Shown in pieces: positions 1 through 64,000 of a DNA stretch of 64,000 bases (within the stretch, counting starts at the first letter, position 1; each line of letters starts with the position of its first letter). Origin of the DNA: Diplonema japonicum. Taxonomy: Eukaryota; Protista; Euglenozoa: Diplonemea. The translations under genes were made by a program, and so were the position numbers. Where the stretch lies: the NCBI GenBank assembly GCA_964019335.1, contig OZ025721.1:186001-250000 (forward strand), read 5' to 3'. The notes beneath the pieces are model-generated. The model made no database searches. It was not told the DNA's origin and saw nothing but the letters and a program-made list of their open reading frames with translations.

Positions 1-260
1 ACAGGGTTTTTAGCCGACCGGAGCCAAGGGATCAGGCACTGCGATCGAACTGGTTACTTGGCGTGGCTGGGTAAAACTTTTTGCACTTTCAGCACGGTTT
101 AAAAAAAAAAAAAAAAAAGTTTCACCCCCATTGTTTTTCTTTTTTTCTTTTTTTTCCCCCCCCTCTCCCTCCTTCTATCCCGTTTTATTTGTAAACGACA
201 ATTCTGCCCCCTCCCCCCTCCAAAAAAAAAAAGGAGAAAAAAAAAAAGAAAAAAAAAAAG

Positions 261-1253
261 ATGGCAGCCGTCCCAGCAGTCAAGGATTATTCCAAAATGA
301 AGATCGCGCAAGACATGACGGCGCTGGTAGGGAACACCCCTCTGGTGTTCTTGAACAACCTCACGAAAGACTGCCACGCGAAGGTTGCGGTGAAGCTCGA
401 GATGCAGAACCCCTTGAGCTCAGTGAAGGACAGGATCGCACTCGGGATGTTCAACCATTTAGAAAGAAACGGGAAGATCCAAGCAGGCGACTGCATTGTA
501 GAGTCGACAAGCGGCAACACAGGCATCGGCCTGGCGTGGATCGCAGCGGTTAAAGGGTACAAGGCAAAATTTGTCATGCCGGCTTCAATGTCGTTGGAGA
601 GAAGGGTGTTGCTGAAAGCTCTTGGTGCGGAAGTGATCCTTTCCGACCCTGCCAAGGGTATGCCGGGAGCGAACGAGCTTGCTAAAAAAATTTCTTCGCA
701 ACCGAACCACGTCTGGGCGCAACAATTCTCCAACGAGGCCAACCCCGCCTCTCACTTCTCCACCACTGGCCCGGAACTCTACCGTGACACTAATGGTCAG
801 ATCGACACCTTTGTAGCAGGCGTTGGGACCGGCGGAACGATTTCAGGTACAGCACAGTTTTTCAAGGGAATCAACCATCCTTGTGAGATTGTTGCTGTCG
901 AACCATCTAAATCAGCTGTTCTCTCAGGGGGTAAAAAGGGACCCCACGCCATTCAGGGAATCGGTGCTGGTTTCATCCCTGATGTGATGCAGCCTGCTCT
1001 CTGCGACAAGATTTTGCAGGTAACGGACGAAGAAGCCATCGAAACAGCGAAGAAGGTAGCCCAAAAAGAAGGCATCTTCTGCGGTATTTCGGCCGGCGCC
1101 AATATTTCCGCAGCGCTGCGCCTTGCGAAGGACCCCGCCAACGCTGGGAAGCTCATTGTGACAGTTGGATGCGATACCGGTGAGAGATATTTGTCCTCGG
1201 CTCTCTTCAAGACCGTGAACGAAGAAGCGAAGAACCTCCCCATAACGAAGTGA
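261..1253 (+). CDS. cysK: Cysteine synthase A (O-acetylserine thiol-lyase)
   Basis: 330 aa ORF with PLP-lysine motif NPLSSVKDR, ESTSGNTG, GVGTGGT, HAIQGIG and DTGERYLS. Confidence 0.96.
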   Translation: MAAVPAVKDYSKMKIAQDMTALVGNTPLVFLNNLTKDCHAKVAVKLEMQNPLSSVKDRIALGMFNHLERNGKIQAGDCIVESTSGNTGIGLAWIAAVKGYKAKFVMPASMSLERRVLLKALGAEVILSDPAKGMPGANELAKKISSQPNHVWAQQFSNEANPASHFSTTGPELYRDTNGQIDTFVAGVGTGGTISGTAQFFKGINHPCEIVAVEPSKSAVLSGGKKGPHAIQGIGAGFIPDVMQPALCDKILQVTDEEAIETAKKVAQKEGIFCGISAGANISAALRLAKDPANAGKLIVTVGCDTGERYLSSALFKTVNEEAKNLPITK

Positions 1254-1273
1254 TGGGAGGGACGATAAATTTG

Positions 1274-1315
<42 letters not shown>

Positions 1316-1699
1316 AGAAAAAAAGAGGGCAGAGAGAAGGGGGGACGAAAAACGCGGTTTCTAATGTTTTTTCTTTGCCGTCTTCTTTTTCTGCACTTTC
1401 TTTTTCTTTTTAGCTCTCTTCTTCTTCCGCCGCCTGCCGGTGGGGTAGTTCCCATTTCGCAGCGAAAAAAAAAAATTTTTTTTTTACCTCCTCCTCCAGA
1501 AAGGGAACGAAATAAAGAAAAATTGAACACGAAAAAAGAAGGGGGAATAAAAAAGGGAGGGAGAGGGGGAGGGGAACTGATATGTGATTTTTTTTTTTTT
1601 TCTCTTTTCAAGAACCGTCGGGATGTGTCTGTACTCCCAGTGGTGTGAAATTAGGGAGAGAGAAAAAAAAAAGGGAAAAAAAAAAATCAGCTCCATTCT

Positions 1700-1739
<40 letters not shown>

Positions 1740-1753
1740 TGGGTAATTCACTT

Positions 1754-2458
1754 ATTACCTTAGCCCCTAGGCCCGGAGCCTATCTACGGTGCCCCCCCAT
1801 TTTCGTTGTTGCTTTAAATACTCAAAAAAAGGGCAGCATGCAACCATAGGAAGGTGCAAGGAAAGGGTAAACGGTACTAAAATTTTCAATTCCAGGTGCC
1901 AGATTCAGATGAGAACACTTAACTATGTGTGTAAGAGGGGGATTAAAGGTGTACTTTTTATGTCCGATTTTGGGGGGTCTTGTCGTGGGGGGTCCGTGGA
2001 GTTATGGCTGGGCTAAAAAGGGCAGCATTCAGCCCTATGTGGTGCCCTGAACTCTAGGATTGAGGTACAGAGCACCCTCTTCTTTATCTGACCAGTCGGG
2101 GGAGACTCACGTTTTCGCTGCTATTTTGACCATCTGATTTCATTTTAAGCCAACCCTGCCGGTTTCAATTAAAACAAAACCTTTAACGCAAAATGTAGTT
2201 CCAAGACAAAATAAACCGCGCAACAAATGCCATATTTTGAAGTCCAGGGGCCGTGTTCAAAAAAAAGTACTTAGCGAAAAAGCAAATTTTGAAATAAGGA
2301 CAAAAATGTCCGCGCGGGCCTTTAGGGGTTAGTTGTAAAGAACAACTAGGAAAAAAAAGGGGAAACTTGAAATTGACTTCAATGCCCGCCATTTGTAGGT
2401 AGGTGCATTGTCATTGTGCACACGACGTCCCATAGAGATATGTCCTAGCTGAGGGTAA
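1754..2458. mobile_element. Possible non-autonomous DNA-transposon-like insertion
   Basis: About 700 bp block lacking the long homopolymers of the flanking DNA, with imperfect inverted ends (TTACCTTAGCCCCTAGG / CCTAGCTGAGGGTAA). No transposase is recognisable. Confidence 0.25.
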
Positions 2459-2790
2459 AGTCTTCTCTTCGGCAAGAATTCTGAGGAAAAAAAAATCTCG
2501 AAGCTACAAACTCTTTTTTAGGTATTGAGTGAATTATTCCCACCCCTTTTTTATTATTATTATCTTCTCCCTCCTTTCCTTTTTTTTTCCCCCCCATCTT
2601 TTTTTTTGTATTATTACATATCTTTTCTTTCTTCCCAACCTTTAAAAAAAAAAAAAAAGAAAGAAAGAAAAAAGAAAAAGAAAAAAAAACTGGCGTCTCA
2701 CTACCAGCAAACTCCCTGCTTTTTTTTTTCATTCTCACTTTTTTTTTTTTCTTTTCCCCCTCACTAAGACTTTTTTATTCAAGGGAAAGC

Positions 2791-2822
<32 letters not shown>

Positions 2823-2825
<3 letters not shown>

Positions 2826-3507
2826 TCCAAAGAATTATGGAGAACCCTTCGTCACAATGGCCCCATATTCGCACCCCCTTACGAGCCCCACGGTGTTCCT
2901 ATTAAGTATGAAGGGGAGGTCTTCGGTCTGACCCCCGAGGAGGAAGAGCCAGCAACGCTTTATGTCAGGACAAAGACAAACTCGCAACACAAAAAAAAAA
3001 ACCTTCCGAGAAAACTTCTTCAGAGACTGGAAAAAGATCCTAGACAAGAGGCCGGAAGGGGCGGTGGTTCAAACCCTGGAAAACTGCGATTTTACAGAAA
3101 TCGAGGACAAGTTGAAAAAGGACGCGGAAGAGAAAAAAAACCTCCCAGCCGAGATCAAAAGGAGGCTCAAAGCTGATAAGGAAAGAAACGAAAGCAGGTA
3201 CCTCTCTGCCTGGGTGGACGGGGTCGAGAAACCAATACCGTTTTTCCACGTGGAGCCACCAGGCATTTTTTGCGGCAGAGGTGAGCATCCCAAAATGGGT
3301 TGCATCAAGCCTCGTATACGCCCTGAGGACATCACCATCAATGTCAGCGACCCAGCGGAACCTCCACAGCCCCCTCTCGGCCACACGTGGGGTGCCGTTG
3401 TTTCCCTCAATCGGTCTTCTTGGCTCGCAAAGTGGCAGAAATCCGTCACGAGTGACACGGCTTATGTGTGGTTGCCCGTAGAACGCAAACGCAGGCTGTC
3501 TGAGTAA
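2823..3507 (+). CDS. Stand-alone topoisomerase IB DNA-binding (cap/core subdomain I-II) protein, diverged; +1 frameshift in an A11 run at 2991-3001
   Basis: WRTLRHNGPIFAPPYEPHG in ORF 2823 joins FRENFFRDW...VEPPGIFCGRGEHPKMG...PEDITIN...WLAKW in ORF 2962 if the A11 run is A10 (about 227 aa). It stops just after the KYxML-equivalent (AYVWL), before the catalytic core. Confidence 0.75.
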
Positions 3508-3737
3508 TCCTTCCCCCCCCTCCTCCCTCTCTCTCATCGCTCAGCTCTTTGTTTGAGTGAAATCGGTCTTTTGCGATAATTCATGCCGTCGCCCTTCCTT
3601 ACACCTGTTCCCTTCCCGCACTTATGCCGCCGTGCTTGGTGTGGTGGTGCAAAAAGAGGAGGAAGAAGAAAAAAAATGTTGCTCCCCCCCCCCCCCCCCC
3701 ACTATCTCTTGACAATATTGTGCTTGACATTGTCGTT

Positions 3738-3782
<45 letters not shown>

Positions 3783-3783
<1 letters not shown>

Positions 3784-5377
3784 GGAAAAACACCGTTCAC
3801 GGTAAGCAAATAACTTTTTTCCACCGTTTCCTTAAACCTAAATTTTTTTTTTCCACCAAGTACGGTAACCTGTAACTTTTTTTTCCACCAAGTACGGTAA
3901 CCACAACTTTTTTTCCACCGTTACTGTAATCATCAAGTTTTTCCCTTATGCAGCTACAAATTTTTTTTCCACCAAACACGGTAACCTGTATCATTTTTAT
4001 GCCTGATTAGGGTTTATCATAAAATGTAGTATGAGGTGCAAAAATAATGATGGCATGGCAAAATTAAAGGGAAAAGACCCCAGGCGGGAGGGGAGGGGGA
4101 AGGGGGGGGACTACCCTGAAGGCTGGGTCTTCAACTGGGAAAGAACTTCGAGGAGTGACTGGGACTGAACCCCACCAGTTGAGAAATGGGGGTTCCTGCA
4201 GGTTGCAGCATTGTGCCCAATATTCTTCCCCTCCCCCTCACTCCGCTTCCTCTTTGCCAGCCTGCCTATTTGTGACTTTGTCACCAATTCTCCCATGTGC
4301 CCATTCTGTGTACTATTAACTGTGGCCCGCCCGGTGGAATTAATTCCCCTTACGTCAAAAACAGCCTCTTCCACGTCGTGGGCGCACCACACTTGGAGCG
4401 GTCGTACGCCTTCCCTACCTTCTCGGCAATTTGGGGGCAAAGCCCAGTGGCAGAGTCGGGTATTCGAACTCGCGTGGAGGTGATCATTTTCGCGTCCCTG
4501 AGGCGGATCCACTCTATACAAGAAAGGATGTTTAGGCCACGTGCCTCATGCAGAACCTGGGAAAGTAAGGTACGAAATTTGATACCTTGTGTGCTCTCGA
4601 CAAAATTCGTCGAACGGTCCCCGAAGGTGCAGACTGGAACATGTGATAATGCCCAGTGCTCCAAGGGCTCAGCCAATAAGTACTTGAGCATGGCTTTGCC
4701 ATTTGAGTGTTCTCAACCTTTCTTTTGTTTCAAATGGGCAAAAGTTAAAATACCTCGTCTCTGGCTTTCTTGAAGTTATCTTGTGAAATAGCTTTCGCAA
4801 GCTTCCAGAAAAGGTTCTTCCCATTGGTTCTGAACCCCGGTTGGGCCTGCACGTTCCTCCCAAGGTGCACACAGCACCTACCGATGTGGCAGTCCTTGGA
4901 CTCCTTCTTGAGGACCTTTTCGGGGCCTTTCTGCAGGTATTCTTACTTTGCCCATCTTGAAACGAGAAAAAAAAAGGTTGCAATTACTCGAAAATACAAA
5001 AAAAAGATCCAAAACTTTCGAAAAACTAAAAATGGGAACAATAGAAAGGTTTCATGGGAGAGTGGAAAAAAAGTTCTGGGTTACCGTGGATGGTGGGAAA
5101 AAAGTTTTGGGTTTCCATACTTGGTGGAAAAAAAAGTTATGGGTTTCCGTACTTGGTGGAAAAAAAGTTCCAACATACATGGTTTAGTGGAAATAAGATT
5201 AGGTTACCGTGGACAGTGGAAACTTTATTTAAAAAAACCGTTTTGGTGGAAAAAAAAGTTATGATTACCGTACTTGGTGGAAAAAAAGTTCCAAGTTACC
5301 GTGAATAGAGGTAAAAATTCTGCTTACAGTACTTGGTGGAAAAAAGTTATTTGCTTACCGTGAACGGTGTTTTTCTC
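3783..5377 (-). mobile_element. Mutator (MULE)-like DNA transposon with degenerate transposase
   Basis: 43-bp TIRs G(G/A)GAAAAACACCGTTCACGGTAAGCAAATAACTTTTTTCCACC, subterminal tandem repeats (ACGGTAACC..AACTTTTTTTCCACC) and poly(T) on both flanks. Minus-strand remnants EHWALSHVPVCTFGDRSTNFVES (MULE W..TNxxES motif) and GHNAATC (zinc knuckle remnant). Confidence 0.8.
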
Positions 5378-5436
5378 TTTTTTTTTTTTTTTTTTTAAAT
5401 AAAAGTTGTCATCCCCGAATAGGACCAAGGGGACAC

Positions 5437-7996
5437 ATGCACGACAGCGAACTCTTCCACGACGGCGTGATCAAATGGAAAACGCTGCAGCACAATGGCC
5501 CCATGTTCGCACCCCCTTACGAACCCCACGGTGTCCCTATTAAGTACGAAGGGAAGGTCTTCGTTATGACTGAAGCGGAGGAAGAGGCTGCTACGCTGTA
5601 CGCTGTTATGAGGGAATCGCAGCACTACAAAAAAGCACTCTTCCACAAGAACTTCTTCACGTGTTGGAAGGAGATCCTCGACAAGAGGCCCGAGGGCAGA
5701 AAGATCAAAGAGCTCGCATTGTGCAACTTCGACGCCATCTGGGAAAAGTACTGCAAGGAACGCATCGTTAAAAAATCCCTCCCGAACGAGGAAAAAAAAA
5801 AGCTCAGAGAGAAAGCTGCAAAAGAAGCCGAGCCTTACATGTACGTGACATGGGATGGGAGAAAGGAAAAGGTCGCGAATCCCAGAATCGAACCCCCCGG
5901 TATTTTCCAAGGACGAGGGAAACATCCTAAACTCGGATGCCTGAAGCCAAGAGTCCAACCTGAAGACGTCACCATCAATGTTCAAAACGTGGATAAACCC
6001 CCACCCGCACCCAAGGGACACAAATGGGGTTCGGTGATCAGCGACAATACCGTGTTGTGGCTGGCAAAGTGGAACGATACACTCACCGGCGACACAAAAT
6101 ACACGATGCTTGCAAACTCCAGTGTGTTGAAGCAGGCCAGCGATAGGCTCAAGTTCGAGAAAGCAAGGATTTTGAAGGATAAGATCGACGACGTGCGTCG
6201 GGAATACACGAAGAACTTCTCCTCGAGAAACGAGAAGACGGTTCAGATGGCGGTGGCGATGTACTTCATCGACATCCTTGCTCTCCGTGTTGGCGGTGAG
6301 AAGTCCGAAGACGAAGCCGACACTGTGGGCTGCTGTTCCCTCCGCAAGGAGCACATCACACCAGTCGAAAGGGACGGGAAGTACATCTTCCACTTCCACT
6401 TCCTCGGGAAGGACAGCATCAGGTACGTGAACGACATGGAGGTCAGCAAGGTTGTCTTCAACCTTGTGAAGAAACTCTGCGAGGGGAAGGACAAATGCGA
6501 CCAGCTCTTCGACCTCGTGTCCCCTAGTGACCTCAACGCCCACTTTAAATCCATCATGGATGGGTTGAGCGCAAAGGTTTTCCGTACCTACAATGCTTCC
6601 TTCTTGCTTGATAAGGTATGCTTTGTTTTCTCCCCCTGGTGGGGGATGGAATCTAAAAAAAAGAAGAAAAAAAAAAAAAATAGTTCCTCCACGAGATGCC
6701 TGTAGACAACGACCTGTCGCAAGGCGAGAAAATGATGTACCTCAACAATACACACACCAAGGTTTGGATTTTTTTTTTCTTTTTTATATAACTCGAGCCG
6801 GGTTTTCAAGGGTGGGAGTGAAAACAAGATTTTACTTTATGTCACTCCCAGCTTTATTTTCACTCCCAGTTACCTTGAAATTAGGCCCAGGAGTGAATTA
6901 ATGTTCGAGCGTGAAATAATGTAACATTATTTCACTCCTGGGCCTAATTTCACCTATTCCACCTAGGTTTAGGGCAAGTTAACAGCAAGATCAACGCCAT
7001 CACCCAACGAAACTTCGGTAAAAAACAGCAGAGCTTTCCCGGGGTTGCACTTCTTTTGAAGAAAGCCATGAGGCGAAAAAAAAGCTTCGGTGTTAAGTCA
7101 GGAACAAATGAAAGAGTATCTGGCAGTGAAATTCAGCGACCCCTACAACATGTGTCAGGCATATGCAGCTTGCATGTTTGCAAGTGGGATGAGGACAAAA
7201 GAGTCGCACAAACTGAAATTTAGCGACGTTGTGTCTCCCACACACTGTAACCCAAATCCCAACCCTGTAACCTCCCACCCTTTCAAACCTGGCTCTTGTT
7301 AAAGAAAACAACGTATTAGTGAAAATAAGAGCATTATTCCACTTGTGGTGGCAGGTTTAACTCGTAGCTTTTTACTTCACTCGCTTCGCTCGTGAACTAA
7401 GATCCCTACTCGTTAAACCCCCTGCCACCACGCGTGAAATAATGCTATCTTATTTTCACTTAATAAATAGCTATTCTTTTTTTTTTTTTTTTTTTTTTCC
7501 AAAAACAACACGCACTTTATAGGTCGCGATTTTGTGTAACCATCAAAAGGCAAAGGCAAGTGGGGAAAACGAGTGGCGGAAGGAGCGCCTGAACAGCAAC
7601 AAAGTGGACGAGATGAAGACAACCTTGAAACACTTGGAAGCGGCGTTGGAGAATGTGAAGAAAGCAGACGAAGAACAGAAGGCACAAGTATTCACCGCAG
7701 AGAAGGAGAAGTTTATGAAAATGGAAAACGAAGCCCAGCTGGACTGGCTGAGACAGTATGGCACGGCAACGGAGCTGAAGCAGTACACAGAGGAGACGGG
7801 AAGAACCAAAAAAGAAGGAAGAAAAAGACCTTTGGACACCTGTGATGACGATGCCGAAAGACCTCTTAAAAGAGTCCCAGAAAAGACACAGAACAACGAG
7901 CCTATCGGCCGTGGAAAGTGCGTCTTCTCGCTTTTCTTGTCTTGCGCCTTGGGTGCACACGTCATGGCACTTCTTGCTTGTGTGAACCGAAAATAA
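5437..7996 (+). CDS. TOP1: Topoisomerase IB large subunit, copy 2 (no N-terminal extension); exons 5437-6615, 6684-6761, 7523-7996
   Basis: ALRVGGEK, GKDSI and KVFRTYNAS in exon 1. Phase-0 GT-AG introns restore FLHEMPVD..THTK|VAILCNHQK. No SKxNY catalytic Tyr domain. Confidence 0.85.
6786..7475 (+). mobile_element. Crypton-like tyrosine-recombinase transposon remnant inside TOP1 copy 2 intron 2
   Basis: Frameshifted SKINAITQRNFGKKQQSFPGVALLLK..KASVLSQEQMKEYL..FASGMRTKESHKLKFSDV (YR box I G-x-R). 21-bp internal inverted repeat 6877-6897/6931-6951 and a palindromic 3' end around CTCGCTTCGCTCGTG. Both ends are homologous to 19534-20358. Confidence 0.7.
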
Positions 7997-8737
7997 TTAA
8001 TTGAATTTTCAATTCTTCTTGCCTTCCCCTCCCCCTATAGACCGAACTTCGTTCGATCTTGACCCCCCCCTCAAAAAAATAATGCTGTTCCCCGAAATCC
8101 TTGAGACGATTCTTCCTATTGAAGGGGATGCGCTACGCGATATAAGCGACACGATGGGAGGAAATTTTGACCAAGACGGAATGGAACAAAGGAATATTTG
8201 AAAGGAAGTATCCACACACACACTCCCCTTACTGAATACCGTTTTGCTCACCCTGTGATTTGCCAGGTGTGCCAGGCCAGGACAGCCCCCCCCCACTGTT
8301 ATTATACTAATTAGATGGTAGACTTTTATTCAAAGTTTTAAACGTTACCCCCCCCCCTTTTTTTTAGAAGAAGTTTGTCAGGCCGGCATTTTCTTTTTTT
8401 TTTTTTTTTCTCAATTTCACCAGTGCAGAGTACTGGAGCCGATTTGTGGTGTCCGATTTTTCACCGAAAAGATTTTGGGCCATTCTCTCGAAACCCGCTA
8501 CCTCTGTTAAGAATGGTTCAATATCGGGAGCTTTTTCAGCAGTTCAGAGAGGGTGCATCTGCATAACTTGACTCGACAAAAATTATTCGTCCTCGAACAC
8601 TGCCTCACTCCAGCATGGGGGGAAGCCTTCTTCTTTTTAGAATCGTCGCTTCTTTGTTTTCCACAACAAAAGAATGCACGTTGTTATTTAATTGAGATCA
8701 AAGCACAGAAAAAAAAAGAAGAAAAAAAAAAAAGAAA

Positions 8738-11700
8738 ATGCCTGGAAGAAAAAGAAAGGTGGAAGATTCCGAGGACGAGGAAAGCAAGGAACAAGAGGAG
8801 TCGAACGATGGGTCCAAGTCGGACGATGGATCAAAGTCGGGGAAGGACTCAGCATCAGAGGACAACTCCGGTTCGGACTCGTCCGCGTCCAGTTCTTCGA
8901 CTGACGACAAAAAAAAGAAGAAGCCTAAGGCGGGAGGAAAGAAAGGCAAACGGAAACCTATTGAGGACTCCGACGATGAGAAACCTGCCAAAAAGAAGGG
9001 CAAAGCAGCCAAGAAACCCGCACCCAAAACCACCAAAAAAAAGAAGGAAGAGGAAGAAGAACCCGTCTTCGACTGGTGGAACCGCCCCGACAGCGAACTC
9101 GTCCACGACGGTATAATCAAATGGAAAACGCTTGAACAAAAAGGCCCCATGTTCGCACCCCCTTACGAACCCCACGGTGTCCCTATTAAGTACGAAGGGA
9201 AGGTCTTCGTTATGACTGAAGCGGAGGAAGAGGCTGCTACGCTGTACGCTGTTATGAGGGAATCGCAGCACTACAAAAAAGCAGTTTTCCGTAAGAACTT
9301 CTTCACGTGTTGGAAGGAGATCCTCGACAAGAGGCCCGAGGGCAGAAAGATCAAAGAGCTCGCATTGTGCAACTTCGACGCCATCTGGGAAAAGTACTGC
9401 AAGGAACGCATCGTTAAAAAATCCCTCCCGAACGAGGAAAAAAAAAAGCTCAGAGAGAAAGCTGCAAAAGAAGCCGAGCCTTACATGTTCGTGACATGGG
9501 ATGGGAGAAAGGAAAAGGTCGCGAATCCCAGAATCGAACCCCCCGGTATTTTCCAAGGACGAGGGAAACATCCTAAACTCGGATGCCTGAAGCCAAGAGT
9601 CCAACCTGAAGACGTCACCATCAATGTTCAAAACGTGGATAAACCCCCACCTGCACCCAAGGGACACAAATGGGGTTCGGTGATCAGGGACAACACCGTC
9701 TCGTGGCTGGCAAAGTGGAACGATGTAAACACCGGCGACACAAAATACACGATGCTTGCAAACTCCAGTGCGTTGAAGCAGTACATCGATAGGCTCAAGT
9801 TCGAGAAAGCAAGGATTTTGAAGGATAAGATCGACGACGTGCGTCGGGAATACACGAAGAACTTCTCCTCGAGAAACGAGAAGACGGTTCAGATGGCGGT
9901 GGCGATGTACTTCATCGACATCCTTGCTCTCCGTGTTGGCGGTGAGAAGTCCGAAGACGAAGCCGACACTGTGGGCTGCTGTTCCCTCCGCAAGGAGCAC
10001 ATCACACCAGTCGAAAGGGACGGGAAGTACATCTTCCACTTCGACTTCCTCGGGAAGGACAGCATCAGGTACGTGAACGACATGGAGGTCAGCAAGGTTG
10101 TCTTCAACCTTGTGAAGAAACTCTGCGAGGGGAAGGACAATCGTCCCATTAAAGAAAACCAGCTCTTCGACCTCGTGTCCCCTAGTGACCTCAACGCCCA
10201 CTTTAAATCCATCATGGATGGGTTGAGCGCAAAGGTTTTCCGTACCTATAACGCTTCCTTCTTGCTTGATAAGGTATTTGTAAAAAAAAAAAAAGAAAAA
10301 AAATTCTTTATTTCACTCTTCGTCATTTTCTTCACTCACTAGGGGCCTCATAATTTAACGCGAAACGGCCATAATTTAACGCGAAAAGCTCATAATTTAA
10401 CGCGAAATCGCCATAATTTAACTACCGGATTTGTACTTATATTGTTATGTGAAAAGTCCCAAATTGGGCAAAAAATTCGAAAAAGGTACATAATATTTAC
10501 AGAACACCATTAAAACAGAACATAAAAATTGCAAAAATAAAAAAAAATCACAGAAAATATCCCTAAAGATAAAAAATCCCAAGACAAAAACAAAATACCC
10601 CCCAGCCGGGGAGGGGGGGTGGTATTACCGCAATTCTAGTTCACTATTGCCCAGTCCTGCACGTAAAGCACACCACATAGTCGCAGGACGGGCCGACCCT
10701 CCCGGGTGCTCATGTCATGCTCACCAGAGCATTCCGTGCACTCCCACACTGGTCTCCTTTCTAACCTGCTTGAGGGTTGCGCTGCAGTTGGGGCAGGGCA
10801 CCCTCGTCACGTTGTTCGTTCGCTGGCTTGGGGTCACTTGGCTTGGTGCCGCTGCTTGGCTTGGGGCTGAGGCTTCTTGGTCAGGCATTTCTTCTTCTTC
10901 TGCTTCTTCGTCAGAAGAAAGCGCATCAGAAATGGCCTCTATGTCGAGGTGCCCAGCCTGCTGAACATCTCAGTGATCTCAATGTCCGGGTCTTCGGGTG
11001 CTGGTTCCGTGTCGACTGACAGTCCCAATGGATCCAATGGATCAATCTCCATCGGGTCAACTCCTGCATCTGCACCCAGCTTCTCGAACCAGCTCGACCT
11101 CGGAAGGCGGGGGCGGAGGGCCAGGCGAGGGCGCAGGGCCCTCGTGCAAAAAAACGGTAACGAGTGTTAAATAATGGCTCATTTAGCGGCAAGTAAGTTG
11201 TTTTATTTCACTTTTCGTCATTTGAGTCACTCACTCTTCACTGCTTTCACTGCTGTTTTTTTTTCACGCAGGTCAGCTTTTTGGGGATTTTCCTAAGGTA
11301 ATACAGGGCAGCTATTTCGCCGTGGCATTTAAAGGGGAAGTAAGGCACTTATTCCCACTTTTAAGGGCTGGAATGGCCTCAGATGGCCAAAAATAGTCAA
11401 AATACGCCCACCCCAAAAAAATTTTTCAAGGGGTTGGGTGCATTTTTTCCACGGCGAGACTCATTTTTCCACTCTGAAGGGCCATTATTTAACTGCAAAA
11501 TCACATTATTTAACTAGTTAAATAATGGCGATTTCGCGTTAAATAATGGCCATTTCGCGTTAAATCATGAGGCCCCTAGTGAGTGAAGAAAATGACGAAG
11601 AGTGAAATAAAAATAGTTTTTTGTATTGTTCTGTAAAAAGTCCCAAGTTGGGTCCAAAATCCGAAAAAGGTACATAATTTATACAGTACACTAAATCCCA

Positions 11701-12814
11701 AGACCATTATTAAAACTGAACAATTTAAATACAAATCCGGTAGTTAAATATGAGATTTTGGAGTTAAATTATGGGGCTTCAGAGTGAAAAAATGGGTCTT
11801 GTCGTGGAAAAAAATGTACCCGACCCCTTGAAAAAATTTTTTGGGGACGGGGTATTTTGACTATTTTTGGCCATCTGAGGCCATTCCAGCCCTTAAAAGT
11901 GGGAATAAGTGCTTTACTTCCCCTTTAAATGCCACGGCGAAATAGCAACCCCCATATTAAAGTTTTTTTGCTCGGCACAAGTTGCATGTAGTTATAAAAT
12001 CCATTTTTTGAAAGATAAATATTTGTAGCAAAAAAAAAGAAAAAAAAAGAAAAAAAACAGATTTTCCACGAAGAACCTGTGGACTCAAAGCTCCTCGAAA
12101 GCGAGAAAATGGTGTACTTCACTAATGCGAACACTAAGGTTTGGTTCAGAAGAAAAAAAAGAAAAAAAAAAAACAATTCTCATCTAGGTCGCTGTTTTGT
12201 GTAACCATCAAAAGACGATGGCAAAGGGACACGAACAGCAGAAGGAGAGTCTGAACAGCAAGGTGGAAGATTTGAAGACGACCTTGAAACTCTTGGAGGG
12301 CGCGCTGGAGAAAATCAACAAGGCCAAGAAGAACAAGCGGGGCGACGTGTTCAAAGTGGAAAAGGAACGGTACTGGAAGGTGGAGGACAAAATTCAGTTG
12401 ACCTGGCTTAAAAAATACGGCAAAGAAGAAGATTTGGAGAAGTATGAGACTGCAATGGAGAGGAGGAAAGGTGGGGGTGCAAGCCCGAAGAGGAAGAGAA
12501 AAGACGACAGCGACTCTGATGACGATAAACCCCTCAAGAAAAAAACCAAAAAAGCCGCGCCCAAGAAATCAAAGAAGAAGAAGGACGACTCGGAGGAGAG
12601 CAGCAACGACAGCGAGAGCGAAAAATCCACCAAATCTTCGAAATCGAACGGCAGTGGCAGCAAAAGCGGCAGCGACAGCGATTCAGACGAGAAACCCCTT
12701 AAAAAACGAGGCAAAAAAGCTGCAAAGAAAGCAACGCCGAAAAAAGCTGCTGCAAGGAAAGGACGCCGTAAAATGGAGCAATCAGAGAGCGACAGCAGCA
12801 GCGACAGCGATTAG
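8738..12814 (+). CDS. TOP1: Topoisomerase IB large subunit, full copy 3; exons 8738-10273, 12061-12138, 12188-12814 (about 746 aa)
   Basis: K/S/D-rich N-terminus and complete core with catalytic R, K, R, H equivalents (ALRVG, GKDSI, FRTYNAS, LCNHQK). The linker WLKKYGKEE and a K/S-rich tail follow instead of the Tyr domain, as in kinetoplastid TOP1L. Phase-0 GT-AG introns. Confidence 0.92.
10308..11946. mobile_element. Complex inverted-repeat element(s) filling TOP1 copy 3 intron 1
   Basis: About 60-bp IR pair (10308-10375 / 11550-11611) interleaved with an about 185-bp IR pair (11311-11494 / 11762-11946). Minus-strand frameshifted Cys-rich remnant CPNC..WECTEC..PSCDYVVCFTC at about 10645-10810. 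Segments recur at 54218-54405. Confidence 0.6.
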
Positions 12815-13313
12815 GAATGGATCCTTTAGTGTTGTAAAAAAAAAGGGGGGGGTAATATTTTAATAGTGTGTCAGGGGGAGGGGAGGTGTTTTTTTTTTGT
12901 ACTTTGTTTTCTCTTTTTTTTCCTTTGATTATCCCATTTTTTTTTTCTTTTACCTCCCTTCTTGTTCACCTCTCTTTTTTTGTTTGCAAAACCCCCCCCC
13001 TAAAAAACCGTCTCTATAAAATCCAGAGGAGAGGAAAACAAAAAAAAACAAAAACAAAAAGGAAAGGAAAATTCATAGTGGAAGCCCTTTCCCTCCTCCC
13101 TGTTGTTCATCCCAAGGGCGGTCCTCAGTTGCTGGACATCGCGTCTTAGAACAGCGTCGTTCCCCCCCCTCCCTTTTTTTCCTGCTACCTCTCCTTCCCT
13201 TTCCCCCTTCTATTCCCACTTTCTGAGTGTGCTACTCTTCTTCTTTTTTTTTTTTTCATTTAGCCAGGGAGAGGATTAAAAAAAAAAAAAGAGGGAAAAA
13301 AAAAAAAGGTAAA

Positions 13314-16300
13314 ATGGCTTATAAATACGTGTCTTCAGTACACAGACCAACGGCAGTGAAGCTCAGCACAGCTGGGGCGTTCGTGAGCCCGGATTCAAGA
13401 AATTTGGTCACGGTGCAGGGCTCAAGGGTGGCAGTGCACAGCGTATTTTCTGATGGTTTGAAACTTCTAGCAGATGAATGTGTGTACCACACAAAAATTT
13501 TGGCAGCGCAGCTATTCAGGCCGGTGAAACGGGACAGAGACCTACTTTTCCTTCTGTTTGAAGAAGAAGAGTGTGTGGTCATGGAGTGGAACCAAGTCAA
13601 CCCTGGTTTGAAACAGGTGTCAAGGCTCGATCTCAGCGAACCAATCGGTGTTCCGGTTGACCTAGAACGACACTCTCCCATGGCAATGTCGCAGGATCAA
13701 ACCCTGATGGCCTTTCATTTTATCCAAGGCCAGATCAAAATCGTGAAGATAAACGTGGATGGGACTCTGAAACACCCGTTCACACTCAGGCTCGAAGAGT
13801 TCCCGATCAACGATTTTTGCTTTGTGAACGAGGATGCGTTCAAGACGAAATCCCCTACTCTGGCTATTCTGTACCCACAAGACAAGCTGGTGCACCTCAA
13901 GACATACTGCATAAACGTCGAGAAGAAAACAATTGTCGAGGGAGCATTCTCTCAGAACAACGTGGAAAACGCCGCTCGAAAAATCGCCCCTGCACCATCC
14001 GGAATATTCATATTCGGAAGCCAGTTGATTTCGCACTTGAACCCCACGTCGGTTCGAACCATACCTATCACAGATTTCACCACTACAGAGAACGCTGACA
14101 CATCACAACGGCACGAAGATCCGGTTAGTTTTGAAGACACGTCTATAGTTGCATGGTGTGCAGTTGACGATACAAGGTTCCTGCTTTCAAACAGTTCCGG
14201 GAAGCTTTACGGCCTCACCATCACAAGAAAGGAGAAATACGAGTTGAAACTGGAAGCCCTCGGGTACACATCCGTCCCTTCAACCCTTTCATGGACAGGG
14301 ATCGATCCTGGAACGCTCTACGTCGGAAGCGGTACCGGCGACTCAATGCTTGTTCAAATGTTAACATCCCCCAACGAGGAAGACCAATGGATCAATATTC
14401 AGGAATCGTATTGCAACCTGGGACCGATCATGGACTTTGCAGTTGTTGACGCACCGTCTGGAAGCAGTCAGATCGTGTCATGCAGCGGGTCCGGCAAGGA
14501 TGGATCGCTCCGTGTCATTCAGAAAGGAATTGGGTTCACTGAGATCGCGTCCATGGACCTAGCAGGCGTGCAAGGCATGTGGAGTCTCAAAGGCCCCAAC
14601 AGCATCCACGAACGCTTCGTCGTTTTATCCTTCGTCGGGATAACGAAATTGTTAGAACTTCAATCTGACGAAGTAACCGAAACAGAAGCCAACGGGTTCA
14701 CAACCGACACAGGCTCGCTTTGGTGTGCTGACGTTCAAGACCGCTGGATTCAAATCACATCGCATGGCATCAACCTTGTCAACCCGGAGACAAGAGAGCT
14801 TGCGATGTCACTAGATGACTTTGAATCGAATGTGACCGTGGGAACAAGCAGCGGGGAGTGGGTTGCGTGCAGCATTTCAGGAGCTCTCCGAACGTTCCAG
14901 CTTAAATCTAAAGAGCTTGTTCCGAAATGCGGCAAGGACATGGGACATGAAGTGTCTTGCCTGTCCATTTCGTCAAATTACTGTCTGGCAGGGCTGTGGG
15001 ACGAACACATCGTGAGCATTTTAGATGTAGCATCTCTACTTGAAGTGGGAACGGTTTCAACGGGACTGTCGCTTCCCCGATCTGTGTTGCTGCATGATTT
15101 TGGTGAGTCGCAGTTTTTGTTCTGCGGGTTGGGCGACGGTGGGGTCATAACATGGTCGGTGGAACAAGCTACAGGTGGGAAACTTTCCATGACGGACGAA
15201 AGAAAGGTGAATCTCGGAACCCAACCGGTTACCTTGAAAGCTATAAAGACCACCACGCAGCAAACAGCGAGGGGGCAAAAAATCACAGAGACCGCGGTCT
15301 TCGTCTGCTCGGACAAACCGGCAGCCTTTTTCTCGCAGAAGAAAAGACTACAGATCTCGCATGTGAACCTGGGATCCGTGGCGATGGTCAGCCCGTTCAA
15401 CACACCATCACTGTTGGAGCAAAACGAGAATCATTTAGTGGTCATCACCACCAACTCTTTCGCCATTGGATACATTAACGGGATACAAAAACTGGACGTC
15501 CGAACCTACGCTCTCGGAAAGGGCCCCACAGCCATCACTCGCCACCGCCCATCTGGTACTTACGGGGTCCTCTGCGAAGAAGGTAAAATGAAACCAAACA
15601 CCGTCCAGTTGATAAGTGGAGTCAATTGGGAATCTCTTGCCTCATGGAAACTCGACCCTGAAGAACTAGCCTTATCCATATCCACAGTCTTCTTCCCTGA
15701 TGACGGGTGCGAGTACCTAGCAGTCGGAACGTCCTACACAGGTGACGAAGAAGAAGAACCGAAATCAGGACGGATCCTGATCTTCAAAATCTACGAATCA
15801 AGCAAGCTCAGCCTTGTTGCCGAAAAGGACGTTTGCGGAGCGGTTTATAAGATAACAGAGTACAACGGTTGTCTGTTGGCAGCTGTCAATGGGACGATTC
15901 AAATGTACAAATGGCAAGAAGGGGGCGGGCTGAGCTTGGAAGCCCAGCAAGCATGTCATCTCACTGCTATTTCACTGAATGTGAAGGGCGATTTGATTCT
16001 TGTTGGAGATCTATGGAGATCGGTGTCGCTGTTCTGCTACAAAGCTGTGGACAGTTCTTTCGAAGAGGTCGCTTACGACCAGAAGACAAGGAACGGCACG
16101 CTGATGGACGCTGTTATTGAGGACGATGACACGTTTCTGTTGGCCGACTACACCAGCTTGGTCACACTGTCTCAGTCGGAAGATAGAAGACTCGTTACGT
16201 CGGGCAAAATCAATCTAGGGAACACCGTGAATGTTTTCCGCAAGGGGACGCTTATCCATCAGGAAGCCTCAACTTCGCACAACGTCCCTCATGGGCATCA

Positions 16301-19300
16301 ATACGCTGACCCCGCCACAACCCTCCCCATCGACACATCGCGAAGCTGGATCTTTGGTACTGTGAATGGCGCGTTTGGCATTGCCACGCCGCTCTCCGCT
16401 TCTCAGTTTGCCTTCCTCGACACCATCCAACAAGCTATCATTAATGTATGAGGGGGGGGGGAAAAGAGGGGTTAGTGGCTGGTCCATCCGATGTAGTCGC
16501 GAAAGGAAATGTTGTTTGTAAATTAATATTTCTGATCTTGAAGCCACACAGGCCCTTTCGGGTATAACCTCTTGTCTCATGCACCGGGTTTAAAACCAAC
16601 TTTGCGCTCCGCTTAACCTTTTGTGGTTTCTCCCCCCGGGGCCACACATGGAAAAATCAAAAAAGTTTTCACTCAAAGGTTCACCGAATTTTTTTCCGGA
16701 AAATCATATGTCGCACATTGGGTCCATGACGCAAATATATCCATTCCAGCCTTAGAAAAAGCAGTAATTTTGTTGGCCATTTTGCAAAGGGTGGAGGGGA
16801 TCAGATAACAAGTTGGATAAATCAGAAAGTCCTGTTGCTCAGGGTTACAATTGTTAATTGTGTCTGTCAACCACAGGGTGAAATATAACGGTACTTTGGG
16901 TGGGGAGTGGGTGGGTTACTTCCTTTCTTATTCCTTTCGTTTCCTTCTTTCTGTGCGTTGTCCTTCCCCCATGCAATGCCTGTGGCGCAGTCAGTCTGTC
17001 TCTTGCCCCCTAGTAAATTCCTTTGACTGTCCTGCCCACGGCCACCTTTCTCCTTTCCATGTGTGTTCCTCATCGGGGGTAGGAGACTTAGCAGCCTCTG
17101 CTATGGGCCGAAATTGGAACAGCCGAAGAGGGCTGAATTATATTTTTCCCAAGAGAAAAAGGAAAAAAAAAAAAAACACAACAGGAATCGATCGGCACTT
17201 TAGAGTACCAACAGTGGAGGACGGCTAAAGATAGAAAGTGCGTGGAGCTCCCGTTTAATTACATTGATGGAGAAGTGATAGAAATGTTTGTAAACATCCC
17301 CTCAAAGCAACAGGAAACTATTGTTAAGAAAGTGAATGCTACACTAGGTGAACAAAAAAGAAAAGCGGTATGAGGAGGGGGGGAAAAGGAAAAGAAAAAG
17401 AAGAAAAAAAATAACTACTGTAAAACAAAAATCCACCGGAAGATAAAATATCCGGACCGCCGAAACATCCGGTGATTTTTTCTTCCGGACATTTTATCTT
17501 CCGGACATTTTTTTGGGGCACTTTTCAAGGGGGTACCTAGCCTGCCCTACGCACTGTCCCCTCCCCCTGTCTGCTGCATGTTTCCCTGGAAAAACTTATG
17601 TTTCTGTTGCAAGAGTCTTAAAAATGGCAAAAATAAAACTAAAAAAAGGGGGTGAGGAACGTCCTACCTGTCCGTCTTTGCTGCCTTCGCAGCCTTGGCA
17701 GTGCGCCTGGCCTCGGCCTCAGCAAGTCTTTGCTGGGTCAAGGGGGGGAGCATTTCTACCGAAGAAAAAGAAGAAGAAGAAACGGAAAACGAAGCTTCGT
17801 CCACCCAAGAAGCGGCGGAAACCGTACTTGTGTCAGATGACACGACAATCGTGTCATCCAACACTTCTCTGGCCCCTTCCAGCTGCCTAGCAAGCTTGGC
17901 ATATTGCTGGTCTTCCCACTCTTCATCCCACTCCCACTCTTCATCCCACTCTTCATCTCCGCAGCACGTCGCTGCAACGGCAATTCTCCCAAGCAGGACT
18001 CCACCAGGGCTCTAAAAAACGCCCGAAACAATGGGCCCAGCTTGCCTGTATAGCTTGCCTGCTGACATGCTCCCAGGCTGCTTCAACCCACCTGGCAGAA
18101 AAAAGAGGGCAAGTTGAATTATTTTAGTTTATTTTTTAAAAAATACCTCAGATGTGGTCCTTTTATCTCACTTGTACTTGGTACCGTCCACCCTTCCTGA
18201 CGGTTCCCTTCTTCCACATACTTGTCCAGCCTCCTCATAGACCACTTTTTATACTTGGTCTTGATTGTCGCCTTCATTGAGGCGTTCAGTCCTATGTCCA
18301 GGGGCTGGCACAAATAGGTGAGGCCTGGAGGGACAAAAGCTAAGTGAACGTTTGTTTCTAAAAACAAGTTCACAAAATCATCCGTAGTGTGGCCATTGTA
18401 GTCATCTAGGATGAGCAAGATGGGCTCGTTGGGTGCCCAGCCCGATGACTTTATAAGTTTATAGCAACAGGGGAGAAAGACACGTTTTACCCAGAGCTGA
18501 AGCGTTTCTTGGGTGGCCCAGTGGGATTTCGAAGCTGTTAAACTCCAGCCTTTTGGGGGGTGTGCAACACGAGGGACGGACCCAGGATATTTCCTGCAGC
18601 GGGCTGGTTCTCTTCTTCCCGTGTAAATTAACTGCGGATGCAGTTTGCCACCAGACAGAGAAACGCAAAACTGTCCGGTGACGGCACGCTTGTCCCCCAA
18701 GCCCCTAACCTTGACAACCTTGGAACCCCTTTTAGTCTTCGTCTTCTTCCCCAGCGGCAGCAGGGGAAGCGCCGTCTGGTCCATGTTCCAGGTCAACTCT
18801 GGCCTGATCCCATGTTCTTTGATGGTCCTTCCGACGTACTCTGCGAACCTCCTTGCTGCTTGGGTGTCATTGAGGCTGCTAGACTTCCCTGTTGTTGAGA
18901 CTCGTTGACCAGCGCTGGGCCGCCGTGGTACCATAGGTGGCTGCGTAGCGGCCTATTTTGGCCTTTTCAGCCTCAGCAAGCTTGAGCTTCGCAGGAGGCT
19001 TTCTTGCTTTCTTGGCGGCGTGCAAGGTGTTGATCTCTTGCACTTCCCTGGGGGTAAGATGGCCGGAGTTGCCAGCATCCAAAAAGGTACGCTTGCCAAC
19101 CCAGTTAGTCAAAGTGCCCTGTTGCATTTTTGAAAAAGTTAATGAAGAGTAAGTTTAATGAAAGATTAAGCGTCTGGAATGTGTTTAGGGGGCTAGGAAA
19201 ATGAGAAATAAAAAGCACAAGAACAACCCTAAAGCAAGCACAAGGAGTGGTTCGGTTCGACAAGTTTGTAGAAGCGAACAATCAGGATCTGAGGTATCTT

Positions 19301-20459
19301 TTAGTTCTTGGAAAAGTCCGTAATTCAATTCTCTCTGATTTTCGTTTGATTTTTCTCTTGCTACAGAAACTAGTTTCATCCGTTTTCGGGTCCAGCCCTT
19401 AAAAGAAAAGGGGGTCCCGGGAAAAAAATGCCCGGAAGAAAAAATATCCGGACCGCCAGAGCTTCCGGACATTTTATCTTCCGGACAATTTCTCTTCCGG
19501 ACATTTTATCTTCCGGTGATTTTTGTTTTACAGTATTTATTTAGTGAATATAAGATCCTATGATTTCACGCGTGGTGGCAGTGGTTTTGACGAGTGACGG
19601 TTATATCACGAGCGAAGCGAGTGTTATAACGTTTAACGAGTCAAAACTGCCACCACAAGTGAAATCATCAATCTTATATTCACAAATACGATATTTTATT
19701 TAACGACAGCAAAATTTGAGTGGGTGGGAGGTACAGGTGGTACCAGTTACAACAGGTGTCGGATATGTGCCTCGGTAGTGCACATGTTTCCTGCGAACAT
19801 CAACGCTGCATAAGCGTGGCGGACGATGCCATACCTCGGTGCTAAAGAATTCTGTTATTTGCTCTTGGGCAAAGATGTTCGCCTTTTTTGTTGACTCGCC
19901 TTCTTGGAACCTCTTCACAACCGAGTTTAGCCTTGAATAAACCGTCCGGACTGAACGGGCAGCAGGCCTTGCTTGTTCATGTCGCTAAAATAGAGAATAT
20001 AATCCTCTTCTTTCGGACGGGCCTTTCTTTTCCTTCCTATAATTATGAAACACACAAAAGCGTGCCCACTCCTTTTCGTATGGCTCTTGGAAGGGGGTGA
20101 ACCCTGCTGCGTCCGCCTCTTGTGCAGTCGGGTTCTTGCCCATCCCAAAGGAACCTTGGTAGGAATTTCTGGAGGGTTTTGCTTAAATTAGGCCCAGGAG
20201 TGAAATAATATTTCTTATTTTAACGCTATCAGAATTTTTTCACTCCTGGGCCTAATTTCTTTTAGAAGCCGCAGCGTGAAAATAAAGTCTAAAGTCAGGA
20301 GTGAAATAAAGTGAATTATTTTCACTCCCACCCATGAAAATTTTGGTGGAGTTAAATTTAAAAAAAAAAAAGAAAAAAAAAAAGGGAGACAGCAGCCCGA
20401 TAACGATTACAGTCCAACACCTCATCGACAAACTTGATCAAATAACCAGATTGCTGTAG
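13314..20459 (+). CDS. DDB1: DNA damage-binding protein 1; exons 13314-16445, 17185-17367, 20385-20459 (about 1129 aa)
   Basis: MAYKYVSSVHRPTAV, NLGPIMDF, CSGSGKDGSLRVI, LAVGT, ILVGDLWRSV. Exon 2 supplies SIG..QWR..YIDGEVIE and exon 3 supplies TVQHLIDKLDQITR. Both donors are GTATGA. Confidence 0.9.
17418..19533 (-). mobile_element. pogo/Tigger-like Tc1-mariner DNA transposon (degenerate) in DDB1 intron 2
   Basis: TIR CTGTAAAACAAAAATC(C)ACCGGAAGATAAAA flanked by TA on both sides. DDE_1 transposase WNMDQT..LLILDDYNGH..QPLDIG (18119-18934), N-terminal part 18879-19127 out of frame, C-terminal part reached via an intron at 18092-18146. Confidence 0.9.
19534..20358 (-). mobile_element. Crypton-like element remnant (its terminus continues at about 17409-17417, split by the pogo insertion)
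   Basis: Reverse complement matches both ends of 6786-7475. Internal IR AAATTAGGCCCAGGAGTGAAA at 20185-20205/20238-20258. Minus-strand remnant SVRTVYSRLNSVVKRFQEGESTKKANIFAQEQITEFF. Confidence 0.68.
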
Positions 20460-20877
20460 CAAACCAGGGTCTTATTTTCCTTAATTCCCTGTCCTCTTTC
20501 TGTTTCTATTCAAAAAAAAAAAAAAAAAAAGGAAAAAAAAGAAAAGAAAAAGCCTAACCCCTGTTCCTCTTCATATTCTTCTTTTTTTTTACCCCCTCTT
20601 TCACCTTGTCTGGTTGACTTGGGCACAAGGGAAAAACATTAAGTAAAGCTGCGGGAAAAATCAAGGGTCGGCGGAAAGAAAAGGGGAGGAGGGGGAAATA
20701 AAAGAATTGGGGGGGGGGGGGGGTAAGTTCTTTGCTGGAACAAGAAGAAAAAAACTTAAATTGGGGAGGGGTCGAGTCTGTCCTGTTCCCCCCCCCCCCC
20801 CCCCCCCCACTCTTTTCTAACTGGTGAAAAAACAAAAGCAGGAGAAAGAAAAAAGAAAGAAGAAGGAAAAAAAAAAC

Positions 20878-22482
20878 ATGATCCGCGCGCAACTTCTTGC
20901 AGCCTTGATGGCTGTCAGTGTTGCTCAAGAGCCGTACCCTGTAAAATTCGACTTCCACCGGATTAAAAGCTGGGACGGAACGGAATTGAACGGGAACTCT
21001 TACGTGCCAATCGTCGAGGCGAACAGCACGAAGAAGTTCCCCCTGGTCATCTTTATCAACTCGTGGGGGTCTCCCAGCATCGAGTACGTGGCTCCTGTCA
21101 ACCGATTTGCAAAGAAGGGCTACGTGGGCCTCGAATATGCCGCAAGAGGTTTCTATGGATCAGGCGGTGAGGCAGGCGTAGCAGGCCCTGACGATATCAA
21201 GGATGTGACCGCCATCATCACCTGGGCCCTGCAAAAATGGCCCATGGCCGACCCTGAGCAGGTTGCCCTCGGTGGCATCAGCTATGGCGCGGGCATCTCT
21301 TTGGAAGGTGCCGGTGCTGACTCCCGTGTGAAGGCCGTTCTTGCCCTCTCTGGTTGGAAGTCCCTTATCGATGCGTTGTGGTGGCAGCAGGCTCCTTCTC
21401 TTGTCTGGTCTGACATCCTTGTTATCCTTGGCAACTCCACAGCCAACTTGCCCCCCCAGCTTTTCCAAATGCTCAACAACCTCATGACCTATCAGAATGT
21501 GAACGCCACTATCGAGTACGGCCATCTCAGGAGCCCCGACAGGTTTCTCACTCAGCTCAACTCCCGAAAGGTTCCCATCCTCATCTCGAACAACCAGGAA
21601 GACAATTTGTTCCACTCCAACTTCCAGCTTGACTTTTGGGAGCAGCTTCAGGGGCCGAAGAGGCTTCAACTTAACCAGGGCACCCATGCCGAGGCGGAGC
21701 TCAAGGGGCTCATTCCAGGCGAGGATGATACTTATATCTGGGATGCTTGTGATGACTGGTTGGACCATTTCCTGAAGGGTGTTCAGAACAACATTGAGAA
21801 GCCTCCTCTTGTGAGGATCACGCTTGGGGACAAGGAAGTTGAGATGGTGCATGAAACATTCGACACGTGGCCGCCCAGCACAGGGTACAACGTCATGCAG
21901 TACAGGGCAGGCGGTAGGGGGGGCAGCAAGTTCGGGACTCTTGGGGCATCGACCACGGCAGGACCGGACACCATCAGCTTCACGAACAACACGAAAATGT
22001 CATGTGGCGAGCCTGTCATCGCACCTGTGTTCAAGCCGGTGGTGCCTATCAGAGCAAAGCTGAACGAACTGGACCCGAACCACGAGATCGCATTCTTGAC
22101 AGAGAAGTTCGGGCATGACGTAAGGGTCTGTGGGAACATCCACCTGAAAGACCTTGTGGTGTCGGCAACGGCCGACAGGTTCCAGGTGTACGGCTACATC
22201 TACTCTTACCACAATGGGCTTCTTGCACACTCTGGAACTCTTGTGACGCATACCCCCACAGGGATCTGGGCGGGGTACAAGGCTGGTGAGGACTACACTG
22301 TTCCTGAACTGGAGTTCCGCAGTGCGTGCGTTGACATCAAGAAAGGACACCAGCTGGCGTTGGGGCTCAACATGAAGAACGCCCTTTACAAGAGCGCGAA
22401 CGAGAATGCAGGTGTTTCTATGACCATCAAGTATGGTCCCAATGGGGGCCCGTTGCTGTCGGTTCCGACTGTGCAGAGTTGA
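20878..22482 (+). CDS. Secreted CocE/NonD (peptidase S15-like) alpha/beta hydrolase, paralog 1
   Basis: Signal-like N-terminus, P.VIFINSWG, ARGFYGSGG, nucleophile GISYGAG, C-terminal jelly-roll (IKKGHQLALGL). No introns. Confidence 0.85.
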   Translation: MIRAQLLAALMAVSVAQEPYPVKFDFHRIKSWDGTELNGNSYVPIVEANSTKKFPLVIFINSWGSPSIEYVAPVNRFAKKGYVGLEYAARGFYGSGGEAGVAGPDDIKDVTAIITWALQKWPMADPEQVALGGISYGAGISLEGAGADSRVKAVLALSGWKSLIDALWWQQAPSLVWSDILVILGNSTANLPPQLFQMLNNLMTYQNVNATIEYGHLRSPDRFLTQLNSRKVPILISNNQEDNLFHSNFQLDFWEQLQGPKRLQLNQGTHAEAELKGLIPGEDDTYIWDACDDWLDHFLKGVQNNIEKPPLVRITLGDKEVEMVHETFDTWPPSTGYNVMQYRAGGRGGSKFGTLGASTTAGPDTISFTNNTKMSCGEPVIAPVFKPVVPIRAKLNELDPNHEIAFLTEKFGHDVRVCGNIHLKDLVVSATADRFQVYGYIYSYHNGLLAHSGTLVTHTPTGIWAGYKAGEDYTVPELEFRSACVDIKKGHQLALGLNMKNALYKSANENAGVSMTIKYGPNGGPLLSVPTVQS

Positions 22483-23155
22483 GAAATGAATTGAATTTTT
22501 TTTTTTCCTTTTTTTTTTTTTGTTTCTTTTTCTTCCCGTGTCTTTTCCTATCGTTTAAATAAAAAAAAAATGCTAACATGAAATCAATGAAAAAAAAAAA
22601 AAAAAAAGAAAAAAAGCCACGCCCCACGCTCCCCCACTTCCTGGGGTTGGAGTTGATCTTCGAAGAAGGAAGGAGATGCGCTTACATTTGTTTTTCTTTT
22701 TTTTTTTTTTAATTTATCCAAAAGTTTTACGATTCCTCCTAACATGATGATAAAAAGGAAAAAGAGGGGATTCTTCTGTTTAAAAAAAAAGAAGAAGAAG
22801 AAGAAATGTAAGCACACAGTACTTTCGCTTTGTTAAGAAAAGTGGAATGGCAGCACATCCGCATCCCCCCTCCCTCCCCCTCATTTTTTTCTTTCTTTTT
22901 TTTTTTTCCATGCCAGAATAGGGATGCTACTCACCTTCAATGGAAAAAAGAAAGGGAAAGGAAGAAAGAAAAAAAAAAGCGAGAAACTAAAAAAAAAAAA
23001 AAAAAAGAAAGAAAAAAAAAGGAGGAAAAAAAAGATAGAAATACCCTAAACGGTGGTCGAACTTCTTCTCTTTTTCTTTCCCCCCTCTTCTCTTTTGATT
23101 TTCGCAAAAAAAAAAAAAAAAAAAAAAAAAAAAGGAAAAAAGAGAAAAAAAAAAC

Positions 23156-24751
23156 ATGACAAGCATTAGCATGCTTGTGACGCTGGCAGCAGCCAGTGTC
23201 ACACAGTACCCTGTAGTGTTCGGGATCCACCGCATCAAGAGTTGGGACGGGACCGGTCTGGATGCCAACTCTTTCGTCCCCGTTGTGTCCACGAACAACA
23301 CGGAGAAGTTCCCCCTGATCATCTTCATCAACTCGTGGGGCGCCCCTAGCGAAGAGTACATCTCCCCCGTGAACCGCTTCGCGAAGAAGGGCTACGTGGG
23401 CCTCGAGTACGAGGCAAGGGGTTTCTTCGGGTCGGGCGGCCAGATCGGGACCGCAGGCCCAGACGACTGGAAAGACATCACCGCTGTCATCACCTGGGCC
23501 CTGCAAAAATGGCCCATGGCCGACCCCGACAACATCGCTCTGGGCGGTATCAGCTATGGTGCCGGGTTGTCCTTGATGGGTGCTGGGAACGACTCCCGTG
23601 TGAAGGCCGTTCTTGCCCTCTCTGGCTGGAAGAACATGATCGATGCATTGTGGTGGCAGTACGCCCCTTCCCTTGTCTGGTCTGACATCCTCGTGGGCGG
23701 CGCCAACTCCACCGGCAATGTTCCCCCCATCCTCTACCAAATGCAGCACAACCTTTTGAACTACGAGAATGTGAACGCCACCCTCGCGTGGGGTGACCTC
23801 AGGAGCCCCGACCATTTCCTCACTCAGCTCAACTCCCGCAAGGTTCCCATTTTCATCTCGAACAACCAAGAAGACAATTTGTTCCACTCCAACTTCCAGC
23901 TCACTTTTTGGCAGCAGCTTCAGGGGCCGAAGAGGCTTTTCCTCAACCAGGGCACCCATGCCGAGGCGGAGCTTCGCGGGCTTGTCCCGGGGCAGAACGA
24001 CACTGCCATATGGGATGCTTGTGATGACTGGTTGGACCATTTCCTGAAGGGTGTTCAGAACAACATTGAGAAGCCTCCTCTTGTGAGGATCACGCTTGGG
24101 AACAAGGAGGTTGAGATGGTGCATGAAACATTCGACACGTGGCCGCCCAGCACAGGGTACAACGTCATGCAGTACAGGGCAGGCGGTAGGGGGGGCAGCA
24201 AGTTCGGGACCCTTGGGGCATCGACCACGGCAGGACCGGACACCATCCACTACACGAACGACACGAAAATGTCATGTGGTGCACCTGTCATCGCACCTGT
24301 GTTCAAGCCGGTGGTGCCTATTAGAGCAAAGCTCAGCGAAATTGACCCGAACCACGAGATCGCATTCTTGACAGAGAAGTTCGAGAAGGACACAAGGGTC
24401 TGTGGGAACATCCACCTGAAAGACCTTGTGGTGTCGGCAACGGCCGACAGGTTCCAGGTGTACGGCTACATCTACTCCTACAACAGCGGGCTTCTTGGGC
24501 ACACTGCGACTCTTGTGACGCACACCCCCACGGGGATCTGGGCGGGGTACAAGGCTGGTGAGGACTACACTGTTCCTGAACTGGAGTTCCGCAGTGCGTG
24601 CGTTGACATCAAGAAAGGACACCAGCTGGCGTTGGGGCTCAACATGATGAACGCTCTTTACCAGAACGCCAACTCGAACGCGAACCTGGCCTTGACCATC
24701 AAGTACAACAATGGGGGTCTTCTCTTGTCCGTCCCCACTGTGCAGAACTGA
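23156..24751 (+). CDS. Secreted CocE/NonD hydrolase, paralog 2
   Basis: Tandem paralog of 20878-22482 with the same GISYGAG motif and long near-identical nucleotide blocks. Confidence 0.85.
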   Translation: MTSISMLVTLAAASVTQYPVVFGIHRIKSWDGTGLDANSFVPVVSTNNTEKFPLIIFINSWGAPSEEYISPVNRFAKKGYVGLEYEARGFFGSGGQIGTAGPDDWKDITAVITWALQKWPMADPDNIALGGISYGAGLSLMGAGNDSRVKAVLALSGWKNMIDALWWQYAPSLVWSDILVGGANSTGNVPPILYQMQHNLLNYENVNATLAWGDLRSPDHFLTQLNSRKVPIFISNNQEDNLFHSNFQLTFWQQLQGPKRLFLNQGTHAEAELRGLVPGQNDTAIWDACDDWLDHFLKGVQNNIEKPPLVRITLGNKEVEMVHETFDTWPPSTGYNVMQYRAGGRGGSKFGTLGASTTAGPDTIHYTNDTKMSCGAPVIAPVFKPVVPIRAKLSEIDPNHEIAFLTEKFEKDTRVCGNIHLKDLVVSATADRFQVYGYIYSYNSGLLGHTATLVTHTPTGIWAGYKAGEDYTVPELEFRSACVDIKKGHQLALGLNMMNALYQNANSNANLALTIKYNNGGLLLSVPTVQN

Positions 24752-25723
24752 AGTGCGGAAAAACTGAAAAAGAAAGTGAAGTGGTAATTTTTTTTTTTTT
24801 TTTTTTTTTTTCCTGATATCGTTACGTGGGTAGAAAAAAAAAAAAGTCCTTTATGTTCCTCTTTTTTCCCTCCCCCTTTTTTTTTCCCCTGACAAAAAAA
24901 TCTTAATCCCTATTGACTTCCCTTTTTTTTTTTTTTTTTTTTTGTTTTGTTTTAACAATATTATTGTCGAAACTAAAAGCTAGTTGATGGCAGCGTAATG
25001 AGTTATTTTATTAGGTAAAATTCCGCTTGTGCGCACAAACAACTGAAGCGCCAATTAAGTTTTTTTTTTTTTAAATGGGAGGAATATAGGCGAAGAAAAG
25101 AAGGGGGGAAAGAAAGTGGGGGGGGGGCATGAAAAAAAATACGTGAACGTTTCTTTTATTTGACGTGGAGGTATTTGCTCCTTTCTTTCTTTTTTTTTTT
25201 TCTTCCTTCTTTTTTTTCTTCTCTTTCTTTACTCTTCACTTTTCCCGTCTCCCCAGACTTTTGGCGGTAAGTGCCCTTTGTCATTTTGAGTCATGAATTG
25301 GGCTGGGGCATATGAGGAAAGAAAATGACGAAGGGGTGGTCCTTTTTTACTTGCTTCGTAAATGTAAAGGGATTTAATCCGAGAGTTTGTTTTTTTTTTT
25401 TTTTTTAAAGAAGTATACTCCCCCCCTTTTTTTTTCTGAAAAAAAAAAAGAAACCCAAAATGTGGAAGTTTTTTAATCGTTCTCCTTTTTTTTTTTTTTC
25501 CTTTTTGTTGCTGCGATTTTTTCTTTTTCAGAAAAAAAAAAAAAAAAAAAAAAAAACCCCTCCACCCCATTTTCTTATTCTTAACCCCACCCCCCACCCC
25601 ACAGCTCTTTCCAATTCTTTTTTGTTTTCTTTCTTTTTTTTTAAAGATGCAACAACAACCAAATTTTATACAAAAAAAAGTGTGTTTTTCTAACAACAAA
25701 AAAGAAAAAAGAAAAAAAAAAAA

Positions 25724-26734
25724 ATGTGTTCTGGCAAGAAGCCGACAATGAGCCATGACGAAAAAATAGACTCGTTCATGGAAGCAACCTGCACAACGAA
25801 GGACACTGCAGAAAGGTGCTTGGAGCGAAGCAGCGGGGACCTCCACCTCTCTGTTGAGAGGTACTTCAACGCCGACGCACAATACGCAAAATGGGATGCA
25901 CCGGTGCCCCTTTGTGAAAAATCGCAAATCGGCAGTAAAAGAGCACGCGAACCCGAAACCGTTCCGACAACCCAACCCGTCGAGAAAAAACCGAAAAGAA
26001 CAGGGGAAGGTGAAAAAATGCCATGGGAAGAAATCGCTTCCGACCCAAACCTTGCCAACGCAGATTGCTTTGAATACAACGCCGTAAAATCCAAGTTGGT
26101 CCAATCCAACTACCAAGGCCCCAAGGACGGGTCCACCTGGCTGTGGTACCTCATCGGGGAAATGTCAGTGTATCCAGATGAGGGCACCGGTTCGAAGTCA
26201 GCTTCCGTTCATCTCAAAGGCGATAAATTCCAAGCAGGCTGGCTTTCTGCCCCAAGCGAGCCCATTCCCCACGGTGTTATTGAAAATCGCAAGAATACAA
26301 TGGTCGATTCTGTGATGCAAGACCAAGTAAACAGTTATGGAAAAGCCCGAAGGGGTTGCCAGCCGGGGTATCGCCACCGTTGGACGTATTCTGACAGCGC
26401 ATGGGAGTTGAAAGGCAAAACAGTGAAAAAAGGTGCTGCTACCTCCTGTTGTTCCTGGGATGAACAAAAAGAGGAGGACCGCTGGACAGTCAATGTGCAC
26501 ATGATGTGGCAGGCACAGGAGGCCTTGACCGAAGGCATCTTCCTTGTGGTGGCCGATCAGCGGGCAGAGAAAATGAACAAAAACCAGTACCAAACAAGCA
26601 TGTCTGGGAAGAAATGGTATCTCGGGTCTGTTAACGATGCTCCTGAAAAGATTGCCGCAGCAAAAAACCGCATTCTTGGGACCCTCTTGCCACCTTCTTT
26701 CAAGCCGAAGGTTGTGAAGCCCAAGAAAATTTAA
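25724..26734 (+). CDS. Protein with N-terminal UBA-like (DCN1/UBA_4-type) domain plus an unknown domain
   Basis: KIDSFMEATCTTKDTAERCLERSSGDLHLSVERYF fits the UBA-like pattern. ATG follows an A-tract. Confidence 0.65.
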   Translation: MCSGKKPTMSHDEKIDSFMEATCTTKDTAERCLERSSGDLHLSVERYFNADAQYAKWDAPVPLCEKSQIGSKRAREPETVPTTQPVEKKPKRTGEGEKMPWEEIASDPNLANADCFEYNAVKSKLVQSNYQGPKDGSTWLWYLIGEMSVYPDEGTGSKSASVHLKGDKFQAGWLSAPSEPIPHGVIENRKNTMVDSVMQDQVNSYGKARRGCQPGYRHRWTYSDSAWELKGKTVKKGAATSCCSWDEQKEEDRWTVNVHMMWQAQEALTEGIFLVVADQRAEKMNKNQYQTSMSGKKWYLGSVNDAPEKIAAAKNRILGTLLPPSFKPKVVKPKKI

Positions 26735-27066
26735 TCTCTCTTCTCTCTTGCCTTGTTTTTTTTTTTTTTTTGATTTTTCTTTTTTTTTTTCTTTTTAGAA
26801 AATTCTATCTTTATTCCATTGTATTTTCTTTCTAAAAAGAAAAAAAAAAGAAAAGTCGCTCTTTTTTTATTTATATATTCCCCTCTCTTGTTAAAGCATT
26901 TTTTTTTTCTTTTTTCTGTACTCTGAAAGAAGGAGGGAAAAAAAAGATTTTTTTTTTTCCCAATTAAAATTTTTTTCCCTCTTCTTCCTTCCCCCCCTCT
27001 TTTTTTTTCTTTTTCCTTCAAATGATTAAACAGGTCGGCGGGTAGCGTGGTAAACCGCATACTTAA

Positions 27067-27096
<30 letters not shown>

Positions 27097-27099
<3 letters not shown>

Positions 27100-28487
27100 T
27101 GTCCGATAATATCGCAGGATTCCACCCACCACACCTTCTCCGTGGTGAACAAAACACCCAGGGTGGGGGATTTGAAACCGCAAGGGAAAACCAAGAAGCC
27201 CTCCGAGATGTTTTTCGACGAAGCAGGTTGGCCAGACCACACCGGAGAGACCTTCTACGAGTGGCTGCGACACAAGATCTTCGTGTGCTGGCTGCTGCTG
27301 AAATGGGCCGCACAACTCATCATAACAGCAGGTCCAATGAGGCTAGTAAGATGGCTGTGGCTGCTCGGACGAATCATCACCTTCGTCGCATTATTACTGA
27401 TCCAAGTCTTCCTCCCCATGACATGGCACTACTGCACATCAGGTTCCATTCTTCGAGACGTTCCTTACAACAAGGACAAAGAGTCGCAGGGAAGGTCTGT
27501 TCTTGACATATACCTTCCAGGCCCAGCTTACTCATACATTGCAAGGCACCACAACAACCGGAAACAGGAACAAAAGCACCCTGTTGCGATTTTTCTAGTA
27601 GGTGGTGCATGGATCGTGGGGTACAAAGGCTGGGGTGCCTTACTAGCTAGGCTTCTTTCTGCAGCGGGTGTCGTTTGCTTCCTACCAGACTACAGAAACT
27701 TTCCTCAAGCCACCATTTCAGACATGATTTCTGATACCGATGACGCGGTGGCATGGGTTCTCGCAAATCTTGAAGTATACGGAGGCGATCCTGATAATGT
27801 AGTTCTCATAGGACAATCGGCAGGCGCGCACTTGGGAATCACAGCTCTCCTCGGGCAATGTATCTCACCCACAAAATGGTCCCCATCAAGCATCTCAGCC
27901 TTCGTAGGCATTTCAGGGCCTTATGATATCCTCGGTCTGGCTGATTTCTTCGAAACCCGCGGGTTGTACAAATACGTTGTGAAGTTGATTTTTGAGGGTT
28001 CTTTTGAGGAATACTCTCCTGTTTCTATGTTGGACACCAGGCTCAAATCCCTCCCTCCTGACTTTCCACCGACATATCTCTTCCATGGTACAGAGGATAA
28101 CACTGTACCTTCGTGGTCGTCGTGTAGGTTGGCAGCGGAGCTCGAAGCCCGGGATGTGAAGGTTTGTTGTAAACTGTTGAAAGGGCATACCCACACCGCG
28201 CCGATTATAGAGTCTCCTGTTGGTGGGCACGATCCTTTGATGGCTGACCTTTTGTGTTTGTTCTTCAGCGAGAAGGGAAGCGGGAAGCTGCCCCCCACGG
28301 AAGGGTTCACAGGAAACATGACTGAAGTGATGGAGAACCGCAGCGGTGCGGAGAAATTGGTGTGGAAAAAATTTTTATAAAAAAGAAAAAAAAAAAAAAA
28401 AAAATCCCGCAGGCAAAGGTGTCGCAGCTTGTCCCTCAAGCGAGTGATATTCTACTCTCGCTTGCGAAGGTAGCAAACCCGTTTTGA
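27097..28487 (+). CDS. Isoprenylcysteine alpha-carbonyl methylesterase (ICME-like); exons 27097-28359, 28413-28487
   Basis: LDIYLP, GGAWIVGYKGWG, PDYRNFP, GQSAG, FHGTEDNTVP, H.H. The last exon ends LLSLAKVANPF, like ICME C-termini. Confidence 0.88.
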
Positions 28488-28573
28488 GGAATTGGGAGAA
28501 GAAGGATGGGAAACACGTGGGGGTCAGATTTGAACCATTTTTATAATCACAACTTGCCCAGATGTGGGCAGTT

Positions 28574-28610
<37 letters not shown>

Positions 28611-28686
28611 CTGCATGCCGCTAGAATTGTGAACCAAAGCCTGTATTTCTTAGGGGAAGGAAAAAAAAAAAAAAAAAAAAAAAAAG

Positions 28687-28799
28687 TGCGGTGTGATGGT
28701 TGATGTTTTGAGAATGGAGATTGGAACAAAAAGGTCCCCTGCTGATCCTTTGACCTACAGGGGTAACCACCGGCCCTTTCAGGTATTTGCCACACAGCA
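28687..28799 (+). ncRNA. Unknown structured RNA-like repeat, copy A
   Basis: Terminal stem GTGTG..CACAC, variable internal hairpin and invariant ACCACCGGCCCTTTCAGGTAT shared with 31532-31644 and 31811-31912. Confidence 0.45.
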
Positions 28800-29209
28800 G
28801 TGGAAGTCGCATCTCGGAAGTGGTATTTTCCCCCCCCCTATTTTTTCCCGCAGGCGGTTTGACACTTTATGGATTCTGAGTCTAAACACTTTTCTTCTTT
28901 TCTTCTCCTTTCTTTCCTCCCACCCTCTCATTAAATGCGGCCCTGTGGGGGCTAACAGATAACTCTGGGTATGGGTAATACAGAGGGCGAACTGCAATCG
29001 TTCTCCTTATTCCTCGATCATGTAAGGTGATCGGGTCCCCCCCCCCCTCCTCCTTCTCTCTTTCCAGTCTCAAACTGCATGTATATTCGTTGTAAACCTT
29101 GGGCTCAGAATCCACAGAACTTTGAATTCAAAAAAAAAGGGGAAAGCCCTTTCAGTAGCGCAAACACTACCATTTCTTAGAAACTCCACCCGCTTTTTTT
29201 TTCTTTTTT

Positions 29210-29241
<32 letters not shown>

Positions 29242-30085
29242 GGGAAAAACAACGTACACGGTAACCAAATAACTTTTTTCCACCGTCGCCTTAAACCTCC
29301 AACTTTTTTTCCACTTTTTACTGTAACCACCAACAATTTCCCTTATGCAACCACTAACTTTTTTTTCCACCGTCCACGGTAACCTCCGACATTTTTATGC
29401 CTCATTGGGGTTTGGTACGAAATGTAGCGAGGGGGGCAAAACATGATGTCATAGCAAAAGAAAAGGAAAAAAGACCTTTTAAGAGAAATAGGTGACTACC
29501 CTGAAGGCTGGGACTACAACCGGGACAGCACTTCAAGGAGTGATTGTGGCTGTGGCGCAGCGGTTGAGTAATGAGGGTTTTTACAAGTTGCTGTATTTAT
29601 TTTCCCCTTCTCTCTCACTTCGCTTCCTCTTTGCTGGCCTATCTGTGACTTCGTGACAACAGGGGGCTTGAGGTCATCCTTGGCATATCCTTCACAGGCA
29701 GGGGGGCGAGGGGTGGAGAAGTACATCAGACGCCAGATACCTCGGCTTTGGCTTTAAATCGTCTTTGGAAATCGCCCTTGCCAACTTCCAGGAGAAATTC
29801 TTGGTGTCTTTTTTCGAGCCCTGGTTGTGCCTACACGTTTTTCCCAAATGCACACACACCTCCACCGTGGACGTTGAAAAAAAATTTTTGGGTTTCCGTG
29901 GACGGTGGAAAAAAAGTTCTTACTTACATGGTTTAGTGGAAATAAAAAATAGGTTACCGTGGAAAGTGGAAAATTTTTACAAAAAACCATTTGAGTGGAA
30001 AAAAAGTTGTAGGTTACCGTACAGTGGTGGAAATTCTGCTTACAGACTTGAGTGGAAAAAAGTTATTTGGTTACCGTGTACGTTG

Positions 30086-30093
<8 letters not shown>
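29242..30093 (-). mobile_element. Non-autonomous MULE-like element (internal-deletion relative of 3783-5377)
   Basis: TIR G(G/A)GAAAAACAACGTACACGGTAACCAAATAACTTTTTTCCAC, poly(T) on both flanks, retains transposase C-terminal remnant VTKSQIG..ATCKNPH..QSLLEVLS. Confidence 0.85.
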
Positions 30094-30130
<37 letters not shown>

Positions 30131-30212
30131 GCATTTGGCTTCAGCCGTGTGAAATGCATTAACTTTTTTTGTTTTGCTTTTCCTTTCCTCTCTCTTCTTC
30201 TCTTTCTTTTCT

Positions 30213-30252
<40 letters not shown>

Positions 30253-30946
30253 AAGAAGAAGATCCTAGTTAAGTTAAAGAAAAAGTGAATTTTGTTTTTT
30301 TGTAAAAGATGAAGGGAACGGAAAATTAAATCGAGGTGGGTATCCTGTTACTATGTTTTGCCCTCCTTTTGTTGCTCATGTTTCTCCCCTCCTTTTTTTT
30401 TTTTTTTTTTTTTTGTGTCAAAAAAATCTTTTTTGTATTTTTTTTTTCGTCCCGAAGTGCGGCGGGTGTAGCGAAATTACTTTTTCTTTCCCCCTCTCCT
30501 TTTTCTTTTTTTTTTTACTCGTACTTTAAAAGAAGGGGGGGGAGAGGGGACGGGAAAAGAAAAAGGAACGAAAACCATTTTCTATATTATTCTATTGCTG
30601 AACTGAAGGTGTTTACACATGGTGCCTAATTGGTTTCCCCCCCTTTTTTTTTTCTCCCCTCTCCCTCTGGGTCACCCTTCTTTTCCTTTTTTTTCACCTC
30701 CCCTGGTATGCACGATTAGGTCTTAGGTACAAGGCTTTTTTTTTTGTGCCTCTCCCTCCTTCTTTTGAGGAGGCGCTGAAATTGTTATCAAGGAAAAGAA
30801 GGGAAGAAAAAAAAAAAAGAGAGGAGTGAAGAGGAAAAAAAAAAAAAAGGAAAAAAAAGAGGAAACAAGAACAAAAGTTGGGGGAAGGGGTGTTGAATTT
30901 TTTTTTTTTTGTTTTTATCCACCCCCTAGCAATCCCACCCAAGGAG

Positions 30947-30979
<33 letters not shown>

Positions 30980-30980
30980 A

Positions 30981-31511
30981 ATGTCACTCCGAAGAACAGC
31001 TCACAAACTTTTAGCAATTACAGGAGGATGGCACCCGTTACCAAGGCCATCGGCAGGCAGGTGGAGGGTGTTTGTAGATTTGGATGGAGTTCTTGCAGAT
31101 TTTGAAAAAGGGTTGAAAACACAAGGCGTCACGGATTTGAAAGCGAACCCAACAGCCGGATGGAACAAGCTCAAGGAAGCCGACGGGTTCTTTGAAAATC
31201 TAGAATGGATGGAGGGTGCAAGACCAATGTGGGACCACCTCGTCCCGCACCAACCCATCATCTTAACAGGCCTCCCCAGAGGAAACTGGGCGGCTCCTCA
31301 AAAACGAAAATGGGTTTCCACCCAGATCGGAACCCACGTCACAGTAATAACATGCATGAAACACGAGAAACCACGAATGTCGACAGTGGGCAACCTGCTC
31401 ATAGACGACGCGGAAGACACCTGCCTGTGGTGGAGAAAGAAGGGCGGTACCGCGATACACCACACATCGCCAGAGGCAACAATCGATGCGTTAAAAGACA
31501 TTTTGGTTTGA
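30981..31511 (+). CDS. HAD-family 5'(3')-deoxyribonucleotidase-like protein
   Basis: VFVDLDGVLADF (DxD motif I), ILTG, LLIDD. The basic N-terminus may be an organellar targeting peptide. Confidence 0.85.
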   Translation: MSLRRTAHKLLAITGGWHPLPRPSAGRWRVFVDLDGVLADFEKGLKTQGVTDLKANPTAGWNKLKEADGFFENLEWMEGARPMWDHLVPHQPIILTGLPRGNWAAPQKRKWVSTQIGTHVTVITCMKHEKPRMSTVGNLLIDDAEDTCLWWRKKGGTAIHHTSPEATIDALKDILV

Positions 31512-31531
31512 CCCTTTTCTCTAAAAAGAAA

Positions 31532-31644
31532 CAGTGTGGTGGTGGTGGTTGATGTTAATGAGAACAGAGATTGAAACAATTTGGTCCTGCAAACCCGCTT
31601 GGGTTGGCAGACCACCGGCCCTTTCAGGTATCTGCCACACTGCA
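31532..31644 (+). ncRNA. Unknown structured RNA-like repeat, copy B
   Basis: CAGTGTGGTGG/CTGCCACACTG terminal stem, hairpin TGGT-CTGC-AACCC-GCTT-GGGTT-GCAG-ACCA, invariant 21-mer. Confidence 0.45.
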
Positions 31645-31810
31645 AAAAAAGAGCATCAGAGTTTAAAAGGAGGGAGAAAGGAAAGAAAAATACAAAGCCC
31701 CGAAGCAAGATGTGCTCAAGAGCATTTTGATTTGACCTTTCTTTTATTCCTAAGTCGGCTTGGGTTGTGAAACAAAAAGCCGTTGTATAATCCTTTGGAG
31801 AAAAAAAAAG

Positions 31811-31912
31811 TGCGGTGTGGTGGTTGATGTTATGAGAATGAAGAACGGGAACAAAAACCCCTTTGTGGTTGTGGGGTTACCACCGGCCCTTTCAGGTATT
31901 TGCCACACAGCA
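31811..31912 (+). ncRNA. Unknown structured RNA-like repeat, copy C
   Basis: Same framework, with hairpin AACCCC..GGGGTT and the invariant 21-mer. Confidence 0.45.
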
Positions 31913-32026
31913 GTGGCAAAACGTGGAAGTTCGATTTTTCGAAAGACCTTTTTTTTTTTTTTTTTTTTTTTTTAATTTCTTCCGATCTCATTCGTAGCAA
32001 AAAAAAAACCCCCCACACCAAGGAGG

Positions 32027-32055
<29 letters not shown>

Positions 32056-32058
<3 letters not shown>

Positions 32059-33306
32059 CAAAGACAAACCATGGCATGTCTCCTTGCAAACCTTGTCGTT
32101 CTGACGCATGGGATCGATAACGGGTACGGCATGCTTCCGCCCATGGGGTGGCGGTCTTGGAACTGCTATGGTGGGAACGTGAACCAATCCCTGATGGAGT
32201 CGGTCATGGACCGCATGGCGGAGAGGAAGCGAACGGTAAACGGGGTTTTGACAAGCCTCACAGACCTGGGGTACGTGTCGTGCGGGCTAGATGACAACTG
32301 GCAACAATGCGGTGCCGGCGTCAACGGGTCCTTCCACGACAGCGAAGGGAACCCCATCATCAACACCGCAAGGTTCCCCGACATGGGGAAGATGGTCGAC
32401 CACGGCCACGCCAAAGGCCTCAAGGTAGGATGGTACATGAACAACTGCATCTGCAAGGAACGGGAATTCAAAGCCAACCCCCAGTACATCGCGAAACACA
32501 TGCAAAACTCCGTCAAAGCACTCGTCGATTTCAAGTTCGACGGCTTGAAACTCGACGACTGCGGTGAGTTCCGCAACCTCACATGGTGGGCACAATTACT
32601 CAACGAAACCGGCAGACCGGTGATGATTGAAAATTGCCACTGGGGCTACACCGTACCTGGCCAAGCTCACGGCGACGGTCCATGCACAGGTACTGGGATC
32701 CCTTCCGACTGTCCTTACAATTTTTTCAGATCGTCGCCTGACATCAAGGCATTCTGGGACTCCGTTATGTTCAATTTACAGTCGACAAGACTTTTCCAAG
32801 GCAACCCTCCACTTTCGCGGCCTGGGGCATGGGCTTACCCTGACATGCTTGAGGTCGGCAGGTTGCGCACTCTTAACGAAGACAGAAGCCATTTCGGGGC
32901 ATGGTGCGTGATCTCAGCGCCTTTGATTCTCGGGCTCGATCTCAACAAAGATGCTGATGTGGACAAGGTGTGGGATATTATTAGCAACAAAGAGGCAATC
33001 GCGGTGAACCAAGCGTGGGCAGGCCACCCTGGAAAGATGTACGGTTTGCAGTTGGATGGGCTTGTGGAGATATGGGGCAAGCCCCTTGAAAACTCCAGCG
33101 CAGCCGTCTTTGCCTTGAACAACGACGTCATGGGCTCAAGATCTATCACTCTTACTTTTTCTCTGTGCGGACTGTCACCGAGTACACCGTATGCCATCAG
33201 AGACATCTGGAACCACAAGGACCTCGGTGTGCACACCGGTTCCTTCACAACTGAAACAATTGGGATCAGAGATAGTGCGTTCCTCAGGTTCACACCGTCT
33301 GCGTGA
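32056..33306 (+). CDS. Alpha-galactosidase / alpha-N-acetylgalactosaminidase (GH27)
   Basis: Signal peptide, DNG..PPMGWRSWN, LDDNWQ, DGLKLDDC, RSSPDI, PDMLEVG, HFGAWC, RDIW. Confidence 0.93.
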
Positions 33307-33779
33307 TGTTTTTTTTTTTTTTTTTTTTTTTTTTTAGTTTTCCTGTGCGTGGAGGCTTTTTTTTATTTCTTCTTTCCTTGCATGAGCGAACGTTTCTTTT
33401 TATTTTATTTTTTTTCTCTCTGTTTTCCTTCTTTACTCTAAAATCTTCTCCTCCATTTTTTTTCGATCCAAAAAAAAAAAATTCTTTTTTCCCCCTCCCG
33501 CTTTCCCCCCTGCTTCTTTAGCAGGTATAGCCTGAAATCGAAAATTTTTTGTTGAGATGGGAGTTTAAAAGGGAGAAAGGTTGGAAGGGACTGCTTTGTG
33601 GAAGGAACAACTACTTTCTTTTCTTTCTCTCTCTTTTCCTTGGAGAGAAAAGAAGAGATGTGGTGAACCGGTCTCGTTGCACTTCTCCCTCCGCCTTTTT
33701 CTGCATCTGATAAAGAAAAAAAAGGAGAAAAAAAATGGGGCTTTGATTGCAACACTAGGTGGCGTTAAGCGTGCAATGA

Positions 33780-33946
33780 AGCACGAACTACCTACTTGAT
33801 TACAGGGGGTGCCCCTCGGCCGAGCAGTAGCTTCTTCTGCGTTCCGCGTCGTGTCCTTAATGCGTGCGGTGTGCTCAACCCTAGCCGGGGCGTCCCGGGT
33901 AACCAAGATTCTGCGCTCGTGCAGTTTGCTGCCTGTTCGTCACCCT
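33780..33946 (-). repeat. Dispersed repeat, probably a transposon fragment (second copy at about 35660-35795)
   Basis: TACTTGATTACAGGGGG..GTAGCTTCTTCTGCGTTCCGC..CCCGGGTAACCAAGATTCTG..GTTTGCTGCCTGTTCG is shared between the two copies. The minus strand reads RNAEEATAR..PCNQV. Confidence 0.6.
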
Positions 33947-34577
33947 GAGCATCTGCGTTACGTTCTTCCACTCGGGCGCTACCGGTGATGACCGACGAGG
34001 AGGTCAACAGCGAACAACACATCTGATGTACTTCTTATATTTCCATGTTATCCCCACCACCCTAAAAAAAAAAGAAGAAGGAATTAAAAAGAGGGAGCCA
34101 CTCCCTCTCCAACTTTGTTTCTCCTCTACCCTTGATTTCTTTTTGTTCTTCCTTTCATATCCATTTGTGTATAAACCCCTAAAATGCTGCAATAATTTTC
34201 TCAGTAGCCTGTACATTTTTTTTTTTTTTTTTCAAATTCTTGCATGTCATTTTAGGGATATGAAGGTGCTTCTATTTTTCCCTCCCCCCCCTTTTTTTCC
34301 CTTTGCCCCCTTCGCCTCAACCTTCAGTACCGAGGTACTTGTTTTTTGACTCGTACGCGAATAAAAAAAACACGGGGGGTAAAAAAATAAAATGTTCCAC
34401 GTTTTCCTTCCCCCCTCCCATCAGTTTTCGTTTCTTGGCAATTTGGCCACAAGAACTTATTGTGCAAAAACGAAAAGAGAGAAAAAAAAAAAAAGTAATC
34501 TTTTTTTTTTTTTTTTTTATTTAGTAACAGTCATTACTTTAAAGCAAACCTCAAGTCAACATCAACAGTTCGAAAAC

Positions 34578-35391
34578 ATGAAGCGCTTATTGCTAGTAGC
34601 ACTGGCAAGCACGATGTGCACTGGGGCCACCATCACTGGTTCCTTTCAGGCACAGAAAAAAACGAAGGGCCCCAACGACTACGTCAGCTACAGCTTTCCT
34701 TATCCTTCTGCTGGACCCAACAGTTTGTTGTCCAAAATGGAACTGGATGTGGCACCATGGGGAACAAACTGTTTCCCGTCCCCTTCTTTTCAAATCGAGT
34801 TGTGCTTCGTTCCGGACGACAAACCGTCTGGGTATTGCTTCTATATACCCCACTCGAATGTCTACCAAAAGCAGTTACTGTACCCCAGTGTGGTCATCGA
34901 GGCAAGCCCGCTGGAGATACGTTTTACGAATGAGAATTACCGCAACAACTGCGGGATTAATGTGAAGTTCTCATTGAACACCAGCAATGAAGAAGGAAAA
35001 GTACAACCCACCAGCACCGACGACGAGCTTCATATCCAGTGGAAGCCAGACAACGCGTCTTTCGGTGAATGGATAGCACCATACTCCCCGGCTGATCAAC
35101 AATTCGTAAATTCCGTACATCTGGAGCTGTTCTCGTGGGGGACTGGGTGCGACCTCATTCCGAGCTTGAATTTTGAACTGTGCTCGGGGCCTCAAATCAA
35201 CATCACGTGCGTTTCCTTCCCAGAATTCCAGCCCCAGTCCTATGGACCTCTAACTGTAAAGACGCTTCAGTTGATGAGCCATGTTCGTGGTGGTAACGTG
35301 CGTGTGCGCATAACCAACAGAAATAACAAAGAGAGCTGCGGCATGGTGGTAAAAGGGATCTCCATGAACAGCTCATGTGATAAATCAGTCT

Positions 35392-35393
<2 letters not shown>
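34578..35393 (+). CDS. Secreted hypothetical protein with two internal Cys-containing repeats
   Basis: MKRLLLVALAS signal. Repeats PWGTNC..PS..IELC..RFTNEN..CG and SWGTGC..PS..FELC..RITNRN..CG. Confidence 0.75.
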
Positions 35394-35425
<32 letters not shown>

Positions 35426-35801
35426 ATAGTTCAGAAATTTCTTCACTCCTAACCCCCCTCTATAATCTGATTACCCTCGTTCCTTCTTTTTTTTTTCAAA
35501 AAAAAAAAAAAAAAAACCTTCCACAGCAGAGAGAGGTGGCCCCTCCCTGCTTATTGCTGGCACAAAAGCTATTGTTATTATTATTATTATTATTATTTTA
35601 CTGCAAAACAAAAAACTCGATGATTTAAAGAAAGCCGGTGGGGGCACCCTGCACAAGCACCATTTACTTGATTACAGGGGGCGCACCTCAACCTAGCTGT
35701 AGCTTCTTCTGCGTTCCGCAGCTCAACCCCAGCCGGGGCGCCCCCGGGTAACCAAGATTCTGAGCCCGTGTAGTTTGCTGCCTGTTCGCCACCCAGCCTA
35801 A

Positions 35802-36227
35802 ATATGCGGAAGATGACCACGCCCTGCCGACCCTGCGGAGGCTTCCCCGAGCCCTGTACCCCTAAGATCACCCCAACATGCGGAAAATCACCCTTTGTGC
35901 GGAAAATCACCCCCTAAATGCGGAAAATCACCCCCAACATGCAGAAAATCACCCCCAAAATGCGGAAAATCACCCCCTATATGCGGAAAATCACCCCCTA
36001 TTTGCAGAAAATCACCCCTTTGTGCGGAAAATCACCCCCAAAATGCATAAAATCACCCCTCTATGCGGAAAATCACCCCCTATATGCGGAAAATCACCCC
36101 CTATTTGCAGAAAATCACCCCCTTTTTGCGGAAAATCACCCCCTATATGCGGAAAATCACCCCCTATATATGCGGAAGATGACCACGCCCTGCCGGCCCT
36201 GCGGAGGCTTCCCCGAGCCCTGTACCC
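35802..36227. repeat. Minisatellite (about 14 copies of an about 21-bp unit ATGCGGAAAATCACCCCCTAT) flanked by about 60-bp direct repeats
   Basis: Units visible at 35878-36170. ATATGCGGAAGATGACCACGCCCTGCC..GAGCCCTGTACCC occurs at 35802 and 36168. Confidence 0.9.
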
Positions 36228-36408
36228 CCACACACCCCCCTAAGAATTCCAAAGCCCTGGGAAAAGCTTTAAAAAAATGGATTCTGTGGGTTCTCGGCCT
36301 TGCAGGTGGCGCTGCGGGCCCGGAAGAAAGACCCCCAACCCAAAATAACGTAGGATCAGGGGGGGTTTGCTACAGGCTTCCCCAAGCCCCACAGGTGGGG
36401 CAAGCAGC

Positions 36409-36703
36409 GTCCTACCTGTCCGCACGTCTGGCCGTCTTGTTTGCTGCCTTGGCAGTGCGCCTGGCCTCGGCCTCAGCAAGTTTGCTGGGTCAAGGGGGGA
36501 CATTTCAACCGAAGAAGAAGAACAAACGGAAACGAAGCTCGTCCTGACACGCCTCTCTGATTTTCGTTTGATTTTCTCTTGCTACAGAAACTAGTTTCAT
36601 CCGTTTTCGGGTCCAGCCCTTAAAAAAAAGGGGGTCCCAGGAAAATGTCTGGAAGAAAACATATCTGGACCGCCAGAGCTTCCGGACATTTTATCTTCCG
36701 GTG
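36409..36703 (-). mobile_element. Deleted derivative of the pogo-like element
   Basis: 36409-36545 matches 17660-17800 and 36555-36703 matches 19333-19518. The outermost TIR is missing. Confidence 0.75.
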
Positions 36704-36738
<35 letters not shown>

Positions 36739-37275
36739 CAAAATACCAATAGGTGCCACCATGGGGGAGCAACACCTGGGAAGGGGAAAGGTGAAGGGAA
36801 GCATGGAAATATTACAGGGAGGACGAAGACCAGTTCTTCTGCAAGCAGATGGAGCTGTGGACTCTGCCAACCCGTGCACCTAACAGCCGAAGAGGGCTGA
36901 ATTACTTTAATTCCAAGCCGCGTAGACCTACGTGACTCGGACGGGGACCTTGACCCCCAGTTCGTCGTTTTTCTCAACTGGGACCTCTGGTGACCGGAAC
37001 TGGCCCCGGTCGCCCCCTCGAGAGGGATTTGCTCCATTGAGCGAAACATGAAAGGAAAGGGTGAGAGTAAAATCTCTCAAATTCAAAATAAATGGGTATG
37101 CGTCCGGTGATTTTTGTTAATTTCTTTTATCCTACTTTGGTGGCACACGGCCACGACCACTCTTCTCCTCGAGCCAAACCGTCCCCCTCCCCCCTTCTTT
37201 TTCTTTCACCGAAACAAAAAAAAAGGAGAAATAAAGAGGGGGAAAAAAAGAAAGAAAAAAAAAAAGAGAGAGCAA

Positions 37276-39537
37276 ATGCCTGGCCGCAAGAGAAAGAGGG
37301 AAGACGCAGGTCCCAGGGGGGACGAGCTGAAGAAGAACCTGGAAGGGATTCGAGCAGCGGTTGATGTAGAAGAGTTCATTGCGGGTCTCACGAAGAAAGC
37401 AGGCCACACCATGCAGATTGGTGGCGAAGGTTTTTGGGAGGTGCTTCAAAGCATGCGCAAGGAGAGCGGTGAGAGCATAACAAAGGAAGATGTGGACAGG
37501 ATCCTGTGGCAGGCAAAGCGGGCAAAGAAAGGAAAACCCACGGAAACAGCGCCCCTATCGGAACTGATCTGGCTTGTGAAGCATCACGGAGTGGAGAAAA
37601 CCGCAGAGAGCCGTCTTGCAGCCAGGTCAGGACTCACAAAACAATCAGCAGGCAGCGAAGCTTTTGAAAAATTCTACAAGGACCAGAAAATCGTACCTGA
37701 GGGAGAATGGGACCAGTTCATGGACGCGCTTAAGACACCTCTCCCGATGGCATTGAGGCTAACAACATGCAGACCATACTCATATGTGATACAGAGTGAA
37801 CTGAAGAAGCTTCTTGCAGACGACACGACAGGGCTGACAGCGATGCCGTGGGCAGGGATCGATTCCGAGTCGCAAGACGTTTCAGCAGTTTCTTGCTCGC
37901 ACGAGACCTTCCACAACAAGGACAACCAAACCATGCCGTCATGGTGCAAGGAACAAAACGCTCTGGGGACGGCATCGTTCCAAGAGGCCGCGTCCCTTCT
38001 CCCCCCGTTGCTACTAGACGTCGACCACGACCATACTATACTGGACATGTGCTCGGCTCCGGGATCGAAGCTTCTTCAATGTGTTGACATCATGTATCAA
38101 AAAGCTGAGAAAGCCGGTGTCACTGTCACAGGCGGCATACTCTCCAATGAGATCGACAAGAAAAAAGCCAGCCAGGTCATCCCCGCCAGGTTGAAGCGGA
38201 CCCACACGAAGAACGTCGTGGTTCTGTCCTCAGACGCTCGACTTTTCCCCAAACTGTACGACAGGCCTTCGGCTGAAGCCCCTGCCAAACGGCTTTATTT
38301 CGACCGTATCCTAGCCGACGTTCCTTGCAGTGGAGACGGAACCGGCAGGAAAGACCAGAGCATCTGGGAAACCTGGTCGACTCACTACTGTCTGTCGCTT
38401 CATGTGAAACAGCTTCAGATATTATTGAAAGGTCTTGATTCTTTGAAGGAAGGTGGACGGCTTGTCTATTCGACCTGTTCCCTCAATCCCTTGGAAGACG
38501 AGGCTGTTGTCATGGCCGCCCTCCGAGACATGAAGGACCAGGTGAAGCTCCTCCCGGCCAGGATCGCCGGGTTCAAGGTACAAGAAGGCGTACGATCATG
38601 GGGCGTCCCCGACACGGAAGGCAAACTACACGAAAAAATGAACGTGGAGGACAAGGAAATGCGCGACCGGGGATGGACAGAGACGATGTTCCCCATCGAG
38701 GATGAGATGGCCTCGGAGGCGGAAAAATGCGCGAGAGTTCTCCCGCATCACAACGACACGTCTGGCTTTTTCCTGGCAGTTTTTGAAAGGACGTTCGTGC
38801 CTGAAGAGGTTATACCCGAGCCCCCGAGACGGACCAGGACAAAGACCGCAGAGGGCGAGAAGAAAAAAGATGAGAAAACAGTGAAATCGAACACCGGTTT
38901 GGGCGGCATGCGAAACGCCAAAATGTGGTACAACCTAAGATCTGAACTCGACCTCGCATGGCAGCAGGTCACTAACTGGTTCAAACTCGGTGAAACCCCT
39001 ACCGAAAAACTGAACGGACAAAGCCTGCTGATCCAGATGTCGGAACATGATAAGTCATGCAAACGACACTTCTTCTTAACGACGCCAGTTGCCGAACAAC
39101 TGCTTCACGCGCTGATCCCTGTGACACAGTGCAACAACGTCAAGGTTGAGGCTGTCGGCACGCGGCTGTTCACTTTGGTAAAGGGGAGCTACCTTAAGAA
39201 CAGGTGCCCCTGTTCCTACCGGCCTGCCTTTGAAGGTGCGAGCTACCTCAGCACCATGGCTTCTGACAAGAAGGTCACCTTCCCTCCAGAGACATTCATG
39301 AAGCTTCTCCTTGACAAGCAGTTGGTTGACAGTGAGGTCAAACCTTTCCTCCCCCCTGCCTCCGAGACCCCGGAAGGCCACTGGGTTGGCCCTTGTATTG
39401 TTGGCCTTGCATCGCCTGCCAACCCGGCATGGTCTAAGGTCTGGCTTTCTTGCATTCTCCTCGGAACGAAGCTAGAGCTTCAGGTCGAGGATCACGAGAG
39501 AGAAGGTCTGCTTGCACTGATGAAAAGGGTGTTTTGA
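37276..39537 (+). CDS. NSUN2: tRNA (cytosine-C5)-methyltransferase NSUN2/Trm4
   Basis: QEAASLLPP, LDMCSAPGSK, FDRILADVPCSGDG, YSTCSLNPLEDE, PHHNDTSGFF. Confidence 0.92.
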   Translation: MPGRKRKREDAGPRGDELKKNLEGIRAAVDVEEFIAGLTKKAGHTMQIGGEGFWEVLQSMRKESGESITKEDVDRILWQAKRAKKGKPTETAPLSELIWLVKHHGVEKTAESRLAARSGLTKQSAGSEAFEKFYKDQKIVPEGEWDQFMDALKTPLPMALRLTTCRPYSYVIQSELKKLLADDTTGLTAMPWAGIDSESQDVSAVSCSHETFHNKDNQTMPSWCKEQNALGTASFQEAASLLPPLLLDVDHDHTILDMCSAPGSKLLQCVDIMYQKAEKAGVTVTGGILSNEIDKKKASQVIPARLKRTHTKNVVVLSSDARLFPKLYDRPSAEAPAKRLYFDRILADVPCSGDGTGRKDQSIWETWSTHYCLSLHVKQLQILLKGLDSLKEGGRLVYSTCSLNPLEDEAVVMAALRDMKDQVKLLPARIAGFKVQEGVRSWGVPDTEGKLHEKMNVEDKEMRDRGWTETMFPIEDEMASEAEKCARVLPHHNDTSGFFLAVFERTFVPEEVIPEPPRRTRTKTAEGEKKKDEKTVKSNTGLGGMRNAKMWYNLRSELDLAWQQVTNWFKLGETPTEKLNGQSLLIQMSEHDKSCKRHFFLTTPVAEQLLHALIPVTQCNNVKVEAVGTRLFTLVKGSYLKNRCPCSYRPAFEGASYLSTMASDKKVTFPPETFMKLLLDKQLVDSEVKPFLPPASETPEGHWVGPCIVGLASPANPAWSKVWLSCILLGTKLELQVEDHEREGLLALMKRVF

Positions 39538-39792
39538 AGAAAAAAAAAAGAAGAAGAGAGAAAAAAAAAACCCCCCTCCCCTTTTCCCCCTCTAGCCGGA
39601 TTTTGTTTAAAGGAAAATCTATCACATCAGTGTAAAGTCACATTTCTTTTTTTTTTTTTTTACCCTTTCTTTTTTTCTTTTTTTTTCTCCTTACCGGTTA
39701 CTGGAACGAGTCATAGAGAAGTTGATGGGCGTAGCTGAGGCACAACGCACCAAAGTCTGAAAGCCGAAATTCAAGTACTGAACAAAAGAGAG

Positions 39793-39823
<31 letters not shown>

Positions 39824-39831
39824 AGAACAAA

Positions 39832-40541
39832 ATGGGTAACACAATGCCAAAACGTATTGACATGAAAACGGTGGGGTACTTAAAAAGGAGCACTCACCTG
39901 AACTCGAGCCAAATAAGAAAGCTTCACAAGCGGTTCAGGGAGCTCAGCGGGGGGACGTGGCTGATCACTAAGGAGCAGTTCTACACGGGGCTGAAGGATG
40001 CCGGGGTGTACACCAACGACAACTCGGAAGAAGGCAAGTTCCATGCTGCCGACTGGCGCTTCATCGAGTCCTTCTTCGACAGCTTAGACAGTGGTAACCA
40101 AGGGAAGATCAACTTCAGGGAGTTCTGCACAGGGATCTCAGTCTTCGCCACCGGGAACTTAAGGGAATCCCTCCAAGTAATTTTTGAAATGTACAACCTT
40201 GCAGGAGACGATCGAATCACGGAGGAGGAAATGTACGAGGCGGTGGTCTCAATGTCCAACGTGCTCAACTTGGACCACTTCACTCCAGGAGAAGAGGATC
40301 TTGAGTGGCTCAAGGATGGTAAGGCACTACGTGCCTGGGTGCACAAGGTTGTTACAGAAGCCGATGTTTCTAAAACAGATTCGCTGTCGTTCCGTGAATT
40401 TCACTTGGCTGTGACTAAGCATCCTTTACTCCAGGTTTGTGTTGGCGTGGAAAGGCGGGGGAAAAAAAAAATAATAACCAGGAAATGGCGAGCCAGTTCG
40501 TTCAGGAAGTCTGCAAAGATTTCTTCCATCTTGAAGGGTGA
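39832..40541 (+). CDS. Myristoylated EF-hand calcium sensor (NCS/calcineurin-B-like); exons 39832-40434, 40482-40541
   Basis: MGNT N-terminus and EF-hands DSGNQGKINFREF, NLAGDDRITEEE, DVSKTDSLSFREF. A 47-nt GT-AG intron gives the C-terminus EMASQFVQEVCKDFFHLEG. Confidence 0.82.
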
Positions 40542-40914
40542 AGAAAGATGGAGGGGGAAAAGAAAAAGTGTCTCCTCTCCAATGATTATGATAAGTCTAT
40601 CTTCCCACATTCTCCCTTCATTTCTTCCATTCGCAAGAGAAAAAAAAAAAAGAAAAAAAAGAGAAGAAAAGAGAAACGTTGTAATTCCCCCCTTACCGGA
40701 TTTGGGTTTACGGGTATTCCACATTCACATATCGGTAAACAAAAAAAAAAAAAAAGAAGAAAAAAAAAGTGAGAATATTCGACAAGGTGCTCTTACGATG
40801 ATCTTCTCCCCCCCCCCCCAGTTTTTTGTAACAAAAAAGTATAGTTTTTCAGTTTTCTCTGACAAGCAAAAGATAAGCGTACCGAAGAAGGGGGGAAAAA
40901 AAAAAGAAAAAAAA

Positions 40915-42059
40915 ATGGCATTAAACCCGGGGGGTGCACTGAGAAAATCGCAAACACTGCTGCAAAGGAAGGACAGCAGGGTGGTGAGGATTCATTCCGG
41001 ATTCGGTGTGAAGAGAGATTCGTGGCTCGCAGATTATGTCTCGACTCACATGAGGCCCGTGATGTGGAGGGTGTACCAGCGAGACGACGCTGAAACGAGG
41101 AAACACGAGGAGTTGTTCCAAGGGTGGAAGGGTATTGTAGACTTTACATACAGAAGGCCCCACGGGCAGGTGCAGCACCCCAAATGGATGCGACAGCTCT
41201 TCGCCAAGAAAAAGTATTTCGAACTCGATGCAGAGACAAACACCGAGAAAATCTACCTTGGCTTCACCGCCAACTACATTTGGTCACACTGGTCAAGAAA
41301 AGGCACCTCAATACCCCCGGTTCAACTCCTAGAAACAGCACTTTCTCAAGCCAAAACGGTCAAGGACCTAGGCTACGCCACCAAAATGCTCCGTTCTTAC
41401 CGGCAGTACTTCAACGTGCACATGGAACATAACATCTTCACAGCATATATGAGTGCTTGTCTTCGTGTTGGTTGTCCCGATTGTGCGCTTTATGCTCTTA
41501 ACCAAGCCCGGTGGCTTGGTTTTGCAAGTGTGAAGGAGCAAGATCGAGCCTTTCTTCAAGGCAACCTGCCCACGCATCCCAGTGAGGGTTGGACCTATGA
41601 GGAGCACGTGAAGACCGCCCTCGAGGAAGTGGAGAAGAGTGGGAACAAGAACAACGAACCCATTGCGGAGGTGCAGGATTTCACGCCGTTCGCCAAGTTC
41701 TGGCGGTCGCACGACACGGAACAGGGGTGGTGGGTGTACCCTTGGGACAAGGACCCCGACACAAAAATCATCAAACACTTCTGGCGGCACCCCGACAACG
41801 TCGACCCTCGGCACGGGACTGCTTACACCGAGTGGACAGGTATATCAGGGGAAAAAAAATAAGGAAAAAAAAAAAATTATCCAGCATACGGCACCCCGCT
41901 CTCCACTGACGCCTATGGTGTCCCCACAGACCCTCTAGGCGAGGAGGCGATCAAGGCTTTGGTCGGCGAGGAGGAAGGTGTGTACACCACCGTTACCCAT
42001 TTAACTTTTTTTCTTCTTCTTTTCCAACAGATCCGGAAGATGCTGAGCTTGCTGCGTAA
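40915..42059 (+). CDS. Hypothetical protein, possibly mitochondrial, with a PPR-like helix; exons 40915-41839, 41885-41977, 42031-42059
   Basis: ATG after an A-tract, coding-like composition, IFTAYMSACLRVG helix. Two phase-1 GT-AG introns keep the frame to a stop. Confidence 0.7.
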
Positions 42060-42140
42060 AGAAGAAAAAAAAAAAGAAAAGAAAAAAAGTGTACTTTTTT
42101 TTTTTTTTTTTTTTTTTTCAAATAGTGTTCTTTTTTTTTA

Positions 42141-43086
42141 GGGAAAAACAACGTACACGGTAACCAAATAACTTTTTTCCACCGTCGCCTTAAACCTCCA
42201 ACTTTTTTTCCACCATCCACGGTAACCTGCAACTTTTTTTCCACCGTTCACGGTAACCTACAACTTTTTTTCCATTTTTTACTGTAACCACCAACAATTT
42301 CCCTTATACAACCACTAACTTTTTTTCCACCGTCCACGGTAACCTCCGACATTTTTATGCCTCATTGGGGTTTAGTACGAAATGTAGCGAGGGGGGCAAA
42401 ACATGATGTCATAGCAAAAGAAAAGGAAAAGAGACCTTTTAAGAGAAATAGGTGACTACCCTGAAGGCTGGGACTACAACCGGGACAGCACTTCGAGGAG
42501 TGATTGTGGCTGTGGCGCAGCGGTTGAGTAATGAGGGTTTTTACAAGTTGCTGTATTTATTTTCCCCTTCTCTCTCACTTCGCTTCCTCTTTGCTGGCCT
42601 ATCTGTGACTTCGTGACAACAGGGGGCTTGAGGTCATCCTTGGCATATCCTTCACAGGCAGGGGGGCGAGGGGTGGAGAAGTACATCAGACGCCAGATAC
42701 CTCGGCTTTGGCTTTAAATCGTCTTTGGAAATCGCCCTTGCCAACTTCCAGGAGAAATTCTTGGTGTCTTTTTTCGAGCCCTGGTTGTGCCTACACGTTT
42801 TTCCCAAATGCACACACACCTCCACCGTGGACGTTGGAAAAAAAGTTGTGGGTTTCCGTGGACGGTGGAAAAAAAGTTCTTACTTACATGGTTTAGTGGA
42901 AATAAAAAATAGGTTACCGTGGAGAGTGGAAAATTTTTACAAAAAAACCATTTGAGTGGAAAAAAGTTGTAGGTTACCGTGGAGAGTGGAAAAAAAGTTG
43001 TGGGTTACCGTAAACAGTGGTGGAAATTCTGCTTACAGACTTGAGTGGAAAAAAGTTATTTGGTTACCGTGTACGTTGTTGTTCTC
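42141..43086 (-). mobile_element. Non-autonomous MULE-like element, near-identical to 29242-30093
   Basis: Same TIRs and interior with extra subterminal repeat units, flanked by T-runs. Confidence 0.85.
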
Positions 43087-43169
43087 TTTTTTTTTTTTTT
43101 TATATAAAAATATCTTTCCTTTCTGATATCCCCCCCCACCAAAAAAAAAAGACCATCACAAAAAAAAAT

Positions 43170-44189
43170 ATGAACACCATTATAAGAAGAGGTCTGACAA
43201 GGGGAACGCAACGCACGGCGTTGATGCAAAAAAGGCAGATCGGCGGGCTTAGTGTCGGGGTGGGCGGGGGGAAATTAATGTGGGGAACGCTCGCGGTGGT
43301 CGGGGCGGGGTCCTTGACCTACGCAGCACGCTTGAAACAGAACAAGTCCCTGAAGGCAGAGGACGTCAACGACCTCACAGAGGTGGAGAAGCTCACGGCG
43401 GAAGACCTCAAGGCCCACGGCGTAACCCTCTACCGATACCTAACATGCCCTTTCTGCGGCAAAGTGAAAGCCTTCCTAGACCACTACCAAATCCCCTACA
43501 CATGCATAGAAGTCGACCCTTTAATGAAATCCCAAATGAAAGGCCTCGGATACAGCAAGGTCCCGTTCATGAAAGTCCACACCTCAGACAAGGAAAAAGA
43601 CCTCCACCTCGCGGACTCGTACGAGATAGTATCGGTACTGGGGAGAAAGATGGGCGCCGCCAACGATACAGAAGCAACGACCACATGGAGGAAATGGGCA
43701 TCTGAAGAATTCATTAGGTACCTTACTTTGAACCTGAACAGGACTCTGTCAGATGCGTGGAACTCAGCCGCTTACATCGACGTCGCCGATGAGATTCCCG
43801 CTTTTAACAAATTTATGTCAAAGGCTGTCGGTGCACCTGTTATGTACCTTATTGTTCAGCATTTAATCACTCGTCCCAAGCTTATGAAGCTTGGTTTTGA
43901 TGGGGGTGATGAACGGGCGGCGCTTTACACGGAGATGAACAAGTGGATCGACACTGCTGTGTGCGACAAGCCCTTTTATGGTGGCAAAACGCCTAACTCT
44001 GCGGACCTTGATGTGTATGGGGTGCTGAACGCCATCCGAGGTTTCCCTTTGTATAAGGATGTGCTGCAGAACACGAATGCGAAGGTGTGGATTTTTTAAA
44101 AAAAAAGGGGGGGGGATGTAAAATTTTTTTCCCAGGAGTGGATTGGGCGGATGGACAAGGCGTGCGGTCGTGAACCTTTTCAACTTTAG
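43170..44189 (+). CDS. PTGES2: Prostaglandin E synthase 2-like glutathione S-transferase; exons 43170-44084, 44136-44189
   Basis: Mitochondrial-type leader and TM, YLTCPFCGKVKAFLD, YSKVP, PNSADLDVYG. The final exon gives EWIGRM. Confidence 0.88.
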
Positions 44190-44294
44190 TTCGTGAAAAA
44201 AAAAGGGGGAAAAAAAAAAAAGAGGGAGTCCAAGAAAGAAATTTTTGAGAAAAAAAAAGAGTTTTTAAGATATTACTCTTTTATAAGGACACCT

Positions 44295-44330
<36 letters not shown>

Positions 44331-44508
44331 TTTGAAATAAATAATATATGAAGGGGCTGCTGCCCCCCCTTTAAGAAAAAGAAAGAAAAAAGTTTTTTTT
44401 TTCTCGAACGTGATCTCAAAGGGTAGATGGGGGAAGAAAATCATTATGTTTGAGATTGGGGGGGAAAAAAAAAAGAGAAAAGGGAAGGCATGGATTCTAT
44501 GAAGGGGT

Positions 44509-44562
<54 letters not shown>

Positions 44563-44969
44563 GTTCTTCTTCTTGCTCTTTTATTTTCTTCTTATTCTTA
44601 TTCTTTTTTTTTTTTTAATCCTGTTCTTCCCCCACTCACTCATAATCTTTTAATGTCCACACGCTTTTTTTTTTTTTTATTCCCTTCATTTAACTACAGA
44701 ATGTTTTTTAGCGTGCTTTTTTGTTTGCGGTGTGGAAAAGAAAGAAAAAAAAAAGAAAAAAAGGAAGAAAACTTTTGCACTAACTGTTTGAAAAGTCTGA
44801 ACACCCCCCTTCCGAAAATACTTTTCTGTATTATGTTCAAAAAAAAAAAAAAAAAAAAAAAGTGTTGTTTTTATTATTATTATTATTTCACCCCTTTCTC
44901 TTTTCTTTTGATGAGACTTTACAGTAGGGAGGGCGGGAAAAAACCCCAACAAAAAAAAAAGAAGAAAAA

Positions 44970-45374
44970 ATGACGGAAAAAGATGGCGCGACCAAACTCG
45001 AACGGCTAACCAAAGAGGACTGGCAGCACAGCATGATGCCTACAGATCAGTCCGGGTTCACCTTCGATTTCGGTGGGAAAGAAGAAGACCCCGTCACTAA
45101 GGGAGAAGAGCCTGCAACTGTTATATTTAAAGTCGAAGAAAATACAGTGAAACCTGTAGAGGAGGTGGAGGAGGCACCCACAGAGAACATGAAACGCATT
45201 TTGAAAACCGCTAGAAAAACATTAATGAATACATTCCGAGCCGCAGAGGTGACAGGGGAAACAGTCTCGGAGTGGAAAGACAAACGAAAAACCTGGCGAC
45301 AGCTAATGCCTGGGAGGAAAAGAACCGGCGATGACGGCGAGAAATCATTGAAAAAAAAACCAAGAAAACAGTAA
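44970..45374 (+). CDS. Hypothetical protein
   Basis: 134 aa ORF, ATG after an A-tract, basic C-terminus. Confidence 0.6.
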   Translation: MTEKDGATKLERLTKEDWQHSMMPTDQSGFTFDFGGKEEDPVTKGEEPATVIFKVEENTVKPVEEVEEAPTENMKRILKTARKTLMNTFRAAEVTGETVSEWKDKRKTWRQLMPGRKRTGDDGEKSLKKKPRKQ

Positions 45375-45494
45375 AAGAAAAAAAAAAATCATCATCCACT
45401 CACTCCCCTCCACTTATTTTCTTTTCAACCTTATATGCCTCACCCCGAAAATAAATTTCAAAGGTAGCAAAAAAAAAAAAAAAAGAAGAAGAAA

Positions 45495-45962
45495 ATGTCA
45501 AACCAAAATAGGAACACACTCTTTATCGATGCGCTTATGAGCGCAGCAGAAGCCCACAAAGACCAAAAAGTGCATTATGAGTTTAAAAAGCCTACCGTGG
45601 AGGAAGAAGTGAAGGAAGAAGAGGAAGAGCACTACGACGAAGAACATTGGCAAGAGGAAGAGGAGGAAGAAGAAGAGGAGGTCAAAAGCTGCCGGGAAGA
45701 AGCGAGCCCCACCCCACCCCCGGGCATCCCCTGCACCGGATGGGTGCAACAACAACAACAGCAGCAGCAACACGCCCACACTGCAACCCCAACCCCGCCG
45801 CCGTTTGCCCATCAACCACAGCAACAACCCCAACAACAGCAACTGCCCCCGTTCTTCCAAGGTTTAGACGAAAACACCAAACTGTCATTGCTACAGGCTT
45901 GGTACTCCAGCGGATACTGGGCAGGTATGGCCCACGGACTGTCAGGGGAGAGGGTGCTTTAG
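45495..45962 (+). CDS. SMN (survival motor neuron)-like protein with C-terminal YG box
   Basis: SLLQAWYSSGYWAGMAHG matches the SMN oligomerisation YG-box pattern. Pro/Gln-rich linker, no Tudor domain. Confidence 0.65.
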   Translation: MSNQNRNTLFIDALMSAAEAHKDQKVHYEFKKPTVEEEVKEEEEEHYDEEHWQEEEEEEEEEVKSCREEASPTPPPGIPCTGWVQQQQQQQQHAHTATPTPPPFAHQPQQQPQQQQLPPFFQGLDENTKLSLLQAWYSSGYWAGMAHGLSGERVL

Positions 45963-46069
45963 TTAACATTTTTTTTTTCTCTTTTTTTTTTCTTCACTTC
46001 CGTTAGTTTTATCAACCCATCACCAGGGTAGAAAAAAAAAAAAAAGAAAAAAAAAAGAAGAAAAAAAAA

Positions 46070-47572
46070 ATGCGTAATGGGTCCTTTGCAGACTCCGATG
46101 AGTCCACTCCTTCACAAGAGCGAAACATCGTAGGCAAGCGGTGGGAGGTGTTGAAGCACAAGCTGGGAGAGGGCAACTATGGGAAGGTGTACCAAGGGAA
46201 GGACCTGCAAACGGGTGCGCCGATCGCTGTCAAGGTGACCAACATGAAAAATCTGAGCAAGGACCTCCAGGAGCGGCTGAAGGGAGAAACAGAGATCCTG
46301 ACACAGGTTCGCCACCCGAACATCGTCACCCTCTATGACCAGCTGCAAAACGAAAAATACCAGCTTCTCATGCTCGAGTTCATGCAAGGCAAGGATATGC
46401 ACAAGTTCATGGTCCGAGGCCAGCCGATGAAACCCCACCTTACAAGAAGGCTCTTCGGTGATCTATCCAACGGCCTCCTTGAACTCCACAAGCGAAAGAT
46501 AATCCACAGGGATCTGAAACCTCAAAACCTGCTTCTATCCAGCACCGATCCGGAAACCGCGATTCTAAAAATCGCCGATTTTGGTTTCGCACGGTACCTC
46601 GGCCCGCGAGAGGACATGGCGAAAACAATCGCAGGTTCGCCTTTATACATGGCACCGGAGGTTTTAGAAGCAGCCGTTGGGAACGCTCCAAAGGGGTACA
46701 ACAGCAAGGCGGATCTTTACTCCGCAGGTGTTATTCTGTACCAGATGGTTCAAGGGGAACCACCATACAGTGCAATGACGCCGCACGAGCTTCTCCAGAA
46801 GCTAAAGGCGAACAAAAGAAAACCGGTTGTGACCTCGGAACCGAACCTGCGTGAGCTGCTCGACAGGTTGCTTCAACCCGACCCTTCAAGAAGAATGGGA
46901 ATGGAAGAGTTCTTTGTAGACCCATGGGTCATGCAATGCCTTTCCAGCCGACCATGGCGAGCGGCTGCTCAATCCGCAGCAACTGCCGCAATTGTTGCCG
47001 CGGTGGCATCTTGCAAACTCGGCGACTTTGGTCGGAAAAAAGAAACTGCGATATGGAGCTCGATACAGGAAAAGCTAACCGGGGCGGAGTTGATCGTGAA
47101 GGTGACGAACAGGATGTCGCCGTCGATGCCAAATATGATGTCCTTGTACATGCGAGCGTTGGATCTGGTCGGGTCTGCATGGGGTTCGCTTCACGGTGAA
47201 CGGCAGCTTCTCCTTTCGATGCTGAACGAGAAGGATTGGGTCACGGCTCGATCCCAGCTGAACGAGCTTTTCACAGCCTGTTCCGCTGTTCTTGCAGAGT
47301 GTTTCGACAAGATCACTCCTCCAGACGAGGATGCCGAGATCGAACCCGCCGATGACTTGCTTTTCACCCACGCCAAAGACCTATGCTTGCGAGCCTCTGT
47401 TGAAGAGGTCATTAACAATAAAGAAACTGCCTATGCTCTGTATGCCTTGGCCTTAGAAGTCATGCAGCACATCTCTTCTGAGGTCACTTCGGGCACCCAT
47501 TCTGTACAGCGGCTCACAGCGTCAAAGTGCATCGACATGATATCAAAACGAATTAGGAAGACGGCGTTGTAG
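46070..47572 (+). CDS. ATG1: ULK/ATG1-family Ser/Thr kinase
   Basis: GEGNYG, HRDLKPQNLLL, LKIADFGFARYL, GSPLYMAPE, helical MIT-like C-terminus. Confidence 0.82.
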   Translation: MRNGSFADSDESTPSQERNIVGKRWEVLKHKLGEGNYGKVYQGKDLQTGAPIAVKVTNMKNLSKDLQERLKGETEILTQVRHPNIVTLYDQLQNEKYQLLMLEFMQGKDMHKFMVRGQPMKPHLTRRLFGDLSNGLLELHKRKIIHRDLKPQNLLLSSTDPETAILKIADFGFARYLGPREDMAKTIAGSPLYMAPEVLEAAVGNAPKGYNSKADLYSAGVILYQMVQGEPPYSAMTPHELLQKLKANKRKPVVTSEPNLRELLDRLLQPDPSRRMGMEEFFVDPWVMQCLSSRPWRAAAQSAATAAIVAAVASCKLGDFGRKKETAIWSSIQEKLTGAELIVKVTNRMSPSMPNMMSLYMRALDLVGSAWGSLHGERQLLLSMLNEKDWVTARSQLNELFTACSAVLAECFDKITPPDEDAEIEPADDLLFTHAKDLCLRASVEEVINNKETAYALYALALEVMQHISSEVTSGTHSVQRLTASKCIDMISKRIRKTAL

Positions 47573-47994
47573 AGAGATGGGAGGTGGGGGGGGCGAGGAG
47601 GAAATTTGTTCTATAGTTTTTTTTTTTTTTTCTTCTATCCCATGTATTTTCCTTTTCTCCTTTTGGGTGCGCGAGGGAATCTGGAGCACGATGCGGCTGG
47701 CGAGCACTCCTCATAGCTAGCCAAGCGGGCAGCGACACTGGTACAAGATCTGATTTTTTTTCTTTTTTTTAAAAGCTCGTTTGTATTTTATATATGGGGG
47801 ATTCCCCCCCCTCCCCTTTTTTCTACCAAAGCTGTTAGCATCGATGCATTTTTTTTTTTTTTTTGTTACTTGAGGAGAAAGGTTCAAGTCTGGCCTTATT
47901 TTTGTCTTTTTTTTTTTTTTTTTTATCTTTCACGCCCATCTGGCAGAGTCTGGGGGGAAAAAAAAGTTACAGAGTTCAAGCTGGCCCCCTTGGA

Positions 47995-48030
<36 letters not shown>

Positions 48031-48378
48031 CTACCTACTGTAAATTTATTTTTCACCGTCCAAATCTTTTCTTTCTTTCCGTTTCTGGTGGAAATATAAG
48101 TTTAAACAATCCCCCCCCCCCCCCCCCCCTCCGCAGCCTGTGGTTGCGTTTCTTTTTTTCTTTTTCCCTTTCCTTTCTTTGTTTTCTTTCTTTCTAGGTG
48201 TGACTGGCCTCTTTTTTTTTTTTTTTTTTCCCTTTTTTCTTTTCTTTTTTTCTCTTACCAAAAAAAAAAAATATTCTTTTTTTTTTCTCTCTTCTTTTTT
48301 TTTTTTTTTTTTTCATTTTGACTTTCCAAAAAAAAAAAAAAAAAAAACAAGCAAGGAAAGGGGTTCGAGCCCCCCCCC

Positions 48379-49053
48379 ATGCTGTGGTCCCCGGTTCTGG
48401 ATGACGACAGTGGCTATAGTGATATATATGAAGAAAATTATGGGGGCTATGGGGGTTACAACTATCAAGGGACGACCGCTGACGAGATCTTGGGCGATGT
48501 TGTAAAAGCCGCCTGCAGCAAGAGCAGGGAACGGGGTGGCAGCAGCAGGGCGGCAGTGGTGTACAGAAACATGTACGAGACCTACCACTCCGCCACATCT
48601 AGCGAAGAAATAGCCTCGCTGGAGGAGAGGCAGCATCATCTCGAATCGCGAGCTGAGGGGCTGCATGAAGCTGTGCACCGGCTAACAGGGGTGCTCATGG
48701 CGAAGGGTGGTGATGGAACAGGTCGGGTGTCGCCAGTGCCGCCTTGTGGTAAGGAAGATGTACGGCCTTCCCAAGGTCCTTTGTCTCTGCTTCTTGAAAG
48801 CGTGCCCACTACTACCCCCGCAGAGCGCCTTAAACTTGACTTCATCAACCCGACGGCAGCCCACCACCCTGCTGTTGCCTCGCCTCTTCCTTCTTCTTCC
48901 CCTTCGCCTTTAGACATGCATGTGGTGTCTTCCCCCACCAAGTCTGTCAGGGGGCGGGCAAGAGGCCGAACAGCCTCCGCAAGCCCTTCTCCTCTTCCTT
49001 CTGCTGCAGCCGGGATGTCCAATGGGAACCCTACCTGTCCTGTACACATTACG
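48379..49053 (+). CDS. Hypothetical protein exon (probable donor GTATGG at 49054; may join 49446-50192)
   Basis: Coding-like ORF with a short coiled coil and a Ser/Pro-rich region. It runs into homopolymers after GTATGG. Confidence 0.5.
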
Positions 49054-49145
49054 GTATGGTGCTTTTTTTTTTTTTTTGCTTTGGAAGAAAAAAAAAAAAA
49101 AAACTGCAGCCCATTCGGAGTAATCGGCGTTCTAATAATTGATTG

Positions 49146-49230
<85 letters not shown>

Positions 49231-49445
49231 TTGGAAAATGTAGATTTTTTGCTTGTTCTTTCCCCCTCCCCCCCCCCTTTTTTTCTTCTAGACGTTATTG
49301 ATCTATTATAAGTATTTTTTTTTATTATTCAAACCGACAAACCCAAAAGAAGATAGGAAAGGGGCACCGCAGATCGGGCTCCTTCAGGGAAATATATATT
49401 TCTTTTCTTCTTCTTTATTTCCTTTGAAGGGGAAGGGGGGAGGGT

Positions 49446-50192
49446 ATGGAACCTGAACTCGTTCGAACCCCTATGGACATACAAATGGAAGGAGCTACCG
49501 ATGAGAAGGACAATATAATAAAAGACCTTCGGGAGCAGCTGAAGAGGTGCGAGGCCATCGGGCGGAGGGAAACAGAAGAGGCCCTAAGAGTGACCCAGGA
49601 CCTGATAGGCCAGCTAAAGATGAGGGAAGAATTGTGCGAGAAGCTGAGAGAACAGGTAGAAGGGTGCGAAAAAGAGAAACTCGCAGTTGTGGAGATAAAT
49701 GCACGTCTTGAGGCCGGGATGAAGGACAACGAGGCCCAGTGGAATTTAGAAAGAACGAATTTAACAACTGCCTTTAGAACCTTGAAGACAAACATCGATC
49801 AGATGGTTAAAAGACTTGACTTGCAGCTTGAGGAGCAGGAGGCTCTGCGTGAGGCGGAAAAAAGAAACTGGGAAGCTCGAGAAGCTGACCTCCTAGCCCA
49901 GATACACTCACACTCTACCCCGCAGCCACAGCAGCACGGTGAGATGGCCGCCCTCTCCAAAATCGAGGCGCACCTCAGCACCCTCAGCAGGTCTTCACCA
50001 GACGCCTCGCGACTTCAAAGTCTCGTCTCTGCAAAGCTGCAGGAGCTTGACAGGAAAACCAACAGTTTTCCAGCCACCCCACCGCACCCCCAGGCCCCGC
50101 CTGCAGTCTCACCCTCAAAGGCCATCATCGACGACCTGACACTTGACCTCAACAAGAAACTCAACGCTCTTAACGCCATGGCGGGTGTTTAG
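49446..50192 (+). CDS. Coiled-coil hypothetical protein (own gene or 3' exon of the 48379 gene)
   Basis: 248 aa heptad-rich ORF. An in-frame acceptor could not be resolved. Confidence 0.6.
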   Translation: MEPELVRTPMDIQMEGATDEKDNIIKDLREQLKRCEAIGRRETEEALRVTQDLIGQLKMREELCEKLREQVEGCEKEKLAVVEINARLEAGMKDNEAQWNLERTNLTTAFRTLKTNIDQMVKRLDLQLEEQEALREAEKRNWEAREADLLAQIHSHSTPQPQQHGEMAALSKIEAHLSTLSRSSPDASRLQSLVSAKLQELDRKTNSFPATPPHPQAPPAVSPSKAIIDDLTLDLNKKLNALNAMAGV

Positions 50193-50338
50193 AAATAAGA
50201 AAAAGAAAAAAAAAAAAAAAAAATTAGACAAATCTTTTCTGTTCCCCTCCTTTTTTGTTTGCTCTTAAACCAATTCTTATCCAGGAAGGGAGGGGGAGCG
50301 CGAGGTGTGAGGGGGGGGGTAGAGGAAGAAAAAAAAAG

Positions 50339-53300
50339 ATGCGACACCCGACACTGATCCGACTGACGTTTTTCTGCCTCTGCTTCCGACAATCCGCTCA
50401 AAAAGTCTGCACCCTTGAACAGCAGCAGACCGACAGGGTTGCAAAGGACATGATCGAGAGCCCTGTTGACGTAACGACGCAAACAAACGTTGATTTCAAA
50501 GTGAAGCTCCACTGGGGCCCCATGGACAAACACCCATACACACACGAGGTCTTCGAGGTAGGCTGCGGTGACAGAAGCACAACAGTCGAGAGCAACGAAG
50601 GGGTCGTCAGTGCGTTCACCAACAATTGTTTTTACCAGGGTGGCGTGGCGACGCAGGGCACGGGGAACACACCGGGAAACGAGGGGTGCGACACTTGGGT
50701 GGAGCTGTCTTGGAACGACGACGGTTCGAATTACACTCTGCTGTCTTTAAACAGCAAAGGGGAACCGTTGTGGGTGGTGCACTCCATCCTAAACGCACAA
50801 GCGGCGATGGATGTAACCAACTGTTATGCCCCGACAGAGACGGAGTGCGCTGCGAGGAACCAGCGACATAACTGCGCTTGGCAACCGCCTGGCCACAACC
50901 CCACTCTCATCACAGGCTCGAATCAAGCCAACGGTCGTTGTGCTGGAAACAACGCTGTGACAGGGTTCCTCGATCAAAATTTTCACGGGCCCATCGACCT
51001 CAACCCGCAGCTGGGGTCGCAAGCCAACCAGCCCGGTGTAGGCAGCGGGCAAGGTTCCTCATGGTACGCGGGGACCCTTAAAGAGTACGCGTCGCAAGGT
51101 CAGCAGCTTCAAGGCACCGATCGTATCAGTTTCATCCTCTTCAAGAATGATGTTCCTGACCACCCGCCGGTCCCGTGGCTCCCCGTGCCTGCTAACCTCC
51201 ATCTCTCGTATAAATCACAGTTTATCAAACCCGTTGGCGTGCAGTGGTACTGGACCCACGGGTTGGACAAATATGGGCTGTCGTACACACCGCATGCATG
51301 CAGCATCGTCCCCTCCAAAGCGGTGTGGAACGAAAGCGTGAGCATTTCGTTTGATTGCGTTGACTGCCAAGCAAGGATTCGACGAACAACGGGCTCGCTC
51401 CCGTTGGGGTCAAGCGACACCGATCCGTCCAAAGCATGGGATGGGAAAGAGGACACCAGCTATGGTGCGTGGGACCCGAGCGGGGTATTCGTCAGAGCGG
51501 AGCTCGAGAGACCCGTTGCCTTGACACGGATACGGTTCAGACCCGTGCAGAACGCAGAGGGGGCGATGCTGAACGGAAGGTTCCACGGGCTGCCAAAACA
51601 CCCCGCCACTACCGAAGAGGTTCTTGCCGTGATCACGCAGACACCGAACCCATGGCCTCAATGGACGGAGCTTTACATACATCACACAACAACGCAGTTC
51701 CATTACGTGACGTACAATGGCCCAGCAGGGTCGCACGGCCGTGTGGCCGACATCGAGGTCTTCTACAAATGCCTGGGATCGCATAGCACCGAAACCAACG
51801 TTGTGAAGGCGGTCCGGGCAGGCGAGGACTGCAGCGCTCCCGCCGTGTACGGCACGACAGAGGACAGGACAGATTTGGAATGCTTGTTCCGCCCCTCTGA
51901 TGAGTGCTACGCGCACAATGAATGTCTTTGGGACACGGCACAGTCTCTCTGCAGGCAGAAAATACCCGCCTCCAGACGAAGCTTCACCTTCACTGGTGAC
52001 GGGAACAACGTGCAAGTGAACTTCTGCTACGAAGGGAAGACGATATGGCCGAATGGAACGCTGACCTTAAACCCACCCACAACACCAACACCCACCATCG
52101 ACACCCCAACACCTGCCAGCCCACCTTCGATGGCCACGTTGACACCACCGATTATCGGTCCGCCTGTAACACCGTACCCTGTGTATACATCGCCTCCTAA
52201 TACACCTGCACCTGCGACAGGGGCTCCACAGCCGACCGCGGTTCCCGCTGTGACGCAGGAGCCGACTCTGATGCCTGCGACTTGGGAACCCCAACCCACA
52301 GCGCAGCCCACAGAGGTGCCTCCTGTTATCACGACCCGCCCACCGCTGACCCCGTCGATGTTGGCATTGAAACCCGTTTCGAATGGGGAGGTGTACGGGT
52401 ACCTCCACGCTGCGGAGTGGGTCTGCACGTCTGATGTTCCTTGCAGAACGGTGATTCTGACACCAGTCGAACCGGCCAACGTGGTGGGTGTGCTAGGAAG
52501 CGTGCAATGCAGGCTGTTGGACAGTCGAGGCGTCTTCCGGCAACCCCCGTTCGGGAAGCACAGCACGGACACGACACTGACGGGCACGTTCAGCACGATG
52601 GACACTGGGAGGGCGGTGTTCTTGGAAATGACGGCGAGCATGCCTTACCAGATCGACAGTACGTTCAAAGTGGGTTGCACGCTCACAGCCAACGGTGTCG
52701 TGGGGGTCGAGTACATCCACGATCTACTTGTTAAAAGCGACGACGGCAGCTCGAGCATGCCCCGTTCCATCTTTCTCCGCCTCGGTGCCGAGGGCCCCGC
52801 GGACCTTCAGTACATCAAAAACACAATCGCACGACACCTCAACATCAACACCGCCTTGGTGAGCGTAACAGGGTCCACAGCACGGAAGGGGGTCACGCTT
52901 CAAGTATCGGGTTTGAAATGCACGCCGGACCCATCGACGACACGTTCAGTGGGGGTGTATGTGCAGGTTCCGGAACAGAAGATAACAGAGCTTTTGAAAC
53001 TGGTGACGAATACGACCTCGGAGGTGTCGAGGGATCTGTGCGGTGTGATGGAAGCTTTTGCTAGCCATGACTTTGGAGTGGTGTTCCCTGGTCCGGGGCT
53101 TCCTTTACCTGGAACATCAGGACCTTCAGGGGTAACTGTCTCACCCTCGTCTTCGGGGGCATCTCCTCCTCCTTCATCGTCTAACGGCGATACCGTCACC
53201 ACCGTGGTTCTCGTTGTGTTTGCTGTTGCTGTTGCATTTTGTCTCTTTGCTGTGTGCGGGTTTTTCTATGTACGAAGGAGAGGGGAGGAGAAGGGGAGAA

Positions 53301-53482
53301 AAGACGATCCGCACCCTGACGAGAACCACGGTGCGCGGGCAACGGCTACCGTGTCGGCCGCAACGACAAGCGAACCGCCGATGAACCCCATCCTGTGGTC
53401 CTTCCCGGACCAGGAGAAGAACTTCCACGACGAGGTGGTCGAGGTGCCTTCGAGCGAGAGTTGCGAAGCGAAATTTGTTTAG
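50339..53482 (+). CDS. Type I membrane/surface protein with a discoidin (F5/8C)-like domain and Pro/Thr-rich stalk
   Basis: Signal peptide, KAWDGKEDTSY..LTRIRFRP..VADIEVF galactose-binding-like motif, PT-rich linker, TM VVLVVFAVAVAFCLFAVCGFFYV followed by RRR. Confidence 0.78.
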   Translation: MRHPTLIRLTFFCLCFRQSAQKVCTLEQQQTDRVAKDMIESPVDVTTQTNVDFKVKLHWGPMDKHPYTHEVFEVGCGDRSTTVESNEGVVSAFTNNCFYQGGVATQGTGNTPGNEGCDTWVELSWNDDGSNYTLLSLNSKGEPLWVVHSILNAQAAMDVTNCYAPTETECAARNQRHNCAWQPPGHNPTLITGSNQANGRCAGNNAVTGFLDQNFHGPIDLNPQLGSQANQPGVGSGQGSSWYAGTLKEYASQGQQLQGTDRISFILFKNDVPDHPPVPWLPVPANLHLSYKSQFIKPVGVQWYWTHGLDKYGLSYTPHACSIVPSKAVWNESVSISFDCVDCQARIRRTTGSLPLGSSDTDPSKAWDGKEDTSYGAWDPSGVFVRAELERPVALTRIRFRPVQNAEGAMLNGRFHGLPKHPATTEEVLAVITQTPNPWPQWTELYIHHTTTQFHYVTYNGPAGSHGRVADIEVFYKCLGSHSTETNVVKAVRAGEDCSAPAVYGTTEDRTDLECLFRPSDECYAHNECLWDTAQSLCRQKIPASRRSFTFTGDGNNVQVNFCYEGKTIWPNGTLTLNPPTTPTPTIDTPTPASPPSMATLTPPIIGPPVTPYPVYTSPPNTPAPATGAPQPTAVPAVTQEPTLMPATWEPQPTAQPTEVPPVITTRPPLTPSMLALKPVSNGEVYGYLHAAEWVCTSDVPCRTVILTPVEPANVVGVLGSVQCRLLDSRGVFRQPPFGKHSTDTTLTGTFSTMDTGRAVFLEMTASMPYQIDSTFKVGCTLTANGVVGVEYIHDLLVKSDDGSSSMPRSIFLRLGAEGPADLQYIKNTIARHLNINTALVSVTGSTARKGVTLQVSGLKCTPDPSTTRSVGVYVQVPEQKITELLKLVTNTTSEVSRDLCGVMEAFASHDFGVVFPGPGLPLPGTSGPSGVTVSPSSSGASPPPSSSNGDTVTTVVLVVFAVAVAFCLFAVCGFFYVRRRGEEKGRKDDPHPDENHGARATATVSAATTSEPPMNPILWSFPDQEKNFHDEVVEVPSSESCEAKFV

Positions 53483-53604
53483 GTTCTTTTATTTTCTTTT
53501 TTTTCTGCTTCAAAAAAAGTTGTAGGCTTTGTTGTTTATTATTATTATCCCCCTCCCTTCGACAAAAAAAAAAAAAAAAAAAAAAAAAGTGGAGGAAAAA
53601 AAAA

Positions 53605-54102
53605 ATGTTTACACGAGGGTCACCCGTTAGATGGCCACCCGAAGATAATGAAGAAAGCAATGACAATGACGATGAGGTCGAGGAGTTGATGGCGATGGCG
53701 GCTTTGCGTCAGAGTACAGTTGAAGGAGGGGGTGGAAGCAGGGTGGCAAGGAGGAGAAGGCACCACCACCATTACAGAAACCATTCCCACGGGCACGACC
53801 ACAGGGCTCTGGACTTGGACGAAATGTCATATGAGCAGCTGCAGGAGCTCTGTGACCACATGGGCAGTGTCAAGATCACACTCGGCCCAGAGCTTCTCTC
53901 CCTCCTCCCAGCGCTCCCTGTTCAGGAAGGGGAACATTTTGTATGCGCAATCTGCACAGAAGAAATGGTTCCGGGTGAACATCGGCGGTCGCTCCCATGC
54001 AAGGACATGTACCACAAAAACTGCATCGATCAGTGGCTGCTTAACGAAAAACCCACATGCCCTGTCTGCCAGATGAATCTAAAGGAGGTTCTTGATGATT
54101 AG
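53605..54102 (+). CDS. RING-H2 E3 ubiquitin ligase
   Basis: DEMSYEQL motif and CAIC..LPCKDMYHKNCIDQWL..CPVC. Confidence 0.88.
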   Translation: MFTRGSPVRWPPEDNEESNDNDDEVEELMAMAALRQSTVEGGGGSRVARRRRHHHHYRNHSHGHDHRALDLDEMSYEQLQELCDHMGSVKITLGPELLSLLPALPVQEGEHFVCAICTEEMVPGEHRRSLPCKDMYHKNCIDQWLLNEKPTCPVCQMNLKEVLDD

Positions 54103-54157
54103 GTGAAAGGGTGGGGGAAAAAAATAGAATCTATAAGCGCATCTCTGGAAAAAAAAA

Positions 54158-54400
54158 AATAGCTATTTATTGCCAATAAAATTATGAGTCATTATTTAAC
54201 TCGAGTTTCCGAATAAATGGTAACGAGTGTTAAATAATGGCTCATTTGGCAAGTAAGTCGTTTTATTTCACTCTTCGTCATTTGAGTCACTCACTCTTCA
54301 CTGCTTTCACTGCTGTTCACGCAGGTCAGCTTTTTTTGGGACTTTCGCGTTAAATTATGAGCCCCCCCCCTCCAGTGAGTGAAGAAAATGACGAAGAGTG

Positions 54401-54431
<31 letters not shown>

Positions 54432-54880
54432 GAATCGTGACTTTATGCAACATTCTCCTTTCTTCTAACTGTGTGCTTTTGGAAGGGTAAGAGAGAAAAA
54501 TAGAAGAAGGAAAAAAGCAAGAAAAGAGAGAACAATAATATATTAATAAAAAAAAAAAAAAAAAAAAAAGGGGCTGGTAGAAAGAACGCGACTGATGGCT
54601 CGTTTTTAGCGATCTTTCTTCCCGCACCGCCTCTTTTTTACTTTTCCCTTTTTCTTTTTTTTTTCTTTTTTTTCCCCTCCTTTCAAAAAAGGAGGACTAC
54701 CGACTATTTCTTCAATTTATATTTTAATCTCACTTTTCAGAAAATTTTATCTTCACTCCGGAAGCCCCTATTATCTTATTGGTAGAGTCTCATAATTTGA
54801 TTTCCGGGGCTCATAATTTGATTTTTTGGCGGTTCTCGAGTGAAATGATGGCCATAATATGTTGGCAATAAATAGCTATT
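54158..54880. mobile_element. Inverted-repeat-bounded element related to the TOP1 intron 1 repeat
   Basis: About 46-bp imperfect TIR AATAGCTATTTATTGCCAA..CTCGAG at both ends. The interior 54218-54405 matches 11156-11285 and 11555-11610. Confidence 0.6.
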
Positions 54881-55180
54881 AAAAACTTTGAATTGTCATT
54901 CGTGTTATTTTAAAAAAAAAAAAAGAGAAAAAAAGAATCGGCGGAGAGCAGGTCTAAAAAAAGGGGGGGTACTTTGCCCCCCCCCAAGAAAATACACCCC
55001 CTCCCCTCTCTCCGTTATTCCTTTATCTCCGAAATGCTGACCCTCCCCCTCCCCATTCTATTTAGTCTATTTTTTTTTTTTTTCTTCTTCTTCTTCGTCT
55101 TTTTTGTTTTCTTCTTTTTTTTCTCTTTTTCCCAACCCAATGTCCACGTATAGGTGTGCGAGGGGGGGGGAGAGAAGTGA

Positions 55181-58100
55181 ATGCAAGATGAAAAAACCAG
55201 CGCGGAGAGGGTTCTCGCGCTGCTGCCGCACGTGGTGATCCCGCGGTTAGGGGAGAAAGAAGAGGTGTCCTGGGTGAATGAGTTCCAAGGCAGCCTGCTG
55301 TTCATCGACATCGCCGGGTTCTCATCCGTCGCTTGCATGCTGCAGAAGTTCACAAATGAAGGAGCGGAGGCGCTCTCCTTCCACCTCAACGGATACTTCA
55401 CAAACCTCATCGGCGTGGTGAACCGACACGGAGGGGACGTCATCTTCTTCTCAGGCGATGCCATGATGGTAGCATGGAAGGGGATCCCGGTACCCGTCGC
55501 TGCTTCCACAGCGCTGTCATGCGGTGCAGCGTTGTTAAGCGAAACCAGCGAATACTCTTTTACAATAGAATCGGACACAGGTCAACCAACTGTATCCTGC
55601 ACCATGACCCTCCACATCGGCGGCGCGTGCGGTTCAGTCCATGGAATGCTGGTCGGCGGAAAAGGTGCACCGAATCTGGGGAAATGGAAATACCTTCTCG
55701 TTGGGAAAACAGTTGAAACTGTCGGTCTCGCCGCATCTGCAGGTCAAAACGGGGAATTGGTCGTCACACAGGAACTGATCACAGAGGCGAGAAAAAACTC
55801 TTCACAAGCGCTGACCAGCGAGGTTGTGTTCGGTGGGATCGCTTTCAGGTTGTTTAAGTCTTTCGTTAAAGAGCCGAAGATCCCGAACAACCTCGTGCAT
55901 AAACTCCCAACATTGTCCAACGAGTCGCTTTCCAGAGCGGTGATGTACGTGTTCGACACCGTGATAAAAGCTGTGGAATCGGCACCATCCCAACCAGGCG
56001 AGCTTCGGACGGTTTCTACAGCGTTCATCAAGCTGTCGGCCATCAACATCAATGAGGACCCTGTTATAATCCACGGGAAGCTCAACACTGCCGTAGGCAT
56101 CATCCAGTCCCAGCTTTCAAAGTTCGACGGGATTCTGAACAAAGTCATGATGGACGACAAGGGCATTATCTGTCTGTGTTTGTTCGGGATACCTCTCCAC
56201 GGGCATGAGAACGACGCCGTACGCGCTGTTTGTTTCGCGATGAAGTCTGCGAAAAAGCTCCATAAGGCGATCGGCGTCGTTTCCATAGGCATCTCCCGTG
56301 CCACGGTTTTTTGCGGGCTCACCGGGTCCCCGGACCGTAACGAATACACAGTGCTGGGAGACGGCGTCAACATTTCCGCAAGGCTGATGATCAAAGCGGA
56401 AGAGTTCTCCCCAAAGAAACGACACATCATCATCGACGAAGAAACAACAAGCGCGAAGGGCATGGACAAGCTGTCCGAACAGGACATCGCGATCATTGAA
56501 GGCGACTTTCTGATTCTGAAGGGACAGGACGTTCCTGTCAAGCAGTACCACGTGGTGACGAACAAAGACAGGCAGCAGACGCTCCAAAGGGTCATGGGGG
56601 AAGAGTGTTCGACTTCGGATGAATCCGAGATAAAGAGCCCGTCAAGCAGGTCCTCACAGAACTCACTGACTTCGTTGGACTCTCAGATCAGCAGATCGAG
56701 CAGGGCCACTGGGAAAAACAAATCAGCAGCCGCTTCGCTTCTCAACTTTGAGAACGCACGCCGTCGACAACGGAGGTTCTCGCAAGACTCGGAATCGAAT
56801 AGCGACACTGCAAGTCCGAACCGTTTAGCACACAGTTCGAGCAGCACAGGGTCGAGCCACCAACTCAAACAAAAGCCTCGGATCCGACCCCCCACGCGAC
56901 AGCGGCGATCGAATGGCGGGATGTCCCCACAAAACACGCACAACTCTTCAAGTTCCTCAATGCTCCTCGACAATCAAAGCCTTCCCAGCGCCGAAAGCAT
57001 CACTCTTTACGGAAGACAGCAGGAAATCCTGGACATCAAAAGAATCGCTGACGAGTGGATCACCAAGAACGATGGATGCGGCGCGTCAATCATTCTTTCC
57101 GGCGAAGCGAAGATCGGGAAGACCGAGGTTCTCAACAAATCGTGCAGCGTCATAGAACTCCCGAAGGTTTACATGCCGTCGGTCGATACGTCTGTAAAGG
57201 AACAGTACATGTCGCTGAAGGGGCTGGTCATGAACATGCTTAGAGAAACACAGATAGAGTGGCTGATCGAGAATTTGAACCCCGAAGCAAAGAAACATCT
57301 TCCGCTTTTGCATCATGTTGTGAGGCTTCCAGAGATACCGCTGCCGGAAGGGAAGTTGAGCAGCATGCAACAAGGCGAGGGTGAAACATTGATAAACCAG
57401 CTTGTCATCGAGCTTGTCAAGTGCCAGTACGGGCCCAGGATTATTCTTGCTGTCGATGATATGCAGTGGCTGGACGACACGTCTGCTGGGTTTATCTCGG
57501 ATGCTTTCGACAGCGGGTTCTTCATACTGGGGACGCTCCGCTTGGACTGTATCGACAATAATATGGGTCAAACCGACATGGTGTCCATCATCACAGGGTC
57601 CTACGGTGATGATAGCGAGGAAACTGAGGTGCTCCCTCTTGTCGGGCAAGGTCTCGGACACCGCAAGCTTCACGATAGTGTCTTGAACGGCCCGAACTGC
57701 ACCACAATACCCATTACCCCATTGAACCAAGACAACACCGCTGAACTGATGAAATCAATTATAGAATGCAACGATTTCGACCACTCACTGGTTGCGCAGG
57801 TGTGCGAGAAAGCAGACGGCCTCCCAGGATGCATCATTGAAATGACCCGCGCGCTTGAGGACGAGGCACAGGTCACCGTCAACGTCCTTGGAACAGTTTA
57901 CAAAACGCTTGACGCGGACGTCGATGGTCTTCTTTCCTCCGTGATCCCCGATTCAATGGAGGCAGCTGTCATGAGAGATGTGGATAAACTGTCGTTGCAA
58001 GAGAGAAAAGTCATTTCGATGGCGGCCGTGCTCGGTTCCGTGTTCCATTATGGTTTGTTGTCCGACTGTCTTCTTCAGGAGAAGCATTCTTTGGACAGCG

Positions 58101-60067
58101 TGCAAGCTGCTTTTCAGTCGGGTATCTTAACGTGCGATCGGTGCAAAAAACCAGCGTACAAGAAATCCGCCAAAAACACAATCACGATGGGAGGCGTTCC
58201 CGTGACGCGAGCCGACACGATTCGTTTCGTGCGGTCCACCGCCAGAGACGTCATTTACAAATCGGTGTTGGCAAGGGAACGCAGGAGGCTTCATCAGGTC
58301 GCGGCGGAAATTTTGGAAAAGGACCCGAATAGGCCTTTAACGGTGATGGTGCGGCATTACAGAAAAGCGCAACTGCAGGAAGGCTCGTGGAGGCATATTG
58401 CAAGCCTCTACAAGGAACTGATCAAAAAAGGGTTGCTCGAGGACGCGCTCATGTTAGAAGCCGAGCTGATTGCGTTCTCCGAAAAGCTTTGCACGATGAA
58501 GGAACGGCCTCCGGAGCCCACGCAAGTCGAGATTTTCCGTTGGGCCTTGGATGCTGTCCTGTGTCTGTTCGAATCCGGGCAGGTTGACGCTGCGGCAGCA
58601 AACGCATCTGCGATTTCATTCAAAGGACTAGACGATAAACCCCACCCCAAGAAATCAACTAAACAGAAACGTCGTGAATCGCATGTAGAGGTGAAAAAAC
58701 CACCCAGTTGCTTCGAGAAGGTCTTCTGCTGTTTTCCGAGAAAGACGGAGAAGCAAGCCGATGATAAAGAGAAGGAGAAGTCTCGCAGATCTATCTATCC
58801 TACTGACGAAAACGAACCTCCCTACCAGCTTCAAGCCTGCCTCGCTAGCATTGAAATCTCCTTCTTCAAAGGTGCCACGGACTTCACAAACCTATTCAAC
58901 CGGACCAAAACGTTGCACTTCGAGGGGAGCACGGCGCAGGTCCTAGAGAGCGCGATCGAGATCATGAGAGAGGGATCCACAAGGGAAGTCGGTCCGCCCC
59001 ACCCGTTCAGTTTATTCATGAAGTCGCCTGTTTCTATCCTTGCGACAGCAGGGTACTTGGACTACTACAAAAAACTGCTGCTCGTGGAAGATGCAATGTT
59101 ACTGCCTGAAAGTTTGAACCTGCTGCCGATTCAGGTGGACCGGGGGTTTCCCGCAAGGCCGTGCATTGCAAACGCATTGTTTTCCATCAGATGTGTGATA
59201 CACATGCTGAGAGGAGACGGGAGAGCTGCCTTCGAAGACTGCGTCAGTCTGACACGGCAGAAGTGCAAGGACGAACGCGCGTTCATGTACGCAAAGATCT
59301 TATCGTGCTTCTGTAGCATGTGGTATTGTAAATCCGCGTTGCCAAAACACGTGAAATGGGGAGCTGAACGGGGCTCGTCTGTCTTGGACCTCGCGGCAAA
59401 CGAGAACCTTGTCTTCCCCGACGTCTTCCTGGAGATTCTTTACGAGGTCTATGCTGAAACGTTCTCCCCAAAACACTTGAAAGCCTCCACCGTGCAAAAG
59501 ATCATCAACACGCCTTTCTTCACGGTCTTCCACGTGATGATAATAATCATGCTTCTTGACGTTATCCCACCCGACACGAAAGCCGTCTCGAAGCTCACAT
59601 CCAGGCTCGAATCCGTCTTGGAACACTTTCCCTATGCGAAACCGGCCTATCTGTATGTAAAAGCCCTGCACGCTGCAGATGAAAGCACCTCGTTGGATGC
59701 CTTCCGGGAGTGCATTCAGTACTGCATGAATGAAGGCTTAGTTGGCTCTGTTTTCGCTTTTAAAAGTGCGTGCAAGATGTTTGTCATGGAAAACGACGAT
59801 ATGCCGCCGATCGTAGTAACTTACTTGAACGAACTTGACTCACAGGACCAGAATGACGGGCAGGATGCGGTGTGTTCGCCGAAAAACAAGGCAGCAATGG
59901 ATTTACTCAGGGTATGGGGGGAGGAAAAAAAAGGGGGGGAAAGAGAGAAAAAAAAAAAAAAAAAAAAAGGCTGCAAAAAAATTTGCTTTTGGCGGGAACG
60001 AAGTCAGTATTTTGCGGTCAAAAGTGAAGCTGCGAAGGTCCCGGTCTCTCGTGTCCAAGAACCCTAG
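55181..60067 (+). CDS. Soluble adenylyl cyclase (ADCY10-like): two class III cyclase domains, P-loop AAA/STAND domain, helical tail; probable in-frame intron 59912-60007
   Basis: FIDIAGFS, FSGDA, KVMMDDKG, GDGVNISARL, YGRQQE..GEAKIGKT..VDDMQWLD. Confidence 0.88.
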   Translation: MQDEKTSAERVLALLPHVVIPRLGEKEEVSWVNEFQGSLLFIDIAGFSSVACMLQKFTNEGAEALSFHLNGYFTNLIGVVNRHGGDVIFFSGDAMMVAWKGIPVPVAASTALSCGAALLSETSEYSFTIESDTGQPTVSCTMTLHIGGACGSVHGMLVGGKGAPNLGKWKYLLVGKTVETVGLAASAGQNGELVVTQELITEARKNSSQALTSEVVFGGIAFRLFKSFVKEPKIPNNLVHKLPTLSNESLSRAVMYVFDTVIKAVESAPSQPGELRTVSTAFIKLSAININEDPVIIHGKLNTAVGIIQSQLSKFDGILNKVMMDDKGIICLCLFGIPLHGHENDAVRAVCFAMKSAKKLHKAIGVVSIGISRATVFCGLTGSPDRNEYTVLGDGVNISARLMIKAEEFSPKKRHIIIDEETTSAKGMDKLSEQDIAIIEGDFLILKGQDVPVKQYHVVTNKDRQQTLQRVMGEECSTSDESEIKSPSSRSSQNSLTSLDSQISRSSRATGKNKSAAASLLNFENARRRQRRFSQDSESNSDTASPNRLAHSSSSTGSSHQLKQKPRIRPPTRQRRSNGGMSPQNTHNSSSSSMLLDNQSLPSAESITLYGRQQEILDIKRIADEWITKNDGCGASIILSGEAKIGKTEVLNKSCSVIELPKVYMPSVDTSVKEQYMSLKGLVMNMLRETQIEWLIENLNPEAKKHLPLLHHVVRLPEIPLPEGKLSSMQQGEGETLINQLVIELVKCQYGPRIILAVDDMQWLDDTSAGFISDAFDSGFFILGTLRLDCIDNNMGQTDMVSIITGSYGDDSEETEVLPLVGQGLGHRKLHDSVLNGPNCTTIPITPLNQDNTAELMKSIIECNDFDHSLVAQVCEKADGLPGCIIEMTRALEDEAQVTVNVLGTVYKTLDADVDGLLSSVIPDSMEAAVMRDVDKLSLQERKVISMAAVLGSVFHYGLLSDCLLQEKHSLDSVQAAFQSGILTCDRCKKPAYKKSAKNTITMGGVPVTRADTIRFVRSTARDVIYKSVLARERRRLHQVAAEILEKDPNRPLTVMVRHYRKAQLQEGSWRHIASLYKELIKKGLLEDALMLEAELIAFSEKLCTMKERPPEPTQVEIFRWALDAVLCLFESGQVDAAAANASAISFKGLDDKPHPKKSTKQKRRESHVEVKKPPSCFEKVFCCFPRKTEKQADDKEKEKSRRSIYPTDENEPPYQLQACLASIEISFFKGATDFTNLFNRTKTLHFEGSTAQVLESAIEIMREGSTREVGPPHPFSLFMKSPVSILATAGYLDYYKKLLLVEDAMLLPESLNLLPIQVDRGFPARPCIANALFSIRCVIHMLRGDGRAAFEDCVSLTRQKCKDERAFMYAKILSCFCSMWYCKSALPKHVKWGAERGSSVLDLAANENLVFPDVFLEILYEVYAETFSPKHLKASTVQKIINTPFFTVFHVMIIIMLLDVIPPDTKAVSKLTSRLESVLEHFPYAKPAYLYVKALHAADESTSLDAFRECIQYCMNEGLVGSVFAFKSACKMFVMENDDMPPIVVTYLNELDSQDQNDGQDAVCSPKNKAAMDLLRVWGEEKKGGEREKKKKKKKGCKKICFWRERSQYFAVKSEAAKVPVSRVQEP

Positions 60068-60071
60068 GGTC

Positions 60072-60121
<50 letters not shown>

Positions 60122-60785
60122 CGTCGACATTGTTTTAGTTTTGCATGGTTTCCATTTCCATGGCGATCGTTTTTTTTTTTTTTTTCTTTTTTTTTTTCTC
60201 TGGCATCCACACCTATAACGTTTCCTTGATTTCTCCCCCTTTTTTTTTTAGTAAGTATCAAACAAAAAAAAAAAAAAAAAAAAAAGCAGCGTTTTTTTTT
60301 TTTCCGGCTCTGAAAATATGAGCAACTGAAAAAAAAAAGAGGGGGAGGAGAGGGAAGGTACGCATAATAAATGTCTAGTTTTTTTCCCCTCTTTTTCTTC
60401 TTTTTTTTTCTCGCTTCCGTAGGTGGATCCGGCGGTTGCGTCCCAACCCCCCCCCCTTTTTTTTTGTTGCTCTCTTCCGAGAGCAATAAAAAAAAACCAA
60501 GTACAACCAAGAAAAAAAAAGAGGGAAAAAAAATTGTTTGTGCGCACGAGCGGAATTTTACCTAAAAGAAAATAGCTCATTACGCTGCCATCAACTAGTT
60601 TTTTTTTCTTTTTTCTTTTTTTTTTTTTTAGTCTCGACAAATAAAACAAAGAAAATGCTTTCTTTTTCTTTTTCTTTTTTTTTTTCCCGCCTTGGCCCTC
60701 CTTTCCCCCTCTCCTTTTTATTTACCCGTCCTTCCCCCAACCATTTTAACCTTAAATTTATTCCCAGAAAAAAAAAAAAAAAAAA

Positions 60786-61963
60786 ATGGGGTTCAAGCTC
60801 AAACTGAAACAGAGGTCCGAAGAAGTAGTACAGGACTACTGCGAGAAATGTCACCAGTTTGGGCACACGTTCAGGGACTGTGGGATGGGCATCACCTGTT
60901 ACAAATGTGGGAAGGTAGGGCACCACGGAAGGAACTGCACGGAAGATATTTTTGTGCAATCTGTGGCGGTGCAGAGCGCTAAAGATCAAGGGCAATACAA
61001 AGCAGAGGACGCTTTATACGGGGACGACCGAAAAAAAACTGGAAATGAAGGAATCCAAAACTGGGACGAGCGGGCAAGAGCCGACAACGAACAGGACAAC
61101 AACGCACCAAGAGTTCTAACGGAACAAGACTACGAGGCAAGAGAAAAACGAAAATACGACCTCGTGTTGAGCCCGGAAGAGGAGGCAAAAAAAGCTCTAA
61201 AAGAAGCGAAAAAACGCAGAAAAGAGGAAAAAAAACGGCAGCACGAAGCCGACAAAAAACTCATCAAAGAGTACAAACAACGGGAAAAGACAAAAAAAGA
61301 GGAAATCAATAAACCGGAACCGAGCAACATGCTGCCTCCCCCGCTTCCAAAAGGACCCAGACCGGGGTTGAACCTCCCTCCACCCGAGGTTAGACAAGAG
61401 GTTAAAAAGGAAACCACAATAGAAGATAAGAAAAGAAAATATGCGGAAGAACAGGTGGCAAAGAGGAAAGAGGCAGACATGACGAAGAAAACCGAAGAAG
61501 ACAAGAAGCTACGATACAAGATGAAGAAGCAAAAGGAATACTTTGAGCCGCCCTCGTGGGCTTCGGTGAGAACCGACACAAAGCTGTACATCTCGGTGGA
61601 GAAAGACGGCCGGCAAGTCGAGTCCTGGGACATCTCAGACCACCCTTACTACCTCATTGGGAAGAACTCCGCTGTGGTAGACTTCACCATGGATCACCCG
61701 TCTGTGTCCAGGACGCACGTCGCCGTCATCCACGATGCTACAAGGAAGACCACGTTCATCCAAGATTTGAAGTCGCAGTGGGGCACCAAAATCGAGTCTA
61801 AAAAGTGCGCGGCGAACGAGCCGTTAAAGCTGCCTTTGGATGTTCCTGTGAAAATTGCAGGATCTTCGAGGATCTTGATCCTGAAGGTATGGATAGAAGA
61901 AAAACGAAAAGAAAAAAAAAAGTTTTTTTTTTTTTTCCACAGGAAAAATCGATGTGGGGCTGA
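60786..61963 (+). CDS. Two CCHC zinc knuckles plus a C-terminal FHA domain (kanadaptin/NIPP1-like); exons 60786-61886, 61943-61963
   Basis: Translated by hand (absent from the ORF track): CEKCHQFGHTFRDC, CYKCGKVGHHGRNC, EPPSWA..YLIGK..DHPSVSRTH..DLKSQWGT..GSSR. Confidence 0.8.
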
Positions 61964-62111
61964 TGCTTTTTTTTTTTTTTTTTTTTTTTTTTTTTCTTCT
62001 TCTTCCCCCCCCCCTTTTTTTGACATCCTCGTTTTTCATCCCATTCGAAAAAAATCTACAATAGGAGAGGGTGCGGTGGGGGCGTGGGGGTGGGGTGGGG
62101 GGGGGGAAACA

Positions 62112-64000
62112 ATGAAACGTACCACCCTGAGGTACGGGGGGGAAGAAGTTTCCAGCTCATGGTGGGAAATAGACTGCCTGGGGAACAAGGTGTTCAGCGC
62201 GATCCTCGAAAAAGCGAGACGGGAGGGCGAGAGCTCCGACGAGGTGATCCGAAAAATGCTGCTGGTACCCCCTGCCATCATCATGTTCTGCGTGTTCGTC
62301 TTGCTCCTCATATATGAAATCGTATTCTTCTCAACGTCGGGCCCCTTGAGGCTCACACTGTCATGTGTGGTGTGCACAACATTGCTGGCTGTCTGTATCA
62401 ACGCCATAAGATTGAAGACACTAACAATGCGTCTTGTGGAGGTGGGCGTGTGTGTGCTGATGATAGCCACCATTCTATCTGACCTGGTCAACGTGGGCCT
62501 GTATGAACAATGGTTTATTGCGGTGCTTTTAATGGACGTTCTGTTGTTGACCAACCCCGACCCACGTTTGGCGTGGACTTTGTACGGAATGACGATGTCG
62601 TGGATTGTACTCCGGACTGCCGAGGATGCGTCCCGTTTTGGAATGTACGAACACATCCCGTACAACGAGGATAACCAACCCCGCCCTGCAGAAGGGTGGT
62701 CCTGGGGTTTCCCCATTCTTGTTCTTCGTTGCGGTGTGTTCGGGTTGGACCACGCATTGACCCGCAGGTTCGCCGTCGGGATGAAAAAAGAACGCGAACG
62801 CCTTGACACATCCGTCATTATGGCCGAAGAAGTTGCCGACGCGCTTATTCGGTTCGATTTAATAAGAGCGGAGTCTTTAATCTCATCGCAGGACGTTGCC
62901 ATTAAAGACTCGTTCATCCGTCTTCTCGAAAACCTCAAAATGTACCGTCCGTACCTTCCGCCGACTATTTTTTGCGGCGGCGACGAGGATGCTTATCTCA
63001 GGAAGGAGGACAGCAATTCTTATTTCGTTCCCATACCCGGTGCGGTGATGCCCAATCAAGACCCGACGTCGCCTGCATCATTGACACAAACACAAACAGA
63101 AATCGAGCTTGAAGAGATCACAGTAACCGACGCAAAACTCCGTGAGAACCTCGAGGTTGGAGTCCGGGTTCGGAAAGGTTCTGTTTTGCGAACGGCATTC
63201 GACACGATCAGTCTGGAAGTCCAGGACACCTTTGCCCTGGTCGCACCTTTCGCAGAGGTGTGTCTCCAGGAAGTGAAGAACTGGGGCGGGGTGGTCCTGC
63301 ATCTAAACGGGTCGGTTTTGCTCGCAGGTTGGAACACGCATTTACCATGCCCGAGGCATTCTTTACATGCTGTTCGATGCAGTTTGATTTTGGGAAATTC
63401 CTTGACGTCATCTCCCACAGCGTTTCCTCATCATTGCTGTGTGACTGCTTGCGGGCGGCTGGCCGTCGGTTCGACAGGGACAGAATTCATCAGATCACCA
63501 TTTGTCCTGGGAAACCCTGTAGTGCAAGTCGAAGCCATGTCGATCCTGTGCCGCCCGCTTGACTGCACGCAAATCATAACAGAGGGCGTGTATGAAGCCA
63601 CACGGACACAGGTGAACGGCAGGCTGATAGATGTTATTCCTGAAATCCCGTGTCCCTACGCGGGCAATCTGGACTCCATTGGGTTGTACGAGTTGTGTGA
63701 TTTCTTTCCGTTTGAAAGGACGCAGTATATGAATGCGTTTATAGCTTTTTCGGTGAATAAACCGGAGTCGGTGGATCTGTTCCAAGAGTATCTCAAAGAA
63801 TGTCCCGGTGATGTGCAAGCAGCGAGGATTCTCAAGCTCGCGTTGGCCGCTCGAGACCGTCCCGAGTTCCTCCCCATCCCGTATGTGCGGAGCATGGTCG
63901 GGTGGAAGATGCTGGAACAGGAAGCGGAGGGAATCCTTCCCGAGGACGTGAAAGCGTTGTTCTCTTTCAAAAGAGAGGTGAAGAGGGTTCCCGAGCTACC
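62112..64000 (+). CDS. Multi-TM protein with degenerate adenylate/guanylate cyclase-like domain (3' partial)
   Basis: ATG at 62112, several hydrophobic segments, LLENLKMYRPYLP linker, then a cyclase-like region (NWGGVVLHLNG..AGWN). Open to the window end. Confidence 0.65.
   Translation, partial: MKRTTLRYGGEEVSSSWWEIDCLGNKVFSAILEKARREGESSDEVIRKMLLVPPAIIMFCVFVLLLIYEIVFFSTSGPLRLTLSCVVCTTLLAVCINAIRLKTLTMRLVEVGVCVLMIATILSDLVNVGLYEQWFIAVLLMDVLLLTNPDPRLAWTLYGMTMSWIVLRTAEDASRFGMYEHIPYNEDNQPRPAEGWSWGFPILVLRCGVFGLDHALTRRFAVGMKKERERLDTSVIMAEEVADALIRFDLIRAESLISSQDVAIKDSFIRLLENLKMYRPYLPPTIFCGGDEDAYLRKEDSNSYFVPIPGAVMPNQDPTSPASLTQTQTEIELEEITVTDAKLRENLEVGVRVRKGSVLRTAFDTISLEVQDTFALVAPFAEVCLQEVKNWGGVVLHLNGSVLLAGWNTHLPCPRHSLHAVRCSLILGNSLTSSPTAFPHHCCVTACGRLAVGSTGTEFIRSPFVLGNPVVQVEAMSILCRPLDCTQIITEGVYEATRTQVNGRLIDVIPEIPCPYAGNLDSIGLYELCDFFPFERTQYMNAFIAFSVNKPESVDLFQEYLKECPGDVQAARILKLALAARDRPEFLPIPYVRSMVGWKMLEQEAEGILPEDVKALFSFKREVKRVPEL

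Follow-up and report, generated by a model that had tools for sequence, protein, structure and literature searches.

Introns near the 3′ ends of coding sequences in a 64-kb window of the Diplonema japonicum genome

Why do the few introns of a diplonemid lie at the far end of its genes? The question is raised by one window of Diplonema japonicum DNA (the whole stretch analysed, 64 kb). An earlier note had claimed that introns are confined there to gene 3′ ends, and that cis introns may be tolerated, gained or retained only near such ends, perhaps coupled to downstream trans-splicing or polyadenylation. Every gene of the window is borne on a single strand (+), to which all coordinates below refer, in agreement with a diplonemid genome that is polycistronic and trans-spliced, as the note had presumed (PMC10161547).

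Placement of introns along the coding sequence

The window contains 24 complete genes, 14 with a single exon and 10 with introns, and a total of 14 GT-AG introns; nine of the intron-bearing genes are independent. A frameshifted TOP1L fragment (2823–3507) and a gene truncated by the window end (62112 onward, open for 1.9 kb to there) were omitted from the intron count. The single-exon comparison set consists of 13 genes within 20878–54102 and cysteine synthase (261–1253). Ten of these 14 are exact full-length matches of EukProt transcript proteins, and hidden upstream introns are thereby ruled out in those 10. Altogether 12 genes match a transcript protein end to end, or nearly. First exons of window genes were scanned for a donor followed by a homopolymer run and AG, the signature of an in-frame intron left unrecognised; none was found, and an Rfam scan gave no match at gathering score.

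All 14 introns lie at 0.68–0.98 of the coding sequence (median 0.93). When duplicated genes are removed, the 12 remaining introns have a median position of 0.944 (KS p = 9e-7), and nine of them lie within the final 150 nt, a zone holding 10.5% of the coding DNA (p about 2e-7). The per-gene Fisher test over the 9 genes gives p = 1e-6, and the eight transcript-supported introns alone are also skewed (p = 3e-4). A simple 5′ exclusion zone, 600 nt without introns after the start, was rejected as the sole cause (p = 9e-4); the skew therefore goes with distance from the stop. First exons uninterrupted for as much as 3.1 kb are shown. The 3′ skew is confirmed within the window and is, as had been claimed, the reverse of the 5′ bias in intron-poor protists (PMC3488318).

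The skew seemingly reaches other Diplonemidae. ORFs called raw from other diplonemid genomes run for 345–1131 codons before the first break, and two of them break at D. japonicum intron sites. P0055, from R. euleeides, resembles a retained-intron transcript. No report of 3′-biased introns in diplonemids was found in the literature searched; the main texts of PMC10161547 and PMC12621601, as far as the search covered them, hold no description of intron placement along the gene, and the passages of PMC11649378, PMC7859406, PMC12817076 and 10.64898/2026.01.29.702485 hold nothing on intron position.

Intron-bearing genes and their splicing

Every intron named in the earlier note was found in its place with GT..AG ends, including those of the ICME, EF-hand, 40915, PTGES2 and FHA genes and of the last third of TOP1L. 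Removal from mRNA has direct support for 5 of the 14 (both DDB1 introns, both of TOP1L copy 2, and PTGES2) and indirect support for three (both of the 40915 gene, and FHA). The other six (both of TOP1L copy 1, ICME, EF-hand, the 48379 gene and sAC) are predicted from sequence or paralogy. Among the sequence runs compared, X1 and X2 are presumed to be RNA, from a strain 2–5% divergent, and X5 is DNA-like; in the tables of read joints, repeat-derived joints displaced most genuine ones.

DDB1 (13314–20459; 1129 aa, three exons) has a first exon of 3132 nt, and the model is identical to transcript protein P0036, which supports both introns. The intron announced after residue 1044 is borne out (16446–17184; phase 0, 739 nt, position 0.92), and P0002, an ENA ORF of another diplonemid, breaks at this site. 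To it is added a second intron after residue 1105 (17368–20384; phase 0, 3017 nt, 0.98), which holds mobile-element remains (D14, D17) and whose acceptor AG directly closes an A-run.

The TOP1 large subunit (TOP1L) occurs in two copies. Copy 2 (8738–12814) has three exons, the first of 1536 nt, and 744 of its 746 residues are identical in P0325, a transcript protein of D. japonicum. Its two phase 0 introns follow residue 512 (10274–12060; 1787 nt, junction in P0325/P0048), with nested inverted-repeat elements inside (I1, I2), and residue 538 (12139–12187; 49 nt, junction in P0325). The break of P0051, an ENA ORF of another diplonemid, coincides with the residue-512 site. Copy 1 (5437–7996) is modelled at 576 aa from the Pfam domains Topoisom_I_N and Topoisom_I and from tblastn against P0325; it is without the acidic N-terminus, and its tail is divergent. 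Two phase 0 introns with GT..AG ends are predicted in it at the sites of the copy 2 introns, one of 68 nt (6616–6683; 0.68) and one of 761 nt with a repeat insertion (6762–7522; 0.73).

Relative positions of the TOP1L introns are 0.68 and 0.72–0.73; they lie 474–705 nt before the stop. The skew is real, but confinement to 3′ ends is too strong a wording, and Rhynchopus-like TOP1L ORFs break mid-gene, at 0.44–0.53 of the protein. A P. papillatum gene with 20 introns likewise makes "only near 3′ ends" too strong (PMC10161547). The residue-538 intron recurs, in site and phase, at 7 of the 12 non-euglenozoan TOP1 loci aligned, in plant-like and alga-like genes. These loci carry 8–12 introns from residue 165 on, of which none upstream is present in D. 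japonicum; this sharing with plant-like genes that have many introns upstream suggests loss from the 5′ side. The residue-512 intron lies one codon off a plant-like intron site. Metagenome contigs scanned with the diplonemid TOP1L alignment yielded 62 loci, no diplonemid among them.

The ICME-like esterase gene (27097–28487) has a predicted phase 0 intron of 53 nt in its last 24 aa (28360–28412; 0.94); the unspliced ICME ORF was not found in the protein collection, which is weak evidence. A phase 0 intron of 47 nt is likewise predicted in the calaxin-like EF-hand gene (39832–40541; intron 40435–40481; 0.91), where the spliced length fits the 211-aa calaxin and the last exon encodes the last 19 aa. 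Fusion of this gene with the 40915 gene via the unspliced frame was rejected, since calaxin has 211 aa. The 40915 gene encodes 348 aa, belongs to no Pfam family and has two phase 1 introns. At the first (41840–41884; 45 nt, 0.88, in the last 40 aa), pieces of X1/X2 contigs end at 41836, and these contigs also cover 41913; X3/X5 are continuous. At the second, which is inferred (41978–42030; 53 nt, 0.97, 9 aa before the end), the 139-letter remainder of the X1 contig fits both exons spliced. For the PTGES2-like gene (43170–44189), an X1/X2 joint (44082–44134) skips 51 nt with GT..AG ends, X3/X5 being unspliced; the phase 0 intron is at 44085–44135 (0.94, last 17 aa).

One further likely 3′ intron had been overlooked. 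In the 48379 gene, a GTATGG donor, an A-run and CAG mark a phase 0 intron of 56 nt (49054–49109; 0.95). X1/X2 pieces end at 49052; because DNA-like X5 ends there as well, the intron is counted as sequence only. The soluble adenylate cyclase-like (sAC) gene, from 55181 onward, has a first exon of 4731 nt and a likely phase 0 intron (59912–59969; 0.98) read from its letters. This intron was correctly located before, but acceptor 59969, which gives a last exon of 35 aa, is more likely, judging by the sequence, than acceptor 60007, which gives the 19 aa proposed. In the zinc-knuckle/FHA gene (60786–61963), a phase 0 intron of 56 nt precedes the last 6 aa (61887–61942; 0.98): an X1 piece ends at 61887 with 19 letters left over, and a homologous 6-aa tail terminates three orthologues. 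The intron is missing in orthologue P0170. Fusion with the next gene via the unspliced frame was rejected, the orthologues stopping 6–7 residues past the donor. Searches for a D. japonicum transcript protein were negative for both sAC and FHA, and X1/X2 give no useful coverage across the sAC junction.

Acceptor composition and possible causes of the skew

GT..AG termini were found in all 14 introns, and the non-GT-AG type of euglenids and hemistasiids in none; 12 are phase 0, and lengths range over 45–3017 nt. Repeats inside four introns are confined to the interior of long ones and recur between genes (D14, D17, D18). Introner-type mobile introns were rejected, as there are no families alike end to end and the lengths of paralogous introns differ by a factor of 15 to 26.

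More than half of the last 30 nt are pyrimidines in only 3 of the 14 introns; acceptors that are A-rich rather than pyrimidine-rich occur in 10, and 10 carry an A-run. The best 20-nt pyrimidine count within the last 60 nt has a median of 12.5, against 19 for stretches of the same length upstream of 25 start codons, which stand in for mapped trans-splice sites (p = 4e-4). Acceptors richer in pyrimidines are closer to the stop codon (n = 12, Spearman -0.66, p = 0.018), a correlation that is not significant for all 14 introns (p = 0.079); these acceptor tests are post hoc. A pyrimidine-poor acceptor is a known deviation of D. japonicum, in which A is the commonest tract base genome-wide (PMC12621601). 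As for the proposed link to downstream trans-splicing or polyadenylation, acceptor composition alone points that way.

The pyrimidine tract that directs trans-splicing in trypanosomatids determines the upstream poly(A) site as well. The explanation we favour, with a chance not far from even, is that the 3′ introns are survivors of upstream loss, cis acceptors being targets for spliced-leader trans-splicing; the mechanism that we infer is a clash of cis- with trans-splicing. The acceptor of each cis intron would be a potential target of the spliced leader. A mis-cut or splicing failure at an early intron would ruin the gene, whereas at an intron near the stop it would leave a nearly complete protein. 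Intron-less alleles from cDNA recombination would then fix chiefly for upstream introns, and the surviving introns would shed their pyrimidine tracts. In trypanosomatids the leader can indeed join an intron acceptor, and T. brucei and L. mexicana both have SL-exon2 isoforms (PMC11613528). The breaks of P0002 and P0051 at D. japonicum intron sites, shared across diplonemids, speak for survival.

Several observations stand against this explanation. A mis-cut at a TOP1L intron or the first DDB1 intron would cost 85–235 residues, which is not harmless, and so the cost argument suits most introns only. One ancient intron site is at hand (TOP1L 538), where parallel gain at an AAG/GT site is possible, and the absence of the FHA intron from P0170 allows gain near 3′ ends. 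PAP1 of T. brucei retains an intron in its first quarter (PMC11613528), and hemistasiids and Sulcionema are intron-rich (PMC12621601). The latter, together with the 3′ bias of the ciliate Fabrea salina, make trans-splicing neither sufficient nor clearly required; in view of the PAP1 5′ intron and of Fabrea, trans-splicing alone cannot, on this comparison, be a sufficient cause. No leader read was seen on a cis-intron acceptor in D. japonicum. A wider proposal is possible but doubtful: Diplonemidae would be midway to the near-intron-free kinetoplastid genome, with a genome-wide purge from the 5′ side, and the A-run would mark survivors as cis and hide them from the SL/poly(A) machinery.

Alternatively, cis-splicing may be effective only near the 3′ processing site: a gene inside a polycistron lacks a cap until trans-splicing, so that the splicing of early introns would lose the aid of the cap, whereas removal of the last intron would stay coupled to polyadenylation. 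This possibility is nearest to the idea of the earlier note and, though unlikely, leads the alternatives. It agrees with a skew that follows distance from the stop, with the long first exons recurrent in other diplonemids, and with the proposal that the cap-binding complex and cleavage factors shape intron placement (PMC2586383). However, that same source predicts that splicing is inhibited, not aided, by 3′-end factors, and introns of 1.8 and 3 kb are spliced though their donors lie far upstream. The 3′ UTR median near 800 nt in P. papillatum (PMC10161547) also means that nearness to the stop need not be nearness to the poly(A) site.

Next in rank, and unlikely too, is neutral, mutation-driven loss of reversed polarity, in which cDNA copies replace the 5′ parts of genes. 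Reverse transcription could begin at the A-run within an unspliced last intron, or invasion could start from the cDNA end that corresponds to the 5′ end of the mRNA. The A-run of 10 introns, the more than 2000 RT-domain proteins of P. papillatum and the exactness of kinetoplastid losses (PMC11613528) are consistent with it, as is 5′-preferential loss, the stated cause in Fabrea salina (PMC13685798). Nevertheless, in most lineages the polarity produced by poly(A)-primed cDNA runs the other way (PMC3488318), the Rhynchopus-like DDB1 intron, though at the site used in D. japonicum, reads as CA-rich, not A-rich, and pyrimidine-poor acceptors are left unexplained.

It is improbable that the window is unrepresentative or that 5′ introns were missed, with no strong genome-wide bias. 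The sample is a single window, six introns are called by sequence alone, transcript proteins confirm 10 of the 14 single-exon genes and none of the 5′ UTRs, and homologue searches leave ORFs below 0.55 of the query unseen, a bias towards long first exons. Yet the eight transcript-supported introns and the 12 full or near-full protein matches argue otherwise, and P0321, taken from a cluster list without a length filter, is still unbroken for 345 codons. Least probable of all is preferential gain near 3′ ends, for example where mobile elements insert or A-runs expand within weakly constrained C-terminal tails. In its favour, P0170 lacks the FHA intron, several last exons encode variable tails and four introns hold repeats. 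Against it, the repeats entered pre-existing introns after the TOP1L duplication (68 vs 1787 nt and 761 vs 49 nt at the same sites), and the TOP1L and DDB1 introns split conserved domains and are common across genera, one being shared with plant-like genes. The scant data that bear on direction fit retention or loss better than gain.

Significance and comparison with known systems

The 5′ bias of intron-poor genomes is a main support for reverse-transcriptase-mediated intron loss. If the skew holds, the sister group of kinetoplastids becomes the second clear exception in polarity after Fabrea and, as far as the literature was searched, the first 3′ bias in a polycistronic, trans-splicing lineage. 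It bears on the near-total intron loss in trypanosomes, the polarity of which could not be determined (PMC11613528), and on how one spliceosome separates cis from trans acceptors. Annotation that overlooks tiny last exons would give wrong C-termini in diplonemid genomes.

The residual kinetoplastid introns of PAP1, DBP2B and RBP20 are likewise cis introns of a relative whose genes are polycistronic and trans-spliced; at times the leader is added to their acceptor, and the DBP2B and RBP20 introns follow the conserved domain. In contrast, they are limited to three genes, that of PAP1 lies in the first quarter, and positions are unlike those of P. papillatum (PMC11613528). Canonical introns of Diplonemidae share the GT-AG ends, (G)/GTATG donor, short median length, A-rich D. 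japonicum acceptor and transposons in long introns (PMC12621601, PMC10161547). Intron-poor protists and yeasts resemble the window in low density (here 24 genes with 14 introns between them), in an abundance of single-exon genes and in GTATG-type donors, but their 5′ bias has the opposite polarity (PMC3488318).

The closest parallel is the heterotrich ciliate Fabrea salina, whose group is not known to trans-splice. Its heterotrich introns are mostly about 15 nt and the result is genome-wide, whereas the D. japonicum introns measure 45–3017 nt, have A-rich acceptors and occur in trans-spliced genes of polycistrons, as seen in one window and scattered orthologues (PMC13685798 for Fabrea). Nevertheless, both are intron-poor with introns piled at the 3′ side, and phase 0 is favoured in heterotrichs as well; in Fabrea the pattern is put down to preferential 5′ loss (PMC13685798). 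The same enrichment along the coding sequence was found within this window, and in one gene, TOP1L, one ancient 3′ site is kept with no upstream sites.

Intron models and their positions

Every gene in the window is on the + strand, and an A-run stands immediately 5′ of the ATG in most of them; according to PMC10161547, diplonemids have unidirectional gene clusters and essentially every mRNA carries a spliced leader. Our gene set comprises 24 complete models with 34,878 nt of coding sequence; it omits a frameshifted fragment of TOP1L, the TOP1 large subunit (2823–3507), and the gene truncated by the window end. Fourteen genes are single-exon, and for 10 of these, among them ORFs 753 and 1047 aa long, a EukProt protein is identical over the full length (7 of 8 genes in one set, 3 of 6 in another). 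Fourteen GT..AG introns, 12 in phase 0, are spread over 10 genes.

The three-exon DDB1 model (13314–20459) is identical to the D. japonicum transcript protein P0036, and EukProt proteins labelled Diplonema japonicum are 100% identical to its first exon, which places the window in this species or in a strain nearly identical to it. The model of TOP1L copy 2 (8738–12814) matches transcript protein P0325 at 744 of 746 residues, both mismatches being copy 1 residues. In PTGES2 (43170–44189), a 51-nt GT..AG joint occurs in sequencing runs X1 and X2 from two separate studies, whose RNA nature is a guess and whose source strain differs by 2–5%; runs X3 and X5 continue through the intron unspliced. 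In the 40915 gene, pieces of the same presumed RNA runs end at 41836 with the same contigs covering 41913, and X3 and X5 continue there. For FHA (60786–61963), an X1 piece ends at the donor with 19 letters remaining, and a matching six-residue tail terminates three orthologues. Introns of TOP1L copy 1 (5437–7996), ICME (27097–28487), the EF-hand gene (calaxin-like, 39832–40541), the 48379 gene and the soluble adenylate cyclase-like gene sAC (55181 onward) were placed from sequence or paralogy. A 3′ intron in sAC is likely on sequence grounds, and its last exon, earlier given as about 19 aa (which would need acceptor 60007), is more likely 35 aa, since acceptor 59969 (58-nt intron) better suits the pattern of the other introns; no transcript decided between the two acceptors.

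Relative intron positions in the CDS range from 0.68 to 0.98 with a median of 0.93 (14 introns). Once the duplicate copies of TOP1L and the peptidase are removed, the remaining 12 introns, in 9 genes, depart from uniformity (KS, p 9e-7), a per-gene test gives p 1e-6, and 9 of the 12 fall in the last 150 nt, a stretch amounting to 10.5% of coding DNA. For the eight introns with transcript support, taken by themselves, p is 3e-4. Within the window the 3′ skew is real, and its statistical support is strong. A model of simple avoidance of the first 600 nt is rejected (p 9e-4), chiefly owing to DDB1, sAC and FHA, and therefore the skew tracks the stop codon. TOP1L, with introns 474–705 nt upstream of the stop, forms its soft edge.

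At two places retention of the last intron would leave a stop-free frame into the next gene: from the EF-hand gene into the 40915 gene (39832–41862, 160 codons) and from FHA into the last gene (60786–63998, 75 codons). From the non-coding stop rate the chances are ~0.005 and ~0.08, and both are probably coincidences of homopolymer-rich DNA.

Break points in other diplonemids

The first break in homology was located in unspliced ORF calls from long ENA contigs; where a valine stands at the break and homology then ends, it was read, from protein rather than DNA, as a phase-0 GT donor. The DDB1 homologue P0002 stays open for 1131 codons and breaks at the site of the first D. japonicum intron, and the TOP1L homologue P0051, sister to Flectonema in a quick tree, runs 527 codons to the first TOP1L site. 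The Rhynchopus-like TOP1L homologues P0321 and P0058 break sooner, after 345 and 420 codons (0.44–0.53 of the protein), and the R. euleeides transcript P0055 diverges from 0.62, probably through intron retention. The FHA orthologue P0170 (393 aa) has no break, and alignment of the sAC homologue P0327 (1882 aa) extends nearly to that protein's end. None of these homologues breaks in the first 40% of the protein, although the searches hide ORFs <0.55 of query length, a bias that P0321 alone escapes. The contigs of P0002 and P0321 (Rhynchopus humris-like) are equal in size (2,069,603), which hints at possible linkage of DDB1 and TOP1L in that Rhynchopus-like genome as well. Another FHA orthologue, P0168 (DIPPA_20568, P. 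papillatum), is apparently fused to ~1030 upstream, mobile-element-like residues, probably an annotation error.

Whatever its cause, a strong 3′ bias across the whole D. japonicum genome is in our view highly probable. The earlier note had every inferable intron restricted to gene 3′ ends; the skew bears this out in tendency, but its strictness, which we rate far lower, goes too far in view of TOP1L and the Rhynchopus-like breaks. The skew is probably a lineage-wide bias, not a rule.

Possible causes of the skew

In trans-splicing, the pyrimidine tract also directs polyadenylation upstream. In trypanosomatids the leader is sometimes joined to a cis-intron acceptor (PAP1, 1/2 and 2/6 reads; RBP20, 1/12 and 2/12; sections of PMC11613528). 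Because of these two properties, a cis intron within a polycistron would be a potential cut site, and the damage would be smallest when the intron lies near the stop. The cis acceptors are A-rich and pyrimidine-poor compared with the region 5′ of start codons, used in place of mapped trans-splice sites (median 12.5 vs 19 of 20, p 4e-4, post hoc), and pyrimidine-richer acceptors lie closer to the stop (12 introns, rho -0.66, p 0.018; 14 introns, p 0.079; post hoc). Both fit the cut-site model, and exposure of cis introns to trans-splicing, with survival near the stop, is our leading, if tentative, explanation. Coupling of cis-splicing to 3′ processing, the tie suggested in the earlier note, is unlikely. 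An X1 contig begins to align at 49429, from an AG that follows a pyrimidine tract and lies 17 nt 5′ of an ATG (49446); the 19 letters ahead of this point do not align, and the site is a likely one for leader addition.

From 62 fetched TOP1 loci, 12 picked for a multi-exon look were aligned with a spliced aligner, which recovered both D. japonicum TOP1L introns as a control. In seven of the 12, whose best hits are plant-like or which are sister to such loci, a phase-0 intron falls exactly at the site that follows residue 538 in D. japonicum. Each of the seven has 8–12 introns, distributed from residue 165 on, and the upstream ones are all absent in D. japonicum. A plant-like site lies one codon from the site after 512; three loci whose intron set differs (one groups with fungi and nematodes) share none. 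In this one gene, the comparison favours old introns surviving on the 3′ side, with parallel gain possible. Reversed-polarity cDNA-mediated loss, which would likewise strip upstream introns, is slightly less likely still than coupling. An unrepresentative window is improbable, and gain of introns at the 3′ side, which the shared TOP1 site speaks against, is the least probable account of all.

Repeats and comparison with known introns

The same TOP1L sites differ in size between copies 1 and 2 (68 vs 1787 nt; 761 vs 49 nt), so mobile repeats expanded already existing introns. Three tandem TOP1 large-subunit copies occupy 2823–12814: the divergent frameshifted fragment, copy 1 and the full gene. 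Copy 1 is without the acidic N-terminus and has a divergent tail, its core being 95% identical; it may have a third intron at ~7918–8040, seven codons off an alternative stop. Inside the second DDB1 intron (3 kb), 17400–20340 contains nested repeats together with an ORF of 271 aa on the minus strand (18119–18934), which may be what is left of a transposase; similar repeats are found again at 36400–36720. Three related intergenic elements (3780–5390, 29220–30120, 42130–43090) have long inverted ends that are repetitive within themselves, and are flanked by T-runs. A ~100-nt intergenic unit in three copies (~28690–28810, 31540–31650, 31810–31920) gives box C/D snoRNA candidates by eye; Rfam returned nothing at gathering score. 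A GC-rich intergenic element of ~170 nt (~33780–33960 and 35650–35800), its second copy followed by a 21-nt tandem array (35849–36209), is possibly a small RNA or SINE.

The donors in the window (GTATG, GTATT, GTATA, GTTTG or GTGTG) agree with the (G)/GTATG consensus given for D. japonicum in the main text of PMC12621601. The main texts of PMC10161547 and PMC12621601 give splice sites, lengths and counts rather than position along the gene, and we found no report of 3′-biased introns in diplonemids in these main texts or in the other literature searched. The earlier statement that intron-poor eukaryotes are usually 5′-biased agrees with what PMC3488318 describes for unicellular ones. An exception already published is Fabrea salina, whose introns show extreme 3′ enrichment, attributed to 5′ loss in PMC13685798; the 3′-biased pattern as such is therefore not new.
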